From Zygnema circumcarinatum SAG 698-1b (taxonomy: Eukaryota > Plantae > Zygnematophyceae), in NCBI GenBank assembly GCA_037447605.1, contig CM074810.1, positions 744,001 through 808,000 on the forward strand: a DNA stretch of 64,000 nucleotides, read 5' to 3'. The position numbers and the translations under genes are program-made. Position 1 is the first letter of the stretch; each line of letters begins with the position of its first letter. Shown one piece after another: positions 1 to 64,000 of this stretch. The notes under the pieces are model-generated. The model ran no database searches and was not told where the DNA came from. It saw nothing but the letters and a program-made list of their open reading frames with translations.

Positions 1-703
1 CGCTCTCTTCAAACTCTCTCCTTCTCTGCACCTCCCGATACGCGTACCCTTCAACTTTATCCCCCTCGCCTTTCCAACCGTTCTCCTCGCGACACGTGTC
101 ACTACTTCCACCCCCCCCCACCTCCAAAAAATAGGAAAAAGAAGCAGCCATGTGCTGCATGCTCGCCGAGTAAGCTTTGCAAGACATGGTTTGCAACCCC
201 CCTATAAGAATTAGCTCATGATTTGCTGCTAAGAGCTCGAATCCATGGAGGGGGGTGTCCTCAAGAGCGCCATGCTCAAGAGGAGCGCGAGTAAGATAGG
301 GGAGATCACCTGCATAGAACCATTTTGATTCAGTTATACTGAGAGCCAACAGTTTCTGCTTCCCCATGGACTTCCCCACTATGTAGACCCACTCCTCCGA
401 CGTCCCGACCTCCTTCCTGAGGGAAGCGAGCTCCGCGCTGTCCATAGCTGCGCGCCATTTTCGGGCCACAGCGCGGAGGGGAGGGCGGGAGGAGCGAGGG
501 AGGAGAGAGAGCACGTGGAGGGCGAGATCGTGCGGGAGGGAGGGGAGGGGGGGCTCAGAGGGGGTGCATGGGCGGGGCATTGGGAAGAGAGAGAAAGAGA
601 GGGAGGGGGGACGACAGAGAGGGAGGGTCACGCACGCCCCCTTATAAATAGAGGGAGAGAGAGAGAGAGCGCGAGAGAAAGGAGAGAGTGGGCCGCGCAC
701 GCT

Positions 704-737
<34 letters not shown>

Positions 738-1434
738 TGAGAGGAAAAAGGCGGCGGGAGTTGACGGCCGGTTTTGGAGTTGGCGACGACATCGGGACGC
801 GGACACGCTGGCGCCGGTCTAGATTGTGCTGACGTGGACCAGCCAGAATCCAAGTCAAGATTCCACATGGCAGCGTCATTTGCAGTCTTAGACCCTACCA
901 ATCAGGTTACGCCACGTCATCCACAAGTTTAGATTCTGATTCTGATTGGACGGGGCTGCAAGATTTTTTGGTGGAGTTCCGTGATTGGTGGATTCAGATT
1001 GCGTTGACTTGTCGTCAGCGCTGACATGTTCTCTCTGTCGTCTTGCGCAGGCAATCCATGCAAGGGGAAAATGGTGCGCGTTTAGTCCCAGTTTCAGTTC
1101 CAGTCGTGACATGGAAACTGTTCAGCGGCATTTGTTGCAGGGGCTCTACCATGGGCCTCATGTCCATGCACTGTACAATGTTGCAAGGGCTGCATGAGGA
1201 GGAGAGGAGGGAAACAAAGCGATTGGACAAAACAAACGGCTCTTCTGCCAAGAATGTTGACATCCCCGAGCAGCAAACATGCCTCTCATAACTACGCTCT
1301 GCCTGCCTGTGTCTACAAACAGTTCATGAGCAAGCGGGATAATGGCATGCGTCAAAAACGTCCTTACAACATGGGGGGCATGCCTCCGATATGCGGAGCC
1401 CCAAGAACCCTAAAAAATACAAGCGAAAGATATA

Positions 1435-1520
1435 TGTATGCCTGCATGTATGTATGCCTGCATGTACGTATGCATGCATGTTGCATGCATGCATGTATGT
1501 ATGCATGTATGTGTGTATGT
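1435..1520. repeat. Degenerate (ATGC/ATGT)n microsatellite
   Basis: tgtatgcctgcatgtatgtatgcctgcatgtacgtatgcatgcatg..., just 3' of the stop of the minus-strand gene. Confidence 0.85.
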
Positions 1521-1549
1521 CGACTTCGTCTTCATGTACACCATCATCC

Positions 1550-4384
1550 TCACGCGATGCGCGTCTTGATCCCGAGTCGGTGCATTTGGATTCGCAGCGG
1601 CTGCTCGTCGATGGGGATTCGCCGCGGGAAGTCGAGTGTGGCCGCAGCGCGAATGTCGGTGTGCCTACCCACGCGCCACACGCGCTCGTCGAATTCGATC
1701 CCTGCGATGCGATCCGCGCACAACAGAAATCAAAAGTTAAACTAAACCAATTAAGAAAGTGGAATCGTTCCGAGGGTCCTAAGCTTTATGGGTTGTGCTT
1801 CTATCCATAGGAGAGAGGTGAAAGTTGAACACCTCCGGGGGTGAGGTGGATTCCGGTCCCAACGGGGTGAAAGAGGTTGATGAGGATACGTGCACCACTA
1901 TCGCCATCCCATATCCGCCCAAGTCTCACTAGGGGCACCCTGCAGAGAGTGAGACTCCATTCCATGAACCCAACAACAAGACATCCGAGAAGTCTGCCTG
2001 CAATGAGTTTTAGGGAAAAAAAACAAACGATTGTTGTGATCGAATATTAGCTGCAGCAGCCTGGAAACCAACAAACATACTTTGAAATTTGAAGGATTCG
2101 TTTTTTTTTGAAGTTTGACAAGCTGACCTGCAGCGCAGGTCCACCGACATGCTGGAGATGCCCAGCGCCCACTTCCCCTTTATCTCGATTTCCGGCAGAG
2201 GGAGAACGTGCAGGGACACGTTCTGTGTGCTCACTCTCAGTCGCGGTTGCAGCTCGCTCTGATCCATGTCGAAATTGGCCCCCACTGCAGGAGGGGAGAG
2301 AGAGGAGGAGAAAAGGAAGGAAATGGAGGGGAAAGGAGGGGGGGAGAAAGGAAATGGAGGGGGGATGGGGGAGGGGGGAAGGAAGGAAATGGAGGGGGGA
2401 NNNNNNNNNNGGGGGGGGGGGGGAAGGAAGGAAATGGAGGGCGGAGGGCGGGGGGGGGGGAAAGGAAATGGAGGGGTGAGAGGGAGGGAGAGAGGAAAGG
2501 GGAAGGAGAACGAAAGAAGGATAGGAAAGGTGTAGGATATGCTCTGTAATTGCATGATGAAGCCAAGGAATTTGACTACACGCACCTCCAAAGTTCAGCC
2601 CCAACGGCAGAGATGCCTTCCCCGTCTCCTTGTCCGGAAAGTCCCAAATCTGCGCCCAGTCATCACGTCACATCTTTCACATTTCCACAATTTGGGTGGG
2701 TCCATAAATGTAATCTTCTTGCAACCTTTGAATTCCCGCAGCCATTGGGTATAAGGAGAGATAACCCACATCTAACTCTTGTTAAGATTTTGATTCGATT
2801 GATAAGAACTCTGATTTCCTATGTTTTATAGAAAGTTGATTCCGAACCTGCATGAGTTTCAACCTCGCCCCTCTCCCCTTCAATGCAGGTAGAGCCGACC
2901 CTTCAAGCACATCCTCCCCTATCGTCCCGTCTGCAGCAGCCCCCCTGCTCAGCAAATTCGGAGAAACTGACCGGGGCTGCCTGTAATATGCCCCTGCATA
3001 GCCCTCCAGAACCAACTATCTACTTTTTACAATCTATGAACGGTCTTAAAACAGTGCAGCTCTTAAAAACTCTTGCAAGGACATTGAAAACACTTCACAT
3101 GCATGCGAGGAATTACTCCGTTAGATTTAAACTGAACGGATTGACATAAACTTGCCTGAGGGGGGTCCATTCTGCGCTCCCCTTTGAAGCTCATCTCTCT
3201 CTCCCTTGCTGCTAGTGAAGATGGGTCCTTTGCGGCGATGAGGTCTGAGGAGGTCCACTCTCGCGACTGTGTGAGAAGTGCGAAGCACTGAGCGAGCAGC
3301 TTTCCCAAAAACGCTCAAAATGTACTCTCCCACAGTTCGTTGAGAGGGGTAGGCTCTGTTCCTTGCAGGCAGACCACCCTGCCATATATCAGCATCAAGA
3401 AAGGGTCTGCCCTACAACGCTCAGCACTAATGCTTTAATCCGAAGAGTAGTAAGCTTTGACAGTGATGAAGCAAGGACAGCAGCAATGCAATGTAGAGGG
3501 GGTTGGTTTAAGAAGTCGAGTGAATGTATGGTTCAAGAATGAGCTAGAAAAGGAAGGAAGATCGTACCCTTCTATGGAATCGCTGGGAAAGGACTCGCCG
3601 GACTGCCGACTTCTATCATACGACGAGGGGTCCAAGGTACTGCGATACATTTCGAGCCATAAGACTGCAGTTTAGCGTTTAAAAAGGAAATGAAGTGAAT
3701 CCGAAAAAATAAGCTTCAAGTTTTGAGGAAATTTCTTTCTCCTTGGACGACAGGTTGGACGCTTTCAGCACTATCTCGAATGCATGAAAGCATTGGGAAA
3801 CTTGAATTTAAGGCGTATAAGGAGAAAGGTGGAATTTTGATAACATCCTTTCGTAACTTGCACACGGCAAAAAAAAAAGTTTACTACGTAAGGTGATTAT
3901 TTTACAGCGTGGATCATGATCAGGATTTTAAAAACACGAACTAAAAACAGCTCTGAAAATTGTAAAAGGAAAAACTCAAAAAGGCGCAGCCATTCAATTC
4001 TTCAGTGAGGCGAGTTTGACACTCTTGACTAGTGGAGTTAGCCATAAAACGCATAAAAATGTCGGCTCCGTCTGAGCGAACATCTAACATCCAATCAGAG
4101 ACTTTGTAACAAGAAATTCAAAAGAACCGCAAAGCTAATCACTCCCATATGATACGGTTTCATTGATTCGTTCATTTGGTTCTAAAATATAGACACTCGA
4201 ATTCAATCTTAAAAAGCAGGAGAGCGGCTCTGCCGGAGCTCACTGCACGTGCGCAAGAGTGTTCAATGCTGCAAAAATCGCAGAAATTTACAGACCGCCA
4301 AACAGGGAACACGTACTGGTCTGCCTGCAGAGGTGCTGACGGCGCCGAGGGCTCGTATCCCCCCTGGTACACAGAGGATGCCAT
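1550..4384 (-). CDS. Multi-exon hypothetical protein with a C-terminal domain of amphipathic beta-strands; 5' exons tentative
   Basis: Six exons join in frame with consistent intron phases: 3266-3156, 3015-2848, 2649-2586, 2284-2128, 1939-1833, 1701-1550 (stop TGA). Product ...RLKLMQ|IWDFPDKETGKASLPLGLNFG|VGANFDMDQSELQPRLRVSTQ...SVDLRCR|VPLVRLGRIWDG...GIHLTPG|GIEFDERVWRVGRHTDIRAAATLDFPRRIPIDEQPLRIQMHRLGIKTRIA*. The intron at 3155-3016 is GC-AG (AG|GCAAGT). Probable ATG at 4384 (MASSVYQGG); its link to the rest is unresolved. Confidence 0.72.
2401..2410. other. Assembly gap (10 N) in a polypurine tract; equivalent gaps at 10280-10289 and 32955-32964
   Basis: Runs of N flanked by G-rich or C-rich low-complexity sequence. 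Confidence 0.99.
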
Positions 4385-5443
4385 TGGGGGAGAGAGAGAG
4401 AGGGGGGGAGGGAGGGAGAGGGAGTGGGAGGGAGGGAGGGAGTGAGAGACGGAGGGAGCGGAGATAAGAGGGACCGAAACTGGCGAGTGGATAGGACAAC
4501 GCTGGCGTTTCCATGTACACAGTTCGCGTAGTTGATTCGGGCAAACGCTAATGGACGTCGTTTTTTGGCTCCTTCACAGTTACAGTTTTGGGACTCGCAA
4601 GTTGGCTAGAAATGGGGTCTCATGCTCTAAGTCTTGTCGGGCGAGGGATGGCCATGTTCATGTGGTAGGGGTAATAGACGAGAGAGGGCTCGCTCACAGA
4701 TAATGTACAATGTGTGAAGGAGAAAGATGACAAATAAACATGGAGAGTGAATTGGTATTGATCTCGCAACGGCGATGTTTTCAAATGTGCATGGACGGTC
4801 TACAACAAATACATGGAACTAATGTGAACCGGCCACTTGCAAATGACCTATGAATGAAAGAATCAGACTTCTAGCTTTTAGGCCTAACACAAGGGATCAA
4901 CTACACGTTGGAACGTCTGTTTTTTCGATTTTTTTGTTTGAAGGCCTTCTGTTGGCCAATGAAACAAATGAAGTTTTCACCCTTTCCAGAAACGAATGAT
5001 TTCATTCACAGGGACGTCACGACTACCAGCTTCATACGTCTATGGCTGCTGCACTGCCCCTGTCCTGTACACAGTAACTCGACCTACGAGAGAGAGGCAT
5101 ATATATACGAATGAGGTGTCGGTCTACATCTCATCTTAACTATGACATAATTCTCGAAACATCTATCAATCAATTGAATTAAATCAATCTATCTGACTAA
5201 GTTTTGCAGGCCACGTGGGCCTTCACTCAGAGACACCTGCACACCAGTAGATAAAAACTTTGCTGACTTGTACGCATCTTTCCCCCCTTTTCTGACCACA
5301 CGATTCCAGGACCCACTTCCCCAACCGCCAGATCCCTATCTACTTAAACTTCAGAATGGTCAAAAAATCATGATGTGTTGTTGACCCCCCTTTCCACAGC
5401 TCATATCTTCACTTCTCTGAGACTCTAAGCCAAGACTATTTCT

Positions 5444-7117
5444 TCAGACCCTGCCTCTGGGGGGCACTCTCCTCCCATAAGTATTCCTCTCTGTAGCGAC
5501 AACGCCGCCGTTCCCACCCTCTCGTCTCATAAGACCATGAAAGTCCTCCTCTCCAACAGTCCTCGATCTTTGAATTCGACTTTTCCTATATTCAAGGCTT
5601 CCATGAACACTCTCCCCCTCCCTCTCCTGAGCCAACCTCGACCCATCCATTACCGGTGCTACTCTCCCCCCTCTCCCTGCATGCCCTCTCCGCCCAAGTC
5701 TTCCTCTCGCCTCAACACTCGACTTCCCATCGCTCCCATTCCCCATCTTTCCTCTCTCCACGAACCCCTTCGTGCCCAAATTTTGAAGGCCCGAAGGCTC
5801 CGACCTTGAAAGGGGGAGTACTTTAGAGTGGGGTCCCCCCCCCCTCCCCTCCTCTCCCGAGCTGCTTACCTGCTGCTTGGCATCCGTCCAATCGGGATAT
5901 GCCCCGACGAGATGAAGGATTGAATCAGAGGAAGTTCGAACCAAGGGAGACCCTTGCTGCCTCTCTGTTTGCTGCCTCTCGTTTTGCTGCCCAGAAAGGG
6001 AATCCGTATGCATGGGAAGGCCATTCATTCTGTGAATCGGAGAGAACTGCTCATAGCCGGCTCTGAGATGATCTGACAAGTATTGCCGCGCTAGTGGACC
6101 CATCGGAGCAAAATTTGTAAACGGAGAGTTTGCAGACTCTCCACTAAAGAAGCGGCTCGAATCCGTTGACTGCGTTCTGCGCAAACCCTCCGGAAATTTC
6201 TTGTTTCTATGTGACGCCTTCTTAACGATGAGGGGGGTGCTATTGAGAGGAGAAGATGACTGGCCATTCGCTGGAGACGGAAGCATGGGCTCTTTTGAAA
6301 TGCCACGTGGTAGTCCCTTCCCGAGAGGTGGCAAAGCGGCAGCCATGGCGGGCGGACATGGCTGCTCCTCAAACCTAGCACCTTGCTGCCTGCCACCCCC
6401 TCCATTTTGGGCCACATCACTAAGCTCATTTGTAGCCATCATCGAATGTGCTCGGACAATGTCGTTCACATTGTTCCTAAATGGTGTATGAAGCTCCTCC
6501 GTCCGACCCGTCTCCTCCTTCCGCCCGCCATGGCCATGGCCATGGCCATGGCTGCCTGTTTCTGGGAGGCCCAGCGAGGACAAGCTCCCAATGAGCCCCC
6601 GCGCTCGCAGAGACTTCCAAATCGCCTCCATGTCCGCCGGCAGACCGTCTCTATGTGCGGCCACGACAGCCTCCGTTACGTTTTCCGTAGACGGCTCTGT
6701 CGGATCTCCTTCCCCTCCAGCTCCCTCTCCCTCCCTTTCACTCTCCTCTCTCTCCCCTCCTATCTCTCTCTCTCCTCCTATCTCTCTCTCTCCTCCTATC
6801 TCTCTCTCTCCCTCTATCTCTTCCCCTATCACTTTCGCACTGCCACTCTCTCTCTTTCGAAAGAGCGCGAGCCTTCTCCGAAATTTCGATAAGTCAAAGA
6901 ATTCCTGAACGCGTCGTCCATACGAAGCTGGCTCTGAAATATTCTCCACGTGCTGCCGAGGAGGAGGAGGGCCGCCATGGCCGCCATGGCTGCTGCATCC
7001 TCTGCTTCGCCATCGCCATCCCTCTCTCTCCATCCTCCCTCTCTCCCACTCTACTTCCCCCCCTCCCTTCCCTTTCTGCTGATACAAATCCTCCCTCCTC
7101 TCCCCCTCCAAGGCCAT
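5444..7117 (-). CDS. Orphan low-complexity, probably disordered protein A (557 aa from the first plausible ATG) carrying the FDLSKFRRRLA motif
   Basis: 1.67-kb open frame, ATG in GGCCATGG context, CT-rich leader. Motif shared with the ORFs at 24120 and 33019. A strong donor (CAG|GTAAGC) near 5867 means the 3' end may be spliced differently. Confidence 0.65.
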   Translation of the reverse strand: MALEGERREDLYQQKGKGGGEVEWERGRMEREGWRWRSRGCSSHGGHGGPPPPRQHVENISEPASYGRRVQEFFDLSKFRRRLALFRKRESGSAKVIGEEIEGEREIGGEREIGGEREIGGEREESEREGEGAGGEGDPTEPSTENVTEAVVAAHRDGLPADMEAIWKSLRARGLIGSLSSLGLPETGSHGHGHGHGGRKEETGRTEELHTPFRNNVNDIVRAHSMMATNELSDVAQNGGGGRQQGARFEEQPCPPAMAAALPPLGKGLPRGISKEPMLPSPANGQSSSPLNSTPLIVKKASHRNKKFPEGLRRTQSTDSSRFFSGESANSPFTNFAPMGPLARQYLSDHLRAGYEQFSPIHRMNGLPMHTDSLSGQQNERQQTERQQGSPLVRTSSDSILHLVGAYPDWTDAKQQVSSSGEEGRGGGPHSKVLPLSRSEPSGLQNLGTKGFVERGKMGNGSDGKSSVEARGRLGRRGHAGRGGRVAPVMDGSRLAQEREGESVHGSLEYRKSRIQRSRTVGEEDFHGLMRREGGNGGVVATERNTYGRRVPPRGRV

Positions 7118-8310
7118 GGCCGACTTGAGCTTTCGTGAATGCGGGTTTTGGGAGCGTGAGAGAGACGGAATGGAATAAAATGGGAGAGGGTGAGAGAGAG
7201 CGAGGGAGAGAGAGGGAGAGTGGGAGAGAGGGAGAGAGAGTGAGAGAGAGAAGGAGAGACAGAGGGAGAGAGAGAGTGTTAGAGAGAGAGGGAGAGAGAG
7301 AAGGAGAGACACAAAGGGAGAGAGAGATTGAGAGAGAGGGAGAGGGAGGGGGAGAGGGAGAGGGAGAGGGAGGGGGAGAGGGAGAGGGAGAGGGAGAGGG
7401 GGAGAGAGAAAGAGAGAGCGGGTGGCGGTCCGGTCGATTGGAGCTTCGGACCTTTTGAGAGGAAGTCCGCCGGCGGATGTCGAGCGTGCTCCTAGCGGTT
7501 TAACGGCACAGAATGCCTACGTGGCGGCCTGCAATTGGCGCTTCGGGGAGGGACCGGGAAACGCGGAGATGGCGCAGCGTGGCGACCGCCAGATGGATCT
7601 CCTGATTCTGTCGCCGTCCGTACGTTCGTTGATGTCGAGGCCGCGCGCGACACACGGATTTTGGCCGTTGCGGAAAAAGCGGACAAAATGAAAATGATGA
7701 ACTGAATTTGATGTGGATTCACGAATCAAAAGGCGCCACGTTGGAATGAATTGTCGGTAGGTTGAAGATAAAGATCAGAAAGTCCAAACAATAATGTCGG
7801 CACCGACATCCTGGTTAAGAAAACTGGTCGGTGCCCAGGTTCAGACAAAATCAAGACGAGATCTCATTGGCTGGATTGAAGGTCTGCAGTCCATCTTCTT
7901 CCAGCTGGCGGCATCTGGTTGGACAGATCTGCTTAGCCAGCATGTGCCCGTACAGCCGTTGGATATGTCGCCCAACCACCTCGACTCGTTTGGCGGTTTG
8001 TGGGTCACCAGGCTGGCACAGGTGCGGCTGCTCAACCGTCACCGGAACCCTAGATTGTTTTTATTACGTGGTCCCATCGCAGCCGTCCGTGTGCTCATCG
8101 GACGGTTGAGATCATATCCGGACAGTAACTGCCCGGCGTTTCGCGTGAGGAACACGGACACGACAGGTGACGTCATCCACGGTAAAGACGGATCCGTACC
8201 GCCGGTCAATTTCCAATATGTCCTCAGCGCCCGTACCGGATATCGGGAGGGTATCGATACCGCGATACATCCCAATGCCATGCGGGTTCAGTTAACGATG
8301 CAGCGAATAG

Positions 8311-8393
8311 GGTCATGACCATTGTCTGACTTCTCTTGACCAGGTCATGACCCATTGTCGTGACCAGATCGGTCAAGACAGATGGGTCATGAC
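8311..8393. repeat. Three copies of the palindrome GGTCATGAC(C)
   Basis: ggtcatgacc at 8311-8320 and 8343-8352; ggtcatgac at 8385-8393. Confidence 0.7.
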
Positions 8394-9121
8394 TAGTGCT
8401 CCGTACTATACACCTTGAGGTTCCTCGTCATGCTTTTGTCCATGTACATTTGATGTACATTTCCTCGCCATCGTGAGTTCAATACCATTTTCTCTCGCTT
8501 GAGGTTCGATACAGTGTACAATACCGTATTAATCATATAGTATTATACACTAAAATACTCAGGTGCTAGTGTTGGGATCCGTACAATCGGACATAGAGGT
8601 CGTACGGTAATTCTATACAGTAAGGGATCCTCATATTTTCGCCATGGTTTTGGCAAATATGGGGCGAAAATTTTGATTTTGCAAATAGAAGGTTCGTGTT
8701 ACAAATAGGCGGGCGGTATTATGTTAGAGTTCATGTATCACCGTACGTATCGTACCGTGACGTATCGTACCGCATCTTACCATATCGGACAGTATCGTAT
8801 CGTACCGTGCCATGTCGAAGCCAAGAAGAAGAGAGGAGCGAGCGCCTCTTACGGCGGCACGTGCGGGAAGATTCGGTGAGTCTTGCTTAAGCCCGTAACG
8901 GCTAGTACAGCAAGTACGGATAATACGGCTGGTACGGCTGGTACGGCAAAACTACGACTGGTGAAGTACAGATAGTACGAATAGTACGGCTAACGCAGAG
9001 TTACCGTACAAAAAAGTGGTTTCGGCAAAATCAGGGCGAATTTCTTGGGGACTGTAGCGTAGTGGAGCTGCGCTCGACGGATCCGCGTCAGTTCAGTTGT
9101 ACTTGACATATGCCTCTTCAG

Positions 9122-10060
9122 TGTCACGGACCGGCATAATCCAGGAGCTGCCGACGGAGAATGCGAGAAGGCGGCGCCATGTGTTGGCGGCCCACGGAAC
9201 AGCACACCATCCAGCAAGGCGCACTCGGAAGCGCCGCATAATGCCGCCGATTGTCATTTGTTGACCTATCAGAAGGCTCCACGTAGTCAGTCAGGCCTCT
9301 CAGTGGGCAGTTGGCCAATCAGAGACTGTCACTGCTAAGACTCAGGATCTACTGTCAGTGATAGGTAGATGGGATGTCAGTGATGCTAGTTTGTCTTTTA
9401 GTGCTGGGCTTAGTATTTGTATTTGCTGTGTGGTTTGTTGTCTTGTTCTTCTTTTCTTCCTCTCAAGCTCCAGCAACAGATGCTAGTTAGAGAGAGAAAG
9501 AGTTCCACTGCAAAGAGAGAGAGAGAGAGTCTTCTTGCTGATAGCATTTAGACATCCCATTCAGCCCAGCCAGACAAGCATTTCAGTGAGAAGACACTTT
9601 TATTGCAATGACAATCCCCAGCCAACCGCTGGCTGGGGTGAGTTTCCAAAACACAACCTTTATCTAAGCTGAGTCCTATTTTCCCTTTGCTGTCACTATG
9701 CCAAGCTACCATCTTGTGATATACTGTCTTACACTCCTCCCAATGACCGATGATAACTAGAAGTCTAGCGAAGAGAATAGCCGAAGAGAGGACAGGGGAA
9801 GAGAGCCCCCAAGGAAGGGCTCTTTGCGCATCGAGTCCAGCCGCCGGTGGGAACATCTTCAGGATCCCTACGTCTTCCGCTGCGCGTACCTCTGAATCCC
9901 CCGGATCCTGGCTCTATGCTGCAGGCAGACCCACAGCACCAACCCAACCCTTGATAAGTTTCAGCACGGACGCGCGAGTGGCCGTACAGCACCTGCAACT
10001 AGCTCAGCAGTCTCCCCTTAACCCCACTTATCTTGTGCTACAGGACGCACTGTACAGGGT
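9122..10060 (+). mobile_element. Probable 5' fragment of an LTR retrotransposon (LTR about 9122-9546, PBS-like site, gag-like start)
   Basis: TGTCACG...TAGCA boundaries and a CCAAT box at 9315. 9551-9560 is complementary to 9369-9378 inside the LTR. The downstream ORF begins MITRSLAKRIAEE (9750). No pol domain or second LTR seen. Confidence 0.4.
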
Positions 10061-10147
10061 GGAAAATGGGTAACTCTACTGCACCCCCGCGTTTTGTCTT
10101 TCGCACCCCCCATTTGAAAATTTTGCCTGCCCGTTTTGGTTCCCCCC

Positions 10148-10709
10148 AGTTTTGAATATTTCGGGAAAAAATCTTTTTCCCGCCCCTCCCGTCCCCTCCG
10201 CTCCCCCCCTCCCCTGCCCTCTCCTCCCCTCCCCTCCCCTCCCCTCCGCTCCCCTCCCTTGCCCTGTCCTCCCCGGCCCNNNNNNNNNNCTTCCCTCCCC
10301 TCCCCTCCCCTCCTCGTTTTCTGGACATTCCACCCCCCTCGTTTTCTCCTTTTCACTATTGACTTCCAACAATGTGCGAAAAGCGCAAAAGCGCAGCCTT
10401 AAACGCAGTTGCAAAGGTCACCAATGTTGGGCAGTTACTCTCTGTTTTCAGGTTTAGGATGCCGATCTTGATGTGAACTCCTTCGTGCTTGTAGTGCTCG
10501 GTGATGACTTGTACGAGCTCATCGCGGGTCTCATACTCAGTTGGTAGCATTTTTATGGACATTGCAAACCGAGAAGAGGAGAGACGAGGAGGGGAGGGGA
10601 GGGGAGGGGAGCGGGCGGGAGGGGAGGCCCGAGGAGGACAGGGCAAGGGAGGGGAGGGGAGGGGAGGGGAGGGGCGGGAAAAAGATTTTTTCCCGAAATA
10701 TTCAAAACT
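10148..10709. mobile_element. Fold-back element with long (GGGGA)-rich inverted arms enclosing a short MULE/FAR1-like peptide
   Basis: Perfect 43-bp inverted match 10148-10190 / 10667-10709, plus a 16-bp match 10256-10271 / 10634-10649. The internal minus-strand peptide MLPTEYETRDELVQVITEHYKHEGVHIKI resembles Mutator transposase N-termini (by eye). Confidence 0.55.
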
Positions 10710-11662
10710 TGGTAGCAAGTCATAGCATACATTTCCGTGCAGAAATTTGCGCGGGAGCCTGCACGTCAACATTGAGCAGTGCTAATGGCAGGGTCAGCAT
10801 GACGAAGGTTTTCTCACTGCATTCTTTGGACGAGACTTAGTGGGCGGTCCTGAACCCTTCTCATTCCCGTGAGAGGCGACTCCCCACTGTAAGCAGGAGC
10901 AGTAGAGCAGGAGAAGGAGGAGAGCCTGCAGCATGAGAGCCTGCTCTCACCTGCTCCTCCTTCAAGCAAAGCATCATGCCCACTCTCCCTATCACCGCTT
11001 CTAGAACCATCGGAGAAAGAGCTCGAGGTGGATGATTTGCTGGAGCCGCTGAATAAAGAATTGCAAACAGCCGAGTATATTCAGCATAGCGCTGCGTTCG
11101 ATAAAAGAATACTTTTGGACGTTCAAGAGAATCATCCAGCAAAAGGTGTTTGCAGGTTGAAACGAGGGACCGGAAAGCAGTGCACTCACCTTTCTTTCGG
11201 AGAGGCTTTGTTTTCTGGAAGAGCGTTATCAAGGCACTTTTCACTTTTTGTATAAGCGTGGCTCCATGCCTGGAAGAGATTCCTTATTGCATGTTAGTTC
11301 CCGTACGAAAATTACTGTCACGTATCTTGAATCCTGTTTTCTTTTTTTTTTTTTTTCGCTTGCCACTGACCGTCCGAGGCGGCACTGCCTTCTGTCCTAC
11401 GTGGCAAGCGCTGGCGAACAACAAAGGGATGGGATGGCAATCAGAACGCAGAACGAAAAAGAAGTGGCATAAAGTGGCCTCACGCATGGCGATGATGCCA
11501 TCAAATGTACATGGACAACATCAGCATCATGGAGAACCACGAGGAACTGGTCGCAAAGGAAGAAGGGCGTGTTGTAGAATTCATGGATGGATGGAATCAA
11601 GCTCGAGCTGCCGCGCCAATGTTGGCGGTCCACGTGGTCAAACCCTCAACATTGGTCTGAAC

Positions 11663-11980
11663 ATGTCAATGTCAATGTCAATGTCAATGTCAATGTCAAT
11701 GTCAATGTCAATGTCAATGTCAATGTCAATGTCAATGTCAATGTCAATGTCAATGTCAATGTCAATGTCAATGTCAATGTCAATGTCAATGTCAATGTCA
11801 ATGTCAATGTCAATGTCAATGTCAATGTCAATGTCAATGTCAATGTCAATGTCAATGTCAATGTCAATGTCAATGTCAATGTCAATGTCAATGTCAATGT
11901 CAATGTCAATGTCAATGTCAATGTCAATGTCAATGTCAATGTCAATGTCAATGTCAATGTCAATGTCAATGTCAATGTCA
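11663..11980. repeat. Perfect hexanucleotide microsatellite (ATGTCA)x53
   Basis: 318 bp of uninterrupted repeat; source of the MSMS/VNVN/IDID/TLTL ORFs in the track. Confidence 0.98.
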
Positions 11981-12926
11981 AGTTTGTCCATTCGAGAAAA
12001 CCAACAACGCCCAACTTTGAGACTTGTTGCGCCGCTTCTTACCACCCCCCTGCTTCCATTTTCATGCCATGACCTGCATCTCCACTTTTGACTGGTGAAG
12101 GCGATTTCTGCGACGGGATCCTCCACCGTGAACTGCATGGAACGGCCACTTTGACCTCATCGTCGCGAGGGGAACAAACCACGATCTATGGGGTCCGTGG
12201 ATATGTTAGTGGTGGCATATAACAGACTTGGTTAGACTAGTGGCTTGGCTGAAGGTGGCTGAAATGTACGCTCACGAAAGCCGTTTCTTACCATTCATGG
12301 GTAGTCCGTTGTTGTGACAAACATAGAACATGCCTTATTGGAAATTACCGTTTATGCCATTACAAGTTGTTGGTTTGAGTTGGAGTATGAAATGAAGTGT
12401 TGGGAGAAGACATTTTGAGAGGGAGAAGAGAGGAGAGAGGGGAGACAGGAGAGGAGAGAGTGAGGAGAGAGCGCAAGCAATAACTACAACAAACATCCGG
12501 AAGGTTAAGAAAAAATTAAAAACCATGTCAAGTTGTGCACATGGGCACAGATGCATGTTCTCAAAGGATGACGGCTCAAGCCTCACTCTCGCACTTCTCT
12601 CGCTATTCCCTATCCCTACACTCGCCGTCATCCTAACGAGAATATGACCTGAATTATGCATGCAAGCACGGAAGTGGAAAAGCTTCCTCTCCTCTCTGCC
12701 TTTACAAACTACGTTTTCCCTTTCTGAAGCTGCCGAGTCACTGCATCTAAAAGCCTATCTATCTCTTCTCCTATCCAACCGAGCCGCTTAAGAAAACAGG
12801 TCCGTAGCCACATATTCACACGCTTCCAAAGAAGACTTCAGCAGAACTTTTCAAAAACGAACACCTTGCATCCTCTCCCTCCCTCCCTCCCTCTCCCTTC
12901 CCTCCTGTACTTCACATTATCTCTCT

Positions 12927-15529
12927 TCACTGAGAAGATATTTTTGGTGTTCTTGGGGTGGTAGGCATAGCAGTGGGAGATGAAGCCGGAGCTCGAGGTC
13001 GAGGGCGGAAGGATCGAACTCTTGACCTCACCTTAGAACGAACATGGAGACATGTCCAACTAGCTCTACCCATGTGCACATAATCTCCAAAACTATCAAA
13101 AGAATCTTCCCACGCACTCGACCCCACATCAATAGGAAGTCCCAACTTCAAGTGTAAGCGAGGCAGCCCGCAGCCCTGCATGACTTGGTTTGAGTCTTTC
13201 TGAGTTCCCTTACTATGGATAAGAGTAGAAATATCGTGTTTCCAGTGCTGCGAAAGAACACCCTTCTTTGCCTCAACGATGATCTTTCCGCTCGTAGAAT
13301 TTTCATGATCGTTCCCTATCTGCTCCGGAGAGGATGCTCCGGTAGAGAGAGGCACTACCACTCTCCGTGGGAGAGTGAGGTGAGGGAGGTTCAGACATGT
13401 CTCCATGAACCGCTCCGTCTGCGTCTGCTTCTCGGACGAATGAGATCGTTTGGGAGCTTCTATAGGTTCCTTTTTCTGCCATTCTTCACTCGCTTCGTGC
13501 TTTTGCAGCTCCTTTACTTGATTGTACAGCATCTCTTCGAAGATATCCGTCACTTCTGAAGGTGCAGTTTCTGAATCTACCTGCTCCGCAACCTCCTCAT
13601 TTTCTGCACTAACATCATCAACAAGAGGCTTCGCGATATCGTCTGCTTCCGGACGTCTATCTCCTGTTACCTCATTTCCAGGTGTAATACCTGCATCCCC
13701 TGCACCTGCAACACTATTCCTGACATCATCGACAGATACGGTTTCCAACGTCACCGATGTAGAGACTGAGTCATCTCCGCCTCCCACTCCCACTCCCACT
13801 TTCTCTCCCACCTCATCTCCAGCCCCAGAAACCGCACTTCCATTCGCTTCCGCAGCCTCCATAGCAAAAGTCTGCATCAAATCAGCACATTGCAGTGACA
13901 CGCTCAGAACTCGCCCAAAATAACCATCCAAAACACCCACCTCCACTTTCTCCAGACCAAAGAAACTGCTTGAAACCCACTTCAACTTTCATTCACCCTA
14001 ATAAATAAAGCGCTTACCTCATTACGAAGCCGCATCCATTCCGTTCTAAGAGCCCCTCTCGGGCGCTCTTCAATCCATGACTTCTTCCTCCTCACACCAT
14101 GAGACGAGGTCTTCCGCCTCCATCCCTCTCCCCTCCTCTCCATTAACTCCTCCTCCATCAACCCCCCCATCCGAATACCTTCTGTCATACATCTCCTATA
14201 CGCCCTTGACATGAACTCGTCCTCATCTCCATCCATCCGTCCCTCTCCCTCTCCCTCACCCTCCCCCTCTCCCTCTTCTTCTCCCTCTCCCTCTCCCTCA
14301 CCCTCTCTCTCTCCTTCTCCCTCTCCATTTCTCCCTGAAGCCAAATCCCCTTCCTTTAACTGAACCTCGCGCCTAAATCTACTCCCAATTCCGGGACTCT
14401 CGCCCACCTCCCGCTCCTCCGCCTTCGTTTCCTCCCTGCCCCGGAAAACCCAACCCATATTTTTCCTAGGAATCGCCTCATTTCCTAGCTGTAATCGCCC
14501 ATACGGGTTCACCACAGGCTGCTCTAGCCCCAACCCATAGTCCATACAATCCGCTAACGATTTGATGGACGATCTTGGACCCAATTCACCCTCCTGTCCT
14601 CCTCCCCCGCTCCCACATTCGGCCCTCCCTGCATATAACCCCGCTCTCGCACACCGCTGCTCCCGCGACATGCCCACCCATTGCATCCGTAACCGCCCCA
14701 TCCCTCCCTCTCTCGCCCCATCTCCCTCTCGCTCCATATCCTCTCCCATCCCACCCACACTGCCACGTGTCGCAAACTCCTCCTCTGACCCCGACTCGTC
14801 GCTGGAGACCGCTGCACTCGACTCCCCGAGAGCCGTCGGCGGCCATGGCCGCCCCGCGGGAGCAGAAGAGAGAGAAAGGGAGGGAGCGTGAGAGAGAGGG
14901 AGAGAGCCCTCTCCTCCTCTGCGAGGAACAGGAGGGGCCCCTGCCCCTCTCCTCCTCTTCTGCTTCGACGCAGTCCAAACGCTGCTCACTGCAGCCCCGT
15001 CCGTACGTTCCCTAGACCCTTCCGAGCCAGGGGAACTGCCAGCTGGCGCGCTTGTATTGGGCTGCTGCTGACGCAGCGCAGACCCAAGAGGCCACGTGGC
15101 AGGCTGCCGCGCCGCCGCGCGGCTCCCCCTCCGTAGCTTCCTGCCTCCCTGCTGGGCCTCCCCTGAGGAGCCATGGCTCCGCCTGAAGCCGAGCCACGCG
15201 AAGCGGCTCTGGGAGGAGGACGCGCCTCCCTCTTCGCAGTGGTTCCCGTAAAGGTCCCGCGCGGATCCATGGCTGCCGCCTTCGTGGGGCTCAGGGTGAT
15301 CCGCCTCCTTCCCGCCATTCCCGGCCATGGCTTCCATGGCGGAGGAGGAGGAGGCGGCGGGGGCGGGCGGCGCCGAGCGCGTGCTGTGCTCGGGACTGCC
15401 CCCGTCGGGCGACCACGCGGCGTAGGAGGAGGGCAGGTCCAGCGGGAGGCTGCGCGTCGTGTGGTACCGCTCCAACCGCTTGCCTCGCTCCTTCCCGCCT
15501 CTCTCCCGCTCTCTGTGCGCCCCGCCCAT
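12927..15529 (-). CDS. Orphan low-complexity protein C, two exons (15529-14018, 13871-12927)
   Basis: The two long track ORFs join through a 146-bp phase-0 intron (GAG|GTAAGC ... TGCAG|ACT), giving ...WMRLRNE|TFAMEAAE.... Carries TTRSLPLDLP...WSPDGGSP, VWTASKQ, KQTQT and LHLKL motifs. Confidence 0.7.
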
Positions 15530-17104
15530 GGCCTAACCCTAATTCTGTCCCCGTCTTGCTCCTGACTCCCTTCCGCCCCTCGGCGTTCTGTCTCCTATCT
15601 TTGGGTCCTCCCTCTCCCCCTCCCTCTCTTCCTCTCCCTCTCCCTCTCCCTCTCCCTCTCCCTCTCCCTCTCCCTCTCCCTCTCCCTCTCCCTCCCTCTC
15701 CCTCCCTCCCCCCCCCCGCCCTCTCTCCTCACGCCACGTGTGCCGCCTCGCCAGACGGCGCCGCTCCCTCCCTGCGGCGCCAGTTGGCCCCCGTCCGTCC
15801 GTACACCCCAAGGCTCCCCGTACATCCACGGCCATCCAGCTGGCGCCAGAAAGGCATTCGTACGACTGTACGAACCCGCGATCCGGGCACCGACACTCCA
15901 GCTGGCATACCGAGCCGATTGGCGGATCCAGCGGACGCCCGGATCGGGCCTGGATCTGGGACGCAACGCAACGTGACGTGACAGTTGACCGCTTTGACCT
16001 GCGTTGACAGGTCCGCCCCCCCGAATAGCGCGGAGGTGAAAAGGAAGCAAGGATCAATATTGGAAATTATTTATAGTTATGTCCGTACATGAATCAGATG
16101 AAAAAAATACGCTTCACCAATTGGATGTCGACAAGTGGCATTTAGAATAAAAATTGCGAGAGTGACCGTATTGTGGATCAAGGTTTTTCAATTTTTGCCC
16201 GTCAGTCGGTCAGCCGCCTACCGCGGCGTCCGCCCGCCGGTCGTCGCCGGCCAAACCGGCCGGTTTCCTGACGGCCGGCACTTCCGCCGGCCGCCCGCCG
16301 AAGGCGCCGCCGTACGGTCCCACTCCGTGAACCTGCCTAGCGCCGCTTGACAGCCCGGATGGCCCTACGCGACAAACCGTACTGTCACTCGCACGTGCCG
16401 CCAGCCAATCGACGTCAAGGACCGTTGCCGCATTCAAAATTTTAGCCACATGGCGGCATTTCATTGGATTAACTTTGAAGAGTACGGACGGAGTGGATCT
16501 CGAGGCGACAGTCGGCAGTTTGGCCCGGCCCTCCGATTGGCGCCAGCTGGCAGGGTGGCGGGGCGCGGGGGCAAGAATAATACGACAAATGTGAGGTACA
16601 CGTGGCGAACGATTTGACATTCAGCACGTGACTCCGCACGTGCGGGGAGGCACCGTATGGCGGATGCGACAAAATTGGGCGTAGCTCTCGAGGGCGTCAA
16701 CGGTTCGGAGTCGCAAAACTGGACACGTGGCAAATGCCGATCGCGTCGCGACGTACGGACGGTTTGTGGGTTTGCGGGTTTGCAAGTTGTTTTTGGATTG
16801 TAGTGGGTTTTGGTTTTACGCGGGTTTGGAGGCATGTGCGCATGCTCTCATGAGTGCCCGTTTGTTTGTTTGGGTGGAGACAGTCGAGGAATGGGGCCAT
16901 GCATGGGGAACATGCATGCATCAATGCATGTGATGATGGTGGGTGGGCTCACTGCATGCATGGACATGCATAATATGGACATGGACATGGACATGCATAG
17001 TCATGGACTTATCACGAAAACATGAAGGATGCAATGCCATGGAGTGAAATCTCAAGAGAGAGGCGCCGTCGTGGTCATGTTGGTCATGTTTGGACCAATA
17101 TTCA

Positions 17105-20100
17105 TTACTCCAAAAGGGAAACATTGAACAGCCGAACCGAATGGTCCGCGCTGCATGAAGCCAACTGATACCTTGTGCCCTCCCACCCCTCTCCACCATT
17201 TTCTCGCTTACAAAGGCCTTCAAGAGGAGGCCCAATTCTCCACCTAAGCCTATGCACTGCTGCCACGTGGCATGCAAAGCTATCCACAGCTCCAACCAAA
17301 CGCATTTCAACAGTCACGTCTCTCTCGCATCTCTCTCCCACATCCTCACCTCTCTCCCTCTTTCCCTCTCCCTCCTTTCCCAATTCACCCCCTCCTCTCC
17401 CTTCGCTGCTACCCCTCCCCTCCTGCTCTGAGCTTCCATGAACATCGAGTCTCCTGTTGCCATCCACCGACACTCCCAACATGAACTCTCCGTCGTCTCT
17501 ATGTGCATCTCCGTCTTCGACATATTCCGTTCCCTCATCCGTACACATTTCCACCCTTTCCATCATGGTAACAACCCTCTCATCCACCCTCGCCTGCCAA
17601 ATCTCAATGGCCCCATCCTCCATTCCCACCGCCAAAAGGTGCGTGTCGGTGGAAGGCGACCACGCGACAGCTGTCACACTACTTCGGAATGACAACGTTG
17701 AGCACAACCTGACGTCAGCACCACCGTCACCGTTCAAGCAAACCTGCCAAACTTTCACCTGCTCAAAAAAAAAGCACAAAACGTTTCACGAATCAGAGAT
17801 TGGTTTCGGATCCATATACTGATGATATACATAACAGTACAGTACTCTAATTGCGTTGCAAAATTTTGCTGGCCTCACCGTCTTGTCACGTGATCCGGTG
17901 GCGAAGATCTTGCCACGTGGCGCCCAGCTGGCGGCCCACACGATACGCTTGTGCGCCTCCATCCTCACAGCGAGCGAATAGGACGGCACTCGCCCTGCAT
18001 GCATGAACATCAATGACAATGGAACACCCTAATTTTCTCCATTGAAATGAAATCTCATGCACATGCAGAATACCAAACGGTGAGGTCACATGCACATGCA
18101 GATGCAATGCAAGGATGCGTGACGCGTGTCACAGGGGCTGCTCACCGTCTTCGTGACAAGTCTGCCTCTGCCAGAGCGACAAGTGGCGGTCGCGGGAGAC
18201 TGTGAGGAGGAAGGCGTCATCTGGGGAAAACTCCATCTGAGTCACAGTCAGCGTGTGGGACCGCAGCTGAGCTGTCGGGTGCCACGTGGCAGTGTCCCAA
18301 AGCCACACGTCAGCAACAGATGCTGCCTGTGCCTGCACAGCGATGCCACGCAAAACGAAGGCATCAATCAGCCGTGTGAGCACAGTGCAATGTGAGGGGA
18401 AGTTTCCATGGAGGGCCCGTTCGATGACATTGGCCAATCTGGGGCTGCCACCTGTGCATAATTGCTGAGGTGGAGAGCTGTGATTGCACAGGGCATCCAC
18501 GGTGGCATTTCAGCCTAAACTTATTCCGCGACCCGACCACTTCCCAGAACAATGTCGGCTGCATGCATGCCTTGCCTCGAACGGCGGCCACGTGCGATGT
18601 CTATGCGCCCAACAGAACCGAACGGCGGCGCCAGCAGCAGCACGGGATACCTCTCCACAGTTCCGTAGAACTGCGAACGGGTTTCCAACAGCGAACGGGC
18701 TACGATCCTTGGGCCGTACGGCGGAGTCCCAAGCCGCCCACCGATACCCGCCAGATCTCCTCCGGTCCGTAACATTGCGCCGTACCGTACGGTACGGATC
18801 ACAATACGGAAGTCCCATAGTAAGTCGACACGTGGCACGTTCCGCCGCCGCGCGTCGCTAAATTCCGGCAATGCGGCACCGCCAGCTGGCCGCCCACAGC
18901 CAGCTGGCGGCGCTAGGAGCCAAGTGTCACGGAACGGCGGTGCCGTACACGCCACGTACTACGGACAAAACAACCTCGGACCGTAATTACTGTTACAAAA
19001 GACGACAAAATTGACATTGGCGTTGACAAACCTTCCAAACGTTTCCAAAATCCAAGAGGAAATCCAAGCTTTGAAATGCATCTAGACCGTTCAAAATTCG
19101 GCATTTTGAAGATCGACGGCCAGGGTCCGCCACGTGGCAAAAAAAATGACGACGTCCCTAAAACTGGGACTGTACGGATCTGCCACATGGCGGACTGACA
19201 GCCGTTGCTCGGAGCAACCATTGACAAGATTTTAGCGTCGCAGATACGACAAACGAACGTCGTCCCAAACACGTCCCTTGTCCCTTGTCTTCCTCGGCAC
19301 CGACATCCGTACGGACCATCGGGCCAAAAATAGCGGGTTTCAAATTCAATTACCAGAAACCTAGAAACGTATTTTCAATTTTAGACCCTTTCAGTTGCCA
19401 GCCAAACGACGAGTTGCCAACCAGAAACCACAAACCGAAAACTGGAAACCACAAAGTGAAAACCACAAACCACAAACCACAAACCCGGTTTGTCTGCCCG
19501 CCCGGCCGCCCACCTTGCTGGCAGTTGCGAGGAGCCGCCCCCCACGAGCGGGCGCCGCGGCCCAGAGCTCGTTCCCGTGTCCGTACAGTTTGTGCGCCTC
19601 CGGCCAAAGCGTGCTCTGCGCGAGGGCCTCCTCCAGGGGAGGCGAGGAGAGGGCGCGGGGAGGTGGGGCCGCCGCCTCCATGCCGTCAGTTAGGGCGGGG
19701 CCCGTTGCAACAGGGTCAACGGCCGACTGCTGCATGGAGCCTGGACCCATCGAGGGACCACGCTGTCAGTGGGTTGACAACAACCACAACAACAACAACA
19801 ACGGCTATATTTTCTAGTGTTGGGTTTCACATTAGACCAAGTTTCTGTGTTGAAATTTCATCACTGTTCAAATTCGACCCACAAGTGAGTGAGCACACCC
19901 CTCACCAGTAGTGGCGTAAATCGGCTTCTGCGACAGCCCAAGCGCCGACATGTTGGCTCCGAGAATCTCAACAACGGGCGACCCGCCGTCGATCCCCAAC
20001 GGAACGGCCGCTTTTCCGTCACATGTGAACGCAAGCGTTTCCAGAAAGGTCGACGGCGCCTCGAAGACACGTGCCACTTTCTCCTCCGCCCCGCTGACGC

Positions 20101-21646
20101 AGCGGTGGGGCCCACCGCCGCGCAAAAATGCCACGCAGTTAATGTCGTGGCCGTGCACTTGCGGCCGCGCGATTTCATGCCACGATGGAGGGAGAGCTGC
20201 TGACGTGGACGACGTCTCCTTCCAATCCCAACACGCGATGACACGTGTCGTCTGCAGAGCAGAGCAGAGCAGGAGAGACGAGGGAGAAACAGAAGCAGCA
20301 GGCACATTTTTTCAGCACTGATTTTTCAAACCAGTTGAAGGCTGGCTAATACTTCAAAAAATTGCTAACCTTCAAGAGGCGGCCCACTGTCATGTCTAAA
20401 AACCCTAAAAACCCTAAAACCCTAGACCCTCAGGGTGGAGAAGAGCCTGCCCCAAATGCAAAAAACCATGACATCGTTTCTTCCAAACCCTAAAACATGA
20501 AAGTTTCCCTTCAAATCCTCACCTGATCGTGGCTCCCACTCAGTAAAAAGTGTCCCGTTTTGTCCCAATCCACATCCGTAACTGCTCCGCTGTGCCCCGA
20601 CGGAACGGTGGCCGGTCTCCACTCACAGCTGAATTCTCCCTCTTCCTCCGTCGCCACAAACCGCCACATGTGCAGCGATCCTCCGTATCCGTTAGCAAGG
20701 ATCGCATCTCCCAACGGACTCCAAACTCCGCCATAGAACCCGAGAGAGGTATGAACGAGCTCTCCCACACTGACCTCATTCACCCAAAGCCCTGACTTCT
20801 CGGCTCGCCAAATCATCATAGATCGGTCCATGGATGCTGACAGTAAGCACATAGGCTGCCTGAGACCTCCTCCCACCTCCCTCCCTCCCTCTCCCTCTCC
20901 TGCTTCTGCAGCTAGTAAAGGAGGGTGCCACCTCACTGACAATGCCCAGTCTTCATGACCAACCAGCAGCGACTCTAGCGATGTTTGCCAGACCTGACCC
21001 CCCACCCTAAATTTCGCCCCTTTCGAATACAAATCAAGTTTTGGCTCCGTTCTGAAAGGCTCAGTGGCCACTTCCCCACCCCCCCCTTCCTGCAAGTGAA
21101 GCTTCCAGATTCGAATGTTCCGATCCTGGGAAGCAGAAGCTACGAAGAGCTTGGCCCCATTGGTCACATTATCGCCGCTTTCAAGGTTTGAAGTCAAATT
21201 CGTTTCATCGGATACGTCCGGAAGAAGGAGGGCGGAGCAATCCAGGGACCGAATCCAGTCCTGATGCCCTTTCAGCACGCACGCTTTCACAAACTGAAAA
21301 GCCCAAAAACCCATGAAAAAAAAGCGGTGGAAACAAAGAAAAAAAACACTCAATTTCAGATCTCGGAAGATTGAATCGAAATGTGTAGAAATTTCGGGAT
21401 GTAATGTAATGTAGGGATTGGATGAGAGAGAATGGCTGGCAACGGACCGAAGAAGTGGGTGATGCAGCGGTGTATAGATGCACAGCGCTGTCCAGACCTC
21501 CCAGGGCAAGGAGCATGGCAGGCTGGGAAGCTTCCGGGGAGCTTCCCTCCCAAGGTCCCAATGGAGCCATAGCTGCCGCCTGCATGCAGTACGAGCCAAC
21601 AGGAAGGCTCTGCTGCAGCTTTGCTTCATACTGCCCTGCTTCACCA

Positions 21647-21692
<46 letters not shown>

Positions 21693-23017
21693 TGGGATTG
21701 AAAGTGATGGGAAGGCAAGCCGTAGGAAAGCCGTGAAAACAGAATCAGAGTATGATGAAACAGGACTGGGATTCGTTCCCTTTTTCAGAGTCCACAAAAC
21801 CGTGATGTGAGTGGCAAGAATGGAGGCGGCACCTTCTGCGGCAGGCGGCATCTGCACCGTCCATAGACCCACTGTGCCATCCGCAGAACACGTGGCAACA
21901 AGTCCGGAACGGAACGGCAGGAGACATGTAGCGATGCAGAGAATGGCCCGTGCATGTGCGGATGGCAAGTGCACAGCTCGCGACCACTGCAGGAGACGGA
22001 AAACAACCATGTGAGAATGAGCTTGGTTAAAGTCAGAAAATAAAGAATGCGAAGAGTAGAGGGGGAGAGAGGGGACAGGGAGACAGAGAGAGAGAGAGAG
22101 AGAGAGAGAACACAGGGATAAGCCGCAGGATGCACCTTCCCGGAAGCTGCAAGAGACCACACAATCAGGCCTCCATCTGCGCTGCCGGAAAGCAGCACAT
22201 CTTCAATAGGTTCAGTTAATCCTGGCACATGAACAACAGAAAAGCATTAAAATTACAAGCATTGACAAGTTTCCTTTCCTCTCCAAAGCGTGTCAGTTGG
22301 ACCTCTCGTGCAGTTATCCGCCGCTTTTTACCAAACTCTTGAACTTATAGGAGCATATTCTCAGCACATAAAACTCAGAAAGTAAGCCAAATAGAAGCTG
22401 ACAGTTGGCACCTTCTGCGAGATTTTGATGTCGAGGTAGCCACTCCACACAGTTGACGCGATCTCCATGACCGGGAAGGGTAGCGACTATGCGAGCAGTC
22501 TGCGCAGAAATTAACTAGTTTAAAATTTTTGCTATATTTTTATTTGTGACTAATTTGTTGGCTAAGCAAAAAACATGTACAAGCCAACGAAAAAACCGAG
22601 CATGCCCAATTTATGGTTCTTACTAATTAAGTAAAAGCTTGTTGTCAAGGAGTTTAGTCAATAAAGAGGGCTGGAAATATTCAACAACGTTTATCGATAT
22701 GTAAGAGGTTGATAGGGTTTCCATTGCCATTTGGCCAACAATTCATCCGTGACTAACCATGAAAATGGATGAGGAAATTTGTAATGTCATGAGAAACCCA
22801 TTTAAAGGGCGTTAAGAATGAATAATAAAAAAAAAAATGAATGCAAATGCGTTAAGCTCACATTAGGGTCACATATTGCGACGAAATTGTGAGCTGCGAA
22901 AGCAACAAAATTGGAGCGGCCCCATGCAGCCGCATGCACGATGCGATTGCATCCCACTCCGACGTATGCAGGTTCCACAGAAACCCTAACGCCGCCGGCC
23001 TCTATTGGAGCGCCCAT
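17105..23017 (-). CDS. ELP2: Elongator complex protein 2 (WD40 double beta-propeller)
   Basis: Multi-exon. Diagnostic segments [128 protein letters not shown]. Confidence 0.97.
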
Positions 23018-23115
23018 GGCGGCGCTGCCTGTGGATGATAGTGAGCGCTTAAACTCCTGATGAATGCAGATATGAGCCGATGCCTGACAGCCTGCTCCCT
23101 CCTAAAGCCGCAAGG

Positions 23116-23270
23116 AAACCCTAACCCTAACCCTAACCCTAATCCTAATTCTGAGGCTGGCTTCCATGGAGCTCTAAACTTCAGCCCTAAAACTAACCCT
23201 ACTCCTAACCCTAACCCTAATCCTGAGACTGGCTTCCATGGAGCTCTACAGCCCTAACCCTAACCCTAAT
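23116..23270. repeat. Interstitial telomere-like (CCCTAA)n with telo-box and a duplicated unit, upstream of ELP2
   Basis: AAACCCTAA plus four perfect CCCTAA at 23119-23142; two copies of gag[g/a]ctggcttccatggagctcta interspersed with further CCCTAA units. Confidence 0.85.
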
Positions 23271-24119
23271 CTTCACCGGACGCACTTTCAAGCAGGCGGT
23301 CCATGTGAGCCGTCACATGCCGTATATCGCAGTTACGTTTTTTGACTGCAACTGTAACTGTCATGTGAACGTAACACAACGATCATTCCAAACTTCAATC
23401 TCTCCTCGTGTGAACGGGAAAAGACTCATATCGGATTCGGTATCAATATTATATCGAAGTATATCGTGCATCGGATATCTGCTGGTCAACGAAAGTCAAC
23501 AAAAGAGGACCTCCGGGAATCTCGTAACCGATTTCGTACCCAGTCCTGCGTTACGGGAACATATTTTGTCGGGAAGGGCAGATATGACAACTGTACATTT
23601 TTGTCTTTTGCGCCATGTCTACAAAACAGACCAAATCTGATTCGTTTGACAGCCTGGCAGTCAGATAACTTCCGCTGAAAATACCAGGACTTTTTATCGT
23701 CTAGTGACGTCGGATATTCTGCACCGAATCTGATTTCAAATCTGAAGTTTATCCAATCATTTAAACCTTGTCTTTTCAAACCACCAAATCTGCATTACCA
23801 ATCGGACACAAGCCTCAAAAAGCGCTTTCAAAAACGACAAATCCCTCTGATGCCCCCAGCATCACGGTTTGACCACGATCCTTTCGTACAACTGTTCGTA
23901 CATGCAAATCCGTACGCCCTGCCCCGCCCGCCCGGAAGGGTCCAGGCCCGTTCCCTATAAACACCCGCGGGCCGCCGGAGGCTCACCAGGTCCGGGCTTT
24001 AGCAGGCGGGGTTCAGAAGTCGCCGGGCTTAGGGAGCCTCGCTTCAAGAGAGGGAGAGAGAGAGCCTCGCTTCGAGAAAGAGAGAGAGAGAGAGAAAGAG
24101 AAAGGGAAAGAGAGAGAGG

Positions 24120-24743
24120 ATGTGGGCGGCGAAGGAGAGGACGAAGGGCCGCTCTTGGGACGACGGGCAGGGCGCCACGTGGCACCCTGCCGGGAAGCCA
24201 ACGATGCGACAGGTGGCGCCCGGCCCGCTCGTGCGGACGCAGTCGCTGGACATGGAGCGGAGCCATGGACCGCCCGCGACGGAGACGGAGCCCTTCGACT
24301 TGGCGCACTTCCGGCGGCGGCTGGCGGCCGTGCGGAAGGGCGGGGGGCTGAACGCGGGGTCTCCCTTGCGGCCGCGGGGACAGCTGCCGGCAAACGGGGC
24401 GAGGGATTGGAGGACGGAGGAGGCCATGGATAAGGAAGGGAGGGAGAGGGAGAGGGAGAAGGGTTTCGGGCTTAAGACGCATCGTCTTCGAAACGTTTCC
24501 TATGATAGCCATACGCCAAGTTTGGAGAAAGCGGGAGGTGCGCAGCAAGGCGGTCCTTTCAGAGGTCCAGTGAAAGGAGAGCAGGAAAAATCAAAAGTCG
24601 GCGCCATGCAGAAGCATGCGCAGCAGCCGAATCCTACGACGGAACATCCAAGTCCGAGACTGCGGCGGGAGACGTCAAGATTTGTCGTCCTCTTCGCAAG
24701 GAGTTGGGAGGCGAAGGTCGAATCGGCCTCCTCCAAAAACTAG
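24120..24743 (+). CDS. Orphan protein D (207 aa) carrying FDLAHFRRRLA and PLVRTQS motifs
   Basis: Single ORF with TATAAA at 23956 and a GA-rich leader; motifs shared with proteins A and F. Confidence 0.62.
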   Translation: MWAAKERTKGRSWDDGQGATWHPAGKPTMRQVAPGPLVRTQSLDMERSHGPPATETEPFDLAHFRRRLAAVRKGGGLNAGSPLRPRGQLPANGARDWRTEEAMDKEGREREREKGFGLKTHRLRNVSYDSHTPSLEKAGGAQQGGPFRGPVKGEQEKSKVGAMQKHAQQPNPTTEHPSPRLRRETSRFVVLFARSWEAKVESASSKN

Positions 24744-25676
24744 CAATTCAATCATAATTCTTTCAGTAACGATGCCGAACGATTTTTTGGCGATGTATGA
24801 TGGCTGTATGTGCTGTGCAAGTGCTGAAGTAGCTTAGGATTCTTTTCAATGGCAAGCACTTTAGGATTGGATTTATTTTTTGCTAGTGTTCAAAAGCTAT
24901 TCAAAAATATTTTGATACTTAGGTTCGTAACCTTTTTTGGTGTGAAGGATGTCCAATAATACTTGTTCAGTAGCAGCATAGGGCTCACTCAATACTTAGC
25001 CATTGAGTAGACTACTTGACAAAGTACCTATGTAAATTGTCAGGTTTACTGTATCGTTCGCTTGCCAAATTCGGGCTGTTTTCAGGAAGACCGGTTCAGC
25101 AGTTTACGGAGTCCTTCTGCTAAGCTTTGTATATTACGATTGTACTTTGGTAATTTAATATCCATTTTTTTAGTGTGAAATTTGTAATTGGACATGCTGT
25201 GTCCATTCAACCAGACTTCGTTTGCACTTTCTTTGCTGTGAACTGTTTGCTCATCACGCTTTACGGTTGTTGCGTACCTGTTATTATGCTGCCTCAGAGC
25301 CAAGCTTTTCTCAGCATTCCGCGAAAATTGCCCTTCTTTTTGCTGCTAAAGCATTGTCCTTCAATTTCTAAAGAATTTTCTTGTCTCGTTCGTTCAGATG
25401 ACAGTGTATAAGCTTTGCCCATGTTGCGTGTGCAACATGGCGGCATTCACGACCTAGCATTAGCAATATGATTGTTCTTTAGGACCTTTGTGTTGAAGAT
25501 GTCAATCAAAAAACATGAAAGGGCTGACAGACCAAGCCGTGTAGCAGTATAGCCTCAGAGGTCCTCATATTATTACAGGCTCAAATTTTGAAGTAAGTGG
25601 GAGTGGCTGCATTGGAAGTGACGGCCATTTTTCGAAGGGACGCAGCGTCTCCCCCCCATGGACAGTGAAACCGCTG

Positions 25677-25790
25677 CAATGGTTGGGACGATTCAACCAT
25701 CGACAATGGTTGCCAACCGCCGATCCAATGGTTGGCGATCGATCACTCCCAAGGGCGGGGCCCCATCGCGCGTTTCGCCGCCGTGTGCCA
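25677..25790. repeat. Dispersed CAATGGTTGG-rich repeat (related copies at about 30721-30890 and 31167-31280)
   Basis: caaccatcg[a/g]caatgg..ccaacc.....tccaatggttggcga...cactcc.aagg aligns between 25.7 kb and 31.2 kb. Confidence 0.7.
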
Positions 25791-25986
25791 CGCGTTTTCA
25801 TCGCCCATCGGGGAACGTTGCTGACACAACATCTACGTGGCATCCACGTTGGTGCCACGTGGACGCCACGAGTTTCAAAAATCTCTCCTCGGATTTAACT
25901 CAAAATTGACGTTAAAATAAGAAAACTTAAATTAAAATTAATATGTAATTATTTAAATTTATTGTTATTCAACAACATAACACAGA

Positions 25987-26058
25987 TCTTCGGTAGTATA
26001 GTGGTAAGTATCCCCGCCTGTCACGCGGGAGACCCGGGTTCAATTCCCGGCCGGAGAG
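25987..26058 (+). tRNA. tRNA-Asp (GUC)
   Basis: 72-nt cloverleaf: acceptor TCTTCGG/CCGGAGA, discriminator G, anticodon arm CCCGC-CT-GTC-AC-GCGGG, A box TAGTATAGTGG, B box GGTTCAATTCC, T5 terminator at 26062-26066. Confidence 0.98.
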
Positions 26059-26175
26059 CTCTTTTTGGTGGGTTTTAGTCACTTTGAGCCTTTTTCCTTT
26101 TTCCATTCCTATGGGACCGCCCCCTGCAGAGGGGTATTTCGCAGAAGGGCTTTTGTGAAGGCAGTCACACTGCAG

Positions 26176-26280
26176 AGCTCTTTTCTTTCGTCCTTAGGTC
26201 CCCTTGTGACTTGTGAGCGGTTAAGAGTGGTTCTCGATGGTTGGCTTTGTCCATGCGCCTTTGATGGCATCGTCACTCGT
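26176..26280. repeat. Dispersed repeat family (copies at about 63496-63615 and, partially, 8435-8495)
   Basis: agctcttttc.tt.gtcc.ttaggtcc..ttgtgac ... tccatg...tt.atggcatcg.cac is shared with 63.5 kb; tcgcca.cgtgagttcaat is shared between 8.47 kb and 63.59 kb. Confidence 0.6.
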
Positions 26281-26994
26281 TTTTTCTTGTCATCTTTTGT
26301 TTCTCTTAAAGAAGAAGAAAAATCGCAGCGCTGTGCAGCACTCAGCAGCTTCTTTCTTGGAGTCTGCCGACAAGACCTTTGCCTCGCTCCTGATTGGACA
26401 ATGGATGCTCGTCTGGTAACGCAAGTACGGTACATTTTGGGGAAATTTTATGTTTTTTGAGAATTTGTTTGGGCAAAATTGTGGCGCCAATACGCGCTCT
26501 AGTGCGCGGTCGTCCTCTTCCTCCATACAAAGGTCGCCAGGATGCAACAACAACACTTAAGCTGCGGAGAACTCACAAGTTACACAAATTCGCTTCTCAT
26601 AGAAAGGCAAAACGAAAAATTCGAAGTTCGGCATTGCATTCCAACGAATGGAGTTGGAACAAGTTGAATTCGCATCTTTCCTGAACCCTCGAATTCTCCA
26701 ATTTCCGTAAAACATGACTACCCGGACTGACAACAAGCCCCAATCCTCTGGGTCATCTCTGACCTCCCCCACATCCCTCACAGATTTCGCAAAGAGGACA
26801 ATACAAGGCACACATAGGACGACACGGGTCCTTCAAAAAAGGAAAAATCTACAAGCTTTTCAGTCAATTCTGCCCCAATTACAAGAGAGGGTGAGCGCAA
26901 TGCCCTCCTGTGATAAGACCATGCAGCGAGCCCTGAAGCACGCTTATTATATCAACCCAAAGCCGGCTTATCTACTTATTATCACTACAACGCT

Positions 26995-28998
26995 TTAGCG
27001 TGATCCACGGAGCGGGCGAGGAGTTGCCGATCGTGACTGTGAAGGTGAGCATGAGGGGGCAGGAGGCAATGCTCGGGAGGATGCATTACTCATCCGGGGG
27101 GGAACAGTGGCCCGCACAACTGGTCGTCTCTTTGGCCGCGTGAAGGGATGCCCACATCTCATTTCAGTGCCACCCAGTGACAAAACAGTAGTCGTAGACT
27201 TTGATTCATGGAAGCCATTGAACTGAGTGGACGCATCAACTTTACAGCTTTGAAATCGAGGTGTTCCTTCTCCCCTTCCCGTGTATCGGAATCGCGACGA
27301 CTTATTGGAATTGCTCTCTTGTTCATAAAGGTCCTCCACCCGCATCCTCCGCATTAGTGCGAATTCCTCCGCAATGTTCAGTTTTGGAGCAGTCGGCTGA
27401 GAGGGCTCCAACTTTCGCCCTCCCATATCTGGCTCAAAAGTAAGAGACCGCCTTAATTCCCCATATCCGTGCTCATATGAACCTCCCGTACTACTTGGGA
27501 GGTCGGCCTCCTCCTTGCTTATTCTCGTCGACGGAAGATCTACCTTCACCTGTTCGTCCTGCCTAACGTTCAGTTCTGAAGATAGGTCAATGCTCTCCCG
27601 CAGTCGGTGCTCACCTCCTAATCGTAGAGGAGGAAGACAACTGTACTCTGCACTCGACTGTAGCCATTTGAAACCTTTACTTGCCTTAGCTTCTTCCTCA
27701 ACTACCCTCCCCTTCCGAACACTCTGCTGATTGGATTTTAGGGTTGAGGTCTGTTGCTCAATCTTGCTTGAGTGCTTCGACCTTACCTTCTGTACCGAAA
27801 TGCCTCCTATCTTCCCTTTCCGGAGTCGCGGCTTATATTCGACCTCTCTAAAATGTTCAACCTCGACCTCAAGTGCTGGAGAAGCCATCACGTCTGCCCC
27901 AAACTCCCCATTTTCATGCAGGTTGGGAGACCTCCATTCTTCCGACGAAGGTAATCCTTCCCCCGCTTCCGCGCCGCCATGTTGTCGTTCACTGTCTTTA
28001 GTGCTGACATCATGCTCCACCTCCTTCGGTGGGAGTCTCCCTCCTCCCCGAGACAACCCCGCCCCTCCTGCCCCTGCTCTCGCCTGCCGCGTAGCGGACC
28101 ATATCGTACGCTCCCCCCTAGACGCTGCCATATCTGAACCCTCAACAGACTTCCCCTCCGCAAACCCTACCATCTTCCTCCTTTCCACGCCGTTTCCCCC
28201 CCTGCTCACTCCTTCCCCGTTCACACCACAACTGCTGCAACTGCTCTGATCCGAGAGCTTCGGAGAATTCCAGACCCCTCTCTCTCCTCTCTCTCCATGG
28301 CACCGCGAGCAGTAGCTCTTACCTCCCCCATTACGTGGCCTCCCGCCGGCCCTACCAGGTGTCCCCAGCGGCCGCTTTGGAGTCGTCCACGGAGAGTACT
28401 GATTGGTGGTGCTGCTGACGGGACTGCTGTCGGGTGACCACGATCCATATAAAGGGATCATCAGCGGAACGCTTTTCGTTTTCCTGAACTGCATGGACTC
28501 CCTCGACTTCCGCATGGTCGCCTCTATGGCACGCTGCCACTTGCTCACTTCTCCGCCGTCACGTTTCCGCCGCCATGGACTCGACGATATCGACTTCACG
28601 GGGCTCGCAGCTTCTCGCTGCCTTCCCCATAGCAGCCCCTTCCCGCCCTTTCTCTTACCATCCTTGCAGCTTTGTCCCTTCACCTCACCCGGACTCCCTC
28701 CCTCCCCTCTCTCCCCCTCTCCTCGCTCACTCAGGCATAGCCCCAAAGGAGAGACTCCCGCAGCTTTCCAGTCTCCCACTATCTCCTTCTCCACGAAGTC
28801 CGAAAGTGAGCGTCTCAGCCCGAACACACTCCCCGCCCCTCCCTCCCCCTCCCCCTTCCCCTGACCCCCTCCCCCTCCCCCTCCCCCTCCTCCTCCCGCA
28901 TGAATCAACATCCATATGGAATCTCTGTCGGCTTTCTTCCGCAGCTCTCCCGTGCTCTGCCGGCTCAACATCGCCTCCTGCCATTCCGACATCACCAT
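26995..28998 (-). CDS. Orphan low-complexity protein E (667 aa from the first ATG)
   Basis: 2-kb intronless open frame; FRKTKSVPLMIPLYGSWSPDSSP, IWSATRQ, RKMVGFAE and DASTQF motifs. Confidence 0.7.
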   Translation of the reverse strand: MVMSEWQEAMLSRQSTGELRKKADRDSIWMLIHAGGGGGGGGGGGQGKGEGEGGAGSVFGLRRSLSDFVEKEIVGDWKAAGVSPLGLCLSERGEGERGEGGSPGEVKGQSCKDGKRKGGKGLLWGRQREAASPVKSISSSPWRRKRDGGEVSKWQRAIEATMRKSRESMQFRKTKSVPLMIPLYGSWSPDSSPVSSTTNQYSPWTTPKRPLGTPGRAGGRPRNGGGKSYCSRCHGERGERGVWNSPKLSDQSSCSSCGVNGEGVSRGGNGVERRKMVGFAEGKSVEGSDMAASRGERTIWSATRQARAGAGGAGLSRGGGRLPPKEVEHDVSTKDSERQHGGAEAGEGLPSSEEWRSPNLHENGEFGADVMASPALEVEVEHFREVEYKPRLRKGKIGGISVQKVRSKHSSKIEQQTSTLKSNQQSVRKGRVVEEEAKASKGFKWLQSSAEYSCLPPLRLGGEHRLRESIDLSSELNVRQDEQVKVDLPSTRISKEEADLPSSTGGSYEHGYGELRRSLTFEPDMGGRKLEPSQPTAPKLNIAEEFALMRRMRVEDLYEQESNSNKSSRFRYTGRGEGTPRFQSCKVDASTQFNGFHESKSTTTVLSLGGTEMRCGHPFTRPKRRPVVRATVPPRMSNASSRALPPAPSCSPSQSRSATPRPLRGSR

Positions 28999-31900
28999 CG
29001 CCCCCTCTTCCAACCTCTCCCTCAACCCTTTCCCTCTCCCCTTCCCCTCACCCTCTCCCTCTCCTTTTCCCACCCACTCACCCCTCGCCCTGTCCCACTC
29101 CTTTCCCTCTCCTCTCCTCTCCCTCCTCTCTTCCTCTCCCACTCCTCTCCCTCTCCCTCTCCCTCTCCCTCCCTCTCGTTCACCCCTCGTTTCTCTCCCT
29201 CCCTCTCCCTCAGGGTGTCGGCGGGCGGGCGGGCGGGCGGGCGGGCGGGCGGGCAGGCCATGTGGGGAGGGGGCGACAAGCCGGCGGCGGCCGGCGAAGC
29301 GGCGGAAGGACCGGACCGCCGCGCGCGGGCTGCCCGAAAAACATTTAGCAGAGCCCTGCGGGCGGCGGGCAGCGGGAAAAGCTTCGCAGAAACGCCAGCG
29401 AAAAAATTTATTGAGGGAGTGGCACCACCGACATTTGGGACCGGCCGCGGAATTTCCGGGATCAACACGACAGCTGGCGCGAGGAAAACTCGCCGTTGAT
29501 TTATGACAGTAGTGGACGAGCGGTTGGGTGGGTAGATCGGGTGGTTCGGGTGGATCGGGTGGATCGGGTGGACCAGTGGCAGACTGGAAGGAATTTTGAT
29601 TTTACGGGCAGGAAAAATATCGTTTTTTCTGCCCCCCCGCGGATGGTCAATGTGCGCGGGCGGTGGACCAGAGGGCCTCGATCGGATCCGGGCGGCAGGT
29701 CCAAAATTTCGTTTTGTCGCCTTCTTAACCGACAAATCTTACCACTGATGGAGGCGGCAAAGGCCGTACAGTATTATCCGCTGAAGTGGATCCGACTGTT
29801 CCACTTGAGAAGACGGATTGGGATCAACTGTGCACTTCAGAAAACAATAAAGTAATATAATTACTCGCTTCGGTATGGATCTGATGGAAGTGGAATCCCA
29901 TTCAAGTGGTTGATCTTCCGATCGGCGGAAGTCAAAGACGACAAATTCCATACGGCCGCATCCCAGCCGTCGGATGTGCCGCCGCCCTCTGCCGATCAAA
30001 TTTTGGCAGCATTCGCAGCAATTGGTAATTACGCCGCAATACGTCAAACTTGGGATTCGCGTGGCGGGTGGCTCCGCCACGTCACAGGAGTCTGTTTGTC
30101 GTCTAGCGACAGCGCACTCGTCCACTTGCCGCTCAGGGGAGGACCGGAAACGGCTTCAAAAAACCCAGCGAGAACGACTGCTCCATGCGGCGGATTGGCC
30201 CCAGTTCCGTATTAGGACTTGCCATTTCCGGTTTTTTGAGGACCAACAATTACGGGAAGTGTCCCCACTGTGTGAACAATAGACGTCATAAGTTTTCAAT
30301 GTTTATATTTGATGACGTCATTGCCATTTTGTCGATCTGATTATCCAGCATAATCTGTCTTGTAGTGAGATCCCCCGCTTCCAGTGGTTTGTCGTTTTGC
30401 CCTGGTCGGTTGGCTGCTCCCAGTCGTGCCGCCAATGCCCGCGTGCGTTCCCGCGGGACTTTTGTCCGGACGCTCTCCTTTGGACGCTTGCGCGGGCCCA
30501 CAGCGGGTACTATGCCGTACAGTATATTTGACGTTTGCTGCATTGGTACGTTTGTCAGGACCTTCGTCAACGGTACTGTTATGTACGGCGTAGTTTGTCG
30601 TACTATAATTGACAAAACTACAGTACAGTACTGTACTGTGGCTGTCCTAGACCGTACGAATGTTCCCCCAGTAAGCTCGGAGGTCGGCAACTAATGGTCA
30701 AATGTTGGGGCCAATCTTGCCAATGGTTGGCTGGCCGGCCAGACAATTGCTCGACCCATTGGTCCATGTACAGCTGATGGCATCGCCATTGTGAGATCAA
30801 TGCCACATCTCTTCACCCATTGACAATCGGCAATCCAATGAAACGAACCATTGCCAATGGTTGGCAAGTGAATCGTTGCAACCATTGGCGATAGCTGGAA
30901 CCACTTCAACAAGAACCAAAATGGCAACTGCCGACAAGGAGGTTCCAAACAATGGTCCGGCCCTTGAGGAGGGGCGAAGGGAGGGGGGTGAGAGTAAACT
31001 TACACGCGTGGTCGTAAGGTTGACACAGACCAAGTACTCCGGTAACATCGCAATCTTGTTGTGGCTCAATACCTTAGGAACTTCCTATTTCATGAAGTCT
31101 GACGCTCCCTAGCAATCTACGCTGTCAAAATTAAGATCAATGAAGACATTTTCAAGTAGGTGTTCCCAATGGTTGGAACAAGTCAATGGTTGTTGTATCG
31201 TTCCAACCATCGGCAATGGCCAACCAGTGGTCCAATGGTTGGCGACCACTCCAAGGCCGCGTCTCCATCGCTCGTTTCCAGGAGATTCGTCCGCGCGCGC
31301 TCTGCCGAACTGGCTGCAACCGCGCGGTGACCGCCGGTCGAGGTCGCGGCTCGCTGCCACTTGGGCCAATAACAATGCTGTCACGTGACAAACGCTGATT
31401 GGCTTAAAGAAAAATCTTTTTTTGCAAATCCAGATGACACCTGCAAGGCTTCGCCCGTCGATTAACCCTAAAATTTGCTGATCGAACGGTCTCGCCTGCT
31501 GCACATTGCGCCGCCAAAGTAACGTTATTGGGCCACGTCATCACACATCTGATCTCCACCTCAAGATCGCAGGAAATCGGATCCTCCCACTGACACCCAA
31601 GATTCTGCCACGGCACCTTCAAGCCCCGATCGTGCTCGCTGAGTTGGCACTATCGGACGGTCGTGAACAGTTCCCGGTCTCGCCAATGTCGTGACAAGAT
31701 CTTGTCCGCTAGCGACTCGTACAGTACATTTTGACCATCTTCCCTCGAGATGCACCGACACGTCTGACCGTACTGAAAGGAGATCTCGCGCTTTGACTTT
31801 CGCAATAACTCAACCTGATGACCAATTATAATCATCCACGTGTCGTACAAGACAGAATAATCTGTCGCTGTCTGCGACGTGACGTTCTGATCACCTGGCC

Positions 31901-33018
31901 AGATTCAGCCTCCCCTACCTGTCGTTATAGCAAACGACGTGGAAGTTGCGGCTGCGGCGGAGGCGCCAACAGCCGCCCACCGCGCGCGCTTTCGGCCCGA
32001 ATGGAAGGTGCCGTACAGATCCAGTCAGCACGCCACGTCAGATAATATGCACGCGTGGCAGTCGCGGAATGGCTCCAGTCGGCGGGTACCGTCCGTCGCT
32101 TTCACCGCCTTTCGAAAAGGCTTTCTTTTTCCACTCAAATTTCACTCTCTCTCACTCACTCCCTTCCTCTCCCGTTCTCATATTTTATCCCTCTCTACCT
32201 CTCTCCCCAATCTCGCTCTCGCTCTCTCTCTCTCTCTCTCCCTCACCCCCTCTCTTCCTTGTACACGTTCTATCCCATCACAGATATGCAACGATTTAGC
32301 ACGCAAGTATTCAGATAGCCGACCCTGCTTGAAACCCTTACAATGTTATGCCGACCCTTCCCATAAGTGACCACCCCCATCCTCAGACCCCATCCAAAAT
32401 ACGTGGCAGCCGCCGACTGCCAAAAGCAGCAACCGCCCAACGCACACTTTGGCTCCTCTGGCGAGTCCCTCCGTATAGCCTTCCGATGCCAAACTGAAAT
32501 CACTTCACGCGAGTTCCTTGTCCGTACTTCGAACTGAATCAGGTCTGTGTACAGTACTTGGAATCACTGTACCTGTATCTGAACTGTGACACTTCAACTC
32601 CTACACTGTGAATCAACGTTACCCTCTCTACCTCCTCCCGCCCGCTCTCCCCTTCACTCCCACCCATACCCCGTCCCCCTCTCTCCTCCCCCCTCCTCCC
32701 TCCTCCCTGCTCCCTCCTCCCTCCCCCGTCCCCCTCCGTCCTCCCCCCTCCACCCCCCCCCCCCTGCCCTTCCCTCCCCCTCCCCTCTTCCTCCCCCTCC
32801 CACTCTCCCTCTCTCCCACTCTCAATCCCTCTCCCTCCCCATCACCTTTCCCTACTCTTCCTCTCCTCTCCCTTCCCTCCCCACTCCCTCTCCCTCTCCC
32901 TCTCGCTCTCCCGCTCCCCTCGCCCCCCCCTGCCCACTCCCTCCCCCTCTCCCTNNNNNNNNNNCCCTCTCCCTCTCCCTCTCCCTCTCCCTCTCCCTCT
33001 CCCTCCCCCTTTCCACCC

Positions 33019-34275
33019 ATGGACACACTTTCGACCGCTGTCAAGGGGTACGAAGCAGGCGCCGACCCCTACGACTTGACCGCCTTCCGACAGCGACTCG
33101 CGTACGAACGGCAACACAGGCAGCGGCAGGAGCAGGGGGCGACCGTTCAACGGAACGGAAAACATGGAACCGCTCCTGAATCCGGGGCTGCCTATGCAGA
33201 AGCGAGTAACCCTAAGCCCTCCAATCTCACAGAACGAGCCGGCCATGGCGAGCAGGGCAACATACTAGGGTTCAGGCGGGCGCGCCCAATCCCTCTCAGC
33301 ATTCCCTTCTCTAGGGAAGCCTCTCCCTTCTCCAGTCCGGACATGGTCGGACCTTCCCCTTTGCCGCAAAACCCTAGGGAGCTCGACAGCAAGGGCACGA
33401 ACCGCCTCCGGAAAGTAACTTTTGCAGAAAATATTTCTGGTTTGGGCCCCCAGAAAAGTTCGAATGAAGTTCAATCGAACTCAGCTTTGAGGCATGTGAT
33501 CCGGAGGTCCACGTGGCGAAGCATGGTGGCTGGCGAGGTTGAAGTTGAACCCTCTCCCCAAGTTCAATACCAAATTCGCCCCACGTGGAAGCAGAGTGTG
33601 GAATCACAGGAGGGGTCCAAGTTTCAACCAATTCCACCAAAGAAAGAGATGAAATTGGACGATTCAATCGTACAGTCGACAGTACGAGATGATGCATGCG
33701 TGAACATGGACTCTCTGCCTATTGCGGAACCGGTTAACATATGGAACATAGTTAATGGGAAAATCGAAAGGTTGAAAGACACTCAAACAGGAAGAGAAAT
33801 TAACATCATTGAGCTTCCGGTAGCGTGGCCAGTCAAAATTGACCAACTTCCTCCTCTCCTTCAGAAGGCTCTCGATGTGACGTCAGCACCCACAGCATGC
33901 AGTGGGGGAAACGACCCTTCTTTGAACATCGAAAGATGCAACGCAGAGGAAGCAAACGTGACCTCTCCAAGCTCTGTTTTACGTCCCAGTGACTCCATTG
34001 ATTCCAACAGAGACAACCACTCTCAAGAATCCTGTGTTTTAGAGAAGAGAAAGCCGCTTTCTCCGAAGTCCGGGGTTCAGCAATGTGCAGGTGCAGGTGG
34101 AAGTCGGCGCAGGCAAGTGGGGTCTCTGTTGAAGGGGAAACCCTTCGTGAAGCCTCTCTTGGATGGGAAGGGGGCGATGGGGGGAGAGCACTCGAATTTG
34201 AGAAGAGTGAGGTCGATTGGATGGGAGGACTTAGTTTGTTTCGGGAGTTCTGTTGGGGCTCGTTTTGGGAATTAG
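33019..34275 (+). CDS. Orphan protein F (418 aa) carrying both family motifs
   Basis: Intronless ORF after a CT-rich leader; YDLTAFRQRLA, FRRARPIPLSIPFSREASPFSSP, RKVTFAE and KDTQT. Confidence 0.72.
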   Translation: MDTLSTAVKGYEAGADPYDLTAFRQRLAYERQHRQRQEQGATVQRNGKHGTAPESGAAYAEASNPKPSNLTERAGHGEQGNILGFRRARPIPLSIPFSREASPFSSPDMVGPSPLPQNPRELDSKGTNRLRKVTFAENISGLGPQKSSNEVQSNSALRHVIRRSTWRSMVAGEVEVEPSPQVQYQIRPTWKQSVESQEGSKFQPIPPKKEMKLDDSIVQSTVRDDACVNMDSLPIAEPVNIWNIVNGKIERLKDTQTGREINIIELPVAWPVKIDQLPPLLQKALDVTSAPTACSGGNDPSLNIERCNAEEANVTSPSSVLRPSDSIDSNRDNHSQESCVLEKRKPLSPKSGVQQCAGAGGSRRRQVGSLLKGKPFVKPLLDGKGAMGGEHSNLRRVRSIGWEDLVCFGSSVGARFGN

Positions 34276-35781
34276 GAAATTTACACAGGGAAGAGGGCTA
34301 CTAGAGAAACCAACTCTGCCGCTTCCTCTTCCTTTCCCAATCCGCCTCTCTCTCCTTTTTAACACTCTGTCTCCTTCTCGCTCTCCTCTCTTTGACACCC
34401 ATCTCCATCTTCCACTCACTTTTCGTCCCCATTTCCCTTTCCCACTTCGCATTTTCCTCCTCTCACTCTCCTCCTCCTTCTCACCGCCTCTATCCTTTCA
34501 CCGCGCCCCTCCCCTTTCCATGCCCACCCTCATTTCGTATTCCCGTTGCCTTTAACCCCTCACCTCACCTCCAACCTACTTTCGAATGTTCCTCTTCTCC
34601 GCTCCTCTCTTTCTGCCTATCTCTCTTTCTCCCCCCTCCCCACTCCCCCCTCCCCACTTCCCCCTCCACTCTTCCCCCTCCCCCCTCCCCCCTCCTCTCC
34701 CTCCCCATCGCCGTCCCCTATCCGTTTCCATCTCTTTTTGTGTTTTATCCTCTCCCCTAATCGATTGTTTGGAAATAGATGTGGTCACTTCTTGAGGGTC
34801 CAATCGATGCTCAGAATGCTGAAGGTTGATAACCAGACACAGGTGCTGAACTTTACCATACCATCATTTCCTTCATCTACCAGTAGTTGCTGGTGAAGTC
34901 ATGTCGGTCTTGACGGCGAATAAGGACACAATGGCCCCAACTGACCCTTAGGGTTCTCTGCAGCTTCAAGCCAATGTTGCTAGCAGACTAGTTCAGTTAA
35001 TAAGGGGCCTTTTTCTGAAGGAAATCATTACCCGCTCGGAGCTTCCTTCTGTCGAACATCATATACTCTGTTACTCCATTTCTGTGGGCTATTGGAGGGT
35101 TTTTTGTGACATTTTCAGGCGGAAGCCCTAGCAGGATTGGTTGTGTTATTATGCTGATTGCAGAAGGTTTCGCAGGGTTTTGCGCTTCTGTAGAGATCGC
35201 ATGCATGGCGAAGTATGGCCTTCCCTCGCGAACGATTTCCTTGTTCATTTTTCACAATGGAACTCAACTGGTTTTGATGTTCCTTCATGGATTCATCTAT
35301 TGTTGCACTGTAACTGTCTAACCACGAAAAGATAAGAGTGAGAGTGAGAGAGAGAGAGAGGGCAAGATTGATTGAGGGAGGGATGGAGGGAGGGAGGGCG
35401 AGTTATATAGAGGAAACAAACGAGAGAGAGCTCGAATGTGCGTGTGCGTGTGTGAGAGATTGAGAGAGGCAAAGGGAGAGAGAGAGAGATATTAGTCAAC
35501 CATGCAAAAACAACGAAAATATTTGTTTATGATTCCTTGGATCTTTGCCCGCAACATCTCATTAACCACTTAGATTGTTAACCCCACAATTTTCAATTTT
35601 TGTAGTTTTTTTTTGAACACGACAAGTTTTTTTTTTTTTTAAAAAGCCAAAATCTTTAACTGCTCAAAGTTCAAACCTACCGGTAGGAAGTGCGGTAGTT
35701 ATCGCAAAAGTCCGAAGTACTACCTGCAAAATGATCCCTAAGGTAATATTTTCATAAGTCGACAGAAGGCCAAAGAAAAAG

Positions 35782-35853
35782 CTCTCCGGCCGGGAATTGA
35801 ACCCGGGTCTCCCGCGTGACAGGCGGGGATACTTACCACTATACTACCGAAGA
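35782..35853 (-). tRNA. tRNA-Asp (GUC), identical to the copy at 25987
   Basis: Exact reverse complement over 72 nt, shared 5' flank CACAGA, T5 terminator at 35780-35776. Confidence 0.98.
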
Positions 35854-35989
35854 TCTGTGATAGTGAGGTTCACATTTTAAATTATAATCTATTCTTTTTA
35901 AGGCTACCTTACTTTTTCGACTTCACGAAGAAGCTTTCCCTCCCTCGCTCCCTCCCTCGCTCGAGGCCGATCGTCGAATTTCTGCCGCC

Positions 35990-37156
35990 ATGGTTTCTTC
36001 CGTGAAGCTCTCGTCCTCTCTCTCGCAGGGCCTTGTATCTCCCTTATCTTCTCCGCGGAGGAGCGTCAGAGAGCGCTCGACCTCTTGGAACCGCACGGCT
36101 GCGAGAATTGCCGATCAAATCCCTGCAATGAAGAGTTCTCCACCGAAGCCAAAGCCAAAGCCGTTCCTCCTTTCAACTGTTGCTCCTTTTAAAGGAGCCC
36201 AAAAACGCTCCGAATTTGGAAACGCTGTAAAGTGTGCTATGTCTCTTGGAGCCCCTATTGCAACGCCACTGACAGGTGGCAGCCGCAGAGGCAATGTGAG
36301 CGTTGTGGGCTGTCCAGAGCTGCCAGAGGGGTGTGTGTTTGACTCCTTTGAATCCCCAATTGGTGGAATTATGCTCCTCGCGTCCCCGTTGGGGCTGCAT
36401 GCACTGCTGCTGTCGACTGACGATGGGTCGATGTCGAAGGAGCAGCGCGCAGTCGAGGAGAATGTGACTCGGACTGGAGGAAGTGATGCGGTTATTAATC
36501 AGGTGATTGTGGGTGCGAATGTAACTGGTTGTTTCTCGAAATTTTGAAGGGGAGATGTGTGACATTGTTAATGAGGAATAATTGAAACGTTTTCAACCCC
36601 GTCACGCGTATGTAAGTCAAGTTACGTCCTGTTATGTGCCTTTTGGTGGAGTTCGCTTTTGCTCCTTATTATTTTAAGTACTTTATCCAAATCCTTTTTT
36701 AAGGTTATGATTGTGAGCAAGCAACGTCGCACTGTGAACCTAACTTATGAAGCCTGCGATTTAAAAAGCTGATGAGAAGTTGTTAAGTTATGTTAAATTG
36801 ACTCTTTGTCCGAAATTCCTGAACTGCAGGCAAAGGTGGAGCTTCAAGAGTACTTCAAGGGCGAGAGAAAGTCCTTCTCTCTCCCTTTAGCGCCTCTTGG
36901 AGGCACTCCCTTCCAGCGGCTTGTGTGGATGGGCCTCGACTCCATTCCGTATGGGCACACAATTTCATACAGTGAGCAAGCTGCCAATTTGGGTCTGAGT
37001 GGGACATCTTCTCGTGCTGTCGGAACTGCCAATGGAAAAAACCCACTCCCCATTGTCCTCCCCTGCCACCGAGTAATTGGCAAATCCGGCGCACTAACAG
37101 GATATGCGGGCGGTCTGAAAAAGAAGAAGTTTTTACTACAACTGGAGTCGAGTTGA
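35990..37156 (+). CDS. MGMT: Methylated-DNA--protein-cysteine methyltransferase (Ogt/MGMT type) with an N-terminal extension of about 110 aa
   Basis: Exons 35990-36502 and 36830-37156 (phase 0). Motifs GTPFQRLVW, IPYGHTISY, RAVGTANGKNPLPIVLPCHRVIG (active-site PCHR), LTGYAGGL. GCCGCCATGG start context. Confidence 0.95.
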
Positions 37157-38005
37157 CCAAAGTGCCCTCTTCATCGCTTTCTATGGCGTGGCGCCTTTTG
37201 GAACTTTGTATACAGAAGCTGAACGTATTTGTGATGTTAAGGCTAATCTGGGCCATTTAAAATACGTAATATTATACAGGATATATTTGCAGAAATATGT
37301 AGTCTTTGACACGTGATCAACCTTTGGGGTGCAGAGATATGTGTAAATTATATGTAAATAAAGTTATGTGTGGCAATGCTCATAGGCACAAGAAGTGGTA
37401 TATAAGGACTAGTTTTGATTAGAAGGGGAGATGGAGCTGCTTCCTTGAGTGGTTTGACTCAGCGATTCGCGTTTGGCAATCCTAATGTTTGAGATCATAA
37501 ATATTACCTGCTGCATGTAGGTCAGCTGCTAAGAATGTACATGGTTTCCTGATGAGGTTTTGATTTTTAGGTATGAAGTGCTGAGAATGACTGAACACAA
37601 AATTGAAGTGTCCAATGCATGAGCTGCTTTGCTAGGCCTTCAAGATTCGTGTACTTCCTCGTCATATGAAAGAAGGACCTTCCAACATGTGACGATTAAG
37701 GTTCACTTGAAAGAATAGAACATTGGTTTCCGAACGAGCCTCAACAGTATCCATATGCCCCAACAGTCGTGTTCAACATTTCATTCCAATTATTTCGTAA
37801 TTCAGAAAAAACCAGAGTAATTTCGTCACCTCCGATGCTACGGGCGTGCAGTTAACCACATCTAATGTCTAAACTCTATACATTTGCCCATCCTCCTTAT
37901 GTGACAATCCCCACCAACATCCCACCTCATAATACACATCTGATGCTTCGTCGTTTGCTCCACTTCACCACAAAAGTCAAGCCTCCCCTTCCATTGCTTT
38001 GTAAT

Positions 38006-40826
38006 TCACTCGTTGGCTGCTTGTCTGTTGTCAACGAGAGCCTCCTGGACCCACTCAGAAGGCCACCATTTGGGCTTTTCCAGCTTCACAATAGCTCCCT
38101 CTTCCTCATTCACTTTCAACCGCACGGAGTCTTTTAGCGCCATTTCCAGACGCAGATGAGCTAAGCCTCTTGGCCCAAGCGCTGCCAGAACCTTGCCAAC
38201 CTTTTTTCCGCCAGTCGCATCAACGATTTCAGCTCCAGGAACGGCGGCTTTATCGAGTTCTGTACGAGGAAATGGAGATTACATTCTCAGTTGGGTTAGA
38301 TGAAAGGAGTACAAGAAAGTGCTTCAGAAATGAGTAGTGAAGTCTCATGAGAGGGATTTGACATAGGGACCTGCTTACGGCTGAAAGTAAACGCACCTTT
38401 TCCTTCGTGTGGTGACAGAAAATGAACCGACATGAGTCGCTTTCGAATGACTCCTCGATGGTGTGTGCGGGCGGTAAGTTCTTGGCCTACATAGCAGCCT
38501 TTCTCAAAGCTGATAGCATTCAGCCCGTCCAAGTTATACTCCAAGGGCAAAGCCTCCTCTGCAAAAGATCAGAAATAAGAGATTGAACGTGACGAACCTT
38601 ACAGTACATGGGAGATTCTTAAGCTTATAACAGGGTGCATTCTTCTATGAAGCACATATCCAATGTTGATTGGCAGCAACGGGAGAGAGGCTGGTTTCCA
38701 CTGGGTCCCCTCCACACATAGATAGCGTAGAACCTTGAGAGAAAGTACAGAGAGAGGATCACTTGTAATGGCAATGGAAAGAGTATCTCACCCTTTGGAA
38801 TCTCAGAAGAGCCTTCTGCAACGCCATGTTCATATCGCCACAGTTTGTAATACTCCTCTCCAACTTCCTCCTTTGTCTCGAATAGCGGTGCTGCAAAAAA
38901 ACCTCATTTGAATTCATGAGTTTTCGCATTCCCATAGCCATGCGCTACATTCACTAGATGTTTGATACAAGCACCTACCAAGCTTGCTCACAAGCAAACG
39001 TTCTGTAGTTAGTTTCATCGACCGATGATAACGTCATCCCTCATCCTGCTGACATTCATACTCTCTCTCTCCCTCTGCTTCTCGGCCTGCTCCATACAAC
39101 AAACAAACGACACCTCAATTTAAAAACAATTGCAAGTTCCTGAAAGTTGAAACATGTAACCTGAATAAAGACTGCCCCCCCTTCTCCTTATAACCTAAAA
39201 GAAGCTGAATTTTGCCATCACACTTACGAATAGAGTTCGCTGGAAATAGCCCCCGCAAGCCTAAAGCAGCCAATCGCGGGTCCTTGTGCCAGGGCCACCC
39301 ACTCTCGGACACCTGTGCGGCAAACTCCGCCGTTCTGTCAGTGGTGCCCCCATACCCGATAGCGCCGGACTCCTCCGAGGGAGAGGCATCCGCCTCCGCC
39401 AACGACCCTCCTCCATACCTCGTCCAAATGCGTAATTCCTCTGAAATATCCTCAAAATTGACATTCGCCCTCAGCCTATGCCTGCACCAAGCAGGAACAA
39501 CAAACACTTTTTTTATATGTTTTTTCTTGGAGTCGTGCTCACTATGTCGATGTTGGTCGAACTCGAGAATTGACGAAACTCTCTTCTTGGATGTGGAGCT
39601 TTTCTCGGTTACACGACAGTATGTTCGCATCATGATTGGAATGTACAGTTTCTAGAAGTTCGCAAGAAGGAAGGCAAGCAAACAATGATATTTTGTTTTA
39701 ATGAGTGGATAATAATTACCTCTTCAAAAGAGCTATCACCTCGTCCAGAACATTTGCATCAACGTCTGCTACAAGATCCGGTATATCGTAGCCGTTGCTA
39801 GACGGTCCGGAAGCAGTCCTGTCTAACTGTTCGGGTTTCTGAACAGTCACAACTGCACACTGCATATCAGCTTTGGATGCTATACACAAAGCCCAACCTC
39901 AACGGAGCATCACTCAACATATCTAGAGACAAAATGAACTAACAAGAAAATACAAAGAAACTACAAACAGCAACCAAGGAAAGGGCCATTGCAGACACAA
40001 CACTTCCTGCAATTGCATGAGAGAGAAATCGCTACCCACCTTCACTGGGCGATAGAAGAACAGATCAAAGAGGAAGCGTCCTTGAGGATTGAGAATGGCT
40101 GCGTAGAGGGGCGAGTGTGCTGCGGTTGGAGCGTTGATCATCGGAACAGGCGAGTCGGTTGGGGGAGGAGGTTTTTCTTGGAATCTGCGCATGTCATTGG
40201 TCACCAGGCCCTGCAAGTGAACACATGGAACAAACTGTTAAACTCACAGCCTCAATGAACGATCCCTTACTGTGCTACTGCGTTTAGTTTCTGGGACTTT
40301 TATCAAGTCTCAAATCCCCCATCCCACACTCTCGCATACACATCCTTTTTGCGGTTTTTGTGCATGCATTTTCTTTTGTTAAATGACCCAGAAAAATCAA
40401 AAACAGTTCAAACCCCATCCTTCACAACAGAATCGACAAGAGGGAGAACAATAGGAGGGAGAAAGCGCGTGCGAGAAGAACCAGAGAAGGAAACCCAAAC
40501 CAAACAAGCACAAAACAAAAAACTGTCAGTTAAATGCAACCCACCTGCAAAAAGCTGATTGTGTCAGGTCCATCAAACCTAATCACACCTCTGCTCTTCA
40601 GATGAGAAGTGAAAGGGCCCCTTGAAGTGAGGGGGGTGGCCTCCGACTCTGCACTGCTTGAAAAGGCCCTCCTTGGACCCCCCTCGATTAAGTCATCAGG
40701 GCAGCCGGATGCACCGACAGCTGCCGCTCCTTCTCTGGCCCAGCCTCTTGATAAACTCCACATCGACGGCGGCTTTAGGGTTGCAGCGCTTCGTCGCCAT
40801 GCTTGAATGCACCGTCTGGACGCCAT
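38006..40826 (-). CDS. IBA57: IBA57/CAF17 (YgfZ family) folate-dependent Fe-S maturation factor, mitochondrial-type presequence
   Basis: Multi-exon; [90 protein letters not shown]-terminal PKWWP. Confidence 0.95.
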
Positions 40827-41162
40827 GGCGTATCTGAATGACCCTCTAGAAGCCTTAATCTCAAGGTATTAACCAATAAGCGAGAAGAGTGTGAGAAAAA
40901 TGTCCAAAACAGGAAACACTTTCTTGATCTGCTCGCTTTTAAAGTGGTATGTTCTGCGCGGAAGTCGAAGTTGCGATGCACAAACTCGAAGCTGCAGTCA
41001 CCTAGCCTTGCAGCGAAGCTCCCGGGGAGGCGGCCACGGTCAAGCGGCGGAGGAATAAGAAGAAGCTCCCCTGCTTGGACGCCTTTCTGCCAAGCGCGGC
41101 AGCCATAGCTTGGACCTCCCTCCACCTTCGTCTCTCTCCGCGGCCCCAACGAGGCGGAGGGG

Positions 41163-41273
41163 AAACCCTAAGGGACACGTGGCGGACGCAGAGACGCCGA
41201 CCGGGACACGTGGCAGAAAAGCAGCGGCGCAGATGACACGTGGCATTTTAAGCGTTCCGGAAGGTGACGTGGC
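41163..41273 (+). promoter_or_regulatory. Telo-box plus four co-oriented ABRE/G-box elements (ACGTGGC) in the IBA57/HVA22 divergent promoter
   Basis: ACGTGGC at 41177, 41208, 41238 and 41267; the first two are GGACACGTGGC. GCCGAC core near 41196. AAACCCTAA at 41163. Confidence 0.6.
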
Positions 41274-41676
41274 AGACCCAGCTGGACTAACGTTTGTCTT
41301 TTTCGGTATTCGTACATTGTACGATTGCAGTACGAAAGGAGCATTTTCGTACGATTTCGTACGATCAATGGTCCAACTCACGCTACATGCGAGCAGTTCC
41401 AGAAATGATAAAAATAACGACCAACAGAACAGTATACATGGTCCGTAAACGTTTTTTTTGAACCGTTGGAAAGCTGGGATTGTCGGTTTGCCCGCTCAGC
41501 TGGGGTGAGGGAGGGAGGCAGAGAGAGGGGGAGCGGGGGTGAGGGAGGGAGAGAGTGGGGGTGCGTGAGGGGAGACAGGGGGAGAGGGTCGTAAGGGAGT
41601 AGGAGGAAAGAGAGGGAGCGGGAGTGAGGGAAGGAAGAGGGAAAAGGAGGAGAGGGAGGAAGTGACCGCTGCAGCC

Positions 41677-43476
41677 ATGAGCTTCGCCGTTATGGTGATT
41701 CGGCCTCTGGGGTGAGGCAGCGCTGCTGGGGCTGGATGATGGGGTTGGGTAGAGAGAGAGAGAGAGGGAGAGAGAGAGAAAGGGAGAGCTGCAGACCGAG
41801 AGAGAGGAAAGAAAATGAGGCAAAAGGAGGGGAGGAAGGCGTTGCGAGGAAGGGAGAGAGATGGGCGAGGAGAGGAGGATCGAGCAGAGATCGGAAGAGA
41901 ATGAGAGGCATAGGGGGAAGGAGAGTGGTTGTGGGAGGTGCGGGAGGAAAGGAAGTGGTCGGGGAAGTGTGAGAGTGGGGTTGGGGAGTGGAGGTGGAGA
42001 GAGAGGGAAGGAGAGAGACGGGCGGATTAGGGTTCGCACTTATATCTTGATTTTTTTTCAGGATGGTTGATACAGTTGGGTTGCAGTAAGCTCCCAATTT
42101 GGGTTCAATAATTCTCTGCTAGTGTATATCTATTCAGCAGAAACCGATCAATCTTTTATTGAATGGCTCCCATTTCTCAGGATATTGTGGGCTTTTATTG
42201 GACTTAAGTTTTAATAACCTGATCTATGTTTTCTATCATGATTCGCATGTTGAACTGAATTGGGATTTGTCCAAAACTTGACAGAACGTTTGTAGGTTGT
42301 GCTTATCCGTTCTATTCAACTTTTAAGGCGTTGGATTCGAAATCGCAAGAAGCGAGTGCGCAATGGTTGACCTATTGGAGCGTTTTTTCGCTTTGCATTA
42401 CTTTTGAAACAATCTTTTCTTACCCACTTGAATGGTTAGTGCCCTGTAAGTCCTGTCTAAGCATCTTATGCATCGGCAACTCTTTATCAGTTGGCATTAT
42501 ATTCGGTTTTTTTGTTTCTTGTTCTTGTAAAACCACAGTCTTTTACTTTCTTAACTCCAGAGTTCAGAAATACATGACCTGCCGACGTCGCTTATTGTCG
42601 AAGTTGAACTTAATCCGAGATGCTGAGTTGTATGGGATGGGCTCGTTTGTCTAATCAGTGACCTCTACCTGAAACTTTTGGTTCTACAGGATACCTATAT
42701 ATTACACATTGAAGCTAGCATTCGTCCTCTGGTTACAACTTCCTCAAACGAAGGTTTGGTCCTTTTCCCATCGTTACGCTTTATCTCTTGTTGGCGCTGC
42801 TCTATGAGCTGGAATTTGTCATATCTTGTTCTTGTCTGTTCGAAGAAACGATAGCTTCAACTTTAGCCCTTCCTGCAAATATCATGTAGTAATAGAGCAT
42901 GTAGATCTCAGTTAGAAATGGCTTGAATATTTAATGTGAACTGAGGTCATTTTGCGAGCGAGAAGCTTTCAGGTTAACGCGAGAGAAGGTTCTTTGGGAG
43001 CAAGAATTCTAATCTGGACCCTTTTTTCTGCCTGCAGGGAGCCATGATGATCTACTGGAAACTTCTACAACCTCAACTGAAAAAGCATGAAGACCAAATT
43101 GACCACATGTTTTTGGAAGGTCGTAGGAAAGCCTTGCGCTTCAAAGATTGGGTATTTCAGCCTGCAAGCACTTTCCCGCCCTCCCTGTACAGCCTGTGCC
43201 TGACTCCTCCCCTGCCTCCTTTGTGTTTTCTTTTCTTTGTTTCCACTTCGTTGTTTCTCAGATAAGGTGATGCAGTAACCGTAAAGTCGAATTTGCTGCT
43301 CTTTCACTGAGTGTCTGCCCCTTCAGTGAGGGCCAATGGACTAACTTTTAAGATTTTATGGTTTGCATTGCCTCCCCATCTTCCAGCCCGCAAGCATGCT
43401 GAGTCGTTCCACCACTGCGGCCGACAAGGTCCTGCAAGAGTTGGAGGAGGGCGATGCGGGAGAGAAGGGGGAGTGA
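41677..43476 (+). CDS. HVA22: HVA22/REEP (TB2/DP1) family protein
   Basis: Exons give MSFAVMVIRPLG|...VGCAYPFYSTFKALD...QWLTYWSVFS...|IPIYYTLKLAFVLWLQLPQTK|GAMMIYWKLLQPQLKKHEDQID.... The last exon (stop at 43474-43476) is tentative. Confidence 0.85.
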
Positions 43477-44190
43477 CCCATCAACATGCAATACCTTATC
43501 TTTCGCGGATGAGATAAGCCGAGAAATATGGCTTTCCTGCAGATGAATCATGAAGCTTACAGATATGATTAGCTAATACATGCTGCGAGAAGTGAACATG
43601 GAAACACATAGTTTCTGTTGTATACAAGTGGAAACTGAAGAAATTGCATATGTTAGGGGACGAGTGTGTGCACACAACTGCTTCAATGTTTCCATTCGAG
43701 AGATAAGATAGGGTTCACCTTTTGTACACAAAGAGTTGGAAATTGCAAGCAGCCATGCGTGTCAGCTCCATCAGATTTCGAGTTATTGATGTTTAGGTCA
43801 AAGCCTGAAACGAGCTTGCACTTTTTCAATTGTAGAGAAACCACCCATCAATGAAATGGATATGTCCAGTGCAGTTTTCTTTTTTGGAATATTATTTGAG
43901 CCATTGTTGTCTAATTTATGCCATTTTTTATGACGCGATTCGTGGACTTTTGCCCGATGCTGGCCACCAGGTGAATCAGAAAATTGCTTTATTCCTTATG
44001 GCATTTCAAGTCCTTCAAGTAATTTGTGTCGTTTTTTCACCTAAATCTAACTTTTGGGGCTAAAGTCTGTACATCACAGCGGAACAGATGCTTGTAGAAC
44101 ATCTCCACCAAACTGAAAACTAAATATTTCCAAAATTTCCGATCCAAAATTCGTCAAGCTGGAAAGATACCAAGTATTTCCCTCCCCTTG

Positions 44191-47100
44191 TCAATTCCCA
44201 GAAGCCCTCATTGTGGGCGTTAGCATTGCAGTGGTGCTATTGGGAGTCGGTGTGCCAGGGGGCGTTTCTGTGCACAACTGAATCTGTGCTGTTTTCAGTG
44301 GAAGGAGGAAGAAATTTGTTGGCAGTTTCAGCCGCACAGAACTTCTTTCTGGAGGAGAAGGAGCTGCAGGAAAAGCTTCATCGTGCGTGGCCTGCTCGGG
44401 CTCGGGTTCAACCTGCACAGAAAAATAGATCATGACTTACCACTTTGCATGAAGGAAACAAAACTCAAGCAACTTGCATTCTGCTATATTGTTTTTTTCT
44501 GCACTTCATCATCCTTCATCCTTCTGCTTGTTGGAATAAGCACTGTTTTTAGACACTTTTTAGGCCCTTTTCAGTCCTTGTAGGGCAGACTGAACAAAGC
44601 ATGGCGGAGATTTGTGGCTGCAACGACCCTTTTCAGTTTAAGAAAAGAATGGGATTCTTTTTCAGATTCATTCTCACCTTAGCCCTGAACCCTTTCATGC
44701 AGCAGTAGACCCCTGCCGCTGTGAGTGCGAGCAGGAAGAGGAACCCCCCCACGGAAATTCCAACTATAGCTCCAACCCTTAACCGAGAACTGCGTCTCCT
44801 CGGTTGACTTTCAGAAGGCGGAGTCGAATTTGTGACTGGAAATGCAGAAACTTAAAAGGTAAGGAAGTTATTTCACGAATGTTCTCTGTTCTCCGTCAGT
44901 TTTTTCTTTTAACATTCCTTTCTATAAGCAGTTGTTGCGCAAGAGAGTTGCTTTTTAGGGCTGTAGATTCCATACAGTGCCTACCTAGCAGTTGCTGGAT
45001 AACCATATACGATCCGAATTGTGACATCATGATGGATGCTCGCCTGTTGGGAAGCCACACGTGGCAGGGGTCCATTCGCTGCCACTTGCTCTGTAGTTTT
45101 GGAATTGTATCCTTTGTATGGAGGACATATATCTGCCTCTGTGTACAGGTAGTGTCGTTGGATTGACTTCCGGTCAGAGCAGATGTGAGAGCGTTAACGA
45201 GAGAGAATCCTCCGGGTTCATTTGTGGCATCACACTGACTTGGACATGCGTATTCACTGCAAATTCATTTCATACGACGCATTAGTGATCTATGTTGAGG
45301 AGATGTTTAAGCCGAAGAATGTGTTTGCTGATCTAATATCATGTATCATCCATTTACAGGCTTCCTTTTGGTTTGAAATGCTCACCTTGAAGGTGGAGGG
45401 TCTGTTTCATAGTCCATCATGAGCAACATGGGATTCACTATAGGGCCAGTCCCGGCGATGGTTATTATGTTAGAGCAGATCACCTGCCCATCTTCGGGTG
45501 GACTGCTCACATTCGATGATTTTGATACATTTGTTGTGAGCTCATTCACTGTAATCTTTCTCGCAGCTTGCTTTTTTTCATTTTTCGATATTGTCGGCAA
45601 AAATATCAGGTAACCCTTCCCAAGTATTAAGGTGCTCTCCAGCACCGGAACATCGCAGGATGCTGAGTGGCAGGAAACAGAAAAGTAGTGATTATGCAGA
45701 AAACATAAACAATAGTAATGAACCCAATCCACTTAACCTTGAATCAGCTATATCACTTCTCTACCCCATGAAACCTAAGGTTGCTTCTTTGTTAGACTTT
45801 TGCTTTTTCATGTGCGTAGAATCTCTTTCCAATGCATGCACACATACCTGAAGACTGGCAATTCCTGAGGTGTTGTATGGGCTCAGAAAAGGCTCCTCCA
45901 GCTGCTTCAAACTCAATAAACACAAGCATCCATGCACTGATAAGAACAGTCACATGTGCAGGCTCTAAGTCTGCATTGCCTGCAACGTCAATTGCACGGC
46001 TCGAGAATTTGTAGACCCCATCATAGAGCTCCTCATAGAAGACCATGTTCTGACATAGCCTCCACTCATGCACCACATATTGAGGCATAGCAGAGGCAAG
46101 TTGGCACTCATAGTGACTGATTCCTGAACCTCCATTTCTGTCGTTTCCTAAAGAGGTGAAGGTTGGGCTGAGGGAGTCAGGCAGGGAGCTGCTTGAAGAA
46201 TAAAGCGATGTTTTGGGGGGAAGGGTATCTGCAAGAAATCGGCCCAGGGAGGTACATATTATAGAGATCTGACAGATTTCAAAAGCAAAGGTTCACATGT
46301 TTTACTTATCTGCAATAATGATATCTCCTCGTTCTAGCTCTGCAGGTTTCATTAGCAAGACAAAACACTCAATAGTATGGAAGTAAAACCTCCTTCCACT
46401 TACATCTGCTGGTGAACTGAGTTTACTCTTTTTTTAATTTTGAGTTTCAAACTCACCTATAGTCCATGTGTATGCTGTCCAAGGGCCAAAATTTCCCTCT
46501 CTGTCACGAATCCGAATGCTGGCCTTATGTTCTCCTTCTGACAGCGACTCCATACTGATGGGGTTGCTGCAGTTGCTGATCGCATCTGTATCCGGAAATT
46601 TGCATTCAAAGGAGCTTTTCCTGAAATCGATAGGAAGGGTTGAGGGTAATCGTCCAGTGCTTTCTTCTTCAAAAGAGAAACTGGCTGAAGTTTGGTTTGT
46701 GTATCGAAACGGAACAGGGGGCAAAAACTGTGCAGAAACATCGATCTGCAGTTCTATGTCTTCTTCAACAGAGAATTCAACTGTATATGGAAGTTCAGCC
46801 ATATTGCCCACTTGATCGGCAGCTTTCACTTGGAATGTGTAGTTTCCTGGAAAGAGCTCACTATAGACTTTAGGGCTAACACATGGGGCCCACATCATAG
46901 CCTCTTCAAAATGGTTTTCTCTTTCTATCAAAAGGCAGAAATATGCTGCTATTCCAGACCCATCTTCACCATCACTTCCCAAGAAAGTGATGTTGAACCT
47001 CCTCCCTGCTGTTTCCCAAACTGCATATTCTATAGAGGGGGCTTGGGCATCAAGTAGGAAAATTGTCTCATTAATGGGTCTCCAATTCCCAGCCAAGTCT

Positions 47101-50100
47101 TTTGCTGTAAGAGAAAATCGGTATTTTCCGGGGAGAAGCTGGGAGTAGGTTAATGGGCTGAAGCAGTTTCCCCAAGAAGTGGAGGTGGTCCAATTATCAG
47201 ATTCCTTGATCTCCATTTTGCACATGTATTCTGCAGTTTCAGATGATACAAAGGTGAATTTTACTCTCTCAGAGTTGAGTACCGAAGCAGGCTTAGACAA
47301 GAATATGGTTTCGGGGGGGGTGATGTCAACAGTGAAGTCAACTGAAGCTGAAAAATTGCTCAGAAATCCGAGATTCCATGTGGGTACTGCTCGGACATAG
47401 AAGCGGTATCTTCCTTCTGAAAGGGGACGAGTAGGAATATATGGGCTACTGCAATTGTTGATCCATCCTGATGGGAGAGGAGGAATTTTGGGGCTTGTCC
47501 ATATCTTCAAAAAGCAACCCCAGTCAGGTCTACCTGTAACTCCTTCTACTCCTTCAGAATCCAACTCAAAGGAGATTGCAGGCCTTGTATTGTTTGTGAA
47601 AGGAGGAGGATATGCAGTTATAGCAGCTGCTGGGAGTAGAGTAGTCAAAACCCAGCTCTTTGTGGGAGGTTTTGTGTCCCAATTCCCAGCCAAGTCCACT
47701 GCCCGAACAGAAAATGTGTAGTTTCCATCATACATTCCTGAATACTGTTTAGGGCTCGTGCAATTCTCCCACCCGTGGGAGAGGTCTAGTCGAGGCATTT
47801 GCCCTCCTGGGGAGAGGGAGGGAATGGCAGGGATGACAGTTGATAGGGAGGGATAGGGAGTAGAGGGATTGGAGTCTCTCTGTTCTGGGGGAGGGTGGAG
47901 ATTAACCGCAGTCAAAGAGCAGTGGAAGTAGCTAAAGTCTGAGGAGGATGAAGAGAATTGGAAGGCAGCCGTAGCAGAGAGAGGGGAGGTAGTGGAGGTA
48001 GATAAAAGGGAGGTGTCGGGAGGCACTGTGTTCACATTGAAACTCGCATTATACTCATTGCTTATAAGTACGTTCACAAATCTGCAGAAGATAGACAATA
48101 TATTCGGCAAATGTTTAGGTATTGGAGTATTTTAAGGGATAGAATGCGTTTTTTTGGGTTTCTTTTGAATGACTCCTACCTCCTGTCTTCGGCTCTGGCC
48201 TGAAATAAATATTCGCCGTCCGGCAAGTTTTCGTACGATGCAGGAGATGAACACCTCTGCCACGTGGAGACCTTCCAGCGAGCTGTCACGCGTGTGAGCT
48301 TGCAGGCCCATTGGATGGTGGGGCCCTCCGTTCCGGCTAGGAGAATGGTAAGGTTCACCATGTTTGTGTAGAAAGGAGGAGGCGGATTCGCATGCACTTC
48401 TGCAGGAACAAAGGTATGAAGTTTGGAAAAAAGTGACTAAGTCTCTTGGTCGTATAGTCAAGAATGAGTATGATGTATGGGTACACTGCCATCAGAAACA
48501 AGAATCTCCCCTTCCTGCGCTTCTAATAAACCGAGTAGAAAAACTAAAAGAAAAACTCTTTCTTTTAGAATACTCTATTCGATTTAGGCACTGGTTTTTT
48601 TGTCTTGAAGCATCAGAAACATTTGTTTTTTGAGGTGGGTTCCTTGGAAATTGGGCATTTTTTTTACCCATGCAAGGGGTTTCGGAGATAGGCCCCCGAG
48701 CAGCGAATGCGAAGGCCTGTCCCTGCATCATGGGGCTCAAAATGTTGATTTGATAGCCTTGGATTTCCGCCACGTATACTCCTGCTTGGGGTTGCCTAAT
48801 CCAAACCTGCTAAGTGGAATTTCAGATGGTGGCAATTGCATTAGAAATATGTGTTTGTTGTTTGTGTTGTGTTGTGTTGTGTAATGTAGGAATGGGTTCT
48901 ACTTCTGACACGATACTATTATATTACATATCAATTGTCGTTTTACCTCCTTGGACAGATTGACAACGAAGCAGTTGTTCATTTTTTGATGCAGTTAGAA
49001 ACTCATATAACACGACTTTCAACCAATTTAAACAGCTTCAACCTCGTTAGAAGCAATCTGCAGTTTGTCTCACACGTGCCATCATTCCCAATACATAATT
49101 AAGAAGCCAATCTTCCCTCACTTACTTGCTCGACGTTGTTAACATTGTCGGGCTCCCCTCCTCCGTTACCCCAATAAGCTTCTCCGGTCGGTCCCATCAC
49201 CAAAAGATGAAGATTATTTACTAACTTGGGCTGAGTCGAATCCCCTCCAAGCAGGGCAGGAGCATCGTGCCTGCAATAGATATAAATACCTTACTAAATA
49301 TGGCTTTCCTGCTTTTCATGGGGCTGAAACGGATCAACCCATTACGACTGTGCCTTTAATGGGTCTTTAGTGTGCCTTCTAAATCGAACTTTCTCCTTGA
49401 AGTCTCACCCAAAGGAGAAAACCATCGTGAGTTCAATGCCATTTTCTTTCTCTAGAAATCCATTAGAGGGAAAGTTGGGCCCACCAAACGAGTGTGATCT
49501 TCAACCCGTTGGCATTGTCGGGAGAGGAGAGGAAGCAGAAGCGGTCTCCGTATCCCGTCTTCAAAGGTGCTCCCTCCCTCACCAACAGAGGGAGAGAGTC
49601 GGCCCCTTCAAGGGGGAGACTGCTTAGGAGGTCCACTCGGCCGAAGCCTTGGTTCATGGAAGGGGGGAAATCCATGGGCTGAGAGTCTCCTGAAAGAGCA
49701 GTCAAAACCCACATGCTGTTTTGTTTACTGCTTCTTTTCTTTGGGATTGTGAAAGGGCAGCTCAGAGGGTCCATGCACGCTTTCCGTGCATAGTTTCAGT
49801 TGAGAAAGACCCACCCACCATTGACACCGTTCATGTGCACAGCTCCGTTGAGCATAACGGCCTTCACTAACATTCCAGTGGGCTCGAATCCCTTGCTGGG
49901 ATTCTGCAGGAACAGCATTGGGCAATTCATATGCTCAGTCTAAATCAACCTAAGGACCATGCAGTCGTGGAAAAAGAAAGCTTATTGAAAGCTTGAGGAA
50001 CAGTTCAGATGATGCAATAATGCGTATGGTGCGTTTGGCTATGGTCCTTTACCTTCTTTCCTGAAGGATAGAACCCATCCATGAAGTATTGCCGGATGAG

Positions 50101-53100
50101 GGCTGCACTGCCTGCAGCGATGGGAGAGGCCATGGATGTTCCGGACTTGCCTGCATTCGGATTGCCAATGTTAGAAAACTGAAGGCGAAATAAAATGCCA
50201 AATGTTGAAAAGTGCTCAGCAAGCAGTGGGGGAAAAGTTGAGATTTTTCTACTTCTTAGGGCTCGAACAATCTTACTGCTGGTTGAGCAGGATGACGAGG
50301 TAGTGTCGGAGCTGTACCTCGCAGAAATAATCCCATCGCCTGCCATGCATGTCCAAGAACAGGGGAATCATGCAGTAGTTCAGCAATTCCTTCTAGTTTT
50401 TTTTTTAAACTATTGACAAGCTTTGAACATGTGATGTTTTGAAGATTTTGGTTTGCACTTATTGACTTGGTTTCGTGCAAAGAGAATGTTCTAACCCGGA
50501 GCTGTAATTTCAGGCTTTATACGACCGTCGGAAGTGGGCCCCCAACTGGAGAATCCCGCCATGGAATTTGGACCGTAGCGGAGGTCGAGGGGGAGGGGTT
50601 CAATGGAGAGTTGAAGGAGAGAGCCGGAAGATAGGAGAGAGAAAAATGCATCTCCCACAGCGAAGGGAATGGACCCCCCCGGAATGGTAATGGAGTCACT
50701 TGAGCTGAATGGGGGAGCCATTGTGAAGTAACCCATAGAGTCGGTGTTTGAAACAATGGCAGCTGCGGCTTTACTTTGTTGAGCGTTTCGCAGCTGCATG
50801 GTCGTTCAAAAGTTGCAGTGGGCGTTCGTAAAAAAAGAATAAGATTTACTTTCCTAAGCATCTCACATAGCAGACTTCTCTCGGGCCGTGTTTTACTGAT
50901 TACTGATTTACCCACGCGTTTGAGTTTCATGCAAGCAATGCTTCGATTTTGACCCGCTATCTTCGTCGTCTTCGTTGTTTTGGGTCGTTTTGCAGAACCA
51001 TGACTTCATTGACTAAAATTGGTTAAGTGATTGATTACCTTAGTTGCATAGATGCAGTTCCCTCTCGTCAATAAGACAATGTTTCCGGCAATTTCCGGGG
51101 CATTAGTCAGCTCTGTGCAGCCATCCGTCGGAATCCCCCGAACAACGTTGTGGGGTTGCTTCCATTTTGATGGTTTGGAGGCAAAAGAAGGACCATAGGA
51201 GTGCTCCAAAAGAGGGTACCATGGCTGGTCTATGCGCAGCTTCAAGCGTTCCGGCACCACTATGGACATCTTAAAAGTGGCTTCAGCCGCTTTGGAGGAT
51301 GTTCCCACAGCCCCTAGGGTTGCTCCCACAGCGATGCAGTTCTTGGCAAGAGCGGGGGAAGTTATAGTCACTGCACAATGTGGGAGAGACGGAATTTGAT
51401 GCTTTAGGATGGGTCGTCTCCTCTTTTTCTCCCTCTCTCTCTCTCTCTCTCGCACTCCCTCTTTCTCTCTCTCTATCTCTCTCTCTCTCTCTCTCTCTCC
51501 TCTCTCTCTCCCCTCTCCCTCTCCCTCTATCTCTCTCTCTCTCTCTCGCCTCCCCTTCTCCTCTGCTCCATTTCCAGTGCTTGAAAGCTGGGGAGAGAGG
51601 ACTGACCTTGTTTGTTGTGCAGTAGGCCCTGGTTGCCTGCGGCCACAAAGGGCAGAAACATCTGCGGCAGAGGGGAGCCGAAATGGGCACAGAGAGGGTA
51701 GTAAGGAAAAACATAGCTGGGGGTACAAGAACAGAGGACTCATCTATTTTTGTTAAGAACCTACAAGTTGTCGTTTTGGCCAAATTGCTGAAAGTGTTCA
51801 AGGAAGGATTGACTATCTCACGGGATTCTCAAAAGTAAACTTATCAACAGTCTGTGCGAAGATGTCGTATGTTGTCGATGCTGTCCCCCAAGAGTCGCTG
51901 TGTATGCGTGCACCCACTTCATATGCGTGTCTGTGCAAGAAGTGACAGAAGCCCAATGCCCATTTTTGTTTGCAGGAAGAAACGAAAGACTAAATCTCTT
52001 ACATGTGTGCATGTGTATGCATGAAATGTTTTGAGTTCCACTGCCTAATTCCAAAGTTCAGCTCTGCCAATCACCTGCTCAGCACACACGGAGGCTTACG
52101 CGTAGTAATCGTCTCCCATCGTACGAGGAGGAATGATGTAGTCCACATTTCCCGCCGCCATGTCCGTAAAGAAGAGCTTGGCATCGGGAGCCATTCCATT
52201 GAACTTGGAATTCTCCGTTGAGTTTTTATCCTGAGAAAGACAGTGCCCTAAAAGAGAGCCACACACGTGTGTTCCGTGACTCTCCTCGTCCACCCCATTG
52301 CCTCCACTCGCAATGCGATAACCCACCACCTTGCGATGGGAGAGGCCTGGTATTGAGGTGCTGGAATCTTGGAAAAAGCAACTGACCAAATGGGTTTCAA
52401 AAAATAACAAATTCACATGTCAGATGTAAGAAAAAAATGAAGAATCCACTTTTCACTTTAGTAAGAAGTTGGTGGCTACAACCGGTCAATTTTCAGACTG
52501 CTTGAATGCCACCTAAGGTAGTCAAGCTGACTACAAAGGGCTCCCTTCTCTCCTCACCTTTTCAAGTCGACTCCGCTATCGCCAACCCCGACTATCTGAT
52601 TTTTCCCCAGAATGCCGGCCTTCCAAAAAGCTCTGGCAGGCCCAAAAATCCCTTTAGTCACTTCATCGTTGGTGAGAGGTATGTTGACTCCTGATTGCAC
52701 AGTGGACCCTGCATACATGTTGTGAAGGCGTGTGACTGGCTGGGGAGAAAGCCAATGAACCCATTCTTGATGTGAAAACCACTCTAAAGCAAAGGGGAGA
52801 TGCTTTAAAGGAACCGTTGCTTGTACTATGTTGCTTGCAACGGCCACTAACCGAACAGTAGTTTGGATATTCTCATTTGAACTCGGAAGGGACTCCTTTC
52901 GCCGAAGTGCTTCCAAGAATGCCACTTCCCACTGTACGGCTAAGCTGTGTGATACACTGAAAGGGGTGTTTCTACGTTTTTCAACTGGGTGTCCTTCAAA
53001 TGGTAGAATTATATTGAAAGGAAGGTTTCCATGCGAATCATTCACCAGTCGCTCGTATATGAGATCGCCATGGCTGAAAGATTTCTTGTTCTTTAGCCCC

Positions 53101-53977
53101 CTGGGTTGAACAAAGCCGGAGGAGTGCGAGAGGAATTTCAGAAACAGAGAAATTCAAGCATATAGGAGGCTTCTATTAAGTGTCAAGTGATTGCAATGAA
53201 GCAATTCTTAAACTACGCCTTTCTAAACCAGTTTAAATTGAGCCTGGAATGCATACAACGAATTAATGCTTACTCTAAAATGGGCTCCCATTCCGGTGCC
53301 AGTTTCGACTCCGCACCGTAATCGCCGATCCATGCGATTCCAGCCAGAGCTCGTAGCCTCTGCACCGTTAAATAATCATAGACGAATACAAGATAGCAGC
53401 CATGTGGGAGATACCCTATGATTTCGCTTCCTGACTCAGCCGCAACTGCATGAAGATCATCTAAAAATGAGGCCCGAAACATGGCTTCCTCATTCAGCTT
53501 TACCAGTACTTGCTTCTTAAGTAACAATCTTATTCGTTTTGGGTCGAAGGTAATTTTCTTATCAGATAACGCTACTCTTCTTGACACGACTGTTTCAAGG
53601 TCGACCTTTGGGCTTCCCCTGTCTCCGCTTTCACCCAATTTCTCTTCCACTTCTCCAGCATTGAATGTAGGATAATTACATGTGTTATGTGGATTTTTTA
53701 TATTCAGAGCATGTGTACATTGTGATCTATGGGCATCTATAGAGGAACTCTGAGAATGGAGAAGAGTTGGAAACACTTGCGAGTCAGAACCAGCATGGAA
53801 CGACTCCTCTGTGATTTCCGGGACGCTATGCGTATCTACCGTGTGGCTGGCTAAGAAAATCTTGTGCTGCAGCGCCAAATTAGGGTCCAGAATGGACAAA
53901 ATGCAGCCGAGAAGGAGCTTCTGCAGAACATTGGCGGGAATATGACGCACTTTATGATCCAAAACTAGGATAAACAT
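44191..53977 (-). CDS. Membrane-anchored S8 subtilase (KP-43/Tag-like catalytic domain, PA insert, at least seven Cys-containing Ig-like repeats, TM helix, cytoplasmic tail)
   Basis: Catalytic triad motifs VGVGDSGVD, ESHGTHVCGS and SGTSMASPIAAG; AKNCIAVGAT, FSSWGPTSDGRIKPEITAPG, QGFGRVDL; PA domain DGC...GNIVLLTRGNC; repeats W..C.SP..Y..L..G.Y.F.V.A.D..GN; TM VGISVGGFLFLLALTAAGVYCC near 44.7 kb. Gene ends approximate. Confidence 0.9.
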
Positions 53978-54820
53978 GCTGCTTATCAAATAAAGATTAA
54001 AACTTTCAAAATATGCACTAGTCTCCTCGTATGATAATCATACGTCCATCGAGAAGAAAACACAAAACTGTGCAGAATCTTGCAACCGACAAAACTGATT
54101 GCGCCGCCAAGTTCTTGAGAGACAGGGAGAGTGAAGACGGAGACTGGGATAGTGAGGGAGAGTGGGAGAGGTAGAGCGAGTGAGCGAGCCAGAGAGAGAG
54201 AGAGAGAGAGAGAGCGGGAGAGAGAGAGCAGGAGGGGAGAGCCCCTCCCGCAGCAGCGGCGGGCGCGCCGGCCGGCGGCCCCGATCAGCGGAAGCGGCAG
54301 GCGGCTCGATGGGGCGAACAGGTTCTATGGACGCAGTTGGGAAAATTGGGCACATTCAACGGAATCACCCACATGGAACGCGCTCAACACATGGAACTGT
54401 GCAATCGGGAAGCTTCTGGTAGTTGTGAAGGGTTTAGGGTTCTAGGGTGTTCAGAGTGCAACCCCAATTTCATGTTTCATGCTTTTGTGGAGTCGAACCA
54501 TTCGCCTGACCACCGCGTCCCTAGCGCCGCGCGATGTAATGGACTTAGTTGGTAGTTGTCTGATCATGTTTGAGTATGAATTTGAGGTTGTCAACCATTG
54601 AGGGCCGCATCATCTCACATTGTCGACGGAGCCAGTCGTTGGGCCTCTTGTTTGTTCGCGCGCGCTACAGCGCATGCATGCTTCCCCACATAGCGCCGAC
54701 CCTCCAATGGCGACCAAAGAAAGGGCAGCCAAGCAAGGCGATGGAGGCCATCATGGTCAAGAAACCATGAACTATTTGGTAGTCTTTGAGGTAGCCATGG
54801 CCATGGCGGAGAAGGAGGGC

Positions 54821-54972
54821 CAGTGGCGGACCTACGTATACAAGTTGGAGGGTGGAGGCAAAGCTCCCCCTCAGGTTTTGAAGATTCAACTTCTTATAGT
54901 TTTCTCTTATGTTTTTTTTATTCTGAAAGAGGGTTTAGCGCCCCCTCAGCAAAATTCCTGGACGCGTCACTG
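54821..54972 (+). mobile_element. hAT-type MITE, copy 1 (CAGTGGCGGA termini)
   Basis: cagtggcgga...gacgcgtcactg; internal sequence aligns with copies 2 and 3; no TSD retained. Confidence 0.8.
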
Positions 54973-55310
54973 GCAATGCTGGAGAAAGTCGGGAGCAGGC
55001 TGGGGCAATTGATAGTCGGAAAAGGATGTGCATCGAGAAACTTGCAAGAGTGGTTGTTGCAGGAGCTCTATACCATAACTCTAATTGAGTGAAAGATGCG
55101 CAGGCAGGTGAGAGTTTCATACAATTTTTTTTTTAATTTGTGTGGAGTCGACGCGTCGATCTTGGAAGTGTGAGGGGCCGACGCTTGAGCAGCTTGTTTC
55201 TCAGCTGCTTTCGCCTTTATCGAGATTCGAGAGTCGAGGTTGATGGCTATGTATGGGCCATTGCACTCTTGGAGCATACATGGCATGAGGGGCAGTGGTC
55301 AGGCCTGGAC

Positions 55311-55457
55311 CAATGGCGGATCGACATATACAAGTTGGGGGGTTGTAGGCCCACTGAGGTCTTGAAAATTCGACTCTGTTTAGTTTTATCTTATGTATTT
55401 TATTCTGAAAGTGTGCTTAGCCCCCCCCCCTCAGCAAAAAATTTGGATCCGCCTCTG
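55311..55457 (+). mobile_element. hAT-type MITE, copy 2
   Basis: caatggcgga...tccgcctctg flanked by an 8-bp TSD gcctggac/gcttggac (1 mismatch). Confidence 0.85.
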
Positions 55458-55973
55458 GCTTGGACATGTAGGCATATATTGCACTTGAACTTGTACATTT
55501 AATGAAAATACCACCAACCCTAAATGACAACTCTGCATAAGGTAACGCCACGTGGAAAGATAATGAGGAAGGAAGACGTGACACAATGTTGGCAAACGCA
55601 GCTCTGTCTTAAGACTTTTCTAGCACCAAATATACTTCATACAATGCACAAGTCGTGCACAACTCCGAAAACATTTATATTTCGACCTTTTCTGGTTTGT
55701 ATCCGAACTGTGTATCTGTTGGATGGAACAGTTGTTTTCCTTTGCATTCCTGGGATTAAAGCAATTTAAAGAGAAATGCCTTAACAAGGATAGAACCAAG
55801 CAAATCACCCTCCAGCATTCACATTTCATAGCCTGGTTTTCTTACAACTATCGAAGGCATGCTTGTCAATGTAAGCCATGGCGCGGTTTGCCAACATGCT
55901 GACTATATATTGGTTGCGTTATTTTCTATTCATCACATGTGCAATACCCGTACTCGCATCCCCCTGTGATAAC

Positions 55974-56190
55974 CAGTGGCGGATCCAGGATTTCTTCTGA
56001 GGTGGGGCTACGCCCTCTTTCAGCATAAAATACATAATATTAAATTATAAAAAGTTGAATTTCCAAAACCTGAAGGGGGGATAAACCCTCTTTCAGCATA
56101 AAATACATAAGATAAAATTAGAAAAAGTTGACTTTCAAAACCTGAGGGGGAGCTTCTCCCCCCGAACTTGTATTTGCAGGTCAGCCACTT
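55974..56190 (-). mobile_element. hAT-type MITE, copy 3 (inverted, with an internal tandem duplication)
   Basis: Perfect 8-bp TSD GTGATAAC at 55966-55973 and 56191-56198; ccctctttcagcataaaatacataa occurs twice inside. Confidence 0.92.
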
Positions 56191-57409
56191 GTGATAACTT
56201 TTTAGGGGGCCAGATGTAGGCACTGATCATTAGGGGGAGTTTGAGCTCCACGGGAGCCCGATATTCAGCGCTTGGACATGCAACTTTCGCCGCCTATCTG
56301 ACTACTCGGCTGATGAAGCTTCAGGGGATCCCAAGGAGACATTTCCCTTTCCGTACCACACAGCCACTTTAATTTGGCCTTCTCACGATCGAGCATGAAG
56401 ACGGCGGTGCTGCAGTCTGCAGGCAGCTCGCACGTCCAGGACAGTGGCGGATCCGCGGCTGTCGCAAAACTTGACAAGCTTGAATGTTGAATAGTAAAAG
56501 TACACTTGGATTTCAGAGTTTTTTTCCCAACCGAATGATCAGCTTCCCCTGAACTACCCTGCAGCCGGCCCTGATCCAGAACGTTCGGATTGTCCCGAGA
56601 CTCCTTTCGACCCTTCTTTGCATTTTCGTTGAAGAAATTTACAACTCCATAGGCTATACTAGCGGCTCGTACGGAAATTATGACCAGCCGCTCGCGTATG
56701 TGCGTGCGGGGAGCGTGTCTAAGCTCCCAGACAGAGCAGACCATTGCTCCGATGGAGGCAGTCATGTCGAAATTCATGATTGCGGGAAGGAGAAGGACGA
56801 AGACAAGCCTTCGCCACGTGCTCTGCTCTCCAGCGCGTACATTCAGTCAGTCAGTCGCGGCGCGCTTTAAGGTCGCCATGGCCGCCATGGCTGCCTGCCT
56901 GCCTGCTCGCCCGCCGGTAGTTAAGCAGGCAGGAAGGCAGGCAGTTATTCAACGCCCGCAACAGCCTCCCTTCCTGCAGCGCAGAGCCGTACAGGTGCAG
57001 GGGCCGCCAGGCTTGTGCAGGCTTGGCCGTACTGGGACCGGCAGGGCTCAGATCTCGCAATTTGATTCAAGATTCTTACAGTATCTGAGATACTTGAAAA
57101 CATCTACGAGATCTTTCTCATTCCGCCATTTCTTTTTCAGACTGAATCAAAGCCTTCTAGATCCTGATAATTTTAAGATCGTGTACTTGGCTAGATTATA
57201 GTCCAATCCGGGTCCAGATGAAAGTTTTTGGAATCTATTCGCTATCTGTCACCTCCAGATCTCGATTTGATGAATCTAACATCGTGATTGACAGAATCAG
57301 ATATGGTACAGTTGTCTTGCAGCGTATTATGGCAATCCCATCTGAGCCCCTCATCCACAAGAAAAGGAAAACGACAAAGTATGACCTTACAGTATCTTTC
57401 CGTCGTAAG

Positions 57410-57798
57410 TAGGGATGGATTAATTACGACTATATAATATATATTATATTATACAACTGTGACGACTAGATAACGGCTGATATATATTACTTTACAACGC
57501 CTTTACAACATGCACGGTCGTACGGTCGTACGACCGTACATGTCCCTGCCTCTCGGCGGCGAGCACGAGCACGAGCAGACAGAGTGAACCAGACGGACGC
57601 ATTTCGCAACGCCAACGCCAAAACGACCTAATTTTGGTATGGTACGACCGTACGACCGTACGAGTACGGTCGTCAATTGTTCAAAACGAGTGGGTATAAT
57701 ATATGTAATAAATTGTTTTACTTTGTAATATATTACTACTTTTAAACCCGTTGTAAAATATATAATGTATTCGGAATTTATAACGCGGGCCATCCCTA
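57410..57798. mobile_element. Ac/Ds-like hAT MITE with GACCGTAC subterminal repeats
   Basis: TIR TAGGGATGG/CCATCCCTA; perfect 8-bp TSD GTCGTAAG at 57402-57409 and 57799-57806. Confidence 0.93.
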
Positions 57799-58050
57799 GT
57801 CGTAAGACTAATAGCGGTCGAAATGGCCGGTTGAAGTACGGTGATGGCGCCGGCACCGGCAAGTTATATCGCCATATCGGAAATACACTGGCGATATGGA
57901 GATATGAATATCCGTCACGGAAACGCTAAGAACATGATAATATATGGACTTTACGGAACTGTAACTGTAACAGCGTTTTAGGGTTCGAATTTGTAGCAGT
58001 GTGTCGAGAGACAGGGCGAGGGCTGCAGGCAGGGCTGCAAGCCTCAAGGA

Positions 58051-60845
58051 ATGGCAGCCATGGCGGCGGTTAGGGCCACGAGCGCAGCTCTGGGAAGGAG
58101 CTCCGCCGGCGCGAGGTGCGCCATGGCGAGCAGCGAGGTGGAGACACAGACACAGACGCTGACGATGGTGCGGCCCGACGACTGGCACCTCCACCTGCGC
58201 GACGGCGCGGGGCTGCTCTCCGTGGCGAGCCACAGGTGAGGCGTCTCTCTCCCTCTTTTTCTCTGTCACGTTTGCGATTTTCGAGAAAGCCGTGCAAATG
58301 GTATATATATCTAGTTTCCTTTTCCTCTCTATTTTTGTTCGGGCTGCCGCTCGCCCTCCATTCCGCTTTTCTCCTTTCATTGTTCTTTTCTCCCACGCTT
58401 TTTTCGCCCTTCATTCCTTTTTTAATTTTGGAAGTAGGAAAAAATGGATTGCATTTCCATTTCTCATTTGTCAAGAGTTTGATGATTGTAATTGTTTCAT
58501 TTTGCCTGGATTACAGTGCTGCTGTGTTTGAAAGGGCCATCATCATGCCAAACCTGCGTCCTCCTGTAACCTCCACAGCCATGGCTACAGCCTACCGACA
58601 GCGTATTTTGGAAGCCCTTCCTCCAGACACTACATTTCAGCCTCTCATGACTCTTTATCTCACTGACAACACTTCTCCCGAGGAGGTCAAGCTCGCAAGT
58701 ATGGGCTTCATACGAAATGAACGATTATCTTGATTTTCTTCTGCTCGATGTGCTCTGTTGATCCAAAGGTTTCAGCTCTAAAGCTCAGATGAGGTGTTGC
58801 AGAGCAGAGTGGAGTAGTACATGGCTTCAAACTGTATCCTGCCGGGGCTACAACTAATTCTGATGCTGGTGTCACCGACCTCTTTGGTCGCTGCATTCCT
58901 GCATTGGAAGCCATGGCTGAGCTTGGCTTCCCTTTGCTGGTATTCTTCTGAACCACATGATGCTTGGCAATTACTATTATGCATATAGGTCTCGTCGGAA
59001 GCTCACCTTTTTCCGTGAGCATTGCTTTCTTTTTCTTATTTCTTCATAGCGTAAAAATCTTCATGATCTAAAGTTGGTTTTTTTCGCGAGTCATCTGTCT
59101 TTCGTGCTCTTTGGCAGCCATAGTGATACAGACCTTTCATACACCAATTCAAATGTGTGCCGCTTGAACAGGTACACGGAGAAGTCACAGATCCTGATGT
59201 TGACATGTTTGACCGGGAAAAAAAGTTTCTAGAACGTGTGCTTGCTCCTCTTTTGGACCGAGTGCCCACACTGCGTATCGTGCTTGAGCATGTTACAACT
59301 GCCGAAGCAGCAGAATTTGTCGAATCGGGTCCCGAAGGTAGCCATTGATTACCCTCATATTGCACCGCAAATTCACAGGCTAGGTTTTAAATTCGAGTTT
59401 AAAAGAAGTTTTTTTCTTTTTGAAGTCGTTTCTTTCTGGTGTATGGCTGGAAATGTCTTTATTTTGCTTGGAGACAGGCTCATGCTTTCGGTATAGTGTG
59501 ATGTTGGACCAGGAAGAATTGCTGCTACAGTTACTCCTCAGCACCTTCTGCTCAATCGAAACGCGCTTTTCCAGGGCGGAATCCGGCCTCATAATTTCTG
59601 TTTACCAGTGCTGAAGCGAGAAAGTCATCGTAAGTGATACTGAATCGCCTATCTGTCCTTCCAATTGTTCAGTTTGTCTATCCATGCTTGCGATGCTGTT
59701 CAGGACCTGTGAGATTTTGTATGTGAGACATCGTTCCTTTTCTGCTGAAAGGAACACATTTGACATAGGACAATGTGAACAAGTGAACAAGTGAAGTTTC
59801 AACAAACGTTCTCCTCTTCTTCTACTTCTCTTCTTATTTTTTGGCAGGTCAAGCCATTGTTCGAGCGGTAACCAGTGGCAGCAAGCGTTTCTTTCTTGGC
59901 ACTGACAGCGCACCCCATGAAAGGCAAACCAAGGAAGCTCCATGTGGCTGTGCAGGAGTGTTCAGTGCTCCTGCTGCCCTTTCTTTGTATGCTCGCGCCT
60001 TTGCCGAAGTATGTGATCTTAGTATCCACCCTGTCCCCTTAAATTTCTTTTGGTTCACAATTCTATGTCTCTCCATTTTGTTTCTCGATCTTCTCTCTGT
60101 CACATTCCCGTCTTCCCAGTTTCTGCTGTCTTCTTCTCCCTCCTCGTCTTCTCTCCTTTTTCCCAGTTTTACCAGTCTCTGTTTTCCTCGCTACACTTTC
60201 CGTCGCCCCATCCACCTTTCTCACATCACTCAACACTCTCGCCACGATGCTCTCCCCCCTTGCCTTTCCCTCTCTATCTCTCCCGCCCTCCTTCACTTGT
60301 GGCTCAGTCTAGCATTGGGTTCTTGGCTTTGCTGTCCCTTTCCTCGTCAGCCAACTTCACTTTGAGAGGGAGAAGCTAGCACACATTGCTTCAAAAGCTG
60401 CAACAAACCATTATGAATAGACCACGCCATTTTCTGGGCGTGGGTGATGAACTGAACCGTGCTTGCATGAGACATTAAGGAGACTGCACAATACAAAATG
60501 TGAATGAGGGCCAACGAAGACCAAAGTCATTAACCTTAGTCTTGCAGTCGCTTTTACTTGCTTTCATTTTGCCTTACTTAACTTCTACAACTTTGCATTA
60601 TGCAATCGTCCACCCTCATAACCTAAAGGCTATCATGATAATTGCTTGATCTGCAGGCAGGAGCTTTGGACAAGCTTGAAGCATTTGCGAGCTTTAACGG
60701 GCCCGATTTTTATAGGCTGCCTCGCAACTCGGGGAAGATAACTCTGATTAGAAGACCGTGGAAAGTTCCGGAAAGCTTCAATTTTGGAGACGGTGCTGTT
60801 GTCCCCATGAGCGCTGGAGAAGAGCTTGAATGGGCGGTGCTATGA
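58051..60845 (+). CDS. pyrC: Dihydroorotase, class II (E. coli PyrC/plant PYR4 type) with an organellar transit-peptide-like N-terminus
   Basis: [90 protein letters not shown]. Confidence 0.97.
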
Positions 60846-61107
60846 GTCCTTCCGACCCCATCTCATCTCTGGCACATACAATGATGGACCTTGTTGGTTA
60901 CGATGCAGAAGCTCACCAGTTTCTTCTCCAATTGAACCTTTCCCGTACATTTTTGTAGGGCACAAGCCCAGCCTTCGAAATGTTGCCTAATGTTTCATGC
61001 CTACATTGCCAAGAACTGGACGATGATGTCGTTGGCGACAAAATTACGTGGACAAACGAGACGTGACGTGATTTATGCTGATGGCAAATGAACCCATGAA
61101 GTGCTCC

Positions 61108-61250
61108 GCCATCCATGCATCCACGCATCCATACATCCATACATCGATGCATCCATGCATCCATTCATCCATGCATCCATGCATTCATGCATCCATGTAT
61201 CCATTGCATCCATGCATCCATACATCCATGTATCAACGCATCCATGCTAC
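61108..61250. repeat. Degenerate (CATC/CATG)n microsatellite
   Basis: ccatccatgcatccacgcatccatacatccatacatcgatgcatccatg... Confidence 0.85.
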
Positions 61251-61708
61251 GTCGGGGAAGTCAATTACGGAGGGCCAAAGTTTATTTCCTTTGAGAAGTC
61301 AAAATCGTTAATTTCTTATGTGTTCAACCAATTGAACCAAATTGAATTGGTAGTAGGGTATGTCAATGTCGATCTACAGAAACATCGAAGAGTGAGGATG
61401 AAAACTCGATACGAGCTTTGAGGTATTCGATTTTGGTGATAGTTACGAGATTTATCGCTTAACGAGATTACACGATATACCGATCACCCTCATGTATCGA
61501 TGTACTGGTCGAGTGCTGACCCATGGAAAGCTGTGAGAGGGCTGCGTGTTCTGCACGCGCAGGCACATTACTCCTACAGGCTTTCGGTCGAGCAGCGATC
61601 TTAAAAAAAGAACTGGTGGAAGAAAGTGGCATAGTTTTGCTTGGTTCAATGTTTCAAGCGAGAAAGAAATGATTCTGTTTTATTTTGATGTAGTGCTGCT
61701 CGTCGAGC

Positions 61709-62738
61709 GTGAATCAAAGCAACTGCATCGCAATGTCACACAATTCGACTTCTCCTGCAGTTATCCTGATGAAGGGCCATCCCGGCACAGGGAAGAGCAC
61801 CCTCGCAAAAGGCCTTGCAAGAGCCCTCCGATTTCCCCTTCTTGACAAAGATGATGTCCGGGACTGCACCATGACTCTGCAGCATTCCTCGGCTCTGCCA
61901 ACATCAAGTACTTTAGACAGTAGAATGGAAACTGTGAAGGAGCCTGCAGCTATGGATTCGGGTTTTCTGAGTCCAAACGTGGACCCTGCCGCACTTAATA
62001 GCTTATCATATGAAGTTTTATGGCGGATGGCGTCTACGCAGCTTTCGTTAGGGCTAAGTGCCGTCATTGACACGCCACTGGCGCGTGAGGAGCTCTTCCG
62101 CACCGCCTGCTTGCTCGCAGCAGACAATGGCGCTAAGGTGTTCGTGGTGGAATGCAGGCCGAAGGATGAGCAGGAATGGCGAAGGAGGCTGGAATTGAGA
62201 GCACGGGAAGCAATGCAGAGTTACGAGGCTTCTCAGATGGGTGAAACACAAGGTACTTTTTTGTTTCGTCTCTCATATGGAGCTCTTCCTTTTTGTTGGT
62301 CTCTGTACTTTCTGCAGCAATAATGTGACGAAATGAGGGGTTTTGTTCCATTCGTCAAAAGTGAAGAAAGCTGCAGAAAGCTGGTTGTGTGCTATTGAGA
62401 ACGCTGGAAAAGAGTTTGCTCGATGAATGAAGTCTCGAAGAAGGAATGATTTGGAGCAAATGATTGGATTCGCCAACTGATAACAACACACTATTGCCAA
62501 TGCAGAGAGTGATGAAGGGTGCAAGAGGAGTAGTAACCAAGCAGGCATGCTGACATGGCACAAACCTGCAACATGGACTGACATGCAAGAGCTGCTTGCC
62601 AAGTACAAGGGCTGCTGGGAGTATGACATGGGGTCAATACCCCATTTGGTGCTTGACACCACGTTCTTGGGTCAAGAAGAAGTGCTGGAGACAGCATTAG
62701 CTTGGCTATCCCCCCGGCTGGCCTCCACGTATATCTGA
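61709..62738 (+). CDS. P-loop kinase-like protein (AAA_33 type); 5' end uncertain
   Basis: Walker A MKGHPGTGKST, LLDKDDVRD, AVIDTPL, VFVVEC..D...WRRRLE..R; second exon HKPATWTDMQ...PHLVLDTT, stop at 62738. Confidence 0.85.
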
Positions 62739-64000
62739 TCAATTCTTGAAAACGCTGGTTATCTCTTTGCACATACATGCGCAGGGAGAGCGGGCTGTTT
62801 CCTTTTGTTTTCCAAAGAAAGTGCGCACTCAACAGATTCGGTAAGCTTGGTAACAGAAAATTAGGTTCCATTGTTGTGTCATTTTCACGCTCGAGATATC
62901 GCCTGAGTAGAGATAAGAGTGAGCCTGTTCGTTTGAATCTGAGTTCGTGTGACGTATCCCAGCCTTCTGCTATTTGCCTCGCAAAGTCAGGGTGCATATT
63001 CCCTAGCAATGGACACTGATCTGACGCACGCCGCACAAACCTTTTTGGTTCCATTTGTGACTAGTTGCAGGCAGAAGTGTTTGGTAATAGCAACACTGCC
63101 AGGAAATATTGCCTTTGTTAGTTTTATAAGGTGCTTATTGTGGCTTACCGTTGATCTGCAGGGCCTAAAGGAGGAAGCTCGCTTTGTCGTTCAGAAATAA
63201 TGTTTCGGGAGTCTGTGGCAAATGACGAGTTCTTTAGATCACCAATTAGAGTCAGCAAATTTTTATCTGTCTCCAGTAGGTTCTTGCTCCTGAACGTCAA
63301 CAGGCTTTAAACAACCTTGGACTACCCCTTCTGCAGCTTAACAGAACAAATGATTCTACGTTGATATGACAAAATGTGTTCAAGTCAATGTTTGAGCCAA
63401 TGTACCCCCCCCTAATTGATGATTCGAACTTTGAATCCAATGCAGGTACACACTTCGTTCTGTTTATCCCTACGAAATAACCAAATTCAGCTCATAGCTC
63501 TTTTCGTTTGTCCCTTAGGTCCTTTGTGACCGGTTCCTCCTGGTTCTCCACGTTGCTTTTTTCCATGTCCATTTCATGGCATCGCCACCGTGAGTTCAAT
63601 GCCAATTGATCTCTCTAAAAATGCTCAAAGGTGTTCAAAAGTGGTCCAAGGTGGTGCTCAGCAAGTGGCCTGCCCCAGCCCATAAGGTGAAGGCCAGTTT
63701 ACCAAGAGCACCCTTCTCAAGGCTGGCAAAGTGGGTTGTGGCCGTGTCCGTGTTCAACGGGTACCGTACCGTTCCACCCCCAGTAAAACTGCACCCAGTT
63801 ACGATAATGTTCCAGGTGCCCAGTTACGATAATGTTCCAGGTGCTCGTACAGTAACTGTACGAAAATATATGGCAGGTGTACTTTTGTACGGAAAAGTTG
63901 AGGCTCAGTGACCGACTGACCGCAGCGCCGACCGGCCGTTACGGTACGGAATGTACGGATAGGCCCATGAAGCGAATTCAGCGGGCAGTCATTTTTGTAA

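What the first reader, a model, noticed from the sequence alone, without database searches (positions are those of the whole stretch)
5444..34275. Cluster of orphan disordered proteins sharing the 11-aa motif [FY]DLxxFR[RQ]RLA
Seen: three otherwise unalignable, intron-poor ORFs carry the same motif near the N-terminus. A has FDLSKFRRRLA (6898-6866), D has FDLAHFRRRLA (24294-24326) and F has YDLTAFRQRLA (33070-33102). A and D also share PLVRT[SQ]S, and A and F share a C-terminal R(S/V)R(T/S)(V/I)G(E/W)ED(F/L). The codons differ while the peptide is kept, which points to selection on protein sequence. I do not recognise the motif from any named family. Inference: a locally expanded, lineage-specific family of scaffold or regulator proteins with a helical docking motif. 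This is the best candidate for an undescribed system in the window.
Basis: partly seen in the sequence, partly recalled or inferred. Interest (0 to 1): 0.82.

Follow-up and report, generated by a model that had tools for sequence, protein, structure and literature searches.

The report
Orphan disordered proteins sharing helix motif
Three, possibly five, neighbouring genes of a streptophyte green alga encode floppy proteins with no database relatives that all keep one short helix-forming peptide; the family is real but modest and lineage-specific, its function is only inferred, and I could not test whether it is expressed.

Summary
[FY]DLxxFR[RQ]RLA occurs exactly three times in the six-frame translation, at the stated coordinates. 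It lies in the N-terminal parts of ORFs A (5444-7117 -), D (24120-24743 +) and F (ATG 33019-34275 +). Leave-one-out profiles recover each copy as the best non-training hit of the whole window (E 1e-6 to 9e-3). Third codon positions have drifted. A, C, E and F are open in one frame only.

AlphaFold predicts F as disordered except for one confident helix that starts inside the motif. The pattern reads as an Asp N-cap with a hydrophobic staple, followed by a basic helix.

F shares a second block, F[RK][RK]x[RK]x[VI]PLxIP..SPxxSP, with ORFs C and E, so the cluster may have five members. The C-terminal block and PLVRT[SQ]S are present but not significant alone. The proteins are enriched in Phi-x-R-x-x-S/T and S/T-P kinase-type sites.

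No relatives turned up in Pfam, PDB, the Atlas, three word-indexed searches, an exhaustive profile search of 1.84 billion proteins, metagenome scans or papers.

Neither assembly gap touches a motif-bearing CDS. The scan has noted similar orphan disordered families elsewhere in this genome. Verdict: a real, undescribed, probably lineage-restricted family of unknown function.

The parts
5444..7117 (-). Gene A: 557-aa ORF from ATG 7117. The longer listed ORF, up to 7312, is CT-microsatellite leader. Carries m1, two L[RV]RTxS sites and the C-terminal block.
   Evidence: 0 stops in frame against 11-19 in the other five frames. No Pfam hit. AlphaFold single-sequence mean pLDDT 42.7.
6866..6898 (-). 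m1 in A: FDLSKFRRRLA, aa 74-84
   Evidence: Leave-one-out E 0.002. Model helix 76-90.
5927..5947 (-). PLVRTSS in A, a Phi-x-R-x-x-S site
5540..5569 (-). C-terminal block m3 in A: RSRTVGEEDF
   Evidence: Not significant window-wide.
13982..15529 (-). Gene C: 515-aa ORF, candidate family member through m2 only. The ORF at 12927-13985 abuts its stop.
   Evidence: 0 stops in frame against 8-17 in other frames. BLASTP C-E E 0.003.
15392..15466 (-). m2 in C: YHTTRSLPLDLPSSYAAWSPDGGSP, aa 22-46
   Evidence: Leave-one-out E 0.012.
24120..24743 (+). Gene D: 207-aa ORF, the shortest member. Its gene model is uncertain.
   Evidence: 0 stops in frame against only 2-4 in other frames. Frame preference by codon score is indeterminate.
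24294..24326 (+). m1 in D: FDLAHFRRRLA, aa 59-69
   Evidence: Leave-one-out E 1e-6.
24225..24245 (+). PLVRTQS in D, a Phi-x-R-x-x-S site lying upstream of m1
26995..29142 (-). Gene E: 715-aa ORF with its first ATG at 28998 (667 aa). Candidate member through m2, with a weak RRMRVEDL at 27351-27328.
   Evidence: 0 stops in frame against 11-36 in other frames.
28420..28488 (-). m2 in E: FRKTKSVPLMIPLYGSWSPDSSP
   Evidence: Leave-one-out E 2.4e-7.
33019..34275 (+). Gene F: 418-aa ORF from ATG 33019. The only member that carries m1, m2 and m3.
   Evidence: 0 stops in frame against 8-19 in other frames. The AlphaFold model is disordered except helix 21-41.
33070..33102 (+). m1 in F: YDLTAFRQRLA, aa 18-28
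   Evidence: Leave-one-out E 0.009. pLDDT 94-95 for residues 21-40.
33271..33339 (+). m2 in F: FRRARPIPLSIPFSREASPFSSP
   Evidence: E-F E 0.019 within the five ORFs. Leave-one-out is only E 0.3 window-wide, though it is the top non-training hit.
34204..34233 (+). C-terminal block m3 in F: RVRSIGWEDL
   Evidence: Not significant window-wide.
32955..32964 (.). Assembly gap inside a (CCCTCT)n tract, 55 nt upstream of F's ATG. It lies outside the CDS as read here.
10280..10289 (.). Assembly gap inside a C/CT-rich simple repeat, between genes A and C. It lies in no family ORF.

Best explanation
A, D and F are diverged paralogues of an undescribed family of soluble, intrinsically disordered proteins in a streptophyte green alga. 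As far as the databases can show, the family is lineage-restricted. C and E probably belong to it through block m2.

Shown: the only part kept in A, D and F is a roughly 15-residue peptide, [ED]x[FY]-D-L-x-x-F-R-[RQ]-R-L-A-x-x-R-[KQ].

Inferred: this peptide is the N-terminus of an alpha-helix. Asp is the N-cap. The aromatic residue before it and the Phe five residues on form a hydrophobic staple. F/L/A plus three Arg form the conserved surface. I take it to be a short linear motif that folds on a partner, that is, a docking helix.

Inferred: the rest of each chain is a fast-evolving spacer, loaded with basophilic Phi-x-R-x-x-S/T sites and S/T-P sites. In C, E and F there is also a basic-PhixPhi stretch followed by an SP cluster. 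The proteins would then act as phosphorylation-controlled adaptors or regulators. No step of this function was tested.
For: - Motif exactness and rarity.
- Leave-one-out E of 1e-6 to 9e-3 over all six-frame ORFs, and a shuffle maximum of 9.6 bits against 43-51 bits.
- Synonymous drift with the peptide conserved.
- A, C, E and F have no stop in frame against 8-36 stops in every other frame.
- No DNA repeat other than GA/CT microsatellites links the genes.
- AlphaFold model of F is disordered (279 of 418 residues under pLDDT 50) except helix 21-41 at pLDDT 94-95. A has a helix at 76-90.
- Composition is 59-73% disorder-promoting residues, with no hydrophobic 19-mer above a Kyte-Doolittle mean of 0.91.
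- m2 is shared by C, E and F.
- Phi-x-R-x-x-[ST] occurs 15 times against 6.1 expected (P 0.0015). [ST]P occurs 35 times against 21.7 (P 0.0015).
- No known family or relative.
Against: - There is no transcript evidence. The runs that hold 34-54% of the 31-mers of 24000-32900 are of unknown type.
- D's ORF is short and its openness is barely significant on its own.
- F's membership of m2 is weak window-wide (E 0.3).
- m3 and PLVRT[SQ]S are not significant alone.
- The helix's confident pLDDT comes from a three-sequence alignment of the motif itself. It is not consistently amphipathic.
- Blank searches have low power. Paralogous copies score only 12-25 bits against a profile that excludes them, while about 35 bits are needed at library scale. 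The organism's own proteins are absent from the libraries.
- The kinase-site regexes are generic, and L[RKV]RxxS was chosen after seeing the data.
Confidence: 0.55

Rival explanations
1. Only A, D and F are related. C and E are unrelated neighbouring orphan genes, and their m2 resemblance to F is a chance match between Pro/Ser-rich stretches.
For: A profile of C and E finds F's m2 at only E 0.3 window-wide. m2 is Pro/Ser-rich. C and E have no m1.
Against: F is still the best non-training hit. E-F E is 0.019 and C-E E is 0.003 within the five ORFs. The block order m1 then m2 is collinear in F. All five ORFs are adjacent, orphan and similar in composition.
Confidence: 0.25
2. The conserved basic helix is not a protein-docking site. 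It is instead a nuclear-localisation, nucleic-acid-binding or acidic-lipid-binding element.
For: Net charge over 14 residues is +7 in A, +5 in D and +2 in F. Arg occupies three invariant positions. Other basic clusters are scattered through all five proteins.
Against: The invariant positions also include the non-basic residues [FY], D, L, F, L and A in a fixed register. Simple charge-driven binding or an NLS does not require that. Amphipathicity is low in F.
Confidence: 0.2
3. The genes belong to an already described plant or algal family of disordered proteins that has diverged too far for the searches used.
For: Search power is low for short motifs (one search scores against the threshold). 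The libraries lack this organism's proteome.
Against: No Pfam family matches any of the five at E up to 10, apart from one sub-threshold TrAA12 stretch in C. An exhaustive m1 profile search gave only two hits, both repeat or multi-HTH artefacts. There is no PDB, Atlas or literature match. The known motif classes I checked do not fit (see membership tests).
Confidence: 0.12
4. The ORFs are not genes. They would be chance open frames in skewed, microsatellite-rich DNA, and the motif would be a leftover of an old DNA duplication.
For: There is no transcript evidence and there are no homologues. The protein language model's 'recognition' score is 920-980, in the range of shuffled sequences. D is open against only 2-4 stops in other frames.
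Against: ORFs of 418-715 codons have no stop while the other two frames of the same strand have 12-36. Second codon positions are conserved and third positions are near random. Flanks are unalignable and no dispersed repeat is present.
Confidence: 0.06

Closest known systems
Plant substrates of basophilic kinases (SnRK2/SnRK1/CDPK type) recognised through Phi-x-R-x-x-S/T, the 'LxRxxS/T' phosphomotif (from my own knowledge of the plant phosphoproteomics literature)
   Same: All five proteins are disordered. They carry 15 Phi-x-R-x-x-[ST] sites against 6.1 expected, including LRRTQS, LVRT[SQ]S, LRRSLS/T and LRRVRS.
   Different: This is a site class, not a protein family. No phosphorylation or kinase link was tested. 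The defining m1 helix has no counterpart in that class.
MAPK substrates with a D-site, a basic cluster followed by Phi-x-Phi, upstream of S/T-P acceptor sites (ELM DOC_MAPK_gen_1, regex recalled from memory)
   Same: m2 in E (RKTKSVPLMI) and F (RRARPIPLSI) fits the regex and is followed within 8-15 residues by SPxxSP.
   Different: C does not fit the regex. D-site matches are not enriched overall (15 against 10.5, P 0.15). No kinase interaction is known.
EAR repression motif (L/F)DLN(L/F)xP of plant transcriptional co-repressor recruiters (consensus from memory)
   Same: Both start with an aromatic or Leu followed by D-L, and both have a hydrophobic residue a few positions on.
   Different: m1 has two residues rather than one Asn between L and F. 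It has no Pro, continues as a basic helix, and is predicted helical rather than extended.
Helix N-cap with hydrophobic staple in folded proteins, for example DPFDLTHF in the RON kinase domain (PDB 3pls)
   Same: It has the same local pattern: P-aromatic-D-L-x-x-F at the start of a helix. It was the top PDB match to the m1 profile, though not significant at E 0.66.
   Different: That motif is part of a globular kinase fold. The resemblance covers 8 residues, is not significant, and implies no homology.
Other orphan disordered 'phospho-motif plus helix' gene clusters noted by this scan in the same genome (s1-360957, s1-372277)
   Same: They share the organism and the pattern: neighbouring paralogues, disordered chains, kinase-type motifs, one conserved helix and no database family.
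   Different: They lie on different DNA. I could not compare the sequences.

Membership tests
Any Pfam-A family | Match to a curated profile at or near its gathering score | tested here: not met
   A, D, E and F have 0 families at E up to 10. C has only TrAA12 at 17.2 bits against a cut-off of 30.9, over one 37-aa stretch.
EAR-motif proteins | (L/F)DLN(L/F)xP or LxLxL | tested here: not met
   m1 is [FY]DL-x-x-F-R. The spacing is wrong, and there is no Asn and no Pro. The consensus is from memory.
MAPK D-site substrates (ELM DOC_MAPK_gen_1) | [KR]{0,2}[KR].{0,2}[KR].{2,4}[ILVM].[ILVF] close to S/T-P sites | tested here: inconclusive
   The regex is met in m2 of E and F but not of C. There is no overall enrichment (P 0.15). 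S/T-P sites are enriched (P 0.0015).
14-3-3 mode-1 clients | R-[S/x]-x-pS/pT-x-P kept at the conserved block | tested here: not met
   In m2, E has KTKSVP and C has TTRSLP, but F has Pro (RARPIP) where the phospho-Ser would be. The generic 14-3-3 regex is not enriched (25 against 25.2).
LxRxxS/T basophilic-kinase substrates | Enrichment of Phi-x-R-x-x-[ST]; phosphorylation in vivo | tested here: inconclusive
   The sequence enrichment is met (15 against 6.1, P 0.0015). Phosphorylation cannot be tested with these tools.
APC/C D-box, cyclin Cy (RxL) and TOS motifs | R..L..[LIVM]; [RK].L.{0,1}[FYLIVMP]; F[EDQS][MILV][ED][MILV] | tested here: not met
   By eye on the three m1 copies: the D-box fits D only, the Cy motif fits A only, and TOS fits none. 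The regexes are from memory.
Undescribed m1 family (this report) | [FY]DLxxFR[RQ]RLAxxR[KQ] in the N-terminal part of a long disordered ORF | tested here: met
   A at aa 74 of 557, D at aa 59 of 207 and F at aa 18 of 418. Leave-one-out is significant.

The most novel reading that the evidence does not exclude
m1 is a new class of short linear docking motif: an N-capped basic helix that recruits a conserved streptophyte hub protein. The five-gene cluster would then be a rapidly diversifying set of phosphorylation-gated adaptors for that hub. The similar P-x-D-[LIM]-S-x-R-L-A-A helix that the scan noted in the floppy N-termini of this alga's GRAS regulators (s1-350940) could be a variant of the same docking code. 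I did not test that link.
Probability: 0.12. Interest if true: 0.55.

Novelty: new member of a known kind. Interest (0 to 1): 0.3.

Why it matters
Streptophyte algae are the closest relatives of land plants. Their lineage-specific genes are mostly unannotated. A clustered family of disordered proteins held together only by a helix-forming peptide and kinase-type sites is a concrete, testable example of how signalling adaptors arise and diversify. If the motif's partner were found, it would define a new docking motif. As it stands, this is one more orphan disordered family with an inferred function. That is useful for annotation and for choosing a peptide for pull-downs, but it would not surprise a specialist.

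Tried and rejected
- One local script on the closed machine translated the whole window, those places included, for a local HMM scan. I masked them only in the next such script. That was an oversight.
- Word-indexed protein searches gave nothing: F whole, A residues 48-95 at E up to 10 and the five-protein alignment.
- Exact look-ups of D and F gave nothing.
- ESM Atlas for F, A and E gave no usable hit.
- PDB by sequence and by m1 profile gave nothing significant.
- The exhaustive m1 profile search gave two hits. One is a tandem-repeat ORF (SYDLSHWRW eight times). The other is a five-fold XRE-type HTH protein (FGQRLAYTRKKK). Both score by summing partial matches and neither is a relative.
- Metagenome scans: the peptide pattern gave 94 matches with none confirmed. 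The degenerate DNA pattern gave 9 loci. Seven are one unrelated soil family, and none has m2 or m3.
- Composite F-plus-fragment alignments (A2-A6) were built for a more sensitive profile. MAFFT split the fragments. The usable one (A5) scores the paralogues at only 14-24 bits, so I used the short m1 profile A7 instead.
- Inverted duplication of E and F with their flanking tRNA-Asp genes: only the tRNAs align, at 97.7% over 87 nt.
- Large DNA repeats or LTRs were sought; only microsatellites were found.
- The codon-score test is weak and partly circular.
- Literature search for FRRRLA, FRQRLA and FRRRL found nothing relevant.
Full report
**What is there.** The window is eukaryotic. Earlier notes of this scan call the organism a streptophyte green alga. 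These are 6898-6866 on the minus strand, 24294-24326 on the plus strand and 33070-33102 on the plus strand. Looser patterns add none. The carriers are ORF A (5444-7117 from its first ATG, 557 aa), ORF D (24120-24743, 207 aa) and ORF F (ATG 33019 to 34275, 418 aa). The motif starts at residue 74, 59 and 18 respectively.

**The gaps.** The gap at 10280-10289 sits in a C/CT-rich simple repeat between genes. The gap at 32955-32964 sits in a (CCCTCT)n tract 55 nt upstream of F's ATG. No motif-bearing coding sequence crosses a gap. Only the listed 5' extension of ORF F (32608-33018) does. It encodes P/S/L low complexity and I do not count it. I could not test continuity with reads. One local script did translate the whole window on the closed machine before I masked them, and that was an oversight. 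Later scripts and the repeat finder stayed clear of them.

**Is it more than chance?** Profiles built from two copies were searched against all 1350 six-frame ORFs of the window (90 kaa). Each recovered the left-out copy as the best non-training hit. E was 0.002 for A, 1e-6 for D and 0.009 for F. The best of 27,000 shuffled ORFs reaches 9.6 bits against 43-51 bits for the copies. Within the 11 codons, second positions are nearly all identical, while third positions match in only 5, 3 and 7 of 11. The flanks are 20-50% identical. No DNA repeat other than GA/CT microsatellites connects the genes. So the peptide, not the DNA, is what is kept.

**Are the ORFs genes?** A, C, E and F have no stop in frame, against 8-36 stops in each of the other five frames. 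That includes 12-36 in the two other frames of the same strand, so strand skew does not explain the openness. D is open against only 2-4 stops, so it relies on the in-frame motif. A codon-score test points the same way for A, C, E and F, but it is weak and partly circular. I have no direct transcript evidence. Six runs from three studies of the same organism hold 34-54% of the 31-mers of 24000-32900. Their type is not on record, and I could not lay them.

**More members.** F shares a second block, F[RK][RK]x[RK]x[VI]PLxIP followed by SPxxSP, with two further neighbouring orphan ORFs. These are E (26995-29142 minus, block at 28488-28420) and C (13982-15529 minus, block at 15466-15392). The leave-one-out results are:

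| Left out | E (window-wide) |
|---|---|
| E | 2.4e-7 |
| C | 0.012 |
| F | 0.3, still the top non-training hit |

The cluster may therefore hold five members, with F as the link, but the tie between C/E and A/D/F is tentative. The C-terminal block shared by A and F is not recovered window-wide. PLVRT[SQ]S is not collinear between A and D. No further copy of any block exists in the window. A multi-exon WD40 gene (17105-22160, minus) and two tRNA-Asp genes lie among the members.

**Anatomy and likely mechanism.**
- *Disorder.* All five proteins are 59-73% disorder-promoting residues and have no membrane-like segment.
- *Helix in F.* AlphaFold predicts F as disordered, with 279 of 418 residues under pLDDT 50. 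The exception is one helix, residues 21-41, at pLDDT 94-95, which begins inside the motif. That confidence rests on a three-sequence alignment of the motif region.
- *Helix in A.* A folded alone also shows a helix at 76-90, at low confidence.
- *Reading of the motif.* The pattern aromatic-Asp-Leu-x-x-Phe reads as an Asp N-cap with a hydrophobic staple between the residue before the cap and the fourth helical residue. This is textbook helix-capping knowledge and an inference here. The invariant R, R, L, A and R follow.
- *Amphipathicity.* The helix is strongly basic in A and D but is not uniformly amphipathic.
- *Kinase-type sites.* Phi-x-R-x-x-[ST] occurs 15 times against 6.1 expected. [ST]P occurs 35 times against 21.7. 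Both have P 0.0015 by composition-preserving shuffles. The sharper L[RKV]RxxS count (7 against 0.4) was chosen after seeing the data.

My best reading is a family of phosphorylation-controlled disordered adaptors that dock through the N-terminal helix. Only the conservation, the disorder and the helix prediction are shown. Docking and phospho-control are inferred.

**Comparison with what is known.** Every search for relatives came back blank:

| Search | Result |
|---|---|
| Pfam, five proteins, E up to 10 | One sub-threshold stretch in C only |
| Word-indexed search of 5.8 billion clusters (F whole, A motif region, five-protein alignment) | Nothing, not even the window's own proteins |
| Exact look-ups of D and F | Nothing |
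| ESM Atlas (F, A, E) | No usable hit |
| PDB, by sequence and by profile | Nothing significant |
| Exhaustive m1 profile search, 1.84 billion representatives | Two hits, a tandem-repeat ORF and a five-fold HTH protein, both scoring by summed partial matches |
| Metagenome scans | 94 unconfirmed pattern matches, then 9 loci; seven are one unrelated soil family, none with m2 or m3 |
| Full-text papers | No mention of the motif |

EAR, D-box, Cy, TOS and 14-3-3 mode-1 patterns do not fit all copies. A MAPK D-site pattern fits m2 of E and F only.

These blanks carry two limits. In-cluster paralogues score only 12-25 bits against a profile that excludes them, while about 35 bits are needed at library scale. 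The libraries also evidently lack this organism's proteome.

**Verdict.** Function, expression and lineage restriction are not established. Earlier notes of this scan describe similar orphan disordered families elsewhere in the same genome (s1-360957, s1-372277). They also describe a somewhat similar helix motif in GRAS N-termini (s1-350940). These are leads that I could not test. I rate this as a new member of a known kind, namely taxonomically restricted disordered proteins organised around short linear motifs, and of modest interest.

Noticed in passing
window 25987-26059 (+) and 35781-35853 (-): Two tRNA-Asp(GTC) genes in inverted orientation bracket the divergent pair E and F. They are 97.7% identical over 87 nt, including about 8 nt upstream. 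Everything outside them is unalignable. This could be an ancient inverted duplication or a coincidence.
   Followed up: partly
window 12927-13985 (-): A 352-aa acidic ORF starts where C's ORF stops, with a 4-nt overlap in another frame. It contains SSAWEDSFDSFG, reminiscent of F's C-terminal SIGWEDLVCFG. Gene C may continue into it by splicing or an assembly frameshift. It has no Pfam hit.
   Followed up: partly
window 7137-7438, 15564-15739, 29003-29198, 32900-33018, 10200-10320: Genes A, C, E and F each have a GA/CT microsatellite at their 5' end. Both assembly gaps in the finding lie inside such tracts. This is probably a genome-wide promoter or leader feature and the cause of the assembly breaks.
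   Followed up: no
window 11591-12059: A perfect tandem array of about 470 nt (spacing 12, reading MSMSMS, VNVNVN or DIDIDI depending on frame) creates several spurious ORFs of 120-313 aa.
   Followed up: no
window 17105-22160 (-): A multi-exon WD40 beta-propeller gene lies between family members C and D. WD40 repeats are seen in ORFs 17105-17779 and 20511-22160.
   Followed up: partly
L001, L002, L004, L005, L006, L008, L009 (soil metagenome contigs): Seven contigs share a conserved peptide, FD[FL]xxF[SR][QH]RLA[VI]N[RS]QL[DY]LI, in ORFs of 72-403 aa. They were hit only because the peptide fits the degenerate m1 DNA pattern. They form an unrelated family, and the peptide may be an off-frame reading of some conserved element.
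   Followed up: no
P0002 (585 aa, from the representative library): This protein has five tandem XRE-type helix-turn-helix units, each starting FGQRLAYTRKKK, followed by a sigma-70 region-4-like tail. It is an unusual multi-HTH architecture and is unrelated to the finding.
   Followed up: no
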